NCBI GenBank assembly: GCA_045647125.1
Contig: JAZRLZ010000019.1
Span: 593-64,592, forward strand
Length of the DNA: 64,000 bases
Direction: 5' to 3'
Origin: Acutalibacteraceae bacterium
GTDB taxonomy: Bacteria > Bacillota > Clostridia > Oscillospirales > Acutalibacteraceae
Both the position numbers and the translations under genes were made by a program. Positions within the stretch are counted from its first letter, which is position 1, and each line of letters starts with the position of its first letter. The notes below the pieces were generated by a model that saw only the letters and a program-made list of their open reading frames with translations, did not search any database and was not told the DNA's origin. Positions 1 to 64,000 of this stretch are shown in pieces.

Positions 1-300
1 AATTGTAAGTTTGACGTTTTTTCTTGCGAAAAAATCTTCGTCCCGAAGGTCGCGCTCTGAAAAACAGAGCCACACTCCGAAATGTATATAATCTGATTCG
101 AAAAGTGTTCTGCCCATCAGATTGAGCTGAATTTCGATGTGTTTGTGTTTCGACCGAATGATATTATACAATATTGATTTGATATAATCAAGTATAAATA
201 TGATTTTTTTAAAATTAGTTTAATTGATATTGTTGGGTTGAATATAAATCAGGGGTGAAAGGGTGTAACATTATAATTTTATGTATATTCTTTATTGTCA

Positions 301-329
301 TTTACAATAAATTATATATATGGTATAAT
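301..329 (+). promoter_or_regulatory. Candidate sigma-A promoter of the ABC/DUF1854/ABC operon (TTTACA-17 nt-TATAAT, TGG extended -10)
   Basis: TTTACA at 301-306 and TATAAT at 324-329, read directly; about 60 nt upstream of the predicted GTG start. Confidence 0.4.
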
Positions 330-389
330 ATAGTGATTTTTTAGGACCATATTTGTCCTGTTATATTCTTGTTTCCGGAGGTGAGAGGT

Positions 390-2780
390 GTGAAAGTTCT
401 TAATAAGGTTCTGGTAAAACTCCATATTAAAAAGCCACCCCATCAGCCATATCAGAAGGGTGAAATATTGCCCGAACAGTACAAAGCAATTCTTGAAAAA
501 GAGAAGCTTGATACATCGGATATTATATACGGCTTCAGATCGGATATGTGTTCTGCGGAGGAGTTCGGCACCTGCTACATTTTATTCGATAAAATGGGTG
601 TTTACGTTGCTACCTTTACCGAGCCTGAAATACCCCGCAAAAAGAAGAAAAAGGCTCCGCAGCCCGAACCTGAGCTAATAAAACTTGTCTGCTTGCCCAT
701 TGATGAGGTTGACGAGGTTTTTGCCGAGCAATACCACGCTACAGGTCAGCTGACATACACATATAAGGGTGAGTATTACTCATTAGGATATTTCCCCATA
801 GGTACACTTGAAAAGGCGGATAACTTCCGCAAAATTTTTAATGCCTTCAAGCAGGGGAAGGACTATATGCAATACCTTAACAATGCTACGGGCAACGTTT
901 GTGACAAGTGCGGCGCACCTATACCTAACGGTCTTAAATACTGCAAGGATTGTGTTGACCGTTCATCTACCGTTAAAAGGTTGTTTTCTTTTTTTGGCGA
1001 TGTTAAGGGCAAAATGATCTTTATGATATGTGCTGTTCTTTTCAGCTCGTTCATTTCACTTATAATTCCTCAATTCAGTACCCAGAAGCTGTATGATGAG
1101 GTGCTGAATACCGGCAACACCAATTCTTACGAAACACTTATTGATTCGCTTGTTACAATAGTGCTTACCATGGCGTTCCTGAAGCTTTTTCAGCAGGGTT
1201 TTACCCTTGTGTATCAATATATCGTTGCAGGCGTTTTGCCGGATGTTGTTTATAACATAAAGCTTAAAATCTTCAAGGCAATGCAAAGGCTCAGTGTAGG
1301 CTTCTACACCCACAAGCAGACCGGCTCACTCATGGAGCGTATTACAAGGGATGCCAACAATATTTATTGGTTCTTTGTTGACGGCTTCCCGTACCTTATT
1401 GCGAATGCATTCATGGTTGTGGGCATAATTGTTGTTATGCTTATTACAAGTGTACGCCTAACACTTATGATATCGGGTGTTGCGAGTGTAATATTCATCG
1501 CATACCCCATGGTTAACAAGAAATTCCGCAAGCTCCACCACAGTGTGTGGGTACAGCACGCGAAGCTTACCTCAAAGGTAAGTGATAACATTAACGGCCA
1601 CCGCATTATCAAGGCCTTTTCTAAAGAAAATGATGAGCTTAGCCGTTTCGGTAAAATAAGTAAATCACTTTATGATGCGGAGGTGCGCTCCTCCGATGCG
1701 GAAAGTACGGTTTTTCCCATACTTTCAATTATAATTTATTTGCTTGGTGCTATTGTTCTTGGTGCGGGCGGTATTATGGCGGTTACCACAGATGACCTTA
1801 CAATCGGTCAGCTTCTTACCTTCGTAGTATACCTTAGTATGCTGCAGTCACCCATTGACTTCCTTTCCTGGGTTGTTCATTGGTGGGCACGTTGTGTCGA
1901 TTCCTCACAGCGTGTGTTTGAAATTATGGATACCGAGCCCGACGTTAACGACAAACCTCAGCCGATTATTCTTGATGATTTCAAGGGACAGATTGAGCTT
2001 AAGGAGCTTCAGTTTGAATATGAGCCTGCACATCCGGTTATAAAGAATCTGTCGATTAAAATTGAAGCAGGTGAAATGCTTGGTATAGTAGGCAAGACCG
2101 GTGCAGGAAAAACAACTATATCCAACCTTATTGCCCGTCTTTATGACCCCAAGGAGGGCGTTGTTGAAATAGACGGATATGATGTTAAGGATTTGTCATC
2201 GAAGCAGCTGCGACAGAATATTGGTATAGTTTCTCAGGATATTTTCCTTTTTATAGGCACAATTGCAGACAACATACGCTATGCAAGGCCTGATGCCACA
2301 AACGATGAGGTTATAGCCGCTGCAAAGGCTGCTTCGGCACACTCGTTTATTACAAAGCTTCCCGACGGTTACGAAACATGGGTGGGCTCGGGTGGTCAGG
2401 ATTTGTCCGGTGGTGAGCGTCAGCGTATTTCTATAGCGCGTACAATTATACAAAACCCCAAGATACTTATTCTTGATGAGGCAACCGCGGCAATGGATAC
2501 GGAAACGGAGCGTAATATACAGAACTCTATTTCTGAGCTTAAAAACGGCAGGACAACCATCGCTATAGCACACCGTCTTTCTACACTCCGAGATGCTGAC
2601 AAGCTTGCCGTTATTGAAGATGGTGAGTGCATAGAATTCGGCACCTATCAGGAACTTATGGATAAGCAGGGTGCATACTATAAGCTGTTTAAATTGCAGG
2701 AAGAGGCTTTGCGATTTATCGGTATAGGTGAAGAAAACAAGGATGATGAAAAGGAGAATGATAACAATGAACAAAAGTAA
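390..2780 (+). CDS. ABC exporter half-transporter (TMD-NBD fusion) with a ~200-aa N-terminal soluble extension containing a zinc ribbon
   Basis: ORF 369..2780; the GTG at 390 lies 7 nt after GGAGGTG. Walker A GKTGAGKTT, signature LSGGERQR, Walker B ILILDEAT. Six predicted TM helices. CDKC-x10-CKDC sits just before TM1. Confidence 0.9.
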   Translation: MKVLNKVLVKLHIKKPPHQPYQKGEILPEQYKAILEKEKLDTSDIIYGFRSDMCSAEEFGTCYILFDKMGVYVATFTEPEIPRKKKKKAPQPEPELIKLVCLPIDEVDEVFAEQYHATGQLTYTYKGEYYSLGYFPIGTLEKADNFRKIFNAFKQGKDYMQYLNNATGNVCDKCGAPIPNGLKYCKDCVDRSSTVKRLFSFFGDVKGKMIFMICAVLFSSFISLIIPQFSTQKLYDEVLNTGNTNSYETLIDSLVTIVLTMAFLKLFQQGFTLVYQYIVAGVLPDVVYNIKLKIFKAMQRLSVGFYTHKQTGSLMERITRDANNIYWFFVDGFPYLIANAFMVVGIIVVMLITSVRLTLMISGVASVIFIAYPMVNKKFRKLHHSVWVQHAKLTSKVSDNINGHRIIKAFSKENDELSRFGKISKSLYDAEVRSSDAESTVFPILSIIIYLLGAIVLGAGGIMAVTTDDLTIGQLLTFVVYLSMLQSPIDFLSWVVHWWARCVDSSQRVFEIMDTEPDVNDKPQPIILDDFKGQIELKELQFEYEPAHPVIKNLSIKIEAGEMLGIVGKTGAGKTTISNLIARLYDPKEGVVEIDGYDVKDLSSKQLRQNIGIVSQDIFLFIGTIADNIRYARPDATNDEVIAAAKAASAHSFITKLPDGYETWVGSGGQDLSGGERQRISIARTIIQNPKILILDEATAAMDTETERNIQNSISELKNGRTTIAIAHRLSTLRDADKLAVIEDGECIEFGTYQELMDKQGAYYKLFKLQEEALRFIGIGEENKDDEKENDNNEQK

Positions 2781-3273
2781 CAGATTGACTATTGATATGC
2801 TTGAGCCTGCAGAGTGTAAATTCTCCTTTAATGATAATGGATTTTTAGTTTTTGTTTACAAGGGTGAGGCAAAGGGCAGAGTTAAGCTTGTGCGCACATA
2901 CCCTTATTCATTAGATAATGAATACATCTGTGTGAACACACTTGATGATAAGGAGCTTGGCATTATCAGAAATCTTAAAACTCTTGATGAAGAATCCTGT
3001 GCCTGTGCTCAAAAGGAGCTTCATAACAGGTATTATTGTCCTACAGTTTCTACCGTCAAAAGCGTGAAAGAGCGCATGGGCAACTTTTATTTCGAAACTG
3101 TTATTGACGGAAGAAAGAAGAATTTTACGGTTAGGGATATTACAAAAAACCTCCGTTTTGCAGGTGAAAATGTGCTCCTTATTTTTGATATGGACGGTAA
3201 CAGATATATAATTCCTGATTTTGAAAGCATAGAAGAAAAAAGCAGAAGACTGCTTGAGCCTTATTTGTATTAA
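2767..3273 (+). CDS. DUF1854-family protein (small cytoplasmic protein typically found between paired ABC exporter genes)
   Basis: ORF 2728..3273; ATG at 2767 preceded by AAGGAG. The sequence pattern (RTYPYS...ELGII...RYYCP...FTVRD...DGNRYIIPD) matches my recollection of DUF1854. Overlaps the upstream ABC gene by 14 nt. Confidence 0.7.
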   Translation: MNKSNRLTIDMLEPAECKFSFNDNGFLVFVYKGEAKGRVKLVRTYPYSLDNEYICVNTLDDKELGIIRNLKTLDEESCACAQKELHNRYYCPTVSTVKSVKERMGNFYFETVIDGRKKNFTVRDITKNLRFAGENVLLIFDMDGNRYIIPDFESIEEKSRRLLEPYLY

Positions 3274-5435
3274 TGATTATGAAAGATATTATAACTCATT
3301 TTGATATTTCTCCCTCGGGTGAAAACTGTAACGGTACGTTAAGCTTCCGTGATAATATCATTACGGTTTCTCTTGACGGGGAGGAAAAGAAATTTAATAT
3401 TTCGGGCATTAAAGAGGCTGTGCAGTATACTGATGTAGGCTGTGGCAGACTTGAACTTGTGCCTGAGGGCAGTAACCCCGACGGTAGCGAAAATATCCAC
3501 GTTTGCCGTTTTTCTATGAGCTGTGTTACGGAAATAGGTGAATTCACAAAGGTTGTTAACCACCTTATTGAAACGGGTGAGCTGCTTGAAATAAGTGAAG
3601 CAGACCTGCCCGTATGCCCTAAATGTCATCGACATTATCTGAGGGGTATGAGCGTTTGTATGTTCTGTGTGAAAAAATCATACGTTTTTTCACGTGCATT
3701 CGGTTATTTCAAACCTTATGCGGGTACGGTAGCGCTTACGGGTATTTTGTTGGCAATTGCAAACGTGCTCAGTGCAATTATGCCCCTTTTCAATTCCTTG
3801 CTTATTGATAATTATCTTATACCTGCGAAAGGGTCAAAGCCGTATTTTGAGGATGCACCTACGGGCATTCTTGTGATTGTGCTTTCTATGATACTGACCT
3901 TTGCGGTGAGTAAGGTTATTACCATTTTCTCGTCGCGGATATCTAACCGTATCGGTTCAAAATTCAGTAACGATTTGCGTAGGCTTGTGTATGAAAAAAT
4001 ACAGAATCTTACCCTTACGGCAATGTCGAAACGATCTGCAGGTAACCTTATGCATCGTGTTACTCAGGATACGGAACGAATCAAGGAGTTTTTCAATCAG
4101 CAGGGCAGATATCTTGTGGAGCAGATTATTGTGTTTACCGTAGTTCTTGCGGTGCTTTTCAGCACTAACGTTCTGCTTACTCTTGTGGTGCTTTTGCCAA
4201 TACCAATCGGTGTTTTTGCTATGTCACGCTTCCGCCACTCTACATCTGTAAGATACCATAAGCAGTGGCGCATAAATTCTAAGGCAACCTCAATACTTCA
4301 CGATATTATAAAGGGTATAAGGGTTGTAAAAGCTTTCGGTAATGAGGAACGTGAAATACAAAAATTTTCTGATGTTTCACGTAAGCTTCGTGACGTCAGT
4401 GCAAGTAATGAAAAATATTGGGCGGTTACCTTCCCCCTTGTTGGTAACTTTATGACAATAGGTGAATTTCTTGTTCTGTTCATTGGCGGTAAAATGGTGC
4501 TTGACGGTACACTTACCATAGGTGAGCTGACACGCTTCAATATGTATCTTGCATTTTTGTACGCACCGTTAAGGTGGCTTTCTATATTCCCCAGAAGGCT
4601 TGCAGACTGTACTACAAGCCTTGTTAAAATCTACGAAATACTTGATGAGGATGACGATACCTCGTCAAGCGTGAATGAGGAAGATTTTGATCCGTCGGGT
4701 GATGTTGAATTTAATAACGTTACCTTCGGGTATAAATCATACGAGCCGGTGCTTAAAAATATTAATCTTCACATAAATTCCGGGGAAATGATTGGTCTTG
4801 TAGGGCATTCGGGTGCCGGTAAATCTACGGTTATTAACCTTTGTATGCGTCTTTATGATCCTAATATAGGTGGAATTACCATTGGCGGTAAGGATATCAG
4901 GGGTGTTACTCCGCGTACACTCAGGGATAATATAGGTGTTGTTTTCCAGGAAACCTACCTTTTCTCCGGCTCTGTGTATGATAACATTGCATATGCACGT
5001 GCAGGTGCGGATTATGACGAGGTAATTGCGGCGGCCAAGGCGGCAAATGCACACGAATTTATAACAAAGCTTCCCGACGGCTATAATACGGTTATCGGTG
5101 AAAACGGCCATTCTCTTTCGGGCGGCGAAAGGCAACGTATAAGCATTGCACGTGCAATACTTAAAAATCCGAAAATTCTTATACTCGATGAGGCGACAAG
5201 CTCCCTTGACCCGGAAACGGAAATAAAAATTCAGGAAGCACTTGCAAGACTTATTGAGGGGAGAACAACCATTGCTATTGCACACCGACTTGCCACACTT
5301 AAAAATGCAGACAGACTGGTTGTTATCGAGCAGGGCAGAATTGCAGAGCTCGGTACGCACGAGGAGCTTGTGGCAAAGGGCGGTATATATGCCGGTCTTG
5401 TGGCGGCACAGAGGCAGACTCAGGCACTCAACTAA
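3273..5435 (+). CDS. ABC exporter half-transporter (TMD-NBD fusion) with a ~135-aa N-terminal soluble extension containing a zinc ribbon
   Basis: TAATG stop/start overlap with the DUF1854 gene. Walker A GHSGAGKST, LSGGERQR, ILILDEAT. CPKC-x10-CMFC immediately before TM1. Confidence 0.9.
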   Translation: MIMKDIITHFDISPSGENCNGTLSFRDNIITVSLDGEEKKFNISGIKEAVQYTDVGCGRLELVPEGSNPDGSENIHVCRFSMSCVTEIGEFTKVVNHLIETGELLEISEADLPVCPKCHRHYLRGMSVCMFCVKKSYVFSRAFGYFKPYAGTVALTGILLAIANVLSAIMPLFNSLLIDNYLIPAKGSKPYFEDAPTGILVIVLSMILTFAVSKVITIFSSRISNRIGSKFSNDLRRLVYEKIQNLTLTAMSKRSAGNLMHRVTQDTERIKEFFNQQGRYLVEQIIVFTVVLAVLFSTNVLLTLVVLLPIPIGVFAMSRFRHSTSVRYHKQWRINSKATSILHDIIKGIRVVKAFGNEEREIQKFSDVSRKLRDVSASNEKYWAVTFPLVGNFMTIGEFLVLFIGGKMVLDGTLTIGELTRFNMYLAFLYAPLRWLSIFPRRLADCTTSLVKIYEILDEDDDTSSSVNEEDFDPSGDVEFNNVTFGYKSYEPVLKNINLHINSGEMIGLVGHSGAGKSTVINLCMRLYDPNIGGITIGGKDIRGVTPRTLRDNIGVVFQETYLFSGSVYDNIAYARAGADYDEVIAAAKAANAHEFITKLPDGYNTVIGENGHSLSGGERQRISIARAILKNPKILILDEATSSLDPETEIKIQEALARLIEGRTTIAIAHRLATLKNADRLVVIEQGRIAELGTHEELVAKGGIYAGLVAAQRQTQALN

Positions 5436-6325
5436 TATAAGGTGAAATCGGCAAAAATCGGGTAATGGTCACTTAAGTCATCAAGGGGACTGCAGGATAA
5501 AATTCCATAGCATAGAATATTTGCATCGCCTGACAGAAAAATGTGATCATTGTTAGCGGAATTGACACTTTTTCGGTCACCCTGCAAAAGAAGTTTCGCT
5601 GATGACTTAGTGTCGGTCAGATGGCTTGTAAGAATATCATAAACCTGAGAGGACGGGTATTGTACCCGCCCTCTTTCTTTTGCGTTAAAATCACCTATAA
5701 CAAATATGGGGCAATTGTAAATACTCCGTAGCCTTGCGGTTAATTCGTTTATATAAAGCCCCTGTCGTATTGGTGGCAGATTGCTTTTCACACTAAGGCT
5801 CAGATGAGTATTTATAACGCAAAAAATATCACCACCCTTACGAAGTCTGAATACACCATAGGCTGCCCGTCTTGTGCGGTAATCGTAGCTTTCAGGAAGC
5901 ATAAGACTGCCGCTTTTTATAAGAATGACCTTCTGTTTGTTGTATACAATTGTAGTCATATAGCCGAAAAGCTCTGTCGGAATTGGATCGATAAAAGCGT
6001 AGCAGGGCGTAAAGGCTTCTGTATTATTAAGGTTATAGAACCAGCGGCGGTCACATTCCTGCAGACCTATAATGTGAGGGTTGAGGCTATTTATAACCTG
6101 ATCTATACCTTGAAGTCTTGTTCTGCAAGGGCTACCGTAAAAGCCCGGGCCGTCGGAAAGCAGATTATAGCTTAATATACGTATACTGTTACTGCTTTTC
6201 GGTGTGATGTCTGTAAGAGAGGAAAGCTCTGTTTTTACAGAGGAGTCTGATTTACTGTGGTGGGGAATTATTAAAAGAAGAATCGCAACTGCAACAGAAA
6301 GTGCTTTGAAAAAATGTTTGAACAT
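5432..6325 (-). CDS. Secreted endonuclease/exonuclease/phosphatase (EEP) family protein
   Basis: N-terminal signal-like segment. EEP motifs ILSYNLL, GLQE, NTHL, GDFN, SDHYP. Confidence 0.8.
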   Translation of the reverse strand: MFKHFFKALSVAVAILLLIIPHHSKSDSSVKTELSSLTDITPKSSNSIRILSYNLLSDGPGFYGSPCRTRLQGIDQVINSLNPHIIGLQECDRRWFYNLNNTEAFTPCYAFIDPIPTELFGYMTTIVYNKQKVILIKSGSLMLPESYDYRTRRAAYGVFRLRKGGDIFCVINTHLSLSVKSNLPPIRQGLYINELTARLRSIYNCPIFVIGDFNAKERGRVQYPSSQVYDILTSHLTDTKSSAKLLLQGDRKSVNSANNDHIFLSGDANILCYGILSCSPLDDLSDHYPIFADFTLY

Positions 6326-6355
6326 AAATATAGTTTCTGTTCAGGTGGCGGATTT

Positions 6356-6394
6356 ATGCAAAAAAAGAAGGTATCATCTGATACCTTCTTTTTT
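6356..6394 (-). terminator. Rho-independent terminator downstream of the M28 peptidase gene (A-run/T-run on both sides)
   Basis: 10-bp perfect stem gaaggtatca/tgataccttc flanked by an A-run and a T-run. Confidence 0.65.
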
Positions 6395-6409
6395 GTTGAA
6401 TATAAATTA

Positions 6410-7627
6410 TTACTGTTTTGCACCGTTATCGAACATTTCAAGCACCTTGACGCTTGCTGCGAAGCAATCTGCAAGACATTTTTTGTTAAGTGCATCTGGT
6501 GTATCACGTCTTGTGTGATAGAAATCGGGAAGAGCGTGATTAAGTGCTGTGATACCGGTTGAACGCATACCTGCCTGAGCAAATGCTGCAGAGTCTGTAG
6601 CACCACCGAGAGGGGGAACCATACCCTTACCGCAGGGGATACCAAGCTCTTCACAAGCCTCGTAGAATAAGTCGGAAACGTCTTTGTCAACCTTAACTGT
6701 AGCATTAAGGTCACGATAGTTTACACTAAGATGTTCGCACTGTGCGATTGTATCATAAGAATAAACGAATGTAGGAACATCGTTTAATTCATTTGCGTGA
6801 GCTTCGCACCATGCTTTTGCACCGCGAAGACCGGCTTCTTCTGAGCCTGAAAGAACAACACCGATTTCTGTGTTTTCAAGCTCGATGCCTTCATCTTTAA
6901 GCATTTTTAAGATAGCCATACCGATATAGCATCCTGTAAGGTTATCGTTAGCGCCATCAACAGATTTATTTCTGTTCCACATAAAGTAAAGACCAAACCA
7001 GAATGGCGCAAAAACAAGACAAGCAAGGCCTAATTTAAGTGCAAGAGCTTCATTTATACCTGCAACGCTTGCAATAGAAATGCCTAATAAATAGAAAGCA
7101 CCGATAAAGCAAGTGATCATATGAATATCGAAGCCGAGGTACGAAAATTTTTCTTTGATAGGCCATTCCCAAGCAGCGTCGGGGTGACCGTTAAAAATGA
7201 TACGACGTTTAACTTCGCCTGTAGGCTTTTTGAAACCTGTTGCATTGTGTCCTGTTTTTTCTTTGAAGAACTTATCAACAACTTTTTTGTAAAGACCGAA
7301 CTGTAACACGCAAAGTATAAGGCCAAGTGCAATAAATATAATTGAAAGAACCGGCACTTTTAAGAAAAATGCAATCAATGCTAAAAAGCAGAATGTAATT
7401 GTGAAGTTAATCCAACCAAAGAATGAACCCGGGTTTTCTTTGAAGCCCTCAACATAAACACGGTCACAACCATATTCTTTCATCTGCTCGGCGGCATATT
7501 CGCAAGCTTGCTGCTCACCATATGTACCGGGGCCACGTTTTTCGAACTTTGTACAGATATGGGTGATTTCATCCACCATATACTGTGCGTACTCGTCTTT
7601 TTTTGCAATAAATTTGCTGAAATCCAT
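6410..7627 (-). CDS. Membrane-embedded M28-family metallopeptidase
   Basis: GSEEAGLRGAKAW and HTRRDT metal/active-site-like motifs; four hydrophobic helices inserted in the N-terminal half. Confidence 0.7.
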   Translation of the reverse strand: MDFSKFIAKKDEYAQYMVDEITHICTKFEKRGPGTYGEQQACEYAAEQMKEYGCDRVYVEGFKENPGSFFGWINFTITFCFLALIAFFLKVPVLSIIFIALGLILCVLQFGLYKKVVDKFFKEKTGHNATGFKKPTGEVKRRIIFNGHPDAAWEWPIKEKFSYLGFDIHMITCFIGAFYLLGISIASVAGINEALALKLGLACLVFAPFWFGLYFMWNRNKSVDGANDNLTGCYIGMAILKMLKDEGIELENTEIGVVLSGSEEAGLRGAKAWCEAHANELNDVPTFVYSYDTIAQCEHLSVNYRDLNATVKVDKDVSDLFYEACEELGIPCGKGMVPPLGGATDSAAFAQAGMRSTGITALNHALPDFYHTRRDTPDALNKKCLADCFAASVKVLEMFDNGAKQ

Positions 7628-7687
7628 AATATTTTCTCCTCATTTTTAATATATCTAACCATATTCAAGCAACTGAATGTGGGATAT

Positions 7688-8545
7688 TTACTTGGTGTTT
7701 TTTAGCTGTGTTGCAAATCTGCAGGCACGTATATAACATTCGGTAACATATTCCTCAATAGGCATTTTGGAATACTTATCGTTTTCGTGTCGATTTGGCT
7801 TTGATTTGTTGTTAAGCTCGAAGGTAAGAATGCCGTCATAACAGCAATCTTTAAGCCGTTTTGCAAGCTCCGTCCAATTTGCAATGCCATCGTAGGGGAG
7901 CAGGTGTAAATCATCGTGCCAGGTTATTTTACCTCCGAAATCCTTAATGCCTAAGTTGTCGTTGAGATGTGTTGCAATAAGCTTATCACCGAATTTAGCG
8001 ACTAAATTTTCCGAAAAGTTATAACACATCTCGTGGCCGGAATCCCAACAGAAGCCTACACATTCTCTGTTATGGTAGCGTTGGAGAATTGCTTCAAGAT
8101 AGGGAAGACCTTCGGTGTTTTCAAATGCGATTTTAACACCAAGCTTTTCGGCATAATCAATAACCTTGCCGTAATTTTCAAGACCGAATTCCGTAGGACG
8201 ATATTCTGTATCGAAGCCTACATAAACGTGGCAGACCATAATAGGTACTCCGCATTCATAACAAAGGTCAAGACAATGACAAAGCTCCTCGACGCCCTCG
8301 AGAGCCTCCTCCACACAATCCTCATCCCACATATCGGCACAATAGCCCCATGGGGCGTGTATCGATTGGAAAATCATACCTTCCTCCGCACCTATGCGGG
8401 CACATTCGCGTACAACGTCATCGAGAGCGTAGCCCCAAAGCACATTGAAACCCTCAAATCCAACTTTTTTGAAAAGGCGTATTTGCTCCGTTTCAGGTAT
8501 ACCGAAGGTGTTGTTTGTGGAAAGACACAATTTGCAGGAATGCAT
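7688..8545 (-). CDS. Sugar phosphate isomerase/epimerase (xylose isomerase-like TIM barrel)
   Basis: 285 aa with the family-typical pattern FENTEG...WDSGHE...HLNDN. Confidence 0.7.
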   Translation of the reverse strand: MHSCKLCLSTNNTFGIPETEQIRLFKKVGFEGFNVLWGYALDDVVRECARIGAEEGMIFQSIHAPWGYCADMWDEDCVEEALEGVEELCHCLDLCYECGVPIMVCHVYVGFDTEYRPTEFGLENYGKVIDYAEKLGVKIAFENTEGLPYLEAILQRYHNRECVGFCWDSGHEMCYNFSENLVAKFGDKLIATHLNDNLGIKDFGGKITWHDDLHLLPYDGIANWTELAKRLKDCCYDGILTFELNNKSKPNRHENDKYSKMPIEEYVTECYIRACRFATQLKNTK

Positions 8546-8685
8546 TCTAACACCCCTTTAAAAGATATTTAACAAATGTTTAACAAAAAACATTTTATCA
8601 CAATAACACAAAATTTCAACACCTAAAAGAAAAAATGTGTTGAAATTCGGCAATTTTTTTATATAATTATATTGGGTGGAAATGT

Positions 8686-9468
8686 ATGCAAATTAAGGAA
8701 AGTTTTATAAAAGGAAAAAGAGATAATCCCGAATTATGTGAGGACGGTATTTTTTGTAACGAGGATTTCGTAGCGGTTTTTGATGGTGTTACTGCCAAAA
8801 CAAGCCGTAAATTCAACGGAAAAACCGGTGGACGAGCTGCAATGGAGTGTGCGGTAAGTACACTTTCTCAAGCAAAGTCTGATATCGATGCTGAAAGCCT
8901 TTTCGGAAAAATAAATAGTGCTATAGCGGAGCTTTATGAGGGTGATGCTACGGGGGAGGCGGCAGTTTGCGCCATAATTTACAGCAGACATTTTAAAGAA
9001 ATTTGGTCTGTCGGGGACTGTCAATGCCTTGTTGACAACAAGCATTTTAAAAATGAAAAGCAAATTGATGTTATACTTTCAAATGTACGTTCACTTGCAC
9101 TTGAAATATATGGGAAAAAAGGCGTTACTTCCTCGGAGGATCCCGGAAGAGCTTTTATATTGCCGCTTCTTAAGGAACAGCACTGTCTTGCAAACGGCAA
9201 CAGTATTTATTCTTACGCAGTACTTAACGGCACACCCGAATTTGACCCGAGAAGTTACCTTTGTATTAAAGCTCACGAGGGTGCGGAGATTGTGCTTGCA
9301 ACCGACGGTTACCCGAAGCTTTTCAATACTTTGGATCAGTCGGAAAAGGCACTTTCGTATCTTATTGAAAATGATCCCGAATGCCGCTATGAGTATTGTT
9401 CAACCAAAGGGATTCAGGAGGGCTGCTGTTCCTTTGATGACAGAGCATACATCCGCGTTAACATATAG
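8686..9468 (+). CDS. PP2C-like (serine/threonine phosphatase fold) domain protein
   Basis: VAVFDGVT ... SVGDC ... LATDGY pattern resembling PP2C/SpoIIE metal-binding motifs; no partner kinase or anti-sigma gene nearby. Confidence 0.45.
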   Translation: MQIKESFIKGKRDNPELCEDGIFCNEDFVAVFDGVTAKTSRKFNGKTGGRAAMECAVSTLSQAKSDIDAESLFGKINSAIAELYEGDATGEAAVCAIIYSRHFKEIWSVGDCQCLVDNKHFKNEKQIDVILSNVRSLALEIYGKKGVTSSEDPGRAFILPLLKEQHCLANGNSIYSYAVLNGTPEFDPRSYLCIKAHEGAEIVLATDGYPKLFNTLDQSEKALSYLIENDPECRYEYCSTKGIQEGCCSFDDRAYIRVNI

Positions 9469-9605
9469 GTCACAATTTTAACATCTTTTTAATATTCCTG
9501 TGATAAATTTATTAACATATATGCATTTTTTAAATAAATACTTAATAAGTTTTTTGTGTATTTCAACAAAAACATATATATGTGTTGTAAAACCGAAAAA
9601 GTGAA

Positions 9606-9634
9606 TTGACATTCACCCCATACTTTGGTATAAT
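9606..9634 (+). promoter_or_regulatory. Consensus sigma-A promoter (TTGACA-17 nt-TATAAT, TGG extended -10)
   Basis: TTGACA 9606-9611, TATAAT 9629-9634, read directly. Confidence 0.6.
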
Positions 9635-9668
9635 TTCTAATAAGTAAATTAGAATGGAGAGATATTTG

Positions 9669-10568
9669 ATGTCTAATATTCTTGCTCAGGGTGTTTTACC
9701 TGCACTTGTTTCACATTTTAAAAATGACGGAACAGTACTTAAGGATTCTATAAAAGCTAATATGGAGCGTAACTTCAGTCAGGGTGCAAACGGATTTTAT
9801 ATTTGCGGCTCTACGGGTGAAGGCCCCGTTATTACGTCAGCAATGCGTAAAGAAATTGCTGAAACTGTTGTGGAAGCAAACAACGGCAGAGGTCTTATTA
9901 TAAATCACGTGGGTGCAGCAGCTCCTATCGATGCCTTTGAGCTTGCGCGTCACGCAAGGGACTGTGGCTGTGATGCTATTTCAAGCGTTGTACCAAACTT
10001 TTACTTTAAATATAACGATGATGAAATCGTAGATTACTACAAGCGTCTTGCTTGCGAATCCGAGCTTCCCGTAATTGCATACGCTCAGTCGCTTCTTACA
10101 AGTGATTCCGTTAATCTTATGAAAAGACTTATTGAGCTTGACGGTGTTATCGGTGTTAAATATACGCTTACCGACTTCTACTCAATGCGTCGTATAAAAG
10201 AACTTAACGGCGGCGATATCAACGTTATCAACGGACCTGATGAAATGTTTATCTGCGGACTTTCTATGGGTGCGGATGCAGGTATCGGCTCAACCTACAA
10301 CCTTATGTGTGCCGAATACGTTAAGCTTCGCAATCAGTTTATCGCAGGGGATATTGAGGGCGCACGTGCTACTCAGTACAAGGTTAATAAGGTTATTGAA
10401 ATACTTATTAAATACGGTGTTATCAGATCAATAAAATACGTGCTTTCTCTCGATGGTATTGAAGCGGGCGATATTGCATATCCCGGCTCACCCCTTACCG
10501 ATGCGGAAAAGAAGGCTATTGTAAGCGAGTTGGAAAAAGTCGGTTTCTTTACCGATTATAATAAATAA
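9669..10568 (+). CDS. DapA/NanA-family class I aldolase, N-acetylneuraminate lyase-like
   Basis: ORF 9654..10568; ATG at 9669 lies 7 nt after GGAGAG. GFYICGSTGEG motif and a Schiff-base lysine context (IGVKYT). Confidence 0.7.
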   Translation: MSNILAQGVLPALVSHFKNDGTVLKDSIKANMERNFSQGANGFYICGSTGEGPVITSAMRKEIAETVVEANNGRGLIINHVGAAAPIDAFELARHARDCGCDAISSVVPNFYFKYNDDEIVDYYKRLACESELPVIAYAQSLLTSDSVNLMKRLIELDGVIGVKYTLTDFYSMRRIKELNGGDINVINGPDEMFICGLSMGADAGIGSTYNLMCAEYVKLRNQFIAGDIEGARATQYKVNKVIEILIKYGVIRSIKYVLSLDGIEAGDIAYPGSPLTDAEKKAIVSELEKVGFFTDYNK

Positions 10569-10612
10569 AAAACACAACCATATTTTTTACTACGAAAGGA
10601 AAAAGATTAAAA

Positions 10613-11542
10613 ATGGCTGTAAAAAATGTCACCAGATTCGGAATTCAAAGAAAAATCGTGGCTAATATGACAACTGAAAGTTGGCAGAATATTCCTCACG
10701 TTAGCTACCAGTATGAACCTGATGTCACAAAGTTTATGGAGGCTTTCAAGGAGTTTCAGGCAAAGCACAATACAGACGGCGGTGCAAAAATCACACTTAA
10801 TGCTGTTCTTCTCAAGGCTATTGCGGAAGCTATTGAAGTTGACCCCGTAATCAACGCTCACATTCATTATGAAAAAGGTCTTGTTCGAGGTAAGGTTACA
10901 GAATTTGATAATATCGATATTTCGGTTCCGTGGATTTTGCCTGACGGCAATATGATGACCATCACTATGAAGGATATGGGCAACAAAACTCTTAAGGAAA
11001 TTGCGGAGTATCAGGCAGATATCAACCGCAGACTTGAGAAAACCGTTCTTGTTGAAGCGCTTTATTCTGTCGCATTCCGTGATACTATAGAGAAGCTTAA
11101 AAAAGGTCATATTTTAAGAGCAATCAAGCGTCTTTACGGTGCTAATAGCAATAAGCGTCACAGAGTGGTTCGTCTTAAGGGTGCAGAGAAAAAAGCATAC
11201 AAGGCAATTCCTAATACAGAAAAAATCACAATTGATGACCTTAAACAGGGTACAATTACAGTATCAAACGTTGGTGCCGACACACGCGGTCTTTCAGGTG
11301 AGGTTGCTATGCTTATGGTTATCCCGCCACAGATTTGCGTTATAGGTATCGGTACATTGCAGAAGAAACCTGTTGTTGTTACCGATGAAAACGGTGAGGA
11401 TAAAATTGAAATCAGAACTATCCTTCCCATCAATATCGTATTCGACCACAGAGCATTGGATTTCGGTGAGGTAAGACCTTTCCTTACAAAGATGGAGGAA
11501 TTTTTCCAGAATCCCGAGCTTGTGCTTAATGAGAATGCGTAA
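10613..11542 (+). CDS. Stand-alone 2-oxoacid dehydrogenase E2-type acyltransferase catalytic domain (no lipoyl or subunit-binding domain)
   Basis: C-terminal catalytic motif DHRALDFG. Only 309 aa, starting directly in the catalytic domain. Confidence 0.7.
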   Translation: MAVKNVTRFGIQRKIVANMTTESWQNIPHVSYQYEPDVTKFMEAFKEFQAKHNTDGGAKITLNAVLLKAIAEAIEVDPVINAHIHYEKGLVRGKVTEFDNIDISVPWILPDGNMMTITMKDMGNKTLKEIAEYQADINRRLEKTVLVEALYSVAFRDTIEKLKKGHILRAIKRLYGANSNKRHRVVRLKGAEKKAYKAIPNTEKITIDDLKQGTITVSNVGADTRGLSGEVAMLMVIPPQICVIGIGTLQKKPVVVTDENGEDKIEIRTILPINIVFDHRALDFGEVRPFLTKMEEFFQNPELVLNENA

Positions 11543-11561
11543 AAGCTAAATACATACAATC

Positions 11562-11596
11562 CGGCTTACCACTGATGGGTGGTAAGCCGTTTTTTC
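11562..11596 (+). terminator. Rho-independent terminator
   Basis: Stem cggcttaccac/gtggtaagccg followed by TTTTTT. Confidence 0.8.
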
Positions 11597-11730
11597 TTTT
11601 GTTTAAACATAATTTTAACAAATAAGGTTTCGGAATAGTTTCGTTGAAGCTTTTTTATTGCTTAAATCTATAAAAATAATAACTATTTATAGGTAAATTT
11701 TACAAAGAGTGTGAAATAATTTTTATTATG

Positions 11731-11760
11731 TTGAAATTGTATGTGCTTTGGTGATATAAT
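11731..11760 (+). promoter_or_regulatory. Candidate sigma-A promoter (TTGAAA-18 nt-TATAAT)
   Basis: Read directly, 40 nt upstream of ATG 11801. Confidence 0.45.
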
Positions 11761-11800
11761 GTTTACATATATGTACATATTTTTTTAAAAGGATAATATT

Positions 11801-12874
11801 ATGAAGAAAAGATTATTGTTTTTATGCTTTGCTATAGCTGTTTTGTCGGTTTCACTTACAGTTGGCGGAGTTAAGGGTAACGTTACAGATAACCGTGATT
11901 TGTCGGTAATTAACCGCAATACATACGCTGCAAGTGACACAACAAAATCTACCGAAACCACAACGAAAAATTCAATACTTGATGATGTATCCAACGAGAA
12001 TCAAAATATTGATGATTTCATCGGCGATAAATTTGATAGTGCAGAGAATGTTGCAGGTATTTTCGGTGACCTTGGTAATATGGGCGGTGATATTCTCGGC
12101 GGTATGGATTTCGGAGACGCAGGAAATATCTTCGGTGGATTGTTCGGCGGTACACCACAGACTACTGCATCACAGGATTCCGGTAACGTTGTTACTACCG
12201 CATCAACAGAGCCGATTAACACAGTTGCACCCGTATATGCTGCAACACAACAGCATCAGCAGGTTGTAGTTGTTACTAACCCGAGTGTTGCAACTACTAC
12301 AAAAAATGCAAATCAGCTTGAAACTGTTGACTTTGCTGCAACCGCAGTGCCTTACCAAAAGCCTACAACCGAAATCAAGGGTGGCGACAAGGGTGAAGGC
12401 GTAAAGTGGATGCAATGGATTTTTATTTATTCACAGTACGGACTTAGTGATGACGGCATCACCGGAGTTTATGATAAGGATACAATTGCAGTTGTCAAAA
12501 AGCTTCAGAAGGCAAAGGGGATGACTGTTGACGGTGTTGTTACCAAAGAGGTTATTGAGGAAATCGAAAAGCTTTACCTTGCTTCTTTGGGTACAGTTAC
12601 TGTTGCTACAACACCCGCACCAAGCGTTGCAGTTACCGTACCCGTTGTGGAGGCAGAAGAGGAATCACCTATTGCTAAAGTGATATTTGTATTCGTTGTT
12701 ATTTTGTGGGCACTTGTTATTGCCTTCGTTGTTACAATGATAGTAATAAAGAAGAAGGCTAAGAAAAAAGCGGAAGCATTAAAAAAATCTTCTGCATCAA
12801 CGGAATCACAGAATAACTCTTCGGATAAAAAGGAAGAAACACAAAACTCTGTTGAAAATAAAGAGGGCGAATAA
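11801..12874 (+). CDS. Secreted, C-terminally membrane-anchored protein with a PG_binding_1-type peptidoglycan-binding domain
   Basis: Signal peptide, low-complexity T/G-rich region, the ...DDGITGVYDKDT...MTVDGVV... repeat pattern of PG_binding_1, one C-terminal TM helix and a K/E-rich tail. Confidence 0.65.
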   Translation: MKKRLLFLCFAIAVLSVSLTVGGVKGNVTDNRDLSVINRNTYAASDTTKSTETTTKNSILDDVSNENQNIDDFIGDKFDSAENVAGIFGDLGNMGGDILGGMDFGDAGNIFGGLFGGTPQTTASQDSGNVVTTASTEPINTVAPVYAATQQHQQVVVVTNPSVATTTKNANQLETVDFAATAVPYQKPTTEIKGGDKGEGVKWMQWIFIYSQYGLSDDGITGVYDKDTIAVVKKLQKAKGMTVDGVVTKEVIEEIEKLYLASLGTVTVATTPAPSVAVTVPVVEAEEESPIAKVIFVFVVILWALVIAFVVTMIVIKKKAKKKAEALKKSSASTESQNNSSDKKEETQNSVENKEGE

Positions 12875-12875
12875 T

Positions 12876-13769
12876 ATGGATAAGTATTTAATCATCAACG
12901 CAGACGATTTCGGTATGTGCCATTCTGCCAATATGGCGGTGCAGGACCTTTTCAAAAAAGGCGGCATTACATCCGCTACAATTATGACCCCTTGCTCATG
13001 GGCAAAGGAAGCAGGTACCTGGGCTGCACAGCATCCCGAGTACGCAGTAGGTGTGCACCTTACTTTTACAAGTGAGTGGGGTCAGTACAGATGGTCTCCC
13101 ATAGCTCAGGGTGATACGTCATCCTTGCGTGACAGTGAAGATTTTATGTATCACGAATCCGATGAGTTTGAGGCAAACAGTGATCTTGAACAGGTAGAAA
13201 AGGAAATAAGAGCACAGATTCAGCGCTTTCGCTCTTTCGGTGTAGAGCCCTCACATCTTGATAATCATATGGGTTCACTTTACGGTATAGAATCAGGCAG
13301 ATTTGAGCTTCTTAACCTTACACTTGATATCGCAGGTGAGGAGGGCTTACCCTTCAGATTCCCCGGCACTTTTGTACCCGAGATGTTCTCAAATGCAACC
13401 CTGGATGTTAAGATAGATACAGATCTTATTGCAATGTTCTTCGATAAAATTCTTGCTCACGCTTCAGATCTTAAGGTTGCAGTACCGGATTTCCTTATTC
13501 CCGGTGAATGGAACGGACCGCAGAACGACAGCTACGAGAATTTTAAGGAATATATCTACGAGCTTTACAGAAGCTTCCCCAACGGTGTTACCGAAACCTA
13601 CATACACCCTGCATTTGAAAGCGAGGAGCTTAAGGCAATTTCGGGTGCATGGCACCGCAGAGTATGGGAGCATAAACTTTTCTCTGACCCGCAGACTTTA
13701 CAGCATATTAAGGCTTGCGGTATAAAGCTTATTAATTACCGTGACCTTAAGGAAATGAAGGGTTATTAA
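12876..13769 (+). CDS. ChbG/YdjC-family carbohydrate deacetylase
   Basis: ATG 12876 follows AAGAGGG. N-terminal LIINADDFGM motif and HLDNH motif. Confidence 0.8.
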   Translation: MDKYLIINADDFGMCHSANMAVQDLFKKGGITSATIMTPCSWAKEAGTWAAQHPEYAVGVHLTFTSEWGQYRWSPIAQGDTSSLRDSEDFMYHESDEFEANSDLEQVEKEIRAQIQRFRSFGVEPSHLDNHMGSLYGIESGRFELLNLTLDIAGEEGLPFRFPGTFVPEMFSNATLDVKIDTDLIAMFFDKILAHASDLKVAVPDFLIPGEWNGPQNDSYENFKEYIYELYRSFPNGVTETYIHPAFESEELKAISGAWHRRVWEHKLFSDPQTLQHIKACGIKLINYRDLKEMKGY

Positions 13770-13806
13770 TATAATATTATTGTATTATGTTACATTAAAA
13801 AACAGT

Positions 13807-13842
13807 AAGCAGTGAATGTGTTTTGCATTCACTGCTTTTTTC
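13807..13842 (+). terminator. Rho-independent terminator of the chbG-like gene
   Basis: 12-bp stem aagcagtgaatg/cattcactgctt followed by a T-run. Confidence 0.85.
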
Positions 13843-13899
13843 TATAAAAGGTATGTGGAAAAATACAATATAACTATACAATGTAATTATACCTTTGAT

Positions 13900-13934
13900 A
13901 TGAAACAAAGCACCTTAAGGGTGCTTTGTTTCAT
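13900..13934. other. Perfect 15-bp-arm inverted repeat (hairpin) at the left edge of the phage-derived locus
   Basis: atgaaacaaagcacc-ttaag-ggtgctttgtttcat. Overlaps the stop codon of the ImmA-like gene. Only a weak T-run follows it. Confidence 0.5.
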
Positions 13935-14140
13935 CTTTTCATACTTCCTTCAATCATCTCAACCGGAAGCTCCTTAAAAAAGTCGTTGCGATGAATATGT
14001 GTTTTTTCGTGTTCGAGTGATTTCTTTTTTGCTTCGTCAGACAAATCCATATTAACATAAATGTTAAAGTCCCCGTTTGAATCAGGTATCGTGAATGCTC
14101 TGATTGAAAGGGGCATTTTTATTTCTCTGATAAAGAACAA
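13931..14140 (-). CDS. Short ImmA/IrrE-like metallopeptidase (HExxH)
   Basis: 69 aa. TTG start 8 nt after GGAGGT. HEKTH motif preceded by the ...IPDSNGDFNIYVN... pattern seen in short ImmA-like proteins. Lies directly downstream of the XRE gene. Confidence 0.5.
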   Translation of the reverse strand: MFFIREIKMPLSIRAFTIPDSNGDFNIYVNMDLSDEAKKKSLEHEKTHIHRNDFFKELPVEMIEGSMKR

Positions 14141-14163
14141 TAGTTTTTACCTCCAATATACTT

Positions 14164-14517
14164 TCATGTGTCCGGGTTTGTATCCACCAGAGCATTAAGC
14201 ATAACTATAAATGAATCAAGCTGCTCCTCGGTGGCTTTTTCCGAAATATCAAAAAGCAGACGACGTTTTTTATGTAGGGAGTTGATGCTTTGGCTAAGTC
14301 CGCCACCCTCGGGGGTAGGGGTGTTGAACTCATCATAAAAGTAGTTGAGGTCAACACCGAAATATCGGGCTATTTTAACCAATGTATCTGTACTCAGGCT
14401 TTTTGAACGTTGCTTTTTTAATTCGGTCAAGGTACTGCGTGGTATGTCAATTTCTCTGCACAAGGCAGCAATAGATATTTTTTGCTCAGTGCATAGTTGG
14501 TAGATTTTGTCATACAT
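14164..14517 (-). CDS. XRE-family helix-turn-helix repressor
   Basis: ATG 14517 lies 9 nt after AAAGGAG. HTH segment ISIAALCREIDIPRSTLTELKKQR. Confidence 0.8.
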   Translation of the reverse strand: MYDKIYQLCTEQKISIAALCREIDIPRSTLTELKKQRSKSLSTDTLVKIARYFGVDLNYFYDEFNTPTPEGGGLSQSINSLHKKRRLLFDISEKATEEQLDSFIVMLNALVDTNPDT

Positions 14518-14611
14518 ACACAAATACTCCTTTCTGTTTTTGGTCATTCCTACAAAAGATACAGAAAAACGAACATTTGTTCTCAAAAAGGCAGAAATGT
14601 ACAAAATTCTG

Positions 14612-14620
14612 TGCTATAAT
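14612..14620 (+). promoter_or_regulatory. Candidate rightward extended -10 promoter (TGcTATAAT) for the late operon
   Basis: TGCTATAAT at 14612-14620; no good -35 element. Confidence 0.3.
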
Positions 14621-14656
14621 ACAAAACGAGTTCGAAACTCTGTACTGTTTGAGTTT

Positions 14657-14685
14657 AATATATCGCATTTATTTGTATTTGTCAA
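14657..14685 (-). promoter_or_regulatory. Leftward sigma-A promoter (TTGACA-17 nt-TATATT) for the XRE/ImmA transcript
   Basis: The reverse complement of 14657-14685 reads TTGACAaatacaaataaatgcgaTATATT. Confidence 0.55.
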
Positions 14686-14705
14686 TAACATTTGGGAGGT
14701 TTTTT

Positions 14706-14930
14706 ATGGACAACAAATTCAATCGTGTAATGTGTCCCTTTTTCAGGGGATCAGGAAAGCAGACCATAACTTGCGAGGGTTTCAATCATAATACTGATTG
14801 TAAACAGAGATTTAGCGATGCGATTGTAAAAAATGAATACGAGCACGAGAAATGCTCAACCGTCAGTTATCGCAATTGCCATTATTACAGAGCACTTGCT
14901 CTGCTTTATGACAGGGGTATAAAGAAATGA
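14706..14930 (+). CDS. Small Cys/His-rich protein, first gene of the rightward operon
   Basis: ATG 14706 lies 5 nt after GGGAGGT. 74 aa with five Cys and three His. Confidence 0.55.
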   Translation: MDNKFNRVMCPFFRGSGKQTITCEGFNHNTDCKQRFSDAIVKNEYEHEKCSTVSYRNCHYYRALALLYDRGIKK

Positions 14931-15187
14931 GCCCGTCGCAGAAGCGTGTGGCAAAAATAGAAGCGGCTACAAACAATATGGCGTGTCTTATTGACAGTAT
15001 TGTTAAGGATGCTCTTAAGAATTACCGAAAAGCCGGTGAAATCGGACTTGATGCCAAGTTTCTTAAGGAAAGCGTAACAATTCTTCGCGAGATGTGGAAT
15101 CTTCTTGATTCGGCAGAGGAGCCCATAAGCGTTGATGAAGGAATTGTTATAAAGCTTGAGGGACAGGTGGAAAAATGGTGCAAATAA
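14927..15187 (+). CDS. Small hypothetical protein in the position usually held by a small terminase subunit
   Basis: ATGA overlap with the upstream ORF. 86 aa, predicted helical. No motif recognised. Confidence 0.5.
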   Translation: MSPSQKRVAKIEAATNNMACLIDSIVKDALKNYRKAGEIGLDAKFLKESVTILREMWNLLDSAEEPISVDEGIVIKLEGQVEKWCK

Positions 15188-15245
15188 TAAATGAGGTGAT
15201 TATATAACTCAGCTTACAATATCGGAGCCCAATGAGAAGCAGAAA

Positions 15246-16559
15246 TTGTTTTTTGAATCAAAAAAGCGTTTTATCGGCTACGGCGGTGCAAGAGGTGGAG
15301 GCAAATCATGGGCTTTAAGAACAAAGTTTATCTTACTTGCTTTTAATTACCCGGGACTGAAGCTTTTGCTTTTGAGAAAAACATTGCCGGAATTGCGTGA
15401 AAATCATCTTTTACCTATGCTTGCTCAGCTTAACGGAATAGCACACTACAAGCGTGATGAAAGGGCGTTTATTTTTCCTAACGGTTCACGAATCCGACTG
15501 GGCTATTGTGATACGGAAAATGATATTTATCAGTATCAAGGTCAGGAATATGAGGTTATCGGTGTCGAAGAATGTACACATTTTACCTTTAATCAGATTC
15601 AGTTTCTTACCACTTGCAATCGAACAACACGAGATGATTTTAAGCCACGTATGTATTTTACGGGTAACCCGGGTGGTGTGGGGCATAACTGGTTCAAGCG
15701 TCTTTTTGTAAAAGGGCGTTACGAGAGTGCTGAGGACCCTGAGGATTATGACTTTATTCCCGCCACAATAGATGATAACAAGGTGCTTATGGAAAAGAAT
15801 CCTGAGTACGTAAAGGTACTTGATTCCTTACCTGAAAAGCTTCGTCAGGCACATCGCTACGGTAACTGGGATATTTTCGATGGTCAGTTTTTCGAGGAAT
15901 TCCGCGATTGCCGTGACCATTATGGTGACGGACTTTACACCCATGTTATTGAGCCTTTTGAAATACCCCACGGATGGAAGATTTATCGTTCATTTGACTT
16001 CGGCTACGCAAAGCCTTTTTCGTGTGGTTGGTGGGCAGTTGATTATGACGGCAGATTATACAGAATTCTTGAATTATATGGTTGCACAAAAACTCCCGAT
16101 GAGGGTGTTAAGTGGCCGCCTGAAAAGATTTTTTCGGAAATAAAACGTATAGAAAATGAGCACAGATGGTTGAAAAACAAAGAGATTATTGGTGTAGCTG
16201 ACCCCTCGATATGGGATGCATCCAGAGGTGAAGCCATTATTGAAGCTGCCAACAGAAACGGAATATTTTTCAATAAGGGGGACAACAAGCGTCTGCCCGG
16301 TTGGATGCAGGTGCATTACCGGCTTTGTTTTGATGAATCGGGAGTGCCTATGATGTACGTTTTTGAAAACTGCAAGGGTTTTATACGAACAATTCCTGAG
16401 CAAAGCTTCAGTGAATCGAATCCTGAGGATCTTGACACATCGGGTGAGGATCACATTGCCGACGAGGTTCGATATATGTGTATGGCACGACCTATACCGC
16501 CTACCTATAAAAAGAAGTCGGAAATTTTCGGTGATGACCCCTTGAATTTGCGAAGATAA
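15246..16559 (+). CDS. terL: Terminase large subunit
   Basis: Walker A-like GGARGGGKSWA. C-terminal nuclease-type motif GEDHIADEVRYM. The frame is open back to 15195 (see finding on the start codon). Confidence 0.9.
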   Translation: MFFESKKRFIGYGGARGGGKSWALRTKFILLAFNYPGLKLLLLRKTLPELRENHLLPMLAQLNGIAHYKRDERAFIFPNGSRIRLGYCDTENDIYQYQGQEYEVIGVEECTHFTFNQIQFLTTCNRTTRDDFKPRMYFTGNPGGVGHNWFKRLFVKGRYESAEDPEDYDFIPATIDDNKVLMEKNPEYVKVLDSLPEKLRQAHRYGNWDIFDGQFFEEFRDCRDHYGDGLYTHVIEPFEIPHGWKIYRSFDFGYAKPFSCGWWAVDYDGRLYRILELYGCTKTPDEGVKWPPEKIFSEIKRIENEHRWLKNKEIIGVADPSIWDASRGEAIIEAANRNGIFFNKGDNKRLPGWMQVHYRLCFDESGVPMMYVFENCKGFIRTIPEQSFSESNPEDLDTSGEDHIADEVRYMCMARPIPPTYKKKSEIFGDDPLNLRR

Positions 16560-16581
16560 AAAACTGATATGGAGGTACAAA

Positions 16582-18246
16582 TTGAAAGATAAAGAAGAAA
16601 AACTTAACAAATCACAGAAGTACCAAAAGCCCGTTGCCTTTAATATTAACGGCACAATGGGTGTAATCGGAAAGGAGCAGGTGGAAAAGGCTCTTTCCGT
16701 TCTGAAAAAATATAAGGAGGGTAAAGCCTCCTTGGAAAATCGAGTGATTGATAACGAGCAATGGTTCAAAATGCGACATTGGGAGCAGCTCAGAGGCGAT
16801 GGTGATGAAAATGCTTCTGCATGGCTTTTTAACTCTATTGCCAACAAGCATGCCGATGCAATGGATAATTTCCCTGCAATAAACGTGTTGCCCCGAGAGG
16901 CAAGTGACCGTGCTGCTGCAGAGGTTTTGTCACATATTCTGCCTGTTGTGTTTGAGCGTAACGGATTTGAAAAGATTTATAACGATTGTTGGTGGTACAA
17001 GCTGAAGGTAGGTACTGCAGTTTACGGAATATTCTGGAATCCGCGTAAAAATAACGGGATAGGTGATATCGAAATCCGTCAGGTTGATTTGCTTAATCTT
17101 TTTTGGGAGCCGGGTATCAAGGATATCCAGAAAAGTAAAAACCTTTTCTACGTTGAGCTTGTGGATAATGAAACACTTGTGGCACTTTATCCTCAGCTTT
17201 CGGGAAAGCTTGGTGCAAATAGTATTGAGATTGCACACTACGTTTATGATGACAGTGTTGATACATCATCGAAAAGTGCTGTGGTTGACCATTATTACAA
17301 AACGCTTCGTAACGGTGTGGAAACTTTGCATTATTGCAAATTCTGTAACGGTGAGCTTTTGTATGCTTCCGAAAACGATCCTGCATATATGGAGCGTGGA
17401 TTCTATGACCATGGCCAGTACCCCTTTGTGTTTGACACATTATTCGTGGAGGAGGGTACACCATGCGGCTTCGGTTACATTGATATTATGAAAGATGCAC
17501 AGAAGCAGATTGATACCTTATCGAATGCATTTGTGCGTAATGCAACGATGGCAACTAATCCTCGGTATTTCATTAACTCTGCAGGTGCGGTAAACGAACA
17601 GGAATTTGCAGATTGGTCAAATAATTTTGTTCACGTTTCGGGCAGTAATCTCGGCGAGGATAGTATTCGTGAAATACGTATGTCGGGTATTCCCGATATT
17701 TATCTCGGCATTCTTAACAGTAAAATAGACGAGCTTAAAGAAACAAGCGGTAACCGTGATTTCAGTCAGGGTGGTGTTTCAAGCGGTGTTACCGCCGCAA
17801 GTGCTATTGCCGCTTTGCAGGAGGCGGGAAGTAAGCTTACACGAGATATGGTGAAAAGCGGATACCGAGCCTTTTCGGAGCTTAATTCACTTGCGGTTGA
17901 GCTTATACGTCAGTTTTATGATGAACCGCGATTCTTCCGTGTGCTCGGATCAAACGGAGAACAACAGTTTGTTTCTTATGATAACTCCGCCATAAGGCTT
18001 CAGCGTGATGTTACAGCTTTTGGTGAGGAGGTTTATACCCGTAAACCCATATTCGATATCAGGGTATCTGCGGAAAAATCAAGCCCCTTTACTACCATCA
18101 GCCGAAATGAACTTGCATTACAGCTTTATAACTCGGGTATGTTTAACCCTGAAATGCGTTCTCAAGCGATACTTGCCATTGATATGATGGATTTTGAGGG
18201 TAAAAGTGCTTTGCTTGCAAAACTTACCTCGGGGGGAGCTTTATGA
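16582..18246 (+). CDS. Portal protein
   Basis: 554 aa immediately after terL. TTG start 5 nt after GGAGGT. Called on position and size. Confidence 0.7.
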   Translation: MKDKEEKLNKSQKYQKPVAFNINGTMGVIGKEQVEKALSVLKKYKEGKASLENRVIDNEQWFKMRHWEQLRGDGDENASAWLFNSIANKHADAMDNFPAINVLPREASDRAAAEVLSHILPVVFERNGFEKIYNDCWWYKLKVGTAVYGIFWNPRKNNGIGDIEIRQVDLLNLFWEPGIKDIQKSKNLFYVELVDNETLVALYPQLSGKLGANSIEIAHYVYDDSVDTSSKSAVVDHYYKTLRNGVETLHYCKFCNGELLYASENDPAYMERGFYDHGQYPFVFDTLFVEEGTPCGFGYIDIMKDAQKQIDTLSNAFVRNATMATNPRYFINSAGAVNEQEFADWSNNFVHVSGSNLGEDSIREIRMSGIPDIYLGILNSKIDELKETSGNRDFSQGGVSSGVTAASAIAALQEAGSKLTRDMVKSGYRAFSELNSLAVELIRQFYDEPRFFRVLGSNGEQQFVSYDNSAIRLQRDVTAFGEEVYTRKPIFDIRVSAEKSSPFTTISRNELALQLYNSGMFNPEMRSQAILAIDMMDFEGKSALLAKLTSGGAL

Positions 18247-18563
18247 CAAGGGTAACCTACAGAAGCTACTATGACAGATTTCTTGTTATTGTTGAAGGTC
18301 ACAGCGGATATGCAAGGTGTGGTGAGGATGTTGTGTGTGCAGGTATTTCTACACTTGTTTACACCCTGGTTAACACTATGCTTGATGAAGAGGCCTCGGG
18401 CAACATAAGACTCAAGCGTAATATAATCCGAGATGGCTATGTTTGCCTTGAGATAGAGCTTTTTGAATTTTCAGGTAACCGTATAAAAGGGATAATTGAT
18501 GCTTTTATGAATGGCATTATGATGCTTCAGGAATCGTACCCTAAAAATATTTTTGTTGAATAA
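18243..18563 (+). CDS. Prp-like cysteine protease (ribosomal-processing protease / DUF464 family)
   Basis: 106 aa. His/Cys dyad context VEGHSGYARCGEDVVCAGIS, matching the GH...D(I/V)VCA signature of Prp. Confidence 0.75.
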   Translation: MTRVTYRSYYDRFLVIVEGHSGYARCGEDVVCAGISTLVYTLVNTMLDEEASGNIRLKRNIIRDGYVCLEIELFEFSGNRIKGIIDAFMNGIMMLQESYPKNIFVE

Positions 18564-18644
18564 TGATATATAAACTGCAGTTTTTTATATATGACACTTC
18601 GGAAAGACGATGAAAAAACTTACATAACTTTGAAAGGAAAATGT

Positions 18645-19412
18645 ATGGAAAAATTAGAATGGCTTACTCCCGATATACAGCTTTTTGGCGGTGAGGGTCA
18701 GGGTGCTGAAATCGGGGAAACGGGCGGAAATATAGCCGACGCCGGGCAGAAGTCAGAGCCTGAGATGAACGATGACGAGGAATTTGAAAGCCTTATAAAC
18801 GGCAGATTCAAGGATAAGTTTACTAAAAAAACTCAGGCAATAATTGACAAACGCTTCAAAACAACAAAGGAGCTTGAGGAATACAAGGCCAAAACCTCGC
18901 CCATTATTGAGGGACTTATGGAAAAATATAATATCCCTGCAGGTGAGGAGGCAAGGCTGCTTGAAGCTGATTTCGATACAATGCATACAGAAGATGTATC
19001 GGAAGCAGAGCCACCACGTGAGGAGGCTGTCAGTCAGCTTATAAAATCCCGTGTTGCACAATGGATAAAGCAGGGTGAGGAGCTGAAATCAAAGCTTCCC
19101 TACTTCGATTTGCGACAAGAGATGAAGGAGCATAAAGAATTCTCAAAGCTTCTTCTTGGCGGTGTTGATGTTAAAACCGCATACGAAACCGTTCATCGCG
19201 ACCGTATTATGTCAGATGCTATGGCATATACCGCATCAAAGGTGCGTAAGCAGGTTGTAGATAACATTCAGGCAAAGGGTATGCGACCCGTAGAAAACGG
19301 AACATCATCCCAAGGTGCCGTAATGACCGCAGTGGATGTCAATTCCCTGACCTCACAGGATATATTAAAAATATTAAAACAGGTTGAGAATGGCGCAAAC
19401 GTTAAGTTTTAG
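18645..19412 (+). CDS. Scaffolding protein
   Basis: ATG 18645 follows GAAAGGAAA. Acidic and helical, with EEFESLINGRFKDKF resembling DUF4355-type scaffolds. Located between Prp and the capsid gene. Confidence 0.7.
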   Translation: MEKLEWLTPDIQLFGGEGQGAEIGETGGNIADAGQKSEPEMNDDEEFESLINGRFKDKFTKKTQAIIDKRFKTTKELEEYKAKTSPIIEGLMEKYNIPAGEEARLLEADFDTMHTEDVSEAEPPREEAVSQLIKSRVAQWIKQGEELKSKLPYFDLRQEMKEHKEFSKLLLGGVDVKTAYETVHRDRIMSDAMAYTASKVRKQVVDNIQAKGMRPVENGTSSQGAVMTAVDVNSLTSQDILKILKQVENGANVKF

Positions 19413-19432
19413 CCATCGGAAAGGAATTATTT

Positions 19433-20443
19433 ATGACAGACTACATTTTTAACATTCAGAATTTTGCGGCAGGTGAGGAGGTTAATAAAACCACAACAAC
19501 ATCACTTTCTGCAGAGATGAAAACATTTTATGATAAAACACTTATTACACTTGCATCACCTTATCTTGTTCATGACCAGTTTGGTCAGAAGCGTGACATT
19601 CCTAAAAATGGTGGTAAAATCATCGAGTTTCGTAAGTTTTCTTCACTTCCTAAGGCTCTTACACCTCTTACAGAGGGTGTTACACCTACAGGTAAGAAGC
19701 TTGATGTTTCTGCAGTAAGTGCAACTGTTGAGCAGTATGGTGACTACATTGAACAGTCCGATTTGCTTGAACTTACTGCGGTAGATAACACTATCGTTGA
19801 AGCCACAAAACAGCTTGCGGCTCAGGCGGGTCTTACTATGGATACTGTTGTACGTAACGAGATTGTTGGTGGTACAAACGTTATTTATTGTCCGAAGGTA
19901 AACGGTGAAACAGAAACTGTTGTAACATCACGTGGTGCAATTGACAGCACATCACTTTTACGTGTTAAGGATGTTTTCAGAGCAGCGGCAGAGCTTAAGG
20001 CTATGAATGCTCCTAAAATTGATGGTTATTACGTTGGTATTATCCACCCTTACGTTGCTTATGACCTTATGCAGGAGGCAGGTAATCAGTGGATGGAGGT
20101 GCAGAAATACACTACACCCGAAAATATGCTTAATGGTGAAATCGGCTGCCTCGGTGGTGTGCGTTTTGTTGAAAGCACAGAGGCTAAAATCTGGAATGGC
20201 GGTGCAAATGGATGTGCAGTATTTGCAACACTTATCCTCGGTGCCGACGCATATGGTGTAACCGGTGTTAATGGTGGCGGTGTTGAACACATAGTTAAGC
20301 AGAAGGGTTACGGGAATGATCCCCTTAACCAGCGTTCTTCAATCGGTTGGAAGGGTCTTAAGACTGCAAAAAGACTTGTTGAGGAATATATGGTAAGAAT
20401 TGAAAGCGGTTCAACATTCAGTTCAACTGCAAAAGAAAACTGA
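19433..20443 (+). CDS. Major capsid protein (HK97 fold, N4-gp56-like family)
   Basis: 336 aa. The pattern GGKIIEFRKF...PLTEGVTPTG...QYGDYIEQSD recalls the N4-gp56 MCP family. Confidence 0.8.
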   Translation: MTDYIFNIQNFAAGEEVNKTTTTSLSAEMKTFYDKTLITLASPYLVHDQFGQKRDIPKNGGKIIEFRKFSSLPKALTPLTEGVTPTGKKLDVSAVSATVEQYGDYIEQSDLLELTAVDNTIVEATKQLAAQAGLTMDTVVRNEIVGGTNVIYCPKVNGETETVVTSRGAIDSTSLLRVKDVFRAAAELKAMNAPKIDGYYVGIIHPYVAYDLMQEAGNQWMEVQKYTTPENMLNGEIGCLGGVRFVESTEAKIWNGGANGCAVFATLILGADAYGVTGVNGGGVEHIVKQKGYGNDPLNQRSSIGWKGLKTAKRLVEEYMVRIESGSTFSSTAKEN

Positions 20444-20569
20444 TTATCAGTTGATTTAATCGGAAACTAAAGGGTTGCTGTGTTGCCTTGTAAGGTTTTT
20501 AGCGAATCCCATTTCGGCTTTATTAAGGCAACACAATTTCCCGGATTTTTAACTTATAGGAGGCTTATT

Positions 20570-20809
20570 ATGTCTGAAAATAGTACTAAAGCAACAAAAA
20601 ATACAAAACAGGAAAAGCTTGTAAGCGTGTTTATTCCAAAGCAGTCTCGTAACGATACCCAGCGTTTTGTTGCGGTGAATGGCGAGCGTATCCTTGTGCA
20701 GACGGGCAAAACAGTTGAAGTGCCCGAAAGATTTGCCGAGGTCATCAGAAATTCTGAAAAAATGGCGGCGGTTTCTGCCGAATATATTGATAAAAACATT
20801 TCCCTTTAA
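20570..20809 (+). CDS. Small virion-module hypothetical protein
   Basis: ATG 20570 lies 7 nt after AGGAGG; 79 aa. Confidence 0.5.
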   Translation: MSENSTKATKNTKQEKLVSVFIPKQSRNDTQRFVAVNGERILVQTGKTVEVPERFAEVIRNSEKMAAVSAEYIDKNISL

Positions 20810-20828
20810 TTAAAAAAGGAGGGTTAAA

Positions 20829-21206
20829 ATGACTATTGCTCAAGCAATACAGAGCTTTGATGCCGACAGGGGTAATAACCTGCCCTTTGAAAACAAAATC
20901 AGGTGGTTATCAGAGCTTGATTACAAAATATCTGCGGATCTTCTTGAGGTGCGGAATGGTGAAAATTTCGGAGGATACACCCTCGAAACACCCCACGATA
21001 CAAAGCTTCTTGCAGATGAACGTTTTTGTGAAATTTATAGTTATTGGCTTAATATGAAGCTGGATTATCTTAACGGTGAAATCGTGAGGTTAAATAACAG
21101 TACCCTTATTTTTAACCGACTGTATAAAGAGATGTCCGATTATATTAATCGCAGTACACCCATACCACAGAAAAATAAAATAAAGGCAGGGGATATTATT
21201 GTATAA
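20829..21206 (+). CDS. Hypothetical head-completion/adaptor-position protein
   Basis: 125 aa with RBS AAGGAGG upstream; called on position only. Confidence 0.5.
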   Translation: MTIAQAIQSFDADRGNNLPFENKIRWLSELDYKISADLLEVRNGENFGGYTLETPHDTKLLADERFCEIYSYWLNMKLDYLNGEIVRLNNSTLIFNRLYKEMSDYINRSTPIPQKNKIKAGDIIV

Positions 21207-22953
21207 GCCATTTCTTGATAACATTGAGAAAAATGCAGAGCTCATAACCGCATTCGGTGGCTACAATCATAATTTTGTTATTGAAGATAACGAGTTTTTT
21301 GATGAGAAAAATATGTCGTCTGATAACTATCCTGCCTTGTCACCACGTAACAAACGTGCATTTTTTAAAAATGTTACGGGTGACGTAAGCGGTATTTACT
21401 CTAAAACAAAGCTTTGCTACATCAAGGACGGCTACCTTTATTACGGAGGTGAAAAGGTAACGTCATATTACTTCGGCACTTCGGCAGAGGAACGTAGCTT
21501 CGTTTCTATGGGCGCAAGACTTATTGTTTTCCCTGACAACGTGTATATAAACACCAATGATTTTAATGATTACGGTACGTTAGATGCAAAATATGTTTGT
21601 CAGAATGCAGATGTTTATATGTGTCGGGGTGATGGTGATACGCTTGATGATTACGCGGTGGGCCGTACTCCGCCCGAGTCACCTTCTAACGGGGATCTAT
21701 GGCTTGATACATCGGAAGAATCACACGTTCTTAAGGAATATATTGAGGCTACGGGAATGTGGTCAGGTGTGAGCAGTGTGTATGTTTCGGTTTCAAATCC
21801 GGGTATAGGTAAAAATTTTAAAAAGGGTGACGGAGTAAGACTTTCCGGTTTTCAGGAGGTTGGTCTTGACGGTACTCACATAATTAAAAAATGCGGTGAT
21901 GACTACATAACAATTGTGGGAACGGTTAATTGTGCGGTGCTTCTTGAGGGTGATTTAAGCATTACACGGGAAATTCCCGAAATGGATTTTGTGTGTGAAA
22001 ACAATAACCGACTCTGGGGTTGTTCCTCGAAAAATAACGAAATCTACGCTTCAAAGTTAGGTGACCCGACCAATTTTAATGTGTTTGATGGTCTTTCTAC
22101 GGATAGCTATGCGGTTTCCGTTGGGACAGATGGTGAATTTACTGCAGCGGTAAGCTTTCGAGGATACATATTATTTTTCAAGGAAAACTGCCTTCATAAA
22201 ATATACGGCAGTAATCCTCCGTATACGGTTACAACCTCGTATTTACGCGGTGTGCAGAAGGGTAGTCACCATTCCGTAAAATGCCTTAATGAAACACTTT
22301 ATTATAAATCACCTACCGGCGTTTGTGCCTACGAGGGCGGTGTGCCTGTTTCAATTTCCGCACCATTCGGTAAGGAACATTATACAAATGCGGTAGGCGG
22401 TACTTACAAGAATAAATACTATATTTGTATGACGGACAGAAAAAACAAGCGTAACCTTTTTTGTTTTGATGAGGAAAAGGGCTTGTGGCATAAGGAGGAC
22501 GAAGTCGATATACGCTCCTTTGCGAACAATAACTGCAATCTTTATTTCCTCGAATATAAGGATAACGCTTATAGACTTGGCGTTGTTGACGGTGAAAATA
22601 TGTATGGCAATTTCGCAGGTGAGCTTGAAAATTTCCGACTTGAAGAAAATGTGGAGTGGTTTGTGAAAACGGGGTTATGGGGCTTGCGTAACCCATTTGC
22701 TAAATACTATACCGGTCTTACTATCCGTGCAAGAGGTGAGGCGGGAAGCGTATTCTGTTCCGCTTGTGATGTGGATAGCAGTGAAATCCTTACCAATCTC
22801 TGCGAAAGAAGGATTTATGATACAGGCTCCTTTAATGTGCCTATAATCACTCCCAGGGCTGATCACGTATGCTTTTACTTCAAAGGAACGGGCAAAATAG
22901 ATATCTTGTCCGTTATGCGAAAAATCTGTAACGGTAGTGATGACTATGTATGA
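21199..22953 (+). CDS. Large structural protein (tail hub/adaptor candidate)
   Basis: 584 aa. TTG start overlapping the upstream stop codon. Called on position in the structural module. Confidence 0.55.
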   Translation: MYKPFLDNIEKNAELITAFGGYNHNFVIEDNEFFDEKNMSSDNYPALSPRNKRAFFKNVTGDVSGIYSKTKLCYIKDGYLYYGGEKVTSYYFGTSAEERSFVSMGARLIVFPDNVYINTNDFNDYGTLDAKYVCQNADVYMCRGDGDTLDDYAVGRTPPESPSNGDLWLDTSEESHVLKEYIEATGMWSGVSSVYVSVSNPGIGKNFKKGDGVRLSGFQEVGLDGTHIIKKCGDDYITIVGTVNCAVLLEGDLSITREIPEMDFVCENNNRLWGCSSKNNEIYASKLGDPTNFNVFDGLSTDSYAVSVGTDGEFTAAVSFRGYILFFKENCLHKIYGSNPPYTVTTSYLRGVQKGSHHSVKCLNETLYYKSPTGVCAYEGGVPVSISAPFGKEHYTNAVGGTYKNKYYICMTDRKNKRNLFCFDEEKGLWHKEDEVDIRSFANNNCNLYFLEYKDNAYRLGVVDGENMYGNFAGELENFRLEENVEWFVKTGLWGLRNPFAKYYTGLTIRARGEAGSVFCSACDVDSSEILTNLCERRIYDTGSFNVPIITPRADHVCFYFKGTGKIDILSVMRKICNGSDDYV

Positions 22954-23971
22954 TCTGAATCTTATTGTGCCTGATATTACATCGTCGAAATATTCCGACG
23001 ATAACAAATTCAGGCTTCTTAAAAATTATCTTTACCAGCTTAATGAAACACTTTCCTTTGCTCTTAGTGATAAAACCGCAACAATGGTTAACGGTGTGCA
23101 GGGTGAAAGCATCAGTAATTCATCACAGCACGATGAGAATGTTAAGCTCCTTAGTGCTCAAAGTATGAAAAAATTCAACGAACTTAAGGAAAAAATAATC
23201 ACCACCGCAGAGGATATTCAGCGTGATTACTCTTCCAAAATTACTGAAACCGAAGAGGGAATTCTGCATACAGTAAGCGGAAGCTACGTTCTTAACAGTG
23301 AGTTTGGGGAGTATAAAAATCAGGTTGATACAAGCCTTGATCAGAATGCGGACAGTATCAACCTTGTTGCAGAAAATGTAGAAAAGGTCACCGCTGATGT
23401 GGAATCGGTACAAGGTGATGTGGAATCGGTGCAGGGTAATATGAAAAGCCTTGATGATGATCTGCAGGAATTCAAGGAACAACAGAAAAGTGAGTTCATT
23501 GTTCAAGCGGATAATATAATGAGCAAGGTGGAAAACACCTTTACATTAAAGGAAGAGACCGCGGAGCTTGAAAGTCGGATGGGATCACAGATTGTGCAGT
23601 CTGCAACGGATATTACGGAAAACTATACAAGCATCATTGCCCGTACACAGGAGGATTTGTCTACCGTGGGCGGTAGTTTTGCTGAGTTTGTGTCGGAGCT
23701 TGATGTGTATATACGCCGTGGTGAGCTTGAAAGCGGTGTTTACGGTATCGAAATCGGGCGCAGTGACAGTAACATCAAGGCTCGGTTTACCAATGACCGA
23801 TTATCTTTTTATCAGGGCATTGCCGAGGTTGCCTATATATCGGGCAGTAGCCTTTATATAAATAATGCACAGATACTTGATTACCTTAAGTTAGGAAACG
23901 ATTCCCAGGGTTATTTTGTATTTGACACAACAAAAAACGGATTGGAGGTGCGTTGGATAGATGTCGGCTGA
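22937..23971 (+). CDS. Coiled-coil structural protein (fibre/needle candidate)
   Basis: 344 aa with heptad-rich sequence, including the tandem ADVESVQG DVESVQG repeat. Confidence 0.5.
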   Translation: MMTMYDLNLIVPDITSSKYSDDNKFRLLKNYLYQLNETLSFALSDKTATMVNGVQGESISNSSQHDENVKLLSAQSMKKFNELKEKIITTAEDIQRDYSSKITETEEGILHTVSGSYVLNSEFGEYKNQVDTSLDQNADSINLVAENVEKVTADVESVQGDVESVQGNMKSLDDDLQEFKEQQKSEFIVQADNIMSKVENTFTLKEETAELESRMGSQIVQSATDITENYTSIIARTQEDLSTVGGSFAEFVSELDVYIRRGELESGVYGIEIGRSDSNIKARFTNDRLSFYQGIAEVAYISGSSLYINNAQILDYLKLGNDSQGYFVFDTTKNGLEVRWIDVG

Positions 23972-25355
23972 TATAAATCCCTCAACCCTTAACCTGAGTA
24001 ATGCTACAGTAAACCCGGGGGATAGTGTTGTTGTATCAATAAATATGGAATCATCAGAGCTAAACCACAAAATAGTGTTTTCTTTGGGCTCGAAAACCCA
24101 TTCTGCTAATCTTGCGACAGGTGTGAGCACTTATACCTTTGAGATACCGAAGACATGGGCAAATCAGCTTTCGGGTGCGGTGAGCGGTACTGTTAACGTT
24201 AAGCTTACAACCTGTAAGGGTACGGAAACGATAGGTACATCTACCGCAACGTTTAAGCTTGTAATACCGGAAACAAACGAGTATTGTCCCACCTTTGACC
24301 TTGTTATTACCCGTAATGATAACGGAGTGCCGTCCTCATGGAATGAATACGTAAAGGGTATTTCCACAGTTACGGTTACACCTGAAAATATCGAGTACAA
24401 AAACGGAGCATCCGTAGGCTCTGTGATGATTAAGGTGGGTAAGATAACAAAAACGGAGATACCTGCAACCTTTGATTTACCTAACGCAGGAAATATTACC
24501 GTAAAGGTAACCGTTAAGGATAGCCGCGGACTGAAAACCATAAAAACCCACGTTATAACCGTCAGAGATTATGCTAAACCCTCGGTAGATATCAAAAGCC
24601 TTACCCGATGTGATTCATCAGGCTCGGAGGATTCATATGGTACTTACGGAAGACTTTCCTTCGAGCATCATTACAGCACAGTGAATGCGAAAAACAACTG
24701 CTCCGTTGTGGTGCGCTACGGCAAAAGCGGAGAGTCGGAATATATGGGGATGAAGGATGCCTCAAATTCACCCCTGATGTTTGGTGTAGGTAGCCTTGAT
24801 ATAAGCTCCACCTATAAGGTGAGCATTGTTATTAAGGATAACATCTGCACCGATGGAATTGAGGTTGTAAGGTATATATCAAGTGCTAATATTCCTTTTA
24901 ATATACGTCCCGGTGGTAAGGGTGTTGCTTTTGGTAAGTTTTCTGAAAATGACGAGCTTCTTGAGGTTGCGTGGGATACCGATATTAAGGGTAACCTGAA
25001 TGTAGGAGGGCTTTTGAATTTTGAAAAGCTTACCTGCAACTGTACCGAGAAGGCGGAGGATTTTCATGGTGTTATCAGATATTATCCATGGCTTAATATG
25101 GTGTATTTGCGTATGCGACTTACGGTGGCAACAGGCCTTGCAGCAACGGATACGCATTACCTTGCACAAATAAGCACCAAGGTTCCAGCAATATTGAGTC
25201 CCGTAAGCACCTTTGTGGGTATCGACTCCGGTGGTCAGAGTAATGGTGCTGTTCTTAACAAAACGGGTTATGTGGTTTTAAGGTCGGATAAGCCTATAAC
25301 AACGGGTACGTTTATTTATATAAACGGGTGGTATCCGGCAGATACAACAGTTTAA
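23961..25355 (+). CDS. Tail/receptor-binding-type structural protein
   Basis: 464 aa, beta-rich and T/S/V-rich; called on position. Confidence 0.5.
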   Translation: MSADINPSTLNLSNATVNPGDSVVVSINMESSELNHKIVFSLGSKTHSANLATGVSTYTFEIPKTWANQLSGAVSGTVNVKLTTCKGTETIGTSTATFKLVIPETNEYCPTFDLVITRNDNGVPSSWNEYVKGISTVTVTPENIEYKNGASVGSVMIKVGKITKTEIPATFDLPNAGNITVKVTVKDSRGLKTIKTHVITVRDYAKPSVDIKSLTRCDSSGSEDSYGTYGRLSFEHHYSTVNAKNNCSVVVRYGKSGESEYMGMKDASNSPLMFGVGSLDISSTYKVSIVIKDNICTDGIEVVRYISSANIPFNIRPGGKGVAFGKFSENDELLEVAWDTDIKGNLNVGGLLNFEKLTCNCTEKAEDFHGVIRYYPWLNMVYLRMRLTVATGLAATDTHYLAQISTKVPAILSPVSTFVGIDSGGQSNGAVLNKTGYVVLRSDKPITTGTFIYINGWYPADTTV

Positions 25356-25381
25356 AGTGCAAGTAGAAAGGATTTGATAAA

Positions 25382-26620
25382 TTGGCATATACAACTATTT
25401 CTTACGGCTCATCGGGAAATGATGTAAGAAAACTGCAGGAAGCCCTTAATAAAAAAGGGTATGGCCTGACGGTAGATGGTGAATTCGGTGAGAAAACGAG
25501 GAATGCCGTCAGGGATTATCAGCGTAAAAATAACCTTACTGTTGATGGCATTGTAGGTGAAAATACGTGGAGCTCCCTTATAAAAAAACAAAGTAAAAAT
25601 ACAAGTAAAAATAATAATTCCAATAAAAGCAGAAAAAATACGGAAACCGCTATGACCTCACCACGTCCTACATATCAAAAGGGCGAGGATGTTATAAATG
25701 CGGAAAATCAGTTGAACAGATGGGAGAAGAATGCTCCCAATGAGTATCAGAGTCAGTATGATGAGCGTATTGAGGCTTATCTTGATCAGATTCTTAATCG
25801 TGAGCAATTCAGTTATGATCTTGAAAGTGACCCTGTTTACAGACAGTATCGTCAGTTATATATCCGCAATGGTGAAAGAGCAATGGCAGACACCATAGGT
25901 GAGGCCTCTGCTTATACAGGCGGATACGGAAGCTCCTATGCACAGACTGCAGGTCAGCAGGCCTATGATAACTACCTTGAAGGACTCAATGACGTTGCAT
26001 TAGAGCTTTATGATATGGCGTATAAGGCGTATATGGATGAGGGACAGAAGCTTGTTGAAGACCTTGAGATTTTGCGTGAGCTTGATGGTGATGACTACGA
26101 GCGTTATCTTGATGAGCTTGATAAATATTATGCAGATGGCGAGTATCTTCTTAAAAAGCTTTCTGAAATGAGTGATAAAGATTATGAACAGTTTTTACAG
26201 GCTGTGAGTGAATGGGAGAGCGATCGTGATTATCAGTATCAGAAGCAACAGGATGCTTTGGAGCATCAGGAATTCCTTGATGAGCTTGAATTCAAACGGC
26301 AGGAGGCTCTTCGTCAGCAGGCAAATGAGGACAGAGAGTATCAGCTGGCACGTGAAAAGCTTAATCAATCGAAATCTAAGTCAAGCTCAAAATCTTCATC
26401 ATCAAGAAGCAGTAAATCAACCTCAAAGGATAAGGACGAAAGCGAAAAGAAAACAAATGAATACACTGTGTACCCTAAAACCTATGGCCAGTTTGTAGCC
26501 CTTACGGGATATGCGGGAATTATGTCGGAGGCGATGTTCAAGAGTAGCTCTCCCATGAAAGAAAAGTACGGCACCTATCAGAAATATCTGGAGGTAATGT
26601 ACGATAAATATGCAAAATAG
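25382..26620 (+). CDS. Virion-module protein with an N-terminal PG_binding_1 domain and a long acidic/low-complexity region
   Basis: GSSGNDVRKLQEALNKKGYGLTVDGEFGEKTRNAVRDYQRKNNLTVDGIVG. Serine/lysine run SKSKSSSKSSSSRSSKSTSK. Confidence 0.6.
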   Translation: MAYTTISYGSSGNDVRKLQEALNKKGYGLTVDGEFGEKTRNAVRDYQRKNNLTVDGIVGENTWSSLIKKQSKNTSKNNNSNKSRKNTETAMTSPRPTYQKGEDVINAENQLNRWEKNAPNEYQSQYDERIEAYLDQILNREQFSYDLESDPVYRQYRQLYIRNGERAMADTIGEASAYTGGYGSSYAQTAGQQAYDNYLEGLNDVALELYDMAYKAYMDEGQKLVEDLEILRELDGDDYERYLDELDKYYADGEYLLKKLSEMSDKDYEQFLQAVSEWESDRDYQYQKQQDALEHQEFLDELEFKRQEALRQQANEDREYQLAREKLNQSKSKSSSKSSSSRSSKSTSKDKDESEKKTNEYTVYPKTYGQFVALTGYAGIMSEAMFKSSSPMKEKYGTYQKYLEVMYDKYAK

Positions 26621-26629
26621 GAGTAAAAG

Positions 26630-28411
26630 ATGGAAGTAAAAGTTACAAAGGATAATGTGTGCATAACCAATCCTGTTGCTGTCAATAGCGGTGAATATAT
26701 GGTAAACACTTGCAAATTTATTTTGCCCCGATGCTTTGAGGGGCTTGTTGTAAGCGCTGTTTTTAATAAAACACCTGTACCGTTAACGGGGGATAGCTGT
26801 TATATTCCTGCTCTGAAAAAAGGCACCCATACCCTTGGAGTTTATGCATACAAAAAGACGGGTGATGAGGTGGAGCTTATGTATTCACCCCGTCCCGCAA
26901 CATTTTTCGTTGGTGGCGGCTCTTATGTTGACGACCCTTCCGTTGAGGAGATACCGTCTGTATCGGAGTTTGAAAAATACTGTGCGGCAGTTTCTGCACT
27001 TACATTTCCGAAATCAAGTGTTATTACGGAGTTTGATGTGGAAAAGGAATACGACAGTAGTCACGTTCTTTCGGTGGGTGCACTTCAAAGTGTACTTGAA
27101 ATGTATTCTGCGGAAATTGTTGCTCTCAGGAATTATAGCGATAAATTGAATAATGAATCAGAAAAAATAAGCAGAAGAGTTACCAACGTTGATGCTTCAT
27201 CTACCGATGATACATATCCTACCGCAAAAGCAGTGTATGATTGTACGGATTCTGTGAGAAAAAGCGTTTCGGCAGAAATTGAGCGTATTGAAATGGGCGT
27301 TTCCTCTGTGGGTGGGGATATAAAAGTGCTGACAAATAAGGACTCTGCCACAAATAAGCGTGTTGATGATGCTTTCGGGGAAATCGAAATACTCAACACC
27401 GAGGTCGAAGGTGTAAAAGGTGCGGTAACCGGTGTCAGGGAAGATGTGGAAGCTCTTAATATCAGTCTGGAAAAAACAGATAGTGACCTTATATCACTTT
27501 CGGAAGACATAAATGAATCTCATACCGGAATTGCGGAATTGCAGAATTCGATTGAGGAAACAAATAACCATATACTTCAGGTAGAAAGTCAGATGACGGG
27601 TGGTGTTTTTGGCTATGCTAATGCGCTTAAGGGGTATGTAGAGGGTGAAGGTAGCGTAGAGATTAATGATATAAGTCCGGTAAAGCACTTTTTCGATATT
27701 AAGCTTAAAAGTGATACAATAACTGATTTTTCGGGTGTTTCCCTGACAAGCGGAAGCAAGAATATTTTTAATATTTCCGAAAGAAGTCTGCGTGCCTTCG
27801 GTTATAGCGGTGTAACCAATACACGTGAGCTTGACGGAAAAAGCGTTTATCTTGCAGTTTCGGGTACAAATGCCTACAAGCACAATTCGGGTACCTTAAA
27901 ATATAATGAAAGTACAGGCACACTTCAATGTGACGTGGTTTATGCTATGTATGGCCCCGGCTTCGATATAGCGGTTGAGCCACAGACAAAATACTCTGTA
28001 AGTGTAAAGGAGTTTTCTGCAAACGGACGTATTTCTATTGCATATTATAACTCCTCGGGTGAGTTTATTTCTTATGACACACTTCGTACCAGCCAGACTA
28101 TTACAACACCTGTAAATGCTGTGTGGATGGTAGTTATCTTTACCTCATCTGTTAACAACAGTACAGTATACTTCAGTGATATTCAGGTGGAGAAGTCAGC
28201 GGAAATAACACCATACACGCCCTATGCTCCTGAAAAAACCGTTGTTTCAGCCTCGAATGGTCTGGTTGAGGGAATTATGAGCTACGGTTCCTATATTAAG
28301 CTTTGGACAAATACCCCGGAGGTTACTGTTTCGGTTGAATACAACCGCGATATAAACGTAGCTTTTAATAGCCTTAAAAGTGCTATCGAAACCTTAGGTG
28401 TGGTAGTTTAA
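26630..28411 (+). CDS. Tail fibre protein
   Basis: 593 aa. Fibre-type motif DDTYPTAKAVYD, then coiled-coil segments and a beta-rich C-terminal domain. Confidence 0.65.
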   Translation: MEVKVTKDNVCITNPVAVNSGEYMVNTCKFILPRCFEGLVVSAVFNKTPVPLTGDSCYIPALKKGTHTLGVYAYKKTGDEVELMYSPRPATFFVGGGSYVDDPSVEEIPSVSEFEKYCAAVSALTFPKSSVITEFDVEKEYDSSHVLSVGALQSVLEMYSAEIVALRNYSDKLNNESEKISRRVTNVDASSTDDTYPTAKAVYDCTDSVRKSVSAEIERIEMGVSSVGGDIKVLTNKDSATNKRVDDAFGEIEILNTEVEGVKGAVTGVREDVEALNISLEKTDSDLISLSEDINESHTGIAELQNSIEETNNHILQVESQMTGGVFGYANALKGYVEGEGSVEINDISPVKHFFDIKLKSDTITDFSGVSLTSGSKNIFNISERSLRAFGYSGVTNTRELDGKSVYLAVSGTNAYKHNSGTLKYNESTGTLQCDVVYAMYGPGFDIAVEPQTKYSVSVKEFSANGRISIAYYNSSGEFISYDTLRTSQTITTPVNAVWMVVIFTSSVNNSTVYFSDIQVEKSAEITPYTPYAPEKTVVSASNGLVEGIMSYGSYIKLWTNTPEVTVSVEYNRDINVAFNSLKSAIETLGVVV

Positions 28412-28421
28412 GGAGGTTTTT

Positions 28422-28751
28422 ATGGAATTTATAGAAAAAGCCCTGCTTGTAACCTCGTTTTTTACCGCTTTAGTTGGTGTGATTGCCTTTATGGTAAAGG
28501 TTTATAAATTTATACGTGCATGGGAAAAGTGGGTAGAGGAAAAGGATGCTCACGATAAGGATAATTATATGTCAATTCAGCAATTGAAAATAATGTCCCC
28601 ATATATGCCCTTGTCGGAGCGTATAAAAGCAGGTGAAAAATATATTCAATGTGGCGGCAACGGAGAGGTCAGGCATATATACAACGAGCTGCTTGACTGT
28701 ATAAGCTTTGATGAGAGTAATATTCAAGGCGAATGTGATGTTGAGTTTTAA
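28422..28751 (+). CDS. Single-TM lysis-cassette membrane protein (holin-accessory / XhlA-position)
   Basis: 109 aa, one N-terminal TM helix, directly upstream of the holin. Confidence 0.45.
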   Translation: MEFIEKALLVTSFFTALVGVIAFMVKVYKFIRAWEKWVEEKDAHDKDNYMSIQQLKIMSPYMPLSERIKAGEKYIQCGGNGEVRHIYNELLDCISFDESNIQGECDVEF

Positions 28752-28769
28752 CAGGAGGCACGAGATTAT

Positions 28770-29057
28770 ATGAAGATTAATTTAAAAGTAAGGTTAAGGA
28801 ATAAAACCTTTGTTGCGGCATCTGTAGTGTTGATAATTTCTTTTTTGTACACCCTTCTTTCCCTTTTTGGCTTTGTGCCTCAGGTGTCAGAAAAACAAAT
28901 AACCGAGCTTGCAATGATGGGAATTAATATTTTAGCATTTTTAGGTGTGCTTATTGACCCTACAACAAAGGGGATAAATGATAGCGAAAGGGCAATGCAG
29001 TATTTGAGAGTTGTCGGAAATGATATTGAGAGTGAAGAGGTGATAATTAATGAGTAA
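28770..29057 (+). CDS. Holin (SPP1/phi-LC3-type)
   Basis: 95 aa, two TM helices, characteristic IDPTTKGINDS motif. Confidence 0.75.
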   Translation: MKINLKVRLRNKTFVAASVVLIISFLYTLLSLFGFVPQVSEKQITELAMMGINILAFLGVLIDPTTKGINDSERAMQYLRVVGNDIESEEVIINE

Positions 29058-29730
29058 GCGTATTTATATTTCGCCCAGCAGTCAGGGGGATAATGCCTAT
29101 GCCTACGGCAACACAAACGAAAAGGAGCAATGCGAAAAAATTGCAAAGGCTTGTGTAGCCTTTTTGCAGGAGCAGGGCTTCAATGTAAAGGTGCGATATA
29201 ACAGCGATATGTATGTGAGGGTAAGCGAAAGTAATGCTTTCGGTGCGGATTTGCACGTTGCAATTCACACAAACGCTACTGCTTCGCACAATGTTACGGG
29301 TGGTACGTCGGTTTTGCTTTATGACCTTACGGGGGAGCGTAAAAAGGCAGGTCAGGCGATTTTTGACCGACTTTCACCAATTACACCGGGTAAAAGTGCA
29401 GAAAGAATTATGGCTTATCCCGGCTTTTACGAAATTAAAAACACAAATGCACCTACAGTGTATTGTGAATGCGAATTCCATGATACAAAAGATGGTGCGA
29501 AATTCATTGTGAATAACACCGTGCGTATCGGGGAAGCAATCGCAAAGGGTATCTGTGACTATTATGGTGTAAAAATCAACGATGGAAATAAAAACAACGC
29601 TCCGTCAGATGGCGGAACGCTGTATACTGTTCAGGTAGGTGCATTTTCTGAAAAAGCTAATGCACAGAACCTTCTTAAAAAGCTTGAAAAAGCAGGGTTT
29701 GATGGTTATATAACAACTAAAAAGAGATGA
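29050..29730 (+). CDS. Endolysin: N-acetylmuramoyl-L-alanine amidase (Amidase_3) with a C-terminal SPOR domain
   Basis: ISPSSQ...N...HTNA amidase pattern. C-terminal YTVQVGAFSEKANAQNLLKKLEKAGFDGYI SPOR-like segment. Confidence 0.8.
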   Translation: MSKRIYISPSSQGDNAYAYGNTNEKEQCEKIAKACVAFLQEQGFNVKVRYNSDMYVRVSESNAFGADLHVAIHTNATASHNVTGGTSVLLYDLTGERKKAGQAIFDRLSPITPGKSAERIMAYPGFYEIKNTNAPTVYCECEFHDTKDGAKFIVNNTVRIGEAIAKGICDYYGVKINDGNKNNAPSDGGTLYTVQVGAFSEKANAQNLLKKLEKAGFDGYITTKKR

Positions 29731-30810
29731 TTAATCAAGACCTGAAGCACGTCTTAAAATAAGACGGCAATCTTCTGTGTCGATTACGTCATTACTGTTT
29801 ATGTCACAAACAAAGGTTTCGTAATCGTTCAGCGGTTCGGTCTGCATGGCGGCTACGCGTAAAATTTTACGTGCATCCTTTGTGGTAAGTTTACCGTCGC
29901 CGTCGATATCACCGAAAAGCTCAACTTCAACGTCAAAATCACTGAATACGGCAGGTGCGTTGTAAAGCTTGACGTATTTTGCAGCGGCGGAATCATGGTT
30001 GCAGGTTATTGTAATAATATGTGAAAAATCGGTTGAGTTATCGGGGCGGATTGCAAAAGCATATCTGCCGATAGCAATAACATTGTCAGGTATCTCAACC
30101 TCGGTAAGACTCGTACAGCTTTCAAAAGCGTATGAATCAATCTGCAGGTCACCTGTGCCGAAATTAAGGTTTGTAAGAGCACTACAGCCCTTGAAAGCGG
30201 AATTGCCGATAAATCCCAATTCATCAGGGAGTGAAAGCGTTTTTATTGAAATACAATTTGAAAATGCGTATTGGTCAATGTACAGAAGCTTCGAACTCAT
30301 TCTTACAGTGCTTAGTGCCTTACAGCCTGCGAAAGCATTTTTGCCGATAACCTTTGTATTGTTCAGATAAAGGTCTGTAAGTGATGTGCAGCCGTAAAAG
30401 GCGTATTCACCTACGGTTTCGGTATTGTTAAGCTTTATCTGTGTAAGTGATTTGCATGTGTTGAAGGCTTTGGCACCGATGGATTTTACACCGCTTCCCA
30501 AGGTAACTTTTTTAAGATTGGCACAGTTATAAAAAGCCATCTGTCCTATGGCGGTTACCGTATCGGGAATAATTACGCTTGTGATATTTGATTTTAACTG
30601 GAAAGCACCGTTACCGATTGCAACAACGTTTTTGCCGTCAATCTGTGATGGGATTGTAACCGCATTTGCAGTAAAGTTGTTATATGCGGTAATGGTAACG
30701 GTGTTGTTGGAGGTTGTGTATTCATAATCCTTGTATTTTGCACCAAACACCGACGGCACACTCATAAAAATAAGAGTGATCGCCAGAATAACAGAAAGAA
30801 ACTTTTTCAT
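29731..30810 (-). CDS. Secreted BspA-type leucine-rich-repeat protein with a C-terminal dockerin
   Basis: Signal peptide. Repeated ~23-aa units (IGxxAFxxCxxL). Dockerin segments DIDGDGKLTTKDARKIL and DINSNDVIDTEDCRLIL. Confidence 0.8.
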   Translation of the reverse strand: MKKFLSVILAITLIFMSVPSVFGAKYKDYEYTTSNNTVTITAYNNFTANAVTIPSQIDGKNVVAIGNGAFQLKSNITSVIIPDTVTAIGQMAFYNCANLKKVTLGSGVKSIGAKAFNTCKSLTQIKLNNTETVGEYAFYGCTSLTDLYLNNTKVIGKNAFAGCKALSTVRMSSKLLYIDQYAFSNCISIKTLSLPDELGFIGNSAFKGCSALTNLNFGTGDLQIDSYAFESCTSLTEVEIPDNVIAIGRYAFAIRPDNSTDFSHIITITCNHDSAAAKYVKLYNAPAVFSDFDVEVELFGDIDGDGKLTTKDARKILRVAAMQTEPLNDYETFVCDINSNDVIDTEDCRLILRRASGLD

Positions 30811-30823
30811 TTGTAAACCTCCG

Positions 30824-31534
30824 TTAAAAGCTTGTAATCATAAGTGAGCAGGCTAAAATCATCTGCCCGAAAAAGTATGACGAATTCTTGGGCATCTGCG
30901 GTTTATGGGGTGGTGGTACAGCAACCTGCTGACGTGTTTGTAAAAGTCGGGCAAAGCTGACTGCTCCTGCACCAAGTATCAATGCACAGCTGCCGCTTTG
31001 CATAAGAGGGGCTCCCTGTTTAAAGCATAAAATGCCGAGGAAAAACCCGCTATTTAGGGTGATTACACCCGAAAAAACAGAGATTGCAAGAAGCGGATTG
31101 AATTTTCCTTTTGGTCTGCACATAAAAGGGATAAGGAAAATCGTTAGGGGAATTGCAGGTATAAGCCACAGAAGCTTTGCGGGTTTTGTTCCAAGCTCTG
31201 TGAATGAAAAGCTTATGAAAGCCGATGAATACACAAGAGAGGAAAGCGAGTGGGTAAGGAAATATGAATTGCAAATTTCTTTTTTGCTGACTTCACTTGT
31301 GATATCACCGATAAAGCTTAGTATAAGCCCTGCACCGAGTAACAAAAAGTAAAGGCTCAGGTGTGATTTGTATATTGCACCGCACAGAAGAAAAGCGGCT
31401 ATGTATATACCCGAGCAAAGTAATTTGTATTTGACAGACTTTTTGTTCATATCACTTGATTTCACTATTGAATACCAGGTAACAGCAAGAAGTTCTATGA
31501 AAAATAATCCTGCAAGAATAATAAGTAAAAGCAT
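30824..31534 (-). CDS. YhhN-family (lysoplasmalogenase-like) polytopic membrane protein
   Basis: 236 aa, about 8 TM helices, SFIGDI motif typical of YhhN. Confidence 0.45.
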   Translation of the reverse strand: MLLLIILAGLFFIELLAVTWYSIVKSSDMNKKSVKYKLLCSGIYIAAFLLCGAIYKSHLSLYFLLLGAGLILSFIGDITSEVSKKEICNSYFLTHSLSSLVYSSAFISFSFTELGTKPAKLLWLIPAIPLTIFLIPFMCRPKGKFNPLLAISVFSGVITLNSGFFLGILCFKQGAPLMQSGSCALILGAGAVSFARLLQTRQQVAVPPPHKPQMPKNSSYFFGQMILACSLMITSF

Positions 31535-31726
31535 AATACTTCCTTGAAAATTAAAGTGTTTTCACCCATTATACACCATATTTCCTCGTTTGTACATAAA
31601 CAATTTGTTAATAAGAATTAATATTTATAACATATTCAATGTAAAACTATTGCTTTTTATGTATAAAAGTTGTATAATGCATTCAGTAAACCTTTGGGTT
31701 TCAAAATATGAAAAGAGGTATTAGTA

Positions 31727-32518
31727 ATGAAAAAGTTTCTTAAAATTGCTTCAATCGTTCTTGTTATCGCAATGATTGCAAGTTTTGCTGCTTGCGGCGG
31801 CTCAGAAAAGGCTGAGGAAGCTGCACCTGCAGAAAAAGAAGTTCTTGTTATGGCTACTAACGCTGCATTCCCTCCCTATGAGTTCAAAGAGGGCGACGAG
31901 TTTGCAGGTATCGACGTTGAAATTGCTCAGGCAATTGCAGACAAGCTCGGTATGACTCTTGAAATCAAGGACGTTGAGTTCGGCTCAATCATCGGTGGTG
32001 TTCAGACCGGCAAATTCGATATGGGTATGGCTGGTATGACAGTTACTGAGGAAAGAAAAGAAAGCGTTAACTTCTCAAATACATACGCAACAGGCGTTCA
32101 GGTTGTTATCGTTGCTGAGGATTCAGCTATCAAATCATTAGACGACCTTAAGGGTGACGGCTCAATGAAATTCGGCGTTCAGCAGGATACAACAGGTGAT
32201 ATCTACGCTTCTGACACAGTTGAAAATGGTGGCTACGGTGAAGATAACGTTATCCGTTACAAAACAGGTGCAGACGCTGTTCAGGGTCTCAAAACAGGTA
32301 AGGTTCAGGCAGTTATTATCGATAACGAGCCCGCAAAATCATTCGTAGAAGCTAACGAAGGTCTTAAAATTCTTGATGCTGAATGGGCAGTTGAGGATTA
32401 TGCAATTGCTATTGCTAAAGAAAACACAGAGCTTCTTGATAAAGTGAATACAGCACTTGAAGAGCTTGAGGCTGACGGCACTATCGACAAAATTATTGCA
32501 AAGTATATTCCTGCATAA
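31727..32518 (+). CDS. Amino-acid ABC transporter substrate-binding lipoprotein
   Basis: Lipobox FAAC. Type-3 SBP pattern (PPYEF, GIDVEIA). Confidence 0.85.
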   Translation: MKKFLKIASIVLVIAMIASFAACGGSEKAEEAAPAEKEVLVMATNAAFPPYEFKEGDEFAGIDVEIAQAIADKLGMTLEIKDVEFGSIIGGVQTGKFDMGMAGMTVTEERKESVNFSNTYATGVQVVIVAEDSAIKSLDDLKGDGSMKFGVQQDTTGDIYASDTVENGGYGEDNVIRYKTGADAVQGLKTGKVQAVIIDNEPAKSFVEANEGLKILDAEWAVEDYAIAIAKENTELLDKVNTALEELEADGTIDKIIAKYIPA

Positions 32519-32550
32519 TTGAGGCATAATTTATTTCTTTTTTAATACAG

Positions 32551-32597
32551 ATACGAGGGCAGTTACAAGGCTGTCCTCGTATTTTGCAGTTTTTTTA
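32551..32597 (+). terminator. Intra-operon terminator/attenuator between the binding-protein and permease genes
   Basis: 12-bp stem atacgagggcag/ctgtcctcgtat followed by T-runs. Confidence 0.6.
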
Positions 32598-32610
32598 AGG
32601 AGGGTTCTTT

Positions 32611-33354
32611 TTGGACGCTTTGAAAACATGGGCGCTTGAAATGAAGGATGTTTTCTTCCTTTGTTTCATTGATGACGATCGTTGGAAATGGTTGATTGAG
32701 GGCTTTGTTAACTCAATTATCATAACGGTGTTTGCCATTATTATCGGTTTGTTTTTCGGTATAGTTCTTGCAGCAATACGCTCCTCTTACGATAAGAACG
32801 AGGAGTCACTTAAGCTCAGAGGTGGCTTTGGATATTGGTTGCTTAAAATACTTAACGGTATTGCCAAAATCTACATAACCGTTATACGCGGTATTCCTGT
32901 TGTTGTTCAGCTTATGATATGGTACTTCGTTATTCTCGTTAGTCAGGATATTGATATTGTTGTTGCAATTGTAGCTTTCGGCTTTAACTCTGCTGCTTAT
33001 GTTGCCGAGATTTTCCGCGGCGGTATTATGTCAATTGACAATGGTCAGTTTGAGGCGGGCAGAAGCCTTGGCTTCAACTATGTTCAGACAATGATTTATA
33101 TAGTTATTCCGCAGACTATCAAATCAACGTTGCCCACACTTCTTAACGAGGTTATCGCTCTTTTAAAAGAAACCTCTGTTGCAGGCTACGTTGGTATTAT
33201 GGATCTTACAAAAGCGGGTGACCTTATCCGCGGAAGAACCTTTGAGGCATTTATGCCCCTTATTGCAGTGGCAATTATTTATCTTGTAACGGTTATTGTT
33301 CTTACAAAGATATTCACCGCTATTGAAAGGAGGTTGCGTAAGAGTGAACGATAA
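32611..33354 (+). CDS. Amino-acid ABC transporter permease
   Basis: TTG start 6 nt after AAGGAGG. Polar amino-acid permease pattern (EIFRGGI...GQ.EA..SLG). Confidence 0.85.
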
Positions 33355-34090
33355 TGTAATTATTAAAGTTACTGACCTTAAAAAGCATTATATGAACGGC
33401 ACAGTAAAGGCTCTTGATGGCATTAACTGTGATATCCGTCGCGGTGAGGTTGTTGTTATTATCGGTCCGTCAGGCAGCGGTAAATCAACATTCTTGCGTT
33501 CCCTTAACCTTCTTGAAATACCAACCTCGGGTAAAATCGAGTTTAATGGTGCTGATATTACAGACCCCAAGGTGAATATAAATAAGCATCGCCAGAAAAT
33601 GGGAATGGTGTTCCAGCATTTCAATCTTTTCCCTAATATGAACGTGCTTAAAAATATGATAATCGCACCCACTAAGATACTCGGCAAAAGTAAAGCTGAT
33701 GCGGAAAGCAAGGCTATGGAGCTTCTGGGTAAGGTTGGTCTTTCCGAAAGAGCTGAGGCATATCCCCAGCAACTTTCAGGTGGTCAGAAGCAACGTATTG
33801 CTATAGTTCGTGCTTTGTGTATGGAACCTGAGGTTATGCTTTTCGATGAGCCTACATCTGCTCTTGACCCCGAAATGGTTGGTGAAGTGCTTGAGGTTAT
33901 GAAAAACCTTGCAAAGCAGGGTATGACTATGGCGGTTGTTACTCACGAGATGGGATTTGCCAAAGAGGTTGCCGACAGAGTTATTTTTATGGATGAGGGC
34001 GTTATTATTGAAGAAGGTACACCTGATGATATATTCAACAATCCTCAGTCTGACAGACTCAAGAGCTTCTTAAGTAAGGTGCTTATATAA
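33344..34090 (+). CDS. Amino-acid ABC transporter ATP-binding protein
   Basis: GTG 33344 follows [35 protein letters not shown]. Confidence 0.9.
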
Positions 34091-34091
34091 A

Positions 34092-34868
34092 ATGACAAAG
34101 TCGGAATATTTATCTAATTCTGCAAAGCTTCTTGCGGTTGTTTCCGCATTGTTGCTTGTTGCGAATTTCCTTGTTTCCTTTTGCGGTGATACAGAGCTTT
34201 TGTTCAGTTTGGGACAGAAGCTTTCAAACCTGAGCTTTTATGTTGCTATGGTGTTGGGCTTCCTTGCTTTTAATGGAGAGGGGATTGCCTATAAGCGTGC
34301 CAGGGAATATAAGAGTAAGAAGTTTACAACCATTCTCAAGATTTTTCTGGTATACGCATTCGTCTTCCGTTTTTTCAAAACTCTTGTCGAAAATGCTTTG
34401 GTTAAAAATGGGGCGACAGATTGGTTGGGGCTTTTGGCTGCACTTTTCTGTGCTATGCTTAATGCGGTTGCATCCTATGGCTTTTTGCTGACACTTGTAT
34501 CGTTACGCTACGTATTTAGGGATTCTTTCGCTAAAAAGCTTTTTGCGACAGAGGCGTTTTCATTCCTTGTGGGCGTTGTGTACAATGTGTTCAAGCTTTT
34601 TAACTATGTTGTTGTGAAATATAATTTTGCAGGCTTTAATCAAAGCCTTAATGCATTGTTTATGAATGAAGGTGTGTTACACACTCTTTGTGTTTTGCAA
34701 TATCTTCTTAATTTTGTGATGTTTGTTGTTGTTATGCGTCATTATTCGCGCCTTGCAATAGGTGAGCAGGAGGCTTTCAAAAGCTCACAGGAAATGAGGT
34801 CTAAGGCGAAAAGCATCTATAAATCCGATTGTGTGGGAATTGACACGTTGGATGATGATTTTTCATAA
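34092..34868 (+). CDS. Polytopic membrane protein of unknown function, coupled to the ABC importer operon
   Basis: ATG lies 1 nt after the upstream stop. 258 aa, about 6 hydrophobic helices. Confidence 0.55.
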   Translation: MTKSEYLSNSAKLLAVVSALLLVANFLVSFCGDTELLFSLGQKLSNLSFYVAMVLGFLAFNGEGIAYKRAREYKSKKFTTILKIFLVYAFVFRFFKTLVENALVKNGATDWLGLLAALFCAMLNAVASYGFLLTLVSLRYVFRDSFAKKLFATEAFSFLVGVVYNVFKLFNYVVVKYNFAGFNQSLNALFMNEGVLHTLCVLQYLLNFVMFVVVMRHYSRLAIGEQEAFKSSQEMRSKAKSIYKSDCVGIDTLDDDFS

Positions 34869-34877
34869 ATTTCAAAA

Positions 34878-34910
34878 ATGTCTGTTTGCTGATGCCGACA
34901 GACGTTTTTT
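34878..34910 (+). terminator. Rho-independent terminator
   Basis: Stem atgtctgt/acagacgt followed by TTTTTT. Confidence 0.65.
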
Positions 34911-35062
34911 ATTTTTATAAATAAATTTAATAAAAAAGATACAATATTATCTTATTTACGACACAAATAATTCTAAAAAAGAAAATATAATCGTACATAT
35001 TGTGGTAAAATGTCTATGATTAGTACTTTTTGTGTACATATAGATTTTTAAAGGAGGACAAT

Positions 35063-37228
35063 ATGAAACGTTTTTTTAGCATACTTATTGTCATAACAAT
35101 TTGTGTTTCCTTTTTTAATATTGCTCCCGTTGCCAAAGCGGCAGAGGTAGGGGATGTTGATGCCGACGGTGAAATAACAACTGCTGATGCATCACTTGCT
35201 TTAAGAATTGCGGCTATGCAGGTAAAGCCCACAACAGCACAAAAGAAAAGGGCAGATTTTACGGGGAATGGTGTTGTAAGTATTGCGGATGTACGTCAGA
35301 TACTTTACGCTATCGGCGATATTGAGGTTGATTTTGAAACAAGCATTAAAGAAAGCGGGTTTCCGAAATCTTATATAAAACCTCTTATGGATTTGCACGA
35401 AAAATATCCTGAGTGGAGTTTCGAGCCATTAATAACAGGTCTTAATTTTGAAGCAGCTGTTAAGGGTGAACGTACTCCTCACAAAAAACAGCTTATTATT
35501 GAAGGTAGTGCTTCTGAAAAATGTAGCTGCAGCTCATGCTATGGGGTTGTGCAGGAAGGCGGCGGATGGTACAGTGCCTCCGAATCAGCGGTAAGATATT
35601 ACCTTGATCCGCGCAACTTCCTTAATGAAAAATATATTTTCCAGTTTGAAAGTACAGTTTATGATTCTGGTATGACTATTGAGGCTATTGAGCATATACT
35701 CAGAAACACTTGGATGTATAAGAGTAATATAAAATACCTTGATGCTGCAGGAAATACCTGTACTTATACTGAAAATGGCGCTCCGCTTAAATATTCTCAG
35801 GCTATTATGAGAGCGGCACAGGATAGTGGTATGAGTGCGAGTTACCTTGCATCTAAAATAGTTCAGGAGGTTGGTTCTTCAAGCTCTTCTGTAGCAGGTG
35901 GCTCAAGCGGTAAAAGTGCTCCGTATTATGGCATATATAACTATTATAACATCTGTGCCTACACCGGAGTTTCCGATGGTCTCAGCTTTGCAAACGGCAA
36001 TATGAAGACATCTACAAGTGCAAAGATTTATAAAACTGCTTCGACTGCAACTGCACTTTGTACTGCACCTTCGGGTACAAGGCTTTATTACAGGGGTGTA
36101 TCAGGCTCTTATTATAAGGTAAGGGCAACTGTAAGCGGTACAACTTATACGGGTTATATTGCGAAATCTGCAGTTTCGATCAGCACCTCCTACGGCAGGC
36201 CCTGGGATAACCCCTACAAAGCAATTTATTACGGTGCACAGTATATCTACAATACCTTTGGTGCAACACAGTATACGGGTTATTTGCAGAAATTCAACGT
36301 TAACCCGGAATCAGGTGCTTTGTATGACCACGAATATATGGCAAATGTAAGGGCTGCCGCTCAGGAAAGCAGTCATACATATAGTGCTTATGTTTCAAGC
36401 GGTGTTCTTGCTGATAAAAAGGTGTTTTCAATACCCGTATTCAACAATATGCCCAATGACAGTACTAACAATACGGTTTCAGCACCAAGCACCCCGTCAT
36501 CTGTTTCGATTTCGTCTAAAACCTCAAACTCTATAACGATTAAATGGAGTGCGGTTAACTGTACATCTTATTCCGTTTACAGGTCTGATATTGCGTCGGG
36601 TGGTTATAAGCTTATTGATACAACAACCTCTGCAAGCTATAAGGATGAAAATCTAATACCCGGTGTAAGCTACACATACAAGGTTAAGGCGTGTAGGTCG
36701 GCAAATGGCGTATACGTATATTCAAGCTTCAGTAACTCAATAAAGGGGACAACCTCGGGTACAAGAGTGACCAAGGTAGGTACGGTTAACGTTGATACGG
36801 CTCTTAATCTCAGGTCAGGTCCGAGTCTTGATTCGGGTATAATAACGACCTTACCTGCCGGGCAGAAGCTTTACATTATATCCACCTCAAATGGTTGGCA
36901 TAATGTTAAATTCAATAAAGGTAAAAGATTATATTCCGGTTACGTAAGTGCCGATTATATAATTGTCACAACCCTTAACGTAAATAAAACTTGTCCCTAC
37001 AATGAGCCTACAAAAACCGTTTATGAGGGTGAACGTGGTAACGATGCCTCGTGGATTCAGTGGCATCTGGCACAGCTTGGATATTTGTCCGAATCAAGTG
37101 TAGACGGCACCTTTGGTGCAACTACAAAAAGTGCTGTTATTGCATTCCAAAAAAATAGCGGACTTACTGCTGACGGTGTAGTCGGCTCATCAACAAGGTC
37201 GGCAATGAAAAAAGCGGTCAATAGTTAA
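35063..37228 (+). CDS. Secreted multidomain peptidoglycan hydrolase: N-terminal dockerin, glucosaminidase-like domain, FN3, SH3-like and C-terminal PG_binding_1
   Basis: ATG 35063 follows AAAGGAGG. Dockerin segments DVDADGEITTADASLAL and FTGNGVVSIADVRQIL. LytD-like segment AAQDSGMSASYLASKIVQE...YNYYN. FN3-like WSAVNCTSYSVYRS. C-terminal VDGTFGATTKSAVIAFQKNSGLTADGVVG. Confidence 0.7.
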   Translation: MKRFFSILIVITICVSFFNIAPVAKAAEVGDVDADGEITTADASLALRIAAMQVKPTTAQKKRADFTGNGVVSIADVRQILYAIGDIEVDFETSIKESGFPKSYIKPLMDLHEKYPEWSFEPLITGLNFEAAVKGERTPHKKQLIIEGSASEKCSCSSCYGVVQEGGGWYSASESAVRYYLDPRNFLNEKYIFQFESTVYDSGMTIEAIEHILRNTWMYKSNIKYLDAAGNTCTYTENGAPLKYSQAIMRAAQDSGMSASYLASKIVQEVGSSSSSVAGGSSGKSAPYYGIYNYYNICAYTGVSDGLSFANGNMKTSTSAKIYKTASTATALCTAPSGTRLYYRGVSGSYYKVRATVSGTTYTGYIAKSAVSISTSYGRPWDNPYKAIYYGAQYIYNTFGATQYTGYLQKFNVNPESGALYDHEYMANVRAAAQESSHTYSAYVSSGVLADKKVFSIPVFNNMPNDSTNNTVSAPSTPSSVSISSKTSNSITIKWSAVNCTSYSVYRSDIASGGYKLIDTTTSASYKDENLIPGVSYTYKVKACRSANGVYVYSSFSNSIKGTTSGTRVTKVGTVNVDTALNLRSGPSLDSGIITTLPAGQKLYIISTSNGWHNVKFNKGKRLYSGYVSADYIIVTTLNVNKTCPYNEPTKTVYEGERGNDASWIQWHLAQLGYLSESSVDGTFGATTKSAVIAFQKNSGLTADGVVGSSTRSAMKKAVNS

Positions 37229-37267
37229 AAAATATCCTGATGAGGAAATCCTCATCAGGAATTTTTT
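37227..37267. terminator. Bidirectional rho-independent terminator
   Basis: 12-bp perfect inverted repeat tcctgatgagga/tcctcatcagga flanked by an A-run and a T-run. Confidence 0.8.
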
Positions 37268-37280
37268 GTGCATTTGAAAT

Positions 37281-38423
37281 TTAAAGTATTTTCCTCACTT
37301 TTATATCATCATCGAACAATATAAGGTCGGCATCGTAGCCGCTTTTTATAGCGCCCTTTTTGTTGCCGTAGCCTACAACCGTTGCAGGAGTAAGTGATGC
37401 CATTGCTACAGCCATATGCAAGGGGATGCCTACAGTTTTGTACATATTTCTTACGCAGTCGGAAAGTGTGGCAACGCTGCCTGCAAGTGCAGATTTATCT
37501 GCAAGCTTCATAACGTTATCCTCGTAAACAACGCGAATGCCGTTTTCCTGAGTGAAGACGGTGTTTTCTTTCATTTTTGTTGCAGAATATTCTAAACCAT
37601 CGGTTATAAGATACATTCTGTCAACACCCTTGCATTTGAAAATGAGCTTGATAAGCTCGGGTGGTAAGTGTCTTAAATCACCTATAACTTGAGTTGTAAG
37701 TTCGTTCATATAAAGGGCGGCTTCCACAACACCTGCGGTGCGGAAAATACCCGTTTTGAAACAAGATGAGCAAGCGTTGTAAAGGTGGGTAACGTCACTG
37801 AAGCCGTGCTTTACTGCGTCTTCTACCTGAGTGAATGATGCAGCAGAGTGTGCAACCGATGCTACAATTCCGCGGTTTCTTAATTTTTCACCAACCTCTA
37901 AAGCACCGGGAACCTCAGGGGCAACACCCATCATAAGAATTTTATCCCATAATTCAAGAAGCTTGTCGGGAGGATTTTTCTTAGGGTTAAGTATGTTTTC
38001 GGGGCTTTGAGCACCTTTGTATTGCATGGAAAGATAGGGTCCCTCGTAGTGTATACCGAGAATATGTGCCTTTTTACATTTTTCACTTGCCTTTTTGACA
38101 GAAAGGGTAACCTTTGCCAACTGGCTTAAGGGTGCGGCAAGGGTAGTGGGAACTATTGAGGTTGTGCCGTGTTTCAGGTGAGCCTGAGCCATATCCACGA
38201 TATCATCAGGGTTTTCGCTCATAGCACTTTTACCACCACCGCCATGTACGTGAATATCAACAAATCCTGGGGAAAGGTAAAGTCCGCTACAATCCTCCAC
38301 CGTATCACCGGGACGGGGGTCAAAGTGGTTGCATACGTCAATAATCGTGCCATTATCTGTGGCAACAATACAGTCTTTTATACCATTGGGTAAAATAACC
38401 CGGGCATTTTTATAATACTTCAT
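37281..38423 (-). CDS. nagA: N-acetylglucosamine-6-phosphate deacetylase
   Basis: DIHVHGGGG and HLYNAC motifs; 380 aa. Confidence 0.85.
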   Translation of the reverse strand: MKYYKNARVILPNGIKDCIVATDNGTIIDVCNHFDPRPGDTVEDCSGLYLSPGFVDIHVHGGGGKSAMSENPDDIVDMAQAHLKHGTTSIVPTTLAAPLSQLAKVTLSVKKASEKCKKAHILGIHYEGPYLSMQYKGAQSPENILNPKKNPPDKLLELWDKILMMGVAPEVPGALEVGEKLRNRGIVASVAHSAASFTQVEDAVKHGFSDVTHLYNACSSCFKTGIFRTAGVVEAALYMNELTTQVIGDLRHLPPELIKLIFKCKGVDRMYLITDGLEYSATKMKENTVFTQENGIRVVYEDNVMKLADKSALAGSVATLSDCVRNMYKTVGIPLHMAVAMASLTPATVVGYGNKKGAIKSGYDADLILFDDDIKVRKIL

Positions 38424-38529
38424 AACATCACCGTATATAATTTTAAAGTTATAAAACTGTTATGTCAATATTTTTTTCTGCGACTTTTACCGACAAAAGA
38501 ATTAATGCGGTCATTATATAATAATTTCG

Positions 38530-39468
38530 GTGGTGCGGATGGTTATTTATGCAGATGTGCTTATAGGCACAAATATAATAATTACATATATTTTTATATT
38601 AAGTGTTCGGCTTCTGTCAGGCTTTGCCTCAAACAGAATAGGTGTAGCTTTTGCATCGGCTTTAGGCGGTGCGTCGGCTCTTGTTGTTTTTTTAGGTGAG
38701 CAGGGTGTTTTGTTTTCGGTGGCTTATCGGCTGATTAGTGCATCGCTTATTGTGCTTGCGGCATTTCTTCCGCGGAAAATGAAAAGCTTTATAAAACTGC
38801 TTATTTATTTTTTCGGCATAACTTTCTTGTGTGGAGGTTGTGTTTATGGTGTAATTGTTCTTTTTTCTCCTCGTAGCCTTATGCTTGTTAATGGTACTGT
38901 GTACTTTGATATGTCAATTAAGCTGCTTGTTGGTGTTGCGGGTGTGGTTTATGGTGTGTTTTACGCATGCGATTATTTCTTTTTGCGTCATACTTCAAAG
39001 AACAATCTGTACCCTGTAACCATTACCTTAAGGGGCATTAGCGTACATCTGATGGGGTTTGTTGATACGGGGAACAGTCTTAAAGACAGCTTTAGTCAAA
39101 ATCCCGTTTTTGTGACAGAGCTTAAAGCTGTTGAACCCCTTTTGTCAAAGGAAGAAACGGAATTTTTTAAAGGGGGAATAACGGAAAATCCCCCGGATAC
39201 CTTAAGGCGTATTTATAGAATTCTGCCTCTTAAAACAGTTTCGGGTAACGGTTTGATAGGTGCAATTAAACCTGATTCCGTAGCGGTTGAGGGTGAAAAA
39301 ATTATAGCAGAAAGCAAGGAGATAAGTATCGGTATTGTGACGGAAAGTCTTTCGGATGGGGAGTATTCCGTACTTCTTAATAAAAGTATTTTTGATATGA
39401 ATTGGAAGGAGCTTGATTATGCCCATGCTATTAAAAGAAAAGGCAGACAGAATAAAAATATTTTTTAA
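38530..39468 (+). CDS. spoIIGA: Sigma-E processing aspartic peptidase SpoIIGA
   Basis: Five N-terminal TM helices, GFVDTGNSL active-site motif, directly upstream of sigE. The start may instead be the ATG at 38539. Confidence 0.85.
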
Positions 39469-40165
39469 AAATATTATCAGAAAAGTAAAAAGCAGATTTT
39501 CAAAAGGTGTTTTTTATATAAACAGTACGGGCACTTTGCCGCCGCCCCTTTCTGCAAAGGAAGAGGGAGAAATGCTCACTCGTCTTGCAGTAGGAGATAT
39601 AAAAGCACGCGATAAGCTTGTTGAGCATAATCTGAGGCTTGTTGTGTATATTGCGAAAAAATTTGAAAGCTCAGGAGTTTATATTGAGGATTTGATTTCT
39701 ATCGGTACAATTGGTCTTATAAAAGCTGTTAATACCTTTAAAGCGGATAAAAATATAAAGCTTGCAACCTATGCCTCCCGTTGTATTGAGAATGAAATAT
39801 TGATGCATCTTCGAAAGGTGGGACAGCAACGCTCTGATATATCTCTTGATGAGCCGTTGAATGTTGATTGGGACGGAAATGAGCTTCTTTTATCCGATGT
39901 TTTAGGTACAGACGGACTTGAAATAAACGATGATATTGAACGCGAGGATGAAAAACGTATTCTGCACCGATGTATGGAGGATTTATCTGATAGGGAACGC
40001 CTTATTATGAATATGCGTTTCGGTATGTGCGGTTTTAAGGAGTATACTCAGAAAGAGGTTGCTGACAGTCTTGGTATTTCTCAAAGCTATATTTCACGAT
40101 TGGAAAAAAGAATCGTACTTAAGCTTAAGAGGGATATTGAGCGGCAGACGGTAGAAAATCCTTGA
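39419..40165 (+). CDS. sigE: Sporulation sigma factor pro-sigma-E
   Basis: ATG 39419 lies 8 nt after GGAAGGAG. N-terminal pro-sequence. Region 2 [13 protein letters not shown]. Region 4 [22 protein letters not shown]. Confidence 0.85.
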
Positions 40166-40189
40166 TTTTTATTTCCTAAATGGTATAAT
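40162..40189 (+). promoter_or_regulatory. Candidate sigma-A promoter (TTGATT-16 nt-TATAAT, TGG extended -10)
   Basis: Read directly upstream of the esterase gene. Confidence 0.4.
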
Positions 40190-40232
40190 AATGTTGTACA
40201 TACAAAATTTTGATAATTACCAAGGTGATTAT

Positions 40233-41168
40233 ATGAATAAGGCGCAACTTGTTTTCAAGGCTATTGACGGAATTTGTTACCCGACACAAAACGCCCTCAG
40301 ATTTAAGGATGTTTCATGTAAGCAGGATATTTCTTACAGTGAGTTTGAGGAGACAAAGTTGGATTTTTACTACCGTAATGATATTCTGAATGACGGTCAA
40401 AAGCATCCGCTTGTTATTTATTTTCATGGCGGCGGATTTATTATGGGTGATAAAAAGTGTCGTGTAAGTATAAGCGAGTATTATGCAAATCAGGGTTATT
40501 TTGTGTGCTGTGTGAATTATCGTATGGCGCCGAAGGTTACTCTGATAGAGTATATTACTGATTGCGTCAATGCGGTAAATTACGTGAATAATCTTGCACT
40601 TGAGTATCCTATAGATATAGGTAACATCTTTATTACCGGAGATAGCTCGGGTGGTTATACTGCCTCGTATATATGTGCCTTAAGATATAATGAGGAGCTG
40701 CATAAAATCCTTGAAGTTCCTGCAGTTGAAGTGGATTTCAAAGGTGCACTTTTAATGTGTGGTATATACGATTTGCAGGTGCTTCTTCAGGGTACAACTC
40801 TTATGGGTGTTATTCCCAAAACTGCACAGACATTATTGCATGATTTTGACCTGAAGAAGGATTTGTCTAACTTTTCTGAATATAAATATTACAATCAACT
40901 TTCACCCTCTGATTATGTTAACGAGAGTTGGTGCTCAACTTTCATTTGCTGGTCAGATGACGATATCGTGTGCCAGGGTCAGGGTGAGCCTATGGCAGAA
41001 AAACTTAAGGCGGTTGTTCCTTATTTCGATTCCTATAACGTGGGCGGATTTACAAATAACCATTGCTTCCATCTTGAATTCAGCCATAATAAATATGCCA
41101 AAGAGTGTATGCAGAAATCACTTGATTTTATAAACAAGGTTGTCAGTTTGGAAAGTGTAGAAAAATAA
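40233..41168 (+). CDS. Alpha/beta hydrolase (esterase/lipase, HGGG class)
   Basis: FHGGGF oxyanion motif and GDSSGG nucleophile elbow. Confidence 0.8.
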   Translation: MNKAQLVFKAIDGICYPTQNALRFKDVSCKQDISYSEFEETKLDFYYRNDILNDGQKHPLVIYFHGGGFIMGDKKCRVSISEYYANQGYFVCCVNYRMAPKVTLIEYITDCVNAVNYVNNLALEYPIDIGNIFITGDSSGGYTASYICALRYNEELHKILEVPAVEVDFKGALLMCGIYDLQVLLQGTTLMGVIPKTAQTLLHDFDLKKDLSNFSEYKYYNQLSPSDYVNESWCSTFICWSDDDIVCQGQGEPMAEKLKAVVPYFDSYNVGGFTNNHCFHLEFSHNKYAKECMQKSLDFINKVVSLESVEK

Positions 41169-41210
41169 ATAGGTGTGTGAAAATAACTTTCACATAAAAT
41201 GATATATAGA

Positions 41211-41260
41211 AGGACTTTTGCTGGTGTTGATTCCGCAAGGGTCCTTTTGTTTGGGTTTTT
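41211..41260 (+). terminator. Rho-independent terminator
   Basis: 11-bp stem aggacttttgc/gcaagggtcct (two G-U pairs) followed by T-rich sequence. Confidence 0.5.
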
Positions 41261-41302
41261 ATAAAAAATCACCAAATAAAGCCTTTAATTATTGTTTATT
41301 AT

Positions 41303-41332
41303 ATTGACACATATTTACAATATATGATATAA
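41303..41332 (+). promoter_or_regulatory. Candidate sigma-A promoter (TTGACA-18 nt-TATAAT)
   Basis: Read directly upstream of the acyl-CoA ligase gene. Confidence 0.5.
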
Positions 41333-41379
41333 TCTTCAAATATTTATTTATTATATTTTAAAATAATATTGTACAAAGG

Positions 41380-43029
41380 ATGATTGCTTTGCCAATTACA
41401 GAATACCTTATAAATAACGCAAAAGCTTATAAGGATGAGGTTGCTCTTGTGGAAATAAATCCTGAGATTCAGGAGAGAAGCCATAAAACCTGGCGTGAGT
41501 ATGAGCTTATTCAACCGAATCCTTCAAACACAGGAAGAACACAGCTTACCTGGGGTGAGTTTGATAAGCGTGCCAATCGCTTTGCTAATTTGTTGCTTTC
41601 TCGTGGTATAAAAAAAGGCGACAGAGTTGCAATACTTCTTATGAACAGTATTGAGTGGCTTCCTGTTTATTTTGGTATACTTAAAACCGGTGCTCTTGCA
41701 GTGCCGCTTAACTACCGCTATACTGCTGACGAAATAAAATACTGCATGAAGCTTTCCGATAGCTCTGTGCTTGTTTTTGGTCCTGAATTTACCGGACGTG
41801 TTGAGGAAATCTGCGACAGAATGCCTCAGGTGAAATTCAATTTCTATGTCGGTGAGGATTGTCCCACCTTTGCAGAAAGCTACGACAGACTTGTTACATA
41901 TTGTTCATCGCATGATCCATGTATTCAGCTTACTGATGATGATGACGCTGCGGTTTATTTTTCATCGGGTACAACAGGCTTCCCGAAGGCTATTCTTCAC
42001 GCTCATAGAAGCCTTGTGCACTCTGCGAAAACTGAGCAGGCACATCATTCGCAAGGTAGGGATGACGTGTTCCTTTGCATCCCGCCACTTTACCATACAG
42101 GTGCAAAGATCCATTGGTTCGGATCATTGCTTTCAGCTAGTAAGGCTGTAATTCTTAAGGGTACAAAGCCCCAATGGATTATAGAAACTGCGAGTCGTGA
42201 AAAATGCACAATCGTTTGGCTTCTTGTTCCGTGGGCTCAGGATATTCTTGATAGTATTGATAGCGGAGCTATTGATATAAGCGAATACGAGCTTTCTCAA
42301 TGGAGGCTTATGCATATTGGTGCTCAGCCTGTGCCACCGAGTCTTATTAAGCGTTGGCTTAAAATATTCCCTCACCATCAGTATGATACAAACTATGGTC
42401 TTAGTGAATCTATAGGTCCCGGTTGTGTGCATCTTGGTGTTGAAAACGTTCATAAGGTTGGCGCCATTGGTAAAGCAGGCTTCGGCTGGGAAGTTAAAAT
42501 CTGCGACGAGAATGGTAAAACAGTTGAACGTGGCGAGGTTGGTGAGCTTGCAGTTAAAGGTCCCGGTGTTATGATATGCTATTACAAGGATGAAAAAGCA
42601 ACAGCAGATGTGCTTCGTGATGGCTGGCTCTTTACGGGCGATATGGCTCAGGAGGATGAAGATGGCTTTATCTACCTTGTTGACAGAAAGAAGGATGTCA
42701 TTATCTCCGGTGGTGAAAATCTTTATCCGGTGCAGATAGAGGACTTCATCCGTAAGCACGAAATGGTTAAGGATGTTGCGGTTATAGGTCTTCCGGATGC
42801 TCGTCTTGGTGAAATTGCTGCCGCTATTATCGAGGCGAAGGATGGTTGCGATCTTACAGAAGAGGATATTGCTGATTTCTGTTACGATTTGCCCCGTTAC
42901 AAGCGTCCGCGTAAGGTGATTCTTGCAACAGTTCCTCGCAATCCAACCGGCAAAATCGAAAAACCGAAGCTTCGTGAGATGTACTGTGGTGCAAGTCTTG
43001 TTGCGTCACAGAATGAGATTAATAAATAA
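41380..43029 (+). CDS. AMP-forming acyl-CoA ligase (FadD-like adenylate-forming enzyme)
   Basis: AMP-binding motif YFSSGTTGFPKA and C-terminal GWLFTGD...RKKD...SGGENLYP...PRNPTGKI. The start may be the TTG at 41389. Confidence 0.85.
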   Translation: MIALPITEYLINNAKAYKDEVALVEINPEIQERSHKTWREYELIQPNPSNTGRTQLTWGEFDKRANRFANLLLSRGIKKGDRVAILLMNSIEWLPVYFGILKTGALAVPLNYRYTADEIKYCMKLSDSSVLVFGPEFTGRVEEICDRMPQVKFNFYVGEDCPTFAESYDRLVTYCSSHDPCIQLTDDDDAAVYFSSGTTGFPKAILHAHRSLVHSAKTEQAHHSQGRDDVFLCIPPLYHTGAKIHWFGSLLSASKAVILKGTKPQWIIETASREKCTIVWLLVPWAQDILDSIDSGAIDISEYELSQWRLMHIGAQPVPPSLIKRWLKIFPHHQYDTNYGLSESIGPGCVHLGVENVHKVGAIGKAGFGWEVKICDENGKTVERGEVGELAVKGPGVMICYYKDEKATADVLRDGWLFTGDMAQEDEDGFIYLVDRKKDVIISGGENLYPVQIEDFIRKHEMVKDVAVIGLPDARLGEIAAAIIEAKDGCDLTEEDIADFCYDLPRYKRPRKVILATVPRNPTGKIEKPKLREMYCGASLVASQNEINK

Positions 43030-43047
43030 ATATATTGAGGTTTTATT

Positions 43048-44781
43048 ATGAAAGAGCTTTTATTGGGTAACGACGCCGTTGCCCGCGGACTTTATGAAGC
43101 AGGATGCCGTGTTGCATCCAGCTACCCCGGTACACCAAGCACCGAGGTTACAGAGTGTATCTCTAAATATGATGAGATCACAAGTGAATGGGCACCTAAT
43201 GAAAAGGTTGCCTGCGAGGTTGCTTTTGGTGCAGCAGTTGCAGGTGCACGTTCATTCTGTGCAATGAAGCACGTTGGTCTTAACGTTGCGGCAGACCCGC
43301 TTTTCACATCTTCATATACAGGTGTAAATGCTGGTATGGTTATTGTTGTTGCAGATGATCCCGGTATGCATTCTTCACAAAACGAGCAGGATAGCCGTCA
43401 CTATGCACGTGCTGCCAAAATGATGATGCTTGAGCCCTCTGATTCTGATGAATGCCTTAAGTATGCTAAACTTGCTTTTGAACTTTCAGAGCGTTTTGAT
43501 ACACCTGTTCTTTACAGACTTACAACAAGGGTTTCTCATTCCCGTAGCCTTGCGGAGTTGGGCGAAAGAGTGGATAACGGAGTTAAAAGTTACACAAAGA
43601 ATCCTGCAAAATACGTTATGGTACCTGCTAATGCAAAGGTTAAACACGTTGAGGTAGAAAAACGTATTCTTGAGCAGATTGAATATTGCGAAAAGGAAGC
43701 AGTTGAGGCAGGTCTTAATACTGTTGAATACAATGATAAAAAGATAGGTGTTATTACTGCGGGTATTTGCTATCAGTATGCTAAAGAAGCTCTCGGTGAT
43801 AATGCATCATATTTGAAATTAGGTTGCGTTTATCCGCTTCCCGAAAAGCTTATTAAGGATTTCTGCAATCAATGTGATACTGTTTATGTGCTTGAAGAGC
43901 TTGATGATTATATCGAAACTCATTGCCGTAAATTAGGTCTTGATGTTATAGGTAAAGAAAAATTCACTCTTTTAGGTGAATATTCACAGGGTCTTATCAG
44001 AAAGGTTGTTTTTGGTGACGAAGTATCCTCTGTAAAGGCAGATGTTGAAATTCCTGCAAGACCTCCCGTGCTTTGTGCGGGTTGCCCCCACAGAGGCTTG
44101 TTTTATGCACTTAAAAAACTTAATGTTACAGTAAGTGGTGATATAGGTTGCTATACACTCGGTGTTGCGAAGCCTCTCGGTATGATGGATACCGTTCTTT
44201 GTATGGGTGGCAGTGTTTCAGGACTTCATGGCAGAAATCTTGCAGATCCTGAAAATGCAGGTAAATCAGTTGCGGTTATCGGCGATTCAACCTTTATTCA
44301 TTCAGGTGTTACAGGTCTTATTGATGTTGCGTATAATAACAGTAATTCTGTTACAATTATTCTTGATAACAGTATTACCGGTATGACCGGTCATCAGCAG
44401 AATCCTACCACCGGTTACAATATTAAGGGTGAACCTGCATCTGCGGTAAGTCTTGAGAAGCTTTGTAATGCTATCGGTATCAATAATGTTTTTGTTGTTG
44501 ACCCATATAACCTTGATGAGTGCTATACAACAATCGGTAACGCCCTTAAGCTTCAGGCTCCTGCGGTTGTTATTTCAAGAAGACCTTGTGCACTTCTTAA
44601 AACAGTTAAGCACAACCCACCGCTTAAGGTTAATAAAGATAAATGTAAATCTTGCAAAATGTGTATGAAAATCGGTTGCCCTGCTATCAGTATGAAAGAT
44701 GGTAAGGCGGAAATCGACTTTACGCAGTGTCTTGGCTGTAATGTGTGCTCACAGCTTTGCAAAATTGATGCTATAGAATAA
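43048..44781 (+). CDS. iorA: Indolepyruvate:ferredoxin oxidoreductase alpha subunit
   Basis: 577 aa. TPP-binding GDSTFIHSG. C-terminal 2x[4Fe-4S] motifs CKSCKMCMKIGCP and CLGCNVCSQLC. Confidence 0.85.
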   Translation: MKELLLGNDAVARGLYEAGCRVASSYPGTPSTEVTECISKYDEITSEWAPNEKVACEVAFGAAVAGARSFCAMKHVGLNVAADPLFTSSYTGVNAGMVIVVADDPGMHSSQNEQDSRHYARAAKMMMLEPSDSDECLKYAKLAFELSERFDTPVLYRLTTRVSHSRSLAELGERVDNGVKSYTKNPAKYVMVPANAKVKHVEVEKRILEQIEYCEKEAVEAGLNTVEYNDKKIGVITAGICYQYAKEALGDNASYLKLGCVYPLPEKLIKDFCNQCDTVYVLEELDDYIETHCRKLGLDVIGKEKFTLLGEYSQGLIRKVVFGDEVSSVKADVEIPARPPVLCAGCPHRGLFYALKKLNVTVSGDIGCYTLGVAKPLGMMDTVLCMGGSVSGLHGRNLADPENAGKSVAVIGDSTFIHSGVTGLIDVAYNNSNSVTIILDNSITGMTGHQQNPTTGYNIKGEPASAVSLEKLCNAIGINNVFVVDPYNLDECYTTIGNALKLQAPAVVISRRPCALLKTVKHNPPLKVNKDKCKSCKMCMKIGCPAISMKDGKAEIDFTQCLGCNVCSQLCKIDAIE

Positions 44782-44796
44782 GGAGGAGTGGCTGTT

Positions 44797-45366
44797 ATGA
44801 ATAAATCAATTATGATAGTTGGTGTCGGCGGTCAGGGTACATTACTTGCGAGCCGTATACTTGGTAGCGCCCTTCTTTCTAAGGGCTATGATGTTAAGGT
44901 TTCCGAGGTGCACGGTATGAGCCAACGTGGCGGTAGCGTTGTTACCTATGTGAAATATGGTGATAAGGTTTATTCTCCCGTAATCGGTGAGGGTGAGGCA
45001 GACCTTATACTTGCTTTTGAGCAGTTGGAGGCAGCAAGATGGCTCAGTTGCCTTAAGCCTGAAGGTAAGGTTATTGTCAATACACAGAAAATTGATCCTA
45101 TGTCTGTTGTTATAGGGGATAGTCAGTATCCTGACGGAGTTATTGATTCTGTAAAGGCAACCGGTGTTCAGGTGCATAGCATTGATGCCCTTCCTCTTGC
45201 GGTTGAGGCAGGTTCATCAAAGGCAGTTAATGTTGTTCTTATCGGTGCTATGGCGAAAAATACTGATATCGATAAGGAAATCTGGATTAATGCACTTAAA
45301 ACTTGCGTTCCTCCGAAGTTCCTTGAAATGAATCTCAAGGCTTTTGAATTGGGTTATTCAAAATAA
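44797..45366 (+). CDS. iorB: Indolepyruvate:ferredoxin oxidoreductase beta subunit
   Basis: ATG 44797 lies 10 nt after AAGGAGG. GVGGQGTLLASRILG motif. Confidence 0.85.
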   Translation: MNKSIMIVGVGGQGTLLASRILGSALLSKGYDVKVSEVHGMSQRGGSVVTYVKYGDKVYSPVIGEGEADLILAFEQLEAARWLSCLKPEGKVIVNTQKIDPMSVVIGDSQYPDGVIDSVKATGVQVHSIDALPLAVEAGSSKAVNVVLIGAMAKNTDIDKEIWINALKTCVPPKFLEMNLKAFELGYSK

Positions 45367-45376
45367 TATAAGAAAT

Positions 45377-45413
45377 AACACCTGCTGTTTTTGTGACGGT
45401 AGGTGTTGTTTTA
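45377..45413 (+). terminator. Rho-independent terminator of the ior operon
   Basis: Stem aacacctgctg/acggtaggtgtt followed by GTTTTAT. Confidence 0.6.
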
Positions 45414-45456
45414 TATAATAATATATATAATTTATATATATTTTATAGATTTATCG

Positions 45457-45485
45457 TTGACAAAACAGACTCTATGTACTAAAAT
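45457..45485 (+). promoter_or_regulatory. Candidate sigma-A promoter (TTGACA-17 nt-TAAAAT)
   Basis: Read directly upstream of the large LRR protein gene. Confidence 0.5.
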
Positions 45486-45552
45486 AAACTATGTAGCATT
45501 ATAAGTATAACTATAATGTTGTTTTGCTGTTAAGCAAGTTCTTATCGAAAGG

Positions 45553-48500
45553 GTGTTTATTTTGAAAAAGTCAAGAATTCTCTCCTTACTTCTTGCACTC
45601 GTAATGGTATTAGGCACAATGTCTTGCCTTACTGTTATGAGTAGTGCTGCAATCATTGCAGAAGACGGTGAATACAATGAAATAGGAGAAATGGTAGACA
45701 AGTATTGGGAGTTGGATGACAGCGGTCTGCTTGTCATTAAACGTGACTGCGAGCCCACATGGGGCAGTTATGCTGGTTTTATCAAAAATGTTATTATCGA
45801 AGAGGTTGTAACATTTATACCAAATTCAGCATTTGCAGGATATCCTTTGCTTGAAAGCGTTGAGATAAAAAGCGGTAGCGTTGCAGTCAGTGCAGGTGCT
45901 TTTCAGTGCTGTCCTAAACTTACCGAGCTTAACTTTGGTATGATAACAAGCATTGGCGATTATGCTGTGTATGATTGTGATGCACTCGAAAGTGTTCGTA
46001 TCGGTGGCGGTCTTCCTGTTGATGCAGTAGGCGAAAATGTTTTTAAAAGCTGCGATGCTCTCAAATCCGTTTGGTTCGGTAATGGTACTCGTGAAATCGG
46101 CTATGGTATGTTTGAGGATTGTATTGCTCTTGAAACAGTAGTTATCCCCGATAGCGTTGCTTCAATCGGTGCTCATGCATTTGAAAACTGTGTATCACTT
46201 ACAGAAATTAACGTTCCCGACAGCACAACATCAGTCGGTAACTATGCTTTCTATAACTGTGTAAATGTTAAATCACTTTACATCGGTCATAAAGCTAATA
46301 GCGTTGGTGAATATGCTTTTGGTAACAATACAAGCCTTGAAGATGTTGAGATCGCAAGTGAAATGGCACAGCTCAGCAAAGGTATGTTCTATGGTTGTAC
46401 AGCTCTTAAGAGCCTTGCAGACCTTCCTGATGGTATTAAGACAATCGGTGATGTTGCTTTTAAGGGATGCTCTTCTCTTTCAGAAATCACTATCCCCTCA
46501 ACGGTAACATCAATTGGTGCCTCCGCTTTTGACGGCACAGCACTTACAACAATTGATATTCCATGGAATGTTGCTGAAATCGGTGACGGTGCATTCACAA
46601 ACTGTGCAGCACTTACAGACATCAACGTTGATGCTAAAAACGCTTCTTTTGCTGATGTTGATGGTGCACTTTATGACGATGCACTTGCTATTCTTCTCTG
46701 CTGCCCTGCAGGTAAGACAGATATATATACAGTTAAATCAGGTACAACAGAAATTGCTGATGGTGCTTTCATCGGTTGTAAGGATTTGACTACAGTAGAA
46801 ATTCCCGCATCTGTTAACAAGATTTCAAACAATGCATTTAATGATTGTGATCCTTCACTTGTTTTCAAAACAAATTGTGATAACGTGGCGGTAGCTTATG
46901 CTGAGGCTCGTGGTTATGCTACAGAGCTTATCCATTCTGATGATGCAGAGGTTAAGGAAATTCTTGCTCCCACTTGTACTGCAGACGGTACAAAGGCAGT
47001 TAAATGTACAAAATGTTCACACGTTTTTGAAACACAGGTTGTTGATAAGCTCGGTCATAGCTATGACAATGGCGTAATCACAAAGAAAGCAACTTGTGAA
47101 GAAGACGGTGTTGTTACAATTACCTGTACAAGAGAGGGCTGCGGTGAATCTTATACAGAAACAATTCCTGCAACAAATCATCAGTACAATGAAGGCGTAG
47201 TCGTTCTTGAGCCTACATGTGAGGCAACAGGTATAAAGAGATTTACCTGCAAGAACGAAGGATGCTATAAATATTATGAAATCGAGCTTAAAGCTCTCGG
47301 TCACGCTTATGATAAGGGCGTTGTTACAGCAGAGGCTACTTGCGAAACAGATGGTGTTATGACATACAGCTGTACTCGTGAAGGCTGCAACGCATCTTAC
47401 ACAGATGTAATCCCTGCAAAGGGTCACGCTTATGATAGCGGTGTTATCACAACAGAAGCAACTTGTGATGCAAACGGTGTTAAGACATTCACTTGTGCAA
47501 ACTGCGATGCTCAGTATACTGAGGAAATTGCAGCTATCGGCCATAACTATGTTGAAGCAGTTATCAAGCCTGCAACATGTAAGGAAGATGGCACAACAAG
47601 ATTTACCTGCACAAACTGTGCTGATACATACGATGTAGCAACACAGGGCGAGCATAAGCCTTACTCTGCTCCCGTTAAGGAAGAAGCAACATGCGAGGAA
47701 GACGGTCATGAGGGTACATTGTGCTCAATCTGCCACGAATTCATTGGTGAATATACAACAACACCTGCAACAGGTCATAATTACGAAAACGGCGTTTGTA
47801 CATCATGCGGTGCAGAGGATGAAGAATATATGAACACTCCTCCTGCAACTCCTGCATTGAAATCTGCAAAGAATACCAAGAACGGTATCAAGGTTACTTG
47901 GGAAGGTGTAGAAAACGCTAAGTACTACAGAGTATACCGTCACGAAATCGGTGACAAGACATGGACTTACCTCGGCACAGTTGAGGGTACATCCTACACT
48001 GACAGAGATGTTCAGAACAACAAGACATGGAAATATACTGTAAGAGCTGTTGGCAACAATGGTAAGAAGAGCGGATACGAAAGCGGTATCAAGATTACAA
48101 GCGTTGCTACTCCTGCACTTAAATCAGTTATCAACCTTAAAAACGGCATCAGAGTTATGTGGAATCAGGTTGAGGGTGCAAAATCTTACAGAGTATATCG
48201 TCGCGGTACATCAGGCGGCTGGAAGCTTCTTGCTACAGTTAAAACAACAAAGTATGTTGACTCTACTGCAAAAACAGGTAAGTATTACACATACACTGTA
48301 AAGGCTGTTAATGGTGACGCCAGCGGTTATGAATCAGGTCTTAAGTTAAAACGCGTTGATGCTCCCGTATTGCTCAAGGCAGTAAACAACAAGAACGGCA
48401 TCAAGGTTACTTGGGGTGAGGTTTCTAACGCAAAATACTACAGAGTTTACCGCCGTGCAGCAGGTGAATCAAGCTGGACTTACATCGGTAGAACAACAAA

Positions 48501-48627
48501 AGAGTATTTCGTTGATAAGGCTGTTAAGAACAGCTATGGTAAGAAATTCACTTACACAGTAAGAGCAATTGATGGTAACTACAAGAGTGATTATAATCCC
48601 GGTGTTACAATCAAACGTGCAAAATAA
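45553..48627 (+). CDS. Large secreted surface protein: BspA-type LRR region, seven Cys-rich ~41-aa repeats, three FN3-like repeats
   Basis: Signal peptide. The start is GTG 45553 or TTG 45562. LRR units through about residue 435. Repeats described separately. Confidence 0.8.
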   Translation: MFILKKSRILSLLLALVMVLGTMSCLTVMSSAAIIAEDGEYNEIGEMVDKYWELDDSGLLVIKRDCEPTWGSYAGFIKNVIIEEVVTFIPNSAFAGYPLLESVEIKSGSVAVSAGAFQCCPKLTELNFGMITSIGDYAVYDCDALESVRIGGGLPVDAVGENVFKSCDALKSVWFGNGTREIGYGMFEDCIALETVVIPDSVASIGAHAFENCVSLTEINVPDSTTSVGNYAFYNCVNVKSLYIGHKANSVGEYAFGNNTSLEDVEIASEMAQLSKGMFYGCTALKSLADLPDGIKTIGDVAFKGCSSLSEITIPSTVTSIGASAFDGTALTTIDIPWNVAEIGDGAFTNCAALTDINVDAKNASFADVDGALYDDALAILLCCPAGKTDIYTVKSGTTEIADGAFIGCKDLTTVEIPASVNKISNNAFNDCDPSLVFKTNCDNVAVAYAEARGYATELIHSDDAEVKEILAPTCTADGTKAVKCTKCSHVFETQVVDKLGHSYDNGVITKKATCEEDGVVTITCTREGCGESYTETIPATNHQYNEGVVVLEPTCEATGIKRFTCKNEGCYKYYEIELKALGHAYDKGVVTAEATCETDGVMTYSCTREGCNASYTDVIPAKGHAYDSGVITTEATCDANGVKTFTCANCDAQYTEEIAAIGHNYVEAVIKPATCKEDGTTRFTCTNCADTYDVATQGEHKPYSAPVKEEATCEEDGHEGTLCSICHEFIGEYTTTPATGHNYENGVCTSCGAEDEEYMNTPPATPALKSAKNTKNGIKVTWEGVENAKYYRVYRHEIGDKTWTYLGTVEGTSYTDRDVQNNKTWKYTVRAVGNNGKKSGYESGIKITSVATPALKSVINLKNGIRVMWNQVEGAKSYRVYRRGTSGGWKLLATVKTTKYVDSTAKTGKYYTYTVKAVNGDASGYESGLKLKRVDAPVLLKAVNNKNGIKVTWGEVSNAKYYRVYRRAAGESSWTYIGRTTKEYFVDKAVKNSYGKKFTYTVRAIDGNYKSDYNPGVTIKRAK
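46954..47814 (+). repeat. Seven tandem in-frame ~41-codon Cys-rich repeats (consensus ATCexDGvxtftCtxxgCxxsYtexIpAxGHxYdxGV)
   Basis: Read from the translation, residues about 468-754. Confidence 0.8.
47842..48624 (+). repeat. Three tandem ~88-codon FN3-like repeats (PALKSxxNxKNGIKVTWxxVxxAKYYRVYR...YTVRA)
   Basis: Read from the translation, residues about 764-1024. Confidence 0.75.
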
Positions 48628-48644
48628 ACACATAAATAAATATA

Positions 48645-48677
48645 ACAAGCCGTAGTTTTCTACGGCTTGTTTTTTTA
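48645..48677 (+). terminator. Rho-independent terminator
   Basis: 11-bp stem acaagccgtag/ctacggcttgt followed by TTTTTTT. Confidence 0.85.
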
Positions 48678-48765
48678 TCGTTTTAGTCAGCTTTAATGTC
48701 AGGCATTTTAGCTTATCTTTTATTATCATATCACACTATATTTCATATAATATAATGGTGATAAT

Positions 48766-49452
48766 ATGGTCAGGTTATATTTTAAGCCACGCTTCAGAGG
48801 AACGAAACTATTTAATGCCAAACGAATAAGAAACAAGAAATTAAGGAATACAATTGTATTCCGTCTTGTGGCAATGTTTCTTGTTATTAATATTATTATG
48901 GTAATAATGGATATTAAAATGCGTCCTATAATAGAAACGGTAGGGGGAAGTGCACTTAAAAATTCACTATCCAATGTGCTTGACGGTGCAGTCAATGATA
49001 TTGTTGACCAGCTTGGTGTGAAATATGATGAAATGGTGGATATTCAGAAAAACAAGTCGGGACAAATAACTGCAATTACCCTTAATAGTACATATATAAA
49101 TGCCTATAAAACGGAAATTTCTGATAGGTGCTCTGACCGATTATCAAGATTCGATGAAACAAGTGTACCTATACCGTTGGGAGCAATTATCGGAGGCTCG
49201 TTTTTTAATGGTAAGGGTTTTTGTATAAATGTGGATGCAACAATATACGGCTTTGCTGTAACTGATGTGGAATCACATTTTGAAAGTGCAGGAATAAATC
49301 AAACTCGTCATCGTATCTATCTTGATGTTCAGGCCTCTGCACACGCTTATATGGGACTTTGCCATCTTAACGAAACCGTTGATGAAACAATAGTGCTTGT
49401 GGAAACCATTATTGTAGGCCAGGTACCTCAATCATATTATATAAGGTCATAA
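48766..49452 (+). CDS. yunB: Sporulation protein YunB-like
   Basis: 228 aa. Basic N-terminus plus one TM helix. Overall resemblance to YunB (recollection only). Confidence 0.55.
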   Translation: MVRLYFKPRFRGTKLFNAKRIRNKKLRNTIVFRLVAMFLVINIIMVIMDIKMRPIIETVGGSALKNSLSNVLDGAVNDIVDQLGVKYDEMVDIQKNKSGQITAITLNSTYINAYKTEISDRCSDRLSRFDETSVPIPLGAIIGGSFFNGKGFCINVDATIYGFAVTDVESHFESAGINQTRHRIYLDVQASAHAYMGLCHLNETVDETIVLVETIIVGQVPQSYYIRS

Positions 49453-49456
49453 AAAT

Positions 49457-49490
49457 CCCTCGGTAACAAGAATTACCGAGGGTGCTTTTT
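49457..49490. terminator. Bidirectional rho-independent terminator
   Basis: 10-bp stem ccctcggtaa/ttaccgaggg flanked by an A-run and a T-run. Confidence 0.8.
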
Positions 49491-50694
49491 AGCCTATAAA
49501 TTTATCCATAAGTGTGTGACCCACTTCAACGTAATTACCGGTTGCCTTTGCGGTAGCCTCTGTAAATGAGCTTATGCCGTTGTCACTTGCCTTTGATTTC
49601 TGGTAAATCATATATGGCACGGGGTCTGAAGCATGTGTCATAGTTGTGATGGGTGTAGGATGGTCGGGAAGTACCATGATTTTATAATCATCGTATTTTT
49701 CAAGTTCAGGTAAGATTTTGCCCAGTATTTTTTCATCGATGATTTCAATAGCTTTAACTTTATTTTCAGGCTCGTTTCTGTGACCGCACTCATCAGGTGC
49801 TTCGAGATGAATATATACAAAATCCTTTGTTTCAAGCTCTTTTATAGCACATTCGGCTTTTCCGTCAAAGTTGGTATCAATATAACCTGTTGCACCATCA
49901 ACGTCAGGTGATGCCATATTTGCACATTTGGCAATACCTTTAAGTAAGTCAACAGCAGAAATAATTGAGCCGTTAACACCATATTTTGCCTTGAAATCGG
50001 GGAGAGATGGCTTTGTGCCTTCACCCCAGAGCCAGATTGAGTTTGCAGGACGTTTGCCCTCTGCAATTCTACGCTTGTTTACGGGATGCTCCATAAGGAA
50101 ATCGTAGCTTGCTTTCATCATGGCAATAAGCTCTTTTGCGTTTTCGCTGTCGGAAAGATATTTACCGATAACCTTGCCTGAAATATCGTGAGGAGGAGTC
50201 ATGTTACCAAGCTCAAGTGTGCCGTTTTTCCATACAAGGCAATGACGGTATGCAACACCGGGGTAAAAGCTGAAAATTTCATTGCCGAAATGCTCCTGAA
50301 CACTTTTGATTATTTCTGTGGCATCTGCGGTGGAAATATCACCTGCACTGTAGTCAACCATTGTTTTGTCAGAATAGCATTCTTCATCGGAAAGTGTAAC
50401 AAGGTTACAGCGGAAGATTATATCGGTATCCTGCATATCAACACCGATGCTTACTGCCTCAAGAGGGGAGCGACCGGTGTAGCATTCGTGGGGGTTGTAG
50501 CCGAGAACACTCATATTGGCAATGTCACTGCCGGGCTTTAAGCCGTCACCAACGGTTTTTACAAGACCGATTTCACCGTTTTTTGCGAGATTGTCAAGTA
50601 AGGGCTTTTTTGCAACCTCCATGGGTGTTTTGCCGTTAAGGGCAGGTACGGGGTAATCTGCCATACCATCGTATAAAACAACAATATATTTCAT
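49489..50694 (-). CDS. apgM: Cofactor-independent phosphoglycerate mutase, archaeal (ApgM) type
   Basis: N-terminus MKYIVVLYDGMADYP. Metalloenzyme-superfamily motifs. 401 aa from the internal ATG at 50694. Confidence 0.7.
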   Translation of the reverse strand: MKYIVVLYDGMADYPVPALNGKTPMEVAKKPLLDNLAKNGEIGLVKTVGDGLKPGSDIANMSVLGYNPHECYTGRSPLEAVSIGVDMQDTDIIFRCNLVTLSDEECYSDKTMVDYSAGDISTADATEIIKSVQEHFGNEIFSFYPGVAYRHCLVWKNGTLELGNMTPPHDISGKVIGKYLSDSENAKELIAMMKASYDFLMEHPVNKRRIAEGKRPANSIWLWGEGTKPSLPDFKAKYGVNGSIISAVDLLKGIAKCANMASPDVDGATGYIDTNFDGKAECAIKELETKDFVYIHLEAPDECGHRNEPENKVKAIEIIDEKILGKILPELEKYDDYKIMVLPDHPTPITTMTHASDPVPYMIYQKSKASDNGISSFTEATAKATGNYVEVGHTLMDKFIG

Positions 50695-50872
50695 AGGTAC
50701 TACCTCTTTCATAAACAATTATAATGTATATAAATAATATACACCAAATCAAAAACCTTTGTCAATAAAATGAAAAAGTTATTTAAAAAAACTGATAATT
50801 CACTTGAAAAAAGCTTATGTATGGTTTAATATTGAACTGATGAATTTTATTGTTTCAAAGGAGAATATTACT

Positions 50873-51685
50873 ATGAAATTACCTATAGCAATTCAGCTTT
50901 ACTCACTTCGTGATGATATGGAAAAGGATTTCGAAGGTACTATCCGTTACGTTAAAGAGCTTGGTTATGATGGTGTTGAGTTTGCAGGGCTTTTCGGCAA
51001 ATCAGGTGTCGAGGTAAAGGCTATCTGTGATGAAATCGGTATTACACCAATGTCTGCCCACGTTCCTTATTACGATATGCTTGAAAATCCTGAAGAGGTG
51101 CTTAAGGATTATAAGGATATGGGTTGTAAATATGTTGTTGTGCCTTATCTTACCGAAGAATGCCGTCCCGGTACAGAAGGTTGGGCTTCTACAGTAGAGG
51201 GTATCCGTAAAATCGGTGAAGTTGCAAAAGAAATGGGACTCGGTCTTCTTTACCATAACCACGATTTTGAATTCCTTAAAATTGACGGTGAATATGCACT
51301 TGATATTCTTTACAGCACAATTCCCTCTGATTTGCTTAATACGGAAATTGATACCTGCTGGGTAAACGTTGGCGGTGAAAATCCTGCTGCTTACGTTGAA
51401 AAATATACAGGCAGAGCGCCCGTTGTACATCTTAAGGATTTCTATGGTGAAAAGGGTAACGGCCCCGTATATAAGCTTATCGGCATTGAAGAGGAGGAGG
51501 CAGAAGCTGCTTCCACATTTGAATTCCGCCCTGTAGGTTATGGTGTTCAGGATTGGAAAGCGATTCTTGCTGCTGCAGAAAAAGCAGGTGCAGAATGGGT
51601 AGTTGTTGAGCAGGATGATCCTTCAATGGAGAAAACACCAAGGGAATGTGCCACGCTCAGCATAGGATACCTTAAAAGTTTATAA
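50873..51685 (+). CDS. Sugar phosphate isomerase/epimerase (xylose isomerase-like TIM barrel)
   Basis: ATG 50873 follows AAAGGAG. IQLYSLRD...GYDGVEF...YHNHDFEF...VEQD pattern. Confidence 0.75.
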   Translation: MKLPIAIQLYSLRDDMEKDFEGTIRYVKELGYDGVEFAGLFGKSGVEVKAICDEIGITPMSAHVPYYDMLENPEEVLKDYKDMGCKYVVVPYLTEECRPGTEGWASTVEGIRKIGEVAKEMGLGLLYHNHDFEFLKIDGEYALDILYSTIPSDLLNTEIDTCWVNVGGENPAAYVEKYTGRAPVVHLKDFYGEKGNGPVYKLIGIEEEEAEAASTFEFRPVGYGVQDWKAILAAAEKAGAEWVVVEQDDPSMEKTPRECATLSIGYLKSL

Positions 51686-51871
51686 TTTTGGTACATAACT
51701 TGATTCGGTTTTCTTGATATATCTCTAAAGCTTTTGTGAACTGAATCGCATATCTCAATAAACTCGTAATTATAAATGAAATTTATTTTGTGGTCTGTCT
51801 CTCTTAAAAGGCAGGGGCGTAATTAGGAGGATATTGAGTTTAAACAAGTATTTTTCCGTTGATACTTTATT

Positions 51872-51909
51872 AAAAAGGTCTTACACCCTGAGGGCGTAAG
51901 ACCTTTTTT
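51872..51909. terminator. Bidirectional rho-independent terminator
   Basis: Stem ggtcttac/gtaagacc with an inner ccc/ggg pairing, flanked by AAAAA and TTTTTT. Confidence 0.8.
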
Positions 51910-51921
51910 ATGTGTGTAAAT

Positions 51922-53430
51922 TTATCTTAATGTATTTGAGTTTGTTTTAAGAATAACGTCGTGTGAGCCACCTTCAACAATACTTGTTGCACTAACAAGT
52001 GTAAGCTTTGCATCACGCTGGAGATCGGGGATGTTGATAACACCGCAGTTGCACATTGTTGATTTAACCTTGTAAAGGCTCTTTGTAACGTTATCGTGGA
52101 GTGAACCGGCATAAGTTACGTATGAGTCAACGCCTTCTTCAAATGAAAGCTTGCTGTGACCACCAAGGTCGTATCTCTGCCAGTTACGTGCTCTGTTTGA
52201 GCCTTCACCCCAATACTCTTTAACGTATGTGCCGTTAATGTTGAGCTTTGGTGTGGGGCTTTCGTCAAATCTTGCAAAGTATCTGCCAAGCATCATAAAG
52301 TCAGCACCCATAGCAAGTGCAAGTGTCATATGATAATCGTGAACTATACCTCCGTCTGAACAAATCGGAACATACACGCCTGTTTCTTTGAAGTATTCGT
52401 CACGGGCCGCAGCAACCTCAATAAGTGCAGTTGCCTGACCTCTGCCTATGCCCTTTGTTTCGCGGGTGATGCAGATTGAACCGCCGCCGATACCGACCTT
52501 GATGAAGTCAGCACCTGCTTCAGCAAGGAAGCGGAAGCCATCGCGGTCAACAACGTTACCTGCACCAACCTTAACTGTGTCACCGTATTTTTCACGAATG
52601 AATGCGATTGTACGCTTCTGCCACTCGGTGTAGCCTTCTGATGAGTCTATGCAAAGCACATCAGCACCTGCTTCAACAAGTGCGGGAACACGCTCCTCAT
52701 AGTCGCGTGTGTTGATACCTGCACCAACCATATAACGCTTCTGACTATCGAGGATTTCCTGAGGATTTTCTTTATGCTGTGCATAGTCTTTGCGGAAAAC
52801 GAAGTATAAAAGCTTGCCGTTATCATCAATTATAGGAAGTGAGTTAAGCTTGTTTTCCCAAATGATGTCGTTTGCTTCCTTAAGTGATGTATTAGCGGGG
52901 GCAGTAATTAATTTTTCAAAGGGAGTCATAAACTCAGAAACCTTTAAATCAAGTGCCATACGGCTGATTCTGTAATCACGTGATGTAACAACACCAAGTA
53001 ATTTGCCGTTCGCAGTACCATCATCAGTAACAGCCATTGTTGAGTGACCTAATTTTTCATAAAGAGCAACAACGTCGTTAAGTGTGTTGTCGGGGCAAAG
53101 GTTAGCATCGCTAACAACAAAACCTGCTTTGTGGTTTTTTACTCTTTCAACCATTGCAGCTTCTGCTTCAATGGACTGTGAGCCGTAAATAAATGACATG
53201 CCGCCTTCTTTAGCAAGTGCAATTGCTAAAGTGTCATTTGAAACGGACTGCATAATTGCAGATACCATAGGTATGTTAAGTGTAATGGGGCATTCTTCAA
53301 CACCCTTTTTATATTTACAGAGAGGTGTGCTCAGGTCAACATTGTTAGGTATGCAATCGGGACCTGTGTAACCCGGTATAAGTAAGTATTCGCTAAATGT
53401 TCTTGAAGGTTCTGTGCAATAATGAGCCAT
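51922..53430 (-). CDS. guaB: IMP dehydrogenase
   Basis: 502 aa. Catalytic loop [15 protein letters not shown] pair in the N-terminal third. Confidence 0.85.
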
Positions 53431-53626
53431 AATTTTCTCTCCTTTGAATTAATTTACTATTACCCAATATTGTACTTTTTATTCCGTCTCTTGTCAACTA
53501 TAAAATATAACGATTTGTGGGCTTTTTTTAAACCGAAATTATTGTAAAATGCCCTATAATATGATAAGATAAGACAAATATTATGGCAAGGTTTAAAAAA
53601 CCATTGCATTTGTTCCGAGGTGTAGT

Positions 53627-56600
53627 ATGGCTCATTTTGAAATTGACTTTCACGACAAGAACAGTGAAAGATTTATGCTCGGTCATCGTGTAAGGCGTAT
53701 TTCCGAGGACCTTTACAGTAAATTTGTAATTGCCGAAAGTGTGGATACAGGTGATTTTATGTATCGCGACGGGCAGTATACATTCGAAGATAGAGATAAA
53801 GGTGAGTGGGTTCCTTTCAAGGCAGGAGTAGATTATTGGGGTTACCGTGAATGCTACTGCTGGTTTAAGCAGAGTGTTAAAATCCCTGCCGAATTCAAGG
53901 GTAAACACGTTGTTTATAACCTTTCACCATATGCTCGCAGTTGGCGTAATGAGGTTAATCCCCAGTTTATTATCTACACAAACGGCCAGGTCGTTCAGGG
54001 TGCGGATTCTAACCATCAGTCCGTTACGGTTACCCCTTGTGCCGAGGGTGGTGAGGAGCTTGAAATATATATCAACGCTTATTGCGATGATTGGGAATAC
54101 CGCGGTCAGATTCAGTTGTCTGCACAGCTTCAGGTAGTTGACGATATTGCGGTGCAGGTGTTCTATGATATTACAGTTCCTTTGAAGGTAGCTAAATATC
54201 ACGGTGAAGACAGCGATGCCCGTGTAAATATTATAAAAGCTCTTAACGAGGCTTGTAATATTCTTAATATTGATACTAATAATCGTGAGGAATTCCATAA
54301 ATCTGCTCTTGAGGTTTCAAAATATCTTGACGAAAATCTTTACGGCAGATTTGAAGAATCTACCGCTTGGTGTGTAGGTCATACACATATTGACGTTGCA
54401 TGGCTCTGGCGTTTGCGTCAGTCAAGGGATAAGGCTTGCCGTTCATTTGCAACTGTACTTAAGCTTATGGAGGAATACCCCGAGTATAAATTTATGTCAT
54501 CTCAGGCACAACTCTATGAGTATGTAAAGGAAGATTATCCCGAGGTGTTTGAACGAATCAAAGAGCGTGTCAAAGAGGGCAGATGGGAAGCCGAGGGCAG
54601 TATGTGGGTTGAAGCCGATACCAATGTTGCCTCAGGTGAAGCCTTGGTACGTCAGTTTATGGTGGGCAAACGTTTCTTCCGTGATGAATTCGGTGTTGAC
54701 AACAAAATTATGTGGCTTCCTGACGTTTTTGGTTATTCTGCCGCCATTCCGCAGCTTATTAAAAAATGCGGTATAGAATACTTTATGACAACCAAAATCA
54801 GCTGGAATGAATATAACAAATTCCCTTATGATACATTTAAATGGAGAGGTATTGACGGTACTGAGGTGCTTTCTCACTTCCCGCCAAGCTGTCATGCAAC
54901 CGCAAATGAACGTGAAAATTGGCAGACAACCTATAACAGTAAGCTTAGACCTCTTTATGTAATAGGTGGCTATAAGCGTTATTCTCAGAAGGATCTTAAC
55001 AAAGATTACCTTATGTCATACGGCTTCGGTGACGGTGGCGGCGGACCTACCAAAGAGATGCTTGAAAACGGTAAGCGTATGGCAAAGGGAATTCAGGGAT
55101 GTCCCCGTGTTAAGCAGTCAACTTCACTTGATTTCTTCCGTGATCTTGAAAAAAAGGTTATGGATAACAGACATCTTCCTACCTGGTGCGGTGAGCTTTA
55201 TCTTGAGTTCCATCGTGGTACGCTCACAAGTCAGGCACGTAACAAGAAATATAATCGTAAAAGTGAGTGCCTTTATCACGATATAGAAACTATTTCTGCA
55301 ATTGCTAATAAAGAGCTTGGCTTCGATTACCCCAGAGAAGAGCTTCTTGCTAACTGGAAAACTATTCTTCTTAACCAGTTCCACGATATTTTACCCGGCT
55401 CATCAATTGCTCCCGTTTACGAGGATAGCAAGGAGGATTATGAAAGAGTCCTTCTTAACGGTAATAATATGAAGAACAATGCAAAACAAGCCCTTATCAA
55501 TAAAATTGATATTGCTGAAAAAAGCATTGTTGTATTCAACACAACCGGATTTAACAGATACGATTGCGTAATTGCCGATGTACCTGCTGACGAGTTCGCT
55601 TTGTTTGATGTTAAGGGTAATGAAATTCCTTATCAGCACACCTATGATGGCAAAATTGTATTTACCATCAGCGTGCCTGCAAAGGGTTATACTACAGTAG
55701 AAATAAGGGATTGTAAGCCTTCCGTTTACCCCGTAGTAGAGGCTACACTTGACGGAGCAAAAACTCCATTTTTTGATATTGAATTCAATAAAAACGGTAA
55801 CATTTCACGCCTTATTCATAAAGAAACCGGTCGTAATGTTGCCCCGGATAATCAGGTTATTGGTAAGGTTGTTGCTTACCAGGACAGACCCCATAACCAC
55901 GAAGCGTGGGATATCAAATGTTATTTTGAGGAACTTTCTTGGGATCTTGATTTCCTTAGTGCAGAGCTTATTGAATGTGGTAGCGTAAGAGCGGTTTATA
56001 AGGTGGGAAGAACTTTCCGCGATTCTACATTTACCGAGTATTATAAAGTTTATAAAGACCTTCAGCGTATTGATGTCGATTATACAGCCGACTGGAAAGA
56101 AGACCACGTAGTTCTTAAAGCTGATTATCCTGTAGACGTTAACACTACAAGAGCAACTTTTGATATTCAGTTTGGTAACCTTGAACGTTCAACAACAACA
56201 AACACCACATGGGAATTCGCGCAGTTTGAAGAGTCAATGCACAAGTGGGTTGACCTTTCCGATAACAGCTTCGGTCTTTCCATTCTTAACGATTGTAAAT
56301 ACGGTTGTGATGCGAAGAATGGTCATATAAGACCTACCTTGTTACGTTGTGCAACCGAGCCTAACCACGTTCAGGACAGGGAAGCTCATGCCTTCACATT
56401 TTCAATTTATCCCCATGCAAGTAAGGTTTGCGACAGTGATGTTGTTCAGGAAGGCTATAATGTTAACTTCCCCCTTGAAGCAGTAATTACTGATGCACAT
56501 AAAGGCACATTACCCTGCGAGTATTCACTCGTAAGCTGTGATAAGCAGAATGTTGTTATTGAAACAGTAAAAATCGCAGAGGATAGTAATTCGTTGATTG

Positions 56601-56782
56601 TCCGTGCTTATGAAACCTGGAACAGCAAAACACCTGCAACATTTACATTCAATACACGAATTTCAAGTGCTACAGAGTGTAACCTGCTTGAAGAAGATGA
56701 TGTTGCGGTTGATTGTTCAGATAATACAATTACTGCCACATTTAAACCTTTTGAAATCAAAACATTTAAAATTAACTTTTAA
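53627..56782 (+). CDS. GH38 alpha-mannosidase (cytoplasmic)
   Basis: 1051 aa. GHTHIDVAWLW metal-binding motif. No signal peptide. Confidence 0.9.
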   Translation: MAHFEIDFHDKNSERFMLGHRVRRISEDLYSKFVIAESVDTGDFMYRDGQYTFEDRDKGEWVPFKAGVDYWGYRECYCWFKQSVKIPAEFKGKHVVYNLSPYARSWRNEVNPQFIIYTNGQVVQGADSNHQSVTVTPCAEGGEELEIYINAYCDDWEYRGQIQLSAQLQVVDDIAVQVFYDITVPLKVAKYHGEDSDARVNIIKALNEACNILNIDTNNREEFHKSALEVSKYLDENLYGRFEESTAWCVGHTHIDVAWLWRLRQSRDKACRSFATVLKLMEEYPEYKFMSSQAQLYEYVKEDYPEVFERIKERVKEGRWEAEGSMWVEADTNVASGEALVRQFMVGKRFFRDEFGVDNKIMWLPDVFGYSAAIPQLIKKCGIEYFMTTKISWNEYNKFPYDTFKWRGIDGTEVLSHFPPSCHATANERENWQTTYNSKLRPLYVIGGYKRYSQKDLNKDYLMSYGFGDGGGGPTKEMLENGKRMAKGIQGCPRVKQSTSLDFFRDLEKKVMDNRHLPTWCGELYLEFHRGTLTSQARNKKYNRKSECLYHDIETISAIANKELGFDYPREELLANWKTILLNQFHDILPGSSIAPVYEDSKEDYERVLLNGNNMKNNAKQALINKIDIAEKSIVVFNTTGFNRYDCVIADVPADEFALFDVKGNEIPYQHTYDGKIVFTISVPAKGYTTVEIRDCKPSVYPVVEATLDGAKTPFFDIEFNKNGNISRLIHKETGRNVAPDNQVIGKVVAYQDRPHNHEAWDIKCYFEELSWDLDFLSAELIECGSVRAVYKVGRTFRDSTFTEYYKVYKDLQRIDVDYTADWKEDHVVLKADYPVDVNTTRATFDIQFGNLERSTTTNTTWEFAQFEESMHKWVDLSDNSFGLSILNDCKYGCDAKNGHIRPTLLRCATEPNHVQDREAHAFTFSIYPHASKVCDSDVVQEGYNVNFPLEAVITDAHKGTLPCEYSLVSCDKQNVVIETVKIAEDSNSLIVRAYETWNSKTPATFTFNTRISSATECNLLEEDDVAVDCSDNTITATFKPFEIKTFKINF

Positions 56783-56811
56783 TAGCGGTTTATACCGCAG
56801 AAAGGAATAAT

Positions 56812-57387
56812 ATGAGCTACAGTTTTTTTGCTATGCTGTCGCGTATGAAATATATTGACCGATGGGCTCTTATGCGCAACACCGAGCACGAAAGCCTCGA
56901 CAGTCACTCTAAAGAGGTGGCGGTTATTGCTCACGCCCTTGCGGTAATAGGTAACAAGCGTTTCAATAAGAATTATAATCCCGACAGAGCAGCGGTGTTA
57001 GGTCTTTATCACGATGCTCACGAGATTATAACGGGTGATATGCCAACCCCCGTAAAATATCATAATGATGATATTTTGTATGCATTTAAGGCGGTAGAGG
57101 ATTCTGCTAATGAAAAGCTTCTTATGAAGTTGCCTGAAGATTTGCGGGATGCATTCGCACCTTTACTTACGGGTGAAGGGGATGACGAGTTGATGCCCCT
57201 TGTGAAAATTGCGGATAAGCTCAGTGCATTTATAAAATGTGTTGAGGAGCGTAAGGCGGGTAACACCGAATTTCGCGAAGCCGAGGCGGCAACACTTAAG
57301 CGTATAAAGGAATCATCAATTCCCGAAGCAGAGGTTTTTATGGAAGAATTCTTACCTGCTTATGAATTGACTTTGGATATGCTTTAA
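56812..57387 (+). CDS. yfbR: HD-domain 5'-deoxynucleotidase (YfbR-like)
   Basis: HSKEVAVIAHAL and YHDAHEIITGDMPTPVK motifs. Confidence 0.8.
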   Translation: MSYSFFAMLSRMKYIDRWALMRNTEHESLDSHSKEVAVIAHALAVIGNKRFNKNYNPDRAAVLGLYHDAHEIITGDMPTPVKYHNDDILYAFKAVEDSANEKLLMKLPEDLRDAFAPLLTGEGDDELMPLVKIADKLSAFIKCVEERKAGNTEFREAEAATLKRIKESSIPEAEVFMEEFLPAYELTLDML

Positions 57388-57398
57388 AACAAAAAAAT

Positions 57399-57431
57399 TC
57401 ACCGGATTCGTATGAATCCGGTGATTATTTT
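57399..57431. terminator. Bidirectional rho-independent terminator
   Basis: 11-bp stem tcaccggattc/gaatccggtga flanked by an A-run and a T-run. Confidence 0.8.
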
Positions 57432-57862
57432 TCCCATTTGAAAAGGAGTATTCCGCATATTGCTACTGCCACGCCAATAAGCTTACGCCATTGGAAATCG
57501 GCTTTATCAACGCCAAACAAACCGAAAAGCTCTATAAGGTATGCAACAAGCAGCTGTGATACAACAATAATCATAACCGCCTGAGCAGGTCCGAGACCCG
57601 ACATACTTTTTATAACCGTATAGGTTATAAGTGCACCAAGTATGCCGCCTAAAAGCATATATTTGTTATCGATTTTGAAAAGTGAGCCGATGGAGCTTTC
57701 GTGACCCGTAAAAAACCAGGCACAAGCACAGAATAAAAATGCGGTCAGCTGAACAAATGCGGCGGAAAGCCAGACAGAAGTCTGCTTTGTAACACCCTCG
57801 TTGAACACACCCTGAATGCTCATAAGAGCACCCGAAACTATTGCGGTAATAATCGAAATCAT
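57425..57862 (-). CDS. DMT-superfamily small membrane transporter (DUF606/YdcZ-like)
   Basis: 145 aa, five TM helices. Confidence 0.6.
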   Translation of the reverse strand: MISIITAIVSGALMSIQGVFNEGVTKQTSVWLSAAFVQLTAFLFCACAWFFTGHESSIGSLFKIDNKYMLLGGILGALITYTVIKSMSGLGPAQAVMIIVVSQLLVAYLIELFGLFGVDKADFQWRKLIGVAVAICGILLFKWEK

Positions 57863-57925
57863 ATAATCACTCCGCTAATAGTATTGTATCAATATTTATA
57901 AAAATTCAAAAATTCTGAATTGTTA

Positions 57926-58813
57926 TTATTGAGGATATTTCCAATTGCTTTTTCTGTAGGCATAACCGTAAATTGCATCACTTTTATCTCGTGTTATAAG
58001 ATAAAACGGCTCACCTATATACGTGTTATAGTAGGCTGTTATATCAACTTCTACTTTTTGCGTTTTGTTTTGTACCTTGAACCACAGATAATATGAGTTA
58101 CCGGAATCATTACTTTCCCAGGTCATTTTTTCACAAGGACGCTCTATAACACAGGGAGGATTTGCTTCAAGCTTCTTTTTTTGAGGAAGCTTTATTATTT
58201 CTATAATGTAATAAACAGCAACGCCTAAAAGGACTAAACCCATAATTATCGATATAAATCCGAAAAACATGGAAATAATTCCTAAAGCACCAAACAGAAT
58301 TGCCATAAATATATGGAATCCGTATGAAGCACCGGTTACTTTTTCCATTTCAAGATTTTCTTCAATTATTTTTTGAGTAATAGGCTTTCGGTTATTGTAT
58401 CTTTCATTGCGGTTTTTACCTGAAGAAAAACGCTTTTTTATATACTCTTTTCTGTAATAAGCTTCGTCGGAAGTGGAAATGTAACCACTATTATTGAACT
58501 TAGTGTTTTTGTAGAATTCGGCAACCTGAGGAGTCAGATTAACACGTTTTTTTCTTTGCTCCTCTTCCGACAAGGCTAAAAATCTTTTAGTTATAACCGA
58601 GTAATCAACGTTAATAGTCAATAAATCGTCTGAAGAAATGACTATGCCGTAATCCTGCCCGTTTTCACAAAGTACGAAAAATGCGTTTTTTATGGTAATT
58701 ACTGTTACTTCATCATCGGAGGCTATAACTTCCGCAACATCGGATTCCGTAAAAGGCTGAAGCAATCGGTAAGTATAGTGTTTTGGCGAAATGGTTTCTG
58801 TATGTTCGTTCAT
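57926..58813 (-). CDS. Hypothetical membrane protein (soluble N-domain, two TM helices, C-terminal domain)
   Basis: Starts 1 nt after the stop of the upstream hydrolase gene; no motif recognised. Confidence 0.55.
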   Translation of the reverse strand: MNEHTETISPKHYTYRLLQPFTESDVAEVIASDDEVTVITIKNAFFVLCENGQDYGIVISSDDLLTINVDYSVITKRFLALSEEEQRKKRVNLTPQVAEFYKNTKFNNSGYISTSDEAYYRKEYIKKRFSSGKNRNERYNNRKPITQKIIEENLEMEKVTGASYGFHIFMAILFGALGIISMFFGFISIIMGLVLLGVAVYYIIEIIKLPQKKKLEANPPCVIERPCEKMTWESNDSGNSYYLWFKVQNKTQKVEVDITAYYNTYIGEPFYLITRDKSDAIYGYAYRKSNWKYPQ

Positions 58814-58814
58814 T

Positions 58815-60353
58815 TTATCCTATCATAAACTTCCAGAAGGAACGGAAGAATTCAATCAGAAGCTTCATTACGTTAAGTGTACTTGTCTGGTGAGATGCAT
58901 CCCACAAAGCATCCTCGAGGGGAGTACGCTCTGCACGAACGCGTGAGAATGTCTGGTTAACGGTATCATTCTGCATAAACTGCGGATACTTGCCGTTTTC
59001 GTGAACAGTCATCTGATGCTCACTGTTGAACATAACCTTATACATTTCATCGTGACCATCGTGAGTTGTACTGTGAAGCATACCCTTAATGAACCATGTC
59101 TGGTCTGGTAAAATGCAGGTAGAAGCATCGATTTTTCTGTCAGGGGAAATGTACTTTGTTTCGGGGTACATAGCCTGTTGATAATCATCGGGTAAGTATT
59201 CATCAATATATGAGCAGGTTGCACCTAAGGAAGCATACTTTGTATCAACTGTACCGTCAGATGTGTTTCTGTATGCAGTTACCAGGGGAGTTCTCTGTAT
59301 ATCATAGCCTACAACGTTATAAATTGTTGTGCCATTAGCTTGTGCTTCCATTAAGATTTCGGCAGCGGATTGCTGTACCTCGTAGTGATAGAAGTCGATT
59401 TTTTCTATAACACCTGCATGGATATCTTCATCAAGCTTCATAAATTCCTTGCCTGACTCATAATATTCGTGGGGAACAAAGCTCCATATACCGGGCATTG
59501 TTGAGAAAATGGGGATAAGTGCTTCGTCAAAAACTCTGTCCTTAAGGTTTGCAACAAGGTTATCAGCAATGTCAACAAGACCTAACCATACACCGCCATC
59601 GTCGAGCATTTCAACAAGTGTGTAAAGTATACCGGGGATAACATTGCCATCCATTGAAGGTAATGCATCCTTTGCGTAGTTAACAAGAGCATCCTTGTTG
59701 ATTTCTACCTTGCCGTTGTAAAGCTCGCCTGCAACTGCAGTGCCCTGCAAGGGACAACATTGGAAGATGATGGTTTCAATATCCTTTGAGCCGTAAAGCT
59801 TAAGGTATGACATAGTAACAACACCACCCATTGATGATGCTCTGAAGCGTACTGTGTCATGACCTGTCATTTCCTTAACCTCTTGAATGAAGGTATGAAG
59901 CTTCTGTGCATTTTCTACGGGGTCAAGACGGAAATCATAACCGAAATAATAGTTATGGTCTATGCCGTGAGGAGTTTCAGGATCGGGATGGAATTCCTCG
60001 GAGGTAACCCTTTCGTGTGAATTGCCGTTTTCGTCAAGTGCAAGCATACCGAAGGATGCATTAACACAGCTTATAAGTACGTCACCGAAGGCATCGTAGT
60101 TTTTATCAAGCAAAAGGTTTGCTGCCGCAGGAACAAGCGGAGCAAAATCGTTTAAAATATCAGATGTTTCAGGTCTGAAAAGTGTTCTTTCGTTTTCTGT
60201 ACCTGCATCAAGGAATACGTAGCCACTGCCAAGTGCCGCAACGTAAATTATAGGCGCTTCACCGCAATTGCATTTGCCGTCAGCGGCAAAGCAAGGAACA
60301 ACACCTACGGCAATAATTACAAGTGCAAGTATAACCGATAACATTTTTTTCAT
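58815..60353 (-). CDS. Secreted alpha/beta-hydrolase (lipase/esterase-like)
   Basis: ATG at 60353 (MKKMLSVILALVIIAVG signal peptide). Nucleophile-elbow-like RASSMGG. Confidence 0.6.
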   Translation of the reverse strand: MKKMLSVILALVIIAVGVVPCFAADGKCNCGEAPIIYVAALGSGYVFLDAGTENERTLFRPETSDILNDFAPLVPAAANLLLDKNYDAFGDVLISCVNASFGMLALDENGNSHERVTSEEFHPDPETPHGIDHNYYFGYDFRLDPVENAQKLHTFIQEVKEMTGHDTVRFRASSMGGVVTMSYLKLYGSKDIETIIFQCCPLQGTAVAGELYNGKVEINKDALVNYAKDALPSMDGNVIPGILYTLVEMLDDGGVWLGLVDIADNLVANLKDRVFDEALIPIFSTMPGIWSFVPHEYYESGKEFMKLDEDIHAGVIEKIDFYHYEVQQSAAEILMEAQANGTTIYNVVGYDIQRTPLVTAYRNTSDGTVDTKYASLGATCSYIDEYLPDDYQQAMYPETKYISPDRKIDASTCILPDQTWFIKGMLHSTTHDGHDEMYKVMFNSEHQMTVHENGKYPQFMQNDTVNQTFSRVRAERTPLEDALWDASHQTSTLNVMKLLIEFFRSFWKFMIG

Positions 60354-60536
60354 ATAATTACCCCTTTTAATAAAAATATTATTTAATAATATTTTAACAT
60401 ATATCGTAATTTCTTTTAATATGCAAAACCTACAAAATTCCATCGGCCTTTTTTTACAAATCAACTATTGTCATAATGTTGTTAAAAGATTAAATATATG
60501 ATAAAATAAACAGTAATTAATTAAAGGGATGATTTT

Positions 60537-61280
60537 ATGTCTTATTCTTTATTTGCCGAGGTTTACGATAAGCTCACAGTTAATGTTGATTATAAACTTC
60601 GTGCCGATTACATCAATAATATTCTTGAACAAAACGGAGTTAAAAAAGGTCTTTTACTTGACCTTGCCTGCGGTACAGGTTCTTTATCCGTTGAGTTTGC
60701 CCGTAAAGGCTACGAGGTTATTGCAACCGATTTGTCACCCGATATGCTTATGCAGGCACGCGAAAAGGCTTTTCGTGAAAATCTTGATATTATGTTTTTG
60801 TGTCAGGGTATGGAGGAAACAGATCTTTACGGCACAGTGGGTGCAATTGTATGCTCCCTTGACAGTATAAATCATCTTGAATCCCTTGATGCACTCAACA
60901 AAACCTTTTCTGTATTGAAAAATTTTATTGATGATGGCGGAATTATGGTTTTTGACGTTAACACACCATATAAGCACACCGATATACTTGGCAATAACAC
61001 CTTCGTATATGATGAGAAGGATGTTTTCTGTGTTTGGCAAAATCATCTTCTTGAGGATGGGAAAAAAGTAAATATAAATCTTGATTTCTTTTGCAAAACC
61101 GATGATTTATATGAACGTTTTAACGAGAATTTCAACGAAATTGCCTTTACGGATGCTGAAATAACAAACGCGGCAGAGAGTAACGGCTTTAAAGTGATGA
61201 AACGTTATGACGATTTAACCTTTAATGATCCGAAAGCGGAAACTCAGCGTATTTATTACGTTATCAGGAGGGAATATTGA
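60537..61280 (+). CDS. Class I SAM-dependent methyltransferase
   Basis: Motif I LLDLACGTGSLS. Confidence 0.8.
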   Translation: MSYSLFAEVYDKLTVNVDYKLRADYINNILEQNGVKKGLLLDLACGTGSLSVEFARKGYEVIATDLSPDMLMQAREKAFRENLDIMFLCQGMEETDLYGTVGAIVCSLDSINHLESLDALNKTFSVLKNFIDDGGIMVFDVNTPYKHTDILGNNTFVYDEKDVFCVWQNHLLEDGKKVNINLDFFCKTDDLYERFNENFNEIAFTDAEITNAAESNGFKVMKRYDDLTFNDPKAETQRIYYVIRREY

Positions 61281-62785
61281 TGGAAGATTTAATGTATTTA
61301 AAAAGTGGTACCGATATACGTGGTGTTGCAGTGGAATCTGCTGGTAAGTCTATTGATCTTACTGACGAAAGGGTTGTAGCAATAGTAAACGCCCTTGTTG
61401 TTTTGCTGAAAAATAAGCTTAATAAAAATGATTTAAAAATTGCGGTTGGCTACGATTCACGTGTTTCCTCCGTAAGAATTGCAAATGCCGTAACTGCAAC
61501 ACTTGCACAGCTTGGTGTTGAAACTTATGATTGCGGTCTTTCTTCAACACCCTCTATGTTTATGTCTATTATAAATTTTGGTGTAGATGCTTCTGTAGAA
61601 ATTACCGCAAGTCATTTGCCCATGGAAATGAACGGTCTTAAATTCTTCACTCGTGAGGGTGGTTTTTCGGGTGATGATATCAAGGCGATTTTATCCTATG
61701 CTATGGAAAATCCCTACACTTTGAATAATGCTTCTACCACTGTAAACAAGCTTGATAACATGGGTAAATATTGCAATGACCTTTGCGATATGATTAAGAA
61801 AGGTGTTAATGCATCCGATTACGAAAAGCCTCTTAAAGGGCTTAAGATTATTGTAGATGCGGGTAACGGTGTTGGTGCCTTCTATGCTCATAAGGTTTTA
61901 GCTGTGCTGGGTGCAGATATTGAGGGTAGTCAGTTTCTTGAGCCTGACGGCACGTTCCTTAATCATATACCTAACCCCGAAAACAAAGCTGCTATGGAAA
62001 GCATCTGCAGTGCGGTTAAAAATTCAGGTGCAGATTTAGGTGTTATATTCGATACCGATTGCGACAGAGCCGCCTGCGTTGATGAAAGCGGTGCGGAAAT
62101 AAATCGTAACAAGCTTGTTGCCCTTGCATCATTTATTGCCCTTGACGGTAAAAAGAATGGTGTTATCGTTACCGATAGCGTAACATCTGATGGTCTTAAT
62201 ACGTTTATTGAAGAGCATCTCGGGGGAGTACATCATCGCTTTAAACGTGGATATAAGAATGTTATTGATGAGGCAATCCGTCTTGAAAAAGAGGAGAATA
62301 AGTGGTCACCACTTGCTATAGAAACCTCAGGACATGCCGCATTTAAGGAGAATTATTATCTTGATGACGGTGCTTATCTGGTCACTCGCATTATAATTGA
62401 GGCGGCACGTCTTAATAGAGAGGGCAAAACAATCGGTAGTATTATTGAAAGCCTTAAAATCCCCCTTGAGGAAAGGGAGGTACGCTTTAAAATAAAGCTT
62501 GATCCCTTCCGTGATTACGGTAACAAGGTTATTGATGACCTTAAAAGCCTTGCCGAAAGCACCGATGGTCTTGTTGTAGCACCTGTAAATCATGAAGGTG
62601 TTCGTATAAGCTTCGATAAAAATAATGGTGATGGCTGGCTGCTTTTGAGAATGAGTGTGCACGAGCCTCTTCTTGTGCTTAATTGTGAAAGTAATGTACA
62701 AGGCGGCACAGATAAAATTCTTGAATTCTTCAAAGGCTTTGTCACAAAATACGAAAAGCTTGACTTAAGCAAATTAGAAATTTAA
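61277..62785 (+). CDS. Phosphomannomutase/phosphoglucomutase (alpha-D-phosphohexomutase)
   Basis: Active-site loop TASHLPMEMNG, metal loop FDTDCDR, ETSGH sugar loop. ATGA overlap with the methyltransferase gene. Confidence 0.85.
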   Translation: MMEDLMYLKSGTDIRGVAVESAGKSIDLTDERVVAIVNALVVLLKNKLNKNDLKIAVGYDSRVSSVRIANAVTATLAQLGVETYDCGLSSTPSMFMSIINFGVDASVEITASHLPMEMNGLKFFTREGGFSGDDIKAILSYAMENPYTLNNASTTVNKLDNMGKYCNDLCDMIKKGVNASDYEKPLKGLKIIVDAGNGVGAFYAHKVLAVLGADIEGSQFLEPDGTFLNHIPNPENKAAMESICSAVKNSGADLGVIFDTDCDRAACVDESGAEINRNKLVALASFIALDGKKNGVIVTDSVTSDGLNTFIEEHLGGVHHRFKRGYKNVIDEAIRLEKEENKWSPLAIETSGHAAFKENYYLDDGAYLVTRIIIEAARLNREGKTIGSIIESLKIPLEEREVRFKIKLDPFRDYGNKVIDDLKSLAESTDGLVVAPVNHEGVRISFDKNNGDGWLLLRMSVHEPLLVLNCESNVQGGTDKILEFFKGFVTKYEKLDLSKLEI

Positions 62786-62816
62786 CGATTATTGAAATCG
62801 TTTGTGTATCAAAAAA

Positions 62817-62845
62817 CATCGCAAGGTTATCCTTGCGATGTTTTT
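62817..62845. terminator. Bidirectional rho-independent terminator
   Basis: 10-bp stem catcgcaagg/ccttgcgatg flanked by AAAAAA and TTTTT. Confidence 0.8.
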
Positions 62846-62862
62846 GTTTGAGTTATAGTAAA

Positions 62863-63432
62863 TCAGTCATCTACATCGGTAAAATCAACCTCTGTATAGT
62901 TGCTTTCGGGCAATTTGGCGTTAATATCCTTAAGTATTTTTATTGCCTTTATTTCAGTAATAAAGGTTAGTATTCCTATTATTACAAGGCCTATACCTAC
63001 CACGGAGGTTGCTGCTTCTGCCAGAAGCATAGGGGAGTTGATTATTATGATTGAAATAATAATCATAAGTATTGATTTTATTTTTGATGTAAAGGAAAAT
63101 GTGGCAATGCTGAAAATCAGTAAGCCTATGCCGATAATCACAGGGAAAAATGAAAGTATGGGCTTAGGATGTGTAATAAGCGTTACTGCAAAGGCGGCAA
63201 TTATTGCACCCGATATAAGTGAAAAGGTTTTCGGTTTTCCTTCACGGGTGGATTTGAAGTAAACAACAAATCTTTCGATTGCCTTTATTGCCACAACAAT
63301 GCCCAACGCCAGACATACAATGTTAAGCGTTTTTGCAGGTGCAACAGTCAGCACTATTCCTATTACCGTAAGTATAATTCCTACAAGCAACGGCGTTGCT
63401 AATATAGGTGAATTTTTTAGAAATTTTTTCAT
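62863..63432 (-). CDS. HdeD/DUF308-family membrane protein
   Basis: 189 aa, six TM helices with a repeated G-rich helix pattern. Confidence 0.5.
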   Translation of the reverse strand: MKKFLKNSPILATPLLVGIILTVIGIVLTVAPAKTLNIVCLALGIVVAIKAIERFVVYFKSTREGKPKTFSLISGAIIAAFAVTLITHPKPILSFFPVIIGIGLLIFSIATFSFTSKIKSILMIIISIIIINSPMLLAEAATSVVGIGLVIIGILTFITEIKAIKILKDINAKLPESNYTEVDFTDVDD

Positions 63433-64000
63433 CTTGTGTTACTCTCACTTTGTAATTTGTATTCGTTTATCTGTGCGGTGATTTCCTCCATATATTTGCC
63501 GTGAAGCTTGAATTTGAAGGTGAATACAAGGAATGAAAGCACAAATAAAACTACGGGAGCTACCAACATCATAAGGCTTATGGCTGATTTAACACCCTCT
63601 GTATTCATCGCGTGTAAATTCTCGTCATAGCGTGATGCCTCAAGACCTGAGAAAAGTATAATAGTTTGTATTGTGTAAGCCATCTTCTGCAAGAAGCCCT
63701 TCATAGAGAATATGATTGACTCAGAACGGAAGCCTTGCTTTACGTGACCGTAGTCAACAATATCTGCAAGGAAAACAGTTTGGGAAACGAACATTGACGC
63801 AACACCTATTGAAGCTATTGTGTAGCATATATTCATTGCAAAAAGAACTCCTGCGTTGCCGGAAATCATACAACCCGAAAAACCTGCAATTGCAAGACCT
63901 AATGAGAATTGATAAATCCTTCGTCTTGTTGTGAATTTTGACATAACAGGTATAACTGCAATACCAAGCACAGAGCCTACTGCACCAAAAAGGTTGAAAT
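63429..64000 (-). CDS. GPH/MFS-family sugar:cation symporter, C-terminal part (gene runs off the window end)
   Basis: Frame open to position 64000. Hydrophobic helices and MelB/YicJ-like C-terminal pattern. Confidence 0.55.
   Translation of the reverse strand, partial: FNLFGAVGSVLGIAVIPVMSKFTTRRRIYQFSLGLAIAGFSGCMISGNAGVLFAMNICYTIASIGVASMFVSQTVFLADIVDYGHVKQGFRSESIIFSMKGFLQKMAYTIQTIILFSGLEASRYDENLHAMNTEGVKSAISLMMLVAPVVLFVLSFLVFTFKFKLHGKYMEEITAQINEYKLQSESNTR

Follow-up and report, generated by a model that had tools for sequence, protein, structure and literature searches.

A probable domesticated, GTA-like locus of podoviral origin, related to FpGTA, in Acutalibacteraceae

Gene content of the cluster and its flanks

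The window (i.e., the whole 64-kb stretch of DNA analyzed) contains a phage-particle cluster of ~16 kb at 13.9–29.7 kb, whose regulators lie on the minus strand and the rest on the plus strand. Re-reading of the open reading frames (ORFs) gave the same arrangement as a preliminary description, with its count of 19 plus-strand ORFs and 21 in all corrected to 17 and 19, respectively: 17 contiguous, intact plus-strand genes, a complete head, short-tail and lysis set, are faced by minus-strand genes for an XRE repressor and a small HExxH protein. Gene families were assigned with Pfam, PHROGs and NCBIfam profiles. The packaging and head genes, in order, are:

14706–14930, plus strand: 74-aa Cys-rich protein, first operon gene, conserved in 45 loci
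14927–15187, plus strand: TerS-like 86-aa protein without N-terminal HTH ("TerS-lite"), directly 5′ of TerL
15204–16559, plus strand: large terminase TerL (Terminase_3/6N; phrog_979, E 3e-47)
16582–18246, plus strand: portal of P22/SU10 type (P22_portal PF16510, E 2e-27; phrog_156, E 6e-77)
18243–18563, plus strand: Prp cysteine protease (PF04327, E 3e-14)
18591–19412, plus strand: scaffolding protein between Prp and MCP (phrog_13908, E 1e-48), probable start ATG 18645
19433–20443, plus strand: major capsid protein (MCP), N4-gp56 family (TIGR04387, E 9e-81; phrog_1357, E 4e-86)
20567–20809, plus strand: small head/connector protein (phrog_15239), 80 aa from ATG 20567, ORF from 20480
20829–21206, plus strand: conserved 125-aa virion protein (phrog_12105, E 4e-25), found in 74 loci

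The 86-aa protein aligned with the Terminase_2 TerS of related loci over its C-terminal 49 columns (hhalign, E 3e-4, probability 39%) and is collinear with the post-HTH portion of a 198-aa TerS. When 12,878 ORFs were searched with the HMM of this narrow family (members of 68–138 aa), the best non-family matches were all ORFs just 5′ of TerL (E 0.02–0.06). Statistically this homology is weak, and the 86-aa ORF is probably what remains of a small terminase after a moderately supported loss of the HTH domain. The 74-aa protein, which matches no family in Pfam, PHROGs or a further profile search, could be an alternative supplier of DNA binding; its gene is also found in L071, a relative that carries Rep and a full TerS. 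The mechanical ORF of TerL begins at TTG 15246, while the homologous N-terminus extends in frame from ATA 15204, which is preceded at 4 nt by the Shine-Dalgarno sequence GAGGTGA; the window copy has no canonical start (ATG/GTG/TTG) at the start position of its homologues.

Prp-type cleavage motifs (PMC5744158) are found at the N-termini of the scaffold (PDIQLFG/GEG, conserved; the slash marks the cleavage position) and MCP (FNIQNFA/AGE), and the element-encoded Prp is likely the capsid maturation protease. Homologues of the small head/connector protein have 70–84 aa, and the 125-aa virion protein is probably an adaptor or connector. Five large tail proteins span 21199–28411, followed by the lysis genes:

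21199–22953, plus strand: 584-aa tail nozzle-like protein (phrog_511, E 7e-60)
22937–23971, plus strand: 344-aa coiled-coil fiber protein (coiled-coil only in Pfam; weak match to phrog_1885, minor tail protein)
23961–25355, plus strand: 464-aa DUF859 tail/fiber protein (PF05895, E 2e-13; phrog_372, E 7e-43)
25382–26620, plus strand: 412-aa virion protein with N-terminal PG_binding_1 (PF01471, E 4e-22) and a charged helical region
26630–28411, plus strand: 593-aa receptor-binding protein with conserved N-terminal anchor and variable C-terminal domain
28422–28751, plus strand: 109-aa single-TM protein with hydrophobic N-terminus, found in 32 loci, no family match
28770–29057, plus strand: holin (Phage_holin_1 PF04531, E 1e-18; phrog_297)
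29050–29730, plus strand: N-acetylmuramoyl-L-alanine amidase with SPOR domain, endolysin (Amidase_3 PF01520, E 7e-19; PF05036, E 5e-10)

The DUF859 protein has 464 aa in the window vs. ~585 aa in its homologues. The receptor-binding slot is occupied in other species by GDSL/SGNH hydrolase or Kelch-propeller proteins with the same N-terminus. The 109-aa protein is predicted to be a lysis accessory or holin partner.

Profile searches of the cluster ORFs gave zero matches to integrase, recombinase, Rep, primase, helicase or polymerase families, and none to tape measure, tube or sheath families. Pfam found nothing in 10 shadow ORFs (antisense or overlapping, 110–257 aa) within the cluster, so that neither a hidden Int nor a hidden Rep turned up in the Pfam/PHROGs searches or, by Pfam, in the shadow ORFs. 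A lone "integrase" PHROG match (E 2e-4) was rejected, as it maps to PG_binding_1 in the 412-aa protein. Hence, the absence of int and rep noted in the preliminary description holds, while its statement that no small terminase is recognizable gives way to the probable HTH-less small terminase at the 86-aa ORF. No tRNA was found in the 64-kb window and no direct repeats (att) flanking the cluster, the GC content of which is not distinct from that of its flanks; the other window ORFs nearby are housekeeping genes. At its borders lie:

13900–13934: hairpin with 16-bp stem and T-run, overlapping the stop of the HExxH gene
29731–30810, minus strand: convergent gene for a secreted BspA-type LRR protein (LRR_5, E 3e-59)

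The hairpin likely terminates the xre-HExxH transcript and marks the left border of the element. The left neighbor, a chbG-like gene for a YdjC-type deacetylase (NCBIfam), has a separate hairpin terminator at 13807–13837. On the right, the amidase stop at 29730 abuts the stop of the convergent LRR gene at 29731. Both features had been described previously, and both stand. The description of the LRR gene as a plain host flank may not: whatever lies to the left of the element, the gene comes next 3′ of the amidase in groups A and B alike, with one subclade as the sole exception. Because it co-travels with the element in most relatives, it may be cargo instead of host flank. The C-terminus of the LRR protein is dockerin-like when its repeats are read by eye; Pfam gave a weak EF-hand match only.

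Regulators and control region

The regulatory features are:

13931–14140, minus strand: small HExxH protein, ORF of 69 aa, probable start ATG 14116 (61 aa), HEKTH motif
14164–14517, minus strand: XRE-family HTH repressor, likely start ATG 14517 (117 aa), ORF reaching 14604
14570–14582: Cheo-type LexA (SOS) box CGAACATTTGTTC, ~9 nt 5′ of the −35 of the operon promoter
14592–14620, plus strand: operon ("late") promoter, CAGAAA, 17-nt spacer, extended −10 TGcTATAAT
14597–14645: two imperfect GTAC(A/G)G...C(T/C)GTAC palindromes in conserved alignment columns
14657–14685, minus strand: xre promoter TTGACA-17-TATATT, 11 of 12 consensus positions

The previously proposed "ImmA-like/XRE pair" is confirmed for its XRE half, which matches HTH_26 (E 3e-11), HTH_3 (E 2e-8) and the repressor families phrog_8/3/4, and is 41–56% identical among group A loci. 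The ImmA-like half consists of the HExxH motif and matches to two PHROGs without an assigned function (phrog_20936/20886); searches of this protein with Pfam and NCBIfam yielded nothing. Kept in 37 loci at 59–78% identity, it is possibly a minimal ImmA-like antirepressor protease.

The exact sequence CGAACN4GTTC occurs once across the 64 kb, as the LexA box of the operon, and the box is conserved as CGAACAAATGTTC in an alignment of 45 group A control regions. In 1.41 Mb of related loci, 63 of the 76 strict LexA boxes fall within the control window. The box and promoter are non-coding yet conserved between species whose synonymous sites are saturated. In the same alignment, the −35/−10 and the spacer palindrome GTACAG-N4-CTGTAC are kept between species, the promoter of relatives reads TTGAAA-17-TATAAT, and TGTCAATACC and AATAATATA of the xre promoter, which faces and overlaps the operon transcript, are conserved as well. 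The first of the two palindromes lies within the promoter spacer and the second just 3′ of the −10; both are putative XRE operators. They are absent from group B, a sister lineage located beside rplL in which xre and the HExxH gene have been lost and two LexA boxes bracket the promoter. From the conservation of the box, the cluster is predicted to be wired to LexA, the DNA-damage regulator of the host. As the box in group A is at ~−50, off the core promoter, the regulatory effect of LexA there is uncertain.

Distribution, co-divergence and selection

GTDB species with the cluster number at least 60, almost all of them Acutalibacteraceae, and the carriers found are MAGs throughout; relatives of its MCP are found in 257 GTDB species genomes. 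A monophyletic stripped clade takes in 60 of the 66 best loci with TerL, portal and MCP; across it, identity is 83–88% for TerL and 82–92% for MCP. The remaining six lie outside and encode Rep (PF23343), a TerS-like protein of full length (PF03592 in one family) or both. The Rep of these outgroup loci is of the rolling-circle type. A recent, strain-specific deletion from int/rep-carrying homologues, a scenario named at the outset as a challenge to domestication, is therefore not seen: the relatives with Rep or TerS are outgroups of the stripped clade.

A block of DHDPS, acyltransferase, PG-binding and chbG genes adjoins the element in 30 loci, counting the window and 29 GTDB species, and chbG-sited loci occur on each of the two deepest branches of the stripped clade. 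In a metagenome scan, all six informative contigs with chbG of ≥68% identity carry the element and no empty site was seen among them, while none of ~60 contigs with chbG of ≤65% identity carries it. The locus thus sits at the same junction in related genomes, a check that the preliminary description had proposed. The element is found in other chromosomal contexts in 14 group A loci, some of which have too short a left flank to tell, and in all group B loci, and it therefore relocates.

Distances of element genes co-vary with those of chbG (Mantel r: TerL, 0.85; portal, 0.87; MCP, 0.74; host-host control, 0.95; p = 0.0005). The element pS is saturated at 0.63–0.79 and equal to that of host genes. 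The pN/pS is 0.13–0.14 for MCP and TerL (0.14 for TerL), 0.13–0.22 for MCP, TerL and portal together and 0.4–0.6 for tail genes, such that every gene is constrained. In each same-species pair, the element pS is at or above that of chbG and never below. Given this greater synonymous divergence of the element genes, recombination with related phages or elements may have blurred a strictly vertical descent.

Relation to FpGTA and proposed function

The earlier suggestion of novelty for a podovirus-like GTA in gut Clostridia is outdated by FpGTA of Faecalibacterium, published in 2026 in Nat Commun, which lacks the DNA-binding TerS domain and has ~40-nm podovirus-like capsids with 8.4–8.9 kb of random host DNA (PMC12946183). 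The window proteins are 31–56% identical (MCP, 56%) to those of a ten-gene FpGTA-I-like operon that has the same gene count, order and annotations as published FpGTA I. By these comparisons, the window cluster is a distant homologue of the operon matching FpGTA I. The 584-aa protein is 31% identical over 553 aa to a 623-aa protein of that operon, the position of which matches RCH50846, named "tail nozzle" in FpGTA, where RCH50844 is the third most abundant particle protein (PMC12946183). The 412-aa protein is 38% identical to the product of the last gene of the operon and is the counterpart of RCH50844, the abundant FpGTA particle protein annotated "TolA." Classical GTAs are more "host-controlled," whereas the window locus still has a phage-type XRE switch. 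Related viral contigs are 38–44 kb; therefore, the ancestral capsid was built for DNA far above the 15.8-kb cluster.

The fixed site, purifying selection, co-divergence and lack of hidden Int/Rep support domestication over random decay, as had been proposed, and all the proposed comparative tests that were run favor it. We consider it reasonably likely, with some room for doubt, that this is a domesticated podovirus-derived viriform or GTA-like locus, related to FpGTA, that was fixed next to the chbG-like gene in an ancestor of one Acutalibacteraceae clade and has been vertically inherited since. Its products are most likely GTA-like particles.

At rest, the sole operon promoter would be repressed by LexA bound at the Cheo box 5′ of the −35 and by XRE bound at the palindromes in and after the promoter. 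DNA damage would lead to self-cleavage of LexA, the HExxH protein may inactivate XRE as ImmA does ImmR, and transcription from the operon promoter would shut down the convergent xre promoter. The single ~15-kb transcript would yield the portal, scaffold and N4-gp56-type MCP, and the element's own Prp, by analogy with phage 80alpha, would trim the N-terminal Q(L)FA/A peptides of scaffold and MCP. TerL would partner the 86-aa TerS, which appears to have kept its core and TerL-binding tail, with moderately supported loss of the HTH DNA-recognition domain. Because such a TerS lacks that domain, packaging would not be directed by a pac site and, as in RcGTA and FpGTA, headfuls of chromosomal DNA would be packaged. 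The short tail would be built of adaptor, nozzle, fibers and a receptor-binding protein that varies by species, and the holin and amidase would lyse the producer to release the particles.

The element is probably ancient, vertically inherited in rumen Acutalibacteraceae and domesticated independently of FpGTA, and its particles would carry host DNA into related cells.

Gene content of the cluster

Between 13.9 and 29.7 kb of the window, two minus-strand genes are followed by 17 contiguous plus-strand genes. The open reading frame (ORF) layout of the preliminary description was confirmed apart from its count of 19 plus-strand genes, which are 17, with 19 genes in all.

Genes of the 15.8-kb cluster and their predicted products
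Minus strand, 117 aa from ATG 14517 by homologue alignment: XRE-family repressor (HTH_26, E 3e-11)
Minus strand, downstream of the XRE gene: small HExxH protein, 61-69 aa, with a HEKTH motif as its sole recognisable feature
Plus strand, operon gene 1: Cys-rich 74-aa protein
Plus strand, operon gene 2: 86-aa protein (candidate TerS-lite)
Plus strand, operon gene 3: large terminase (TerL)
Plus strand, operon gene 4: P22-type portal
Plus strand, operon gene 5: Prp cysteine protease
Plus strand, operon gene 6: scaffold-like protein
Plus strand, operon gene 7: major capsid protein (MCP) of the N4-gp56 family (TIGR04387, E 9e-81)
Plus strand, operon genes 8-9: two small virion proteins
Plus strand, operon gene 10: 584-aa nozzle-like protein (phrog_511)
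Plus strand, operon gene 11: coiled-coil fibre
23961-25355, plus strand, operon gene 12: DUF859 fibre
Plus strand, operon gene 13: PG_binding_1 virion protein
26630-28411, plus strand, operon gene 14: 593-aa receptor-binding protein
Plus strand, operon gene 15: TM protein
Plus strand, operon gene 16: holin
Plus strand, operon gene 17: amidase with SPOR domain

No integrase, recombinase, Rep, primase, helicase, polymerase, tape measure, tube or sheath was found among the 19 ORFs with Pfam, PHROGs and NCBIfam, and the shadow ORFs in the cluster likewise had no match to an Int, Rep, primase or polymerase family. The earlier claim that integration and replication genes are missing thus withstood a profile search for hidden domains. 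Even at E values up to 5, Pfam returned nothing informative for the small ORFs (HExxH, Cys-rich, 86-aa, TM and others); the HExxH protein gave nothing in NCBIfam either, and its only matches were two PHROG families without annotated function, so that the ImmA-like label of the preliminary description is at most putative. At the element borders there was no tRNA, Rfam family or att-like flanking direct repeat, and megablast of the 15.8-kb cluster against a phage collection returned zero matches. The GC content of the cluster is the same as that of its flanks, and its neighbours are housekeeping genes, i.e., those for DHDPS, a 2-oxoacid acyltransferase, a YdjC/ChbG-type deacetylase (chbG), an amino-acid ABC transporter and SpoIIGA. 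The integrase with att sites, the replication module and the sequence-specific small terminase (TerS) of a functional temperate prophage are all absent from the cluster. As in a gene transfer agent (GTA) or viriform, what is present is a phage-derived structural cluster without autonomous replication or integration functions.

The P22-type portal, the nozzle-like protein and the cultured relatives, which are podoviruses, all point to a podovirus-like particle, and no contractile tail families (sheath, tube, tape measure) were found in the window. Searching PDB by sequence with the nozzle, MCP and portal returned nothing of use, so that the nozzle assignment rests on the PHROG match and on the paper describing FpGTA, the GTA of Faecalibacterium prausnitzii (PMC12946183).

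Two genes of the window depart from their homologues. The TerL gene has no ATG, GTG or TTG at the homologues' start (MKELIIS...) within 15188-15250. The reading frame includes the 14 homologous N-terminal codons, and an ATA (15204-15206), 4 nt past a strong Shine-Dalgarno sequence, GAGGTGA, aligns with the homologues' start. Either the ATA serves as a rare start codon and throttles TerL, or the gene has taken the first step towards decay in this genome. The DUF859 fibre has 464 aa, versus ~585 aa in most homologues, and the C-terminal part of the window copy may have been shortened or replaced.

The receptor-binding slot is a swap cassette, in which a conserved N-terminal anchor of ~100 aa is joined to C-terminal domains that are unrelated between species (i.e., GDSL/SGNH hydrolases, a Kelch beta-propeller or other domains). 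Examples from the window and three related loci are as follows.

Examples of the receptor-binding slot
26630-28411, window
17650-19710, locus L022
17351-19258, locus L009
18688-19956, locus L036

A convergent gene for a secreted BspA-LRR protein with dockerin-like C-terminal repeats (29731-30810, minus strand) abuts the stop codon of the amidase gene. Two host surface proteins near the element (11801-12874 and 35030-37228) carry PG_binding_1, and the latter also has Dockerin_1, fn3 and SH3_3. Taken with the dockerin-like tail of the LRR protein, these neighbours point to a host surface of cellulosome or amylosome type, which would fit a rumen Acutalibacteraceae host.

Relatives, chromosomal site and mode of inheritance

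More than 8,000 close homologues of the MCP exist in public data, and MCP relatives are found in 257 GTDB species genomes. The best 80 of these 257 are almost all from Acutalibacteraceae or unclassified Clostridia MAGs of ruminant and other animal guts, and gene-by-gene comparison of these 80 loci separated groups A, B and C. All carriers found were MAGs, with cattle, yak, deer, goat, sheep and camel guts as sources. Group A, 44 loci including the window, has the window architecture from the HExxH gene through the amidase, and 30 of its loci are preceded on the left by one and the same host block, whose last gene is chbG (68-90% identity). The structural and lysis genes recur in group B (~16 loci; members L033, L035-L049, L066, L067 and L070; TerL 86%, MCP 87-89%), which lacks xre, the HExxH gene and Prp. 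Eleven group B loci directly follow nusG-rplK-rplA-rplJ-rplL, as confirmed with Pfam. The upstream genes of group B had been considered as a phage early or replication module, and this was rejected, as they are nusG, rplK, rplA, rplJ and rplL. Groups A and B, which are without int/rep genes and full-length TerS, are together referred to as the stripped clade.

The six loci of group C (MCP 72-86%, TerL 56-79%) have an upstream module with a full-length TerS-like gene, which matches PF03592 (E 5e-17) in one family and has no Pfam match in the other; the module of most of them also includes a rolling-circle Rep (PF23343). The closest Rep-carrying relatives of the window element are such GTDB loci (e.g., L052, with a rolling-circle Rep). 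In IMG/VR, relatives at 53-68% MCP identity are contigs of 38-44 kb, and those above 80% are only six short fragments of 4.7-13 kb. In three MAGs, a stripped element and a related group C locus occur together (L008 with L052, L024 with L053 and L044 with L054). L052 and L054 have Rep and a full TerS with a C-terminal tail like that of TerS-lite, and L053 ends upstream of the scaffold gene. Packaging cross-talk between a stripped element and its co-resident group C locus is conceivable. Irrespective of what lies on the left, the LRR gene comes after the amidase gene in most loci of groups A and B (L003, L008, L025, L048, L049 and others), and only the subclade whose chbG is at ~68-70% identity lacks it; the LRR gene may represent element cargo or a functional partner, e.g., as a receptor or in exclusion.

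A metagenome scan with chbG returned 80 loci. The element was present in 6 of 6 contigs with chbG at ≥68% identity and a usable right flank, among which no empty chbG site was seen, and in 0 of ~60 contigs with chbG at ≤65% identity. The possibility that chbG is itself part of the element was rejected, as all relatives at ≤65% identity are element-free. Protein distances were compared with those of chbG by Mantel tests over the 30 chbG-sited loci. The correlations for TerL (r 0.85), portal (r 0.87) and MCP (r 0.74) all had p = 0.0005, and a host-host control gave r 0.95 (p = 0.0005).

Synonymous divergence is saturated in both element genes (pS 0.63-0.79) and host genes (pS 0.67-0.71). A dS-corrected NG86 dN/dS was workable for only a minority of pairs, and given this saturation, pN/pS is reported in its place. 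The values were 0.13 for MCP, 0.14 for TerL, 0.22 for portal, ~0.3 for the regulators, 0.4-0.6 for the tail genes and 0.23 for chbG. For the same species pair, the pS of the element was never below that of chbG, which rules out recent spread and suggests that the element evolves faster or has undergone some recombination with relatives. A neighbour-joining (NJ) tree built from TerL, portal and MCP placed groups A and B together as a monophyletic unit, with group C outside it and chbG-sited loci on both of the deepest branches of the stripped clade. Thus, the chbG site is ancestral, and group B and several group A loci were relocated later.

The preliminary description had proposed comparing the chbG junction across related genomes and measuring selection on the genes; the junction is shared in 30 loci, and pN/pS lies between 0.13 and 0.6 at saturated pS. 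Its view that the locus reflects domestication rather than random decay is supported by the fixed site, co-divergence, selection and monophyly. A recent strain-specific deletion, which it had listed as a possible refutation, is itself refuted by site, co-divergence, selection and phylogeny together. The cluster also resembles GTAs and viriforms in being vertically inherited under purifying selection, with the qualification that some loci were relocated and that element pS equals or exceeds host pS.

Candidate small terminase, predicted capsid maturation and control region

The 86-aa ORF belongs to a narrow family of 68-138-aa proteins. A phmmer search against 1.84 billion representatives found nine short clusters only and no direct link to a full TerS. 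At its extreme C-terminus, EGIVIKLEGQVEKWCK, 12 of 17 residues match the C-terminus of the group C Terminase_2 TerS, and the same segment matches a 139-aa HTH-bearing TerS whose accompanying TerL is 77% identical to that of the window. When aligned with hhalign, the 86-aa family matched the group C TerS over the last 49 columns (E 3e-4), and the match to the 94-aa ORF of the FpGTA type was not significant (E 0.067). The 12,878 ORFs of all loci were also searched with an HMM built from 39 members of the family. Its best non-family matches (E 0.016-0.18) all lie directly upstream of TerL and comprise a 198/283-aa TerS (in the post-HTH region), the FpGTA-type 94-aa ORF and the group C TerS. Each of these statistics is modest; given the position, the collinearity and the repetition across three TerS families, the best reading of the 86-aa ORF is that it would be a TerS without the N-terminal HTH. 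The Cys-rich protein is unlikely to be a substitute DNA-binding module, because its gene is also present in L071, a group C locus with a full TerS. The predicted lack of an HTH in TerS is an indirect clue that packaging by the element may be non-specific.

At their N-termini, the MCP and scaffold proteins share a motif that is conserved, (L/I/F)N(L/I)Q(L)FA|(A/G). Its versions in the window are as follows.

Prp-type motifs in the window
MCP: FNIQNFA|AGE
Scaffold: DIQLFG|GEG

Prp trims 13-14 N-terminal residues off capsid and scaffold proteins, and its motif is common to these proteins and ribosomal protein L27 (PMC5744158). Cleavage of the window MCP and scaffold by Prp is therefore predicted from their N-termini. 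Group A has its own Prp gene; group B has the motif without a Prp gene and presumably uses the host enzyme. Scaffold ORFs are ~210-285 aa in the stripped clade versus 286-328 aa in group C, portal ORFs are ~547-597 aa versus 610-668 aa, and in the FpGTA-like operon a single 317-aa ORF combines Prp with scaffold. The shorter ORFs and the fusion could be related to a change in capsid size. The predicted capsid may have kept the ~40-kb capacity of the phage relatives or may have become smaller, as in FpGTA.

The intergenic region between xre and the operon is strikingly conserved over 45 group A loci whose synonymous sites are saturated. The Gram-positive LexA consensus is GAAC-N4-GTTC, and the group A region contains a Cheo-type LexA box, CGAACAAATGTTC; the window version, CGAACATTTGTTC (14570-14582), is the sole exact CGAACN4GTTC in 64 kb. 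The 750-nt control window makes up 3.7% of the 1.41 Mb of sequence from related loci and contains 63 of the 76 strict boxes found there. About 9 nt downstream of the box is a near-consensus promoter, TTGAAA-17-TATAAT (with a weaker -35 and an extended -10 in the window), and GTACAG-N4-CTGTAC palindromes, which are putative XRE operators, are located in the spacer and just past the -10. The xre promoter, TTGACA-17-TATATT, is convergent, and the xre transcript must traverse the operon promoter. The two promoters stand face to face at 14592-14685, an arrangement conserved across species in which the transcripts would overlap by ~20-25 nt, and this could form a bistable switch by transcriptional interference.

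In group B, two LexA boxes flank the promoter, one at ~-50 and the other at ~+15. Since group B also lacks xre, its control appears to have been handed wholly to the host SOS repressor. The predicted SOS control would be joint with XRE, a phage-type regulator, in group A and exerted by LexA alone in group B. No LexA box was found upstream of the FpGTA-I-like operon. In PBSX of Bacillus subtilis, xkdA belongs to the LexA/SOS regulon (PMC3896406).

Relation to FpGTA and alternative explanations

Among the ten genes of FpGTA operon I (10.5 kb) are those for a TerS that has no DNA-binding domain and for TerL, portal, 'Prp', N4-gp56 MCP, nozzle and 'TolA', and operon II (5.5 kb) encodes a BppU-like fibre, upper fibre, RBP, SGNH anchor, holin and endolysin (PMC12946183, published in 2026). 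The podovirus-like FpGTA capsids are ~40 nm in size and contain 8.4-8.9 kb of random host DNA (PMC12946183). A human-gut operon with exactly the gene number, order and annotations of operon I, flanked by host genes, was found in loci L161 and L163-L166, and it was by these three features that the two were equated. In tblastn of the window against L161, the identities were 42% for TerL, 51% for portal, 31% for Prp, 30% for scaffold, 56% for MCP, 31% for nozzle and 38% for the TolA-like protein. The order of these core genes is kept in the window, and the short TerS matches at E 0.067.

Like FpGTA, the window element has an Oscillospirales host, a podovirus-like make-up without int/rep, and, ahead of TerL, a probable short TerS without a DNA-binding domain. 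The P22-type portal, Prp gene, N4-gp56-family MCP, nozzle, BppU/DUF859-type fibre, holin and endolysin are likewise common to both, the abundant 'TolA'/PG-binding virion protein of FpGTA has a counterpart in the window element, and SGNH-type RBP components of FpGTA are found in its relatives. The combined size of FpGTA I and II (10.5 + 5.5 kb) is close to that of the 15.8-kb cluster. The two operons of FpGTA are, however, 125 kb apart, whereas the head, fibre, RBP and lysis genes of the window form one contiguous locus. Prp and scaffold are separate genes in the window element and fused in the FpGTA-like operon. The XRE and HExxH pair and the LexA box or boxes belong to the window kind, in contrast to the FpGTA-I-like operon with no LexA box upstream, and the Cys-rich first gene is extra relative to FpGTA. 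From its gene content, the window cluster looks like FpGTA I and II in one piece plus a regulatory module.

The window TerL is 57-79% identical to that of full-TerS relatives and 42% identical to the FpGTA-like TerL, which in turn is 64-69% identical to that of other full-TerS relatives. In an NJ tree without support values, the two TerL proteins fall into separate clades, each with full-length-TerS relatives. This is most simply explained by two separate domestications with convergent TerS truncation, a provisional conclusion given that the tree has no support values and the portal is mosaic. In the literature searched, one paper mentions FpGTA and no description of the Acutalibacteraceae element was found. 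FpGTA-I-like operons also occur in several 'UNVERIFIED Bacteriophage sp.' MT83xxxx contigs from human faecal viromes, such as L161 (MT836159) and L162, and at least L161 has flanking host sequence as well. Such records are probably GTA-packaged chromosomal fragments deposited as phage.

PBSX resembles the window element in being a chromosomally fixed structural and lysis cluster without int/rep and in that a small protease-like gene lies next to its xre repressor gene. A LexA/SOS link is known for PBSX (xkdA) and would exist in the window through the predicted LexA box. PBSX reportedly packages host DNA. It differs in being of myovirus type, with sheath, tube, tape measure and tail genes that have no counterpart in the window, and in having a full TerS (xtmA), and the window TerL matches the PBSX-family terminase model only below the cut-off. 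RcGTA is a vertically inherited ~15-kb cluster whose TerS is without sequence-specific DNA binding and whose producer cells lyse. The window element resembles RcGTA-type agents in its vertically inherited head, tail and packaging cluster of that size under purifying selection, in the suggested properties of TerS-lite and in the predicted lysis of producer cells. Unlike the podovirus-like window element, RcGTA is siphovirus-like with an HK97-type prohead protease, is run by CtrA, GafA and quorum sensing rather than LexA/XRE, and has its lysis genes and a number of accessory genes at other places in the genome; no relationship between the two was detected at the sequence level. The Bacillus megaterium podophages Page, Pony and Palmer and uncultured Oscillospirales podophage contigs contain the MCP, portal, TerL, scaffold, nozzle and PG-binding protein, arranged as they are in the window, whose MCP is 36% identical to that of Page/Pony and 53-68% identical to that of the IMG/VR contigs. 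The cultured podophages are ~40 kb and the contigs 38-44 kb, and the window element has ~37% of that coding capacity; several related loci have a full-length HTH TerS of 139-198 aa.

The locus might instead encode a PBSX-like killer particle, which would be released under SOS, would kill or damage competitors on adsorption and would carry its packaged DNA incidentally and undelivered, a role that the FpGTA authors leave open for FpGTA (PMC12946183). The xre repressor, putative SOS link, lysis genes and lack of int/rep follow PBSX logic, and the hypervariable receptor-binding slot and PG-binding virion protein fit targeting. Without sheath, tube and tape measure, however, there is no contractile killing device, and TerL, which falls below the cut-off of the PBSX-family terminase model, is together with MCP the most conserved gene (pN/pS 0.14), which argues that DNA packaging matters. 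We regard this explanation as unlikely. It is quite unlikely that the element is still selfish, i.e., a defective or helper-dependent phage that obtains integration, replication or full-length TerS functions in trans from related co-resident phages and spreads horizontally. The three MAGs that pair a stripped element with a group C locus, the C-terminal tail common to TerS-lite and the TerS of related loci, the copies at other sites and the excess of element pS over host pS are consistent with such a life style. Against it are the single site occupied in 30 loci, the absence of empty sites from the clade, the strong co-divergence with host genes, the lack of recent transfers at saturated pS, the lack of att repeats, and the restriction of IMG/VR matches above 80% MCP identity to six 4.7-13-kb fragments.

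The predicted TerL-binding tail shared by TerS-lite and related TerS proteins, together with the presence of stripped elements and related phage-like loci in the same MAGs, would also agree with interference, in which the capsid and terminase genes, especially the HTH-less TerS, compete with the packaging of related phages and the host gains defence; SOS control would then activate the locus upon prophage induction. Such interference needs neither the full tail, nor the diversifying receptor-binding module, nor the lysis genes, all of which are under purifying selection, and as the sole function it is very unlikely. An ordinary cryptic prophage remnant, decaying and functionless, is extremely improbable. 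The missing int/rep genes, the non-canonical TerL start in the window genome and one fibre gene shorter than its homologues could be taken as signs of decay, but all 19 ORFs are open both in the window and in no fewer than 60 species, every gene has a dN/dS well under 1 despite saturated dS, the non-coding control region is conserved, and the clade is monophyletic at a fixed site. Intact ORFs, selection, fixed site and conserved control region effectively refute this explanation.

The element is therefore best described, at the level of its genes, as a vertically inherited, putatively SOS-wired, podovirus-derived GTA-like particle locus akin to FpGTA, and the preliminary interpretation as a GTA- or PBSX-like particle locus is borne out by gene content, fixed site, co-divergence and selection. 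The predicted particles may deliver DNA, kill other cells or do both. More speculatively, the locus could be a LexA-wired host organelle for DNA release that arose from the Oscillospirales podophage stock of FpGTA, lost the TerS HTH convergently and independently of it, and, through the TerL-binding tail that its TerS would share with related loci in the same genomes, may also strip the specificity of co-resident phages or block their packaging, i.e., a combined SOS gene-transfer and anti-phage device; we consider this doubtful.

To our knowledge, GTAs were long known almost only from Alphaproteobacteria. FpGTA has shown that podovirus-like GTAs operate in a dominant human-gut genus (PMC12946183). 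The present findings extend the FpGTA kind to a large rumen and hindgut Acutalibacteraceae clade of at least 60 species and suggest that domestication of one phage stock took place repeatedly, each time with loss of the DNA-recognition domain from TerS. They also provide the first readable regulatory logic for such an element, namely a conserved LexA box and an XRE switch, with apparently LexA alone in the sister lineage. In practice, such loci should not be scored as prophages or viral contigs. Should the particles transfer DNA, exchange triggered by SOS could be a major channel for gene flow in the ruminant gut that has gone unrecognised, including the flow of resistance and carbohydrate-utilisation genes, and would account for some of the bacterial DNA in gut viromes.
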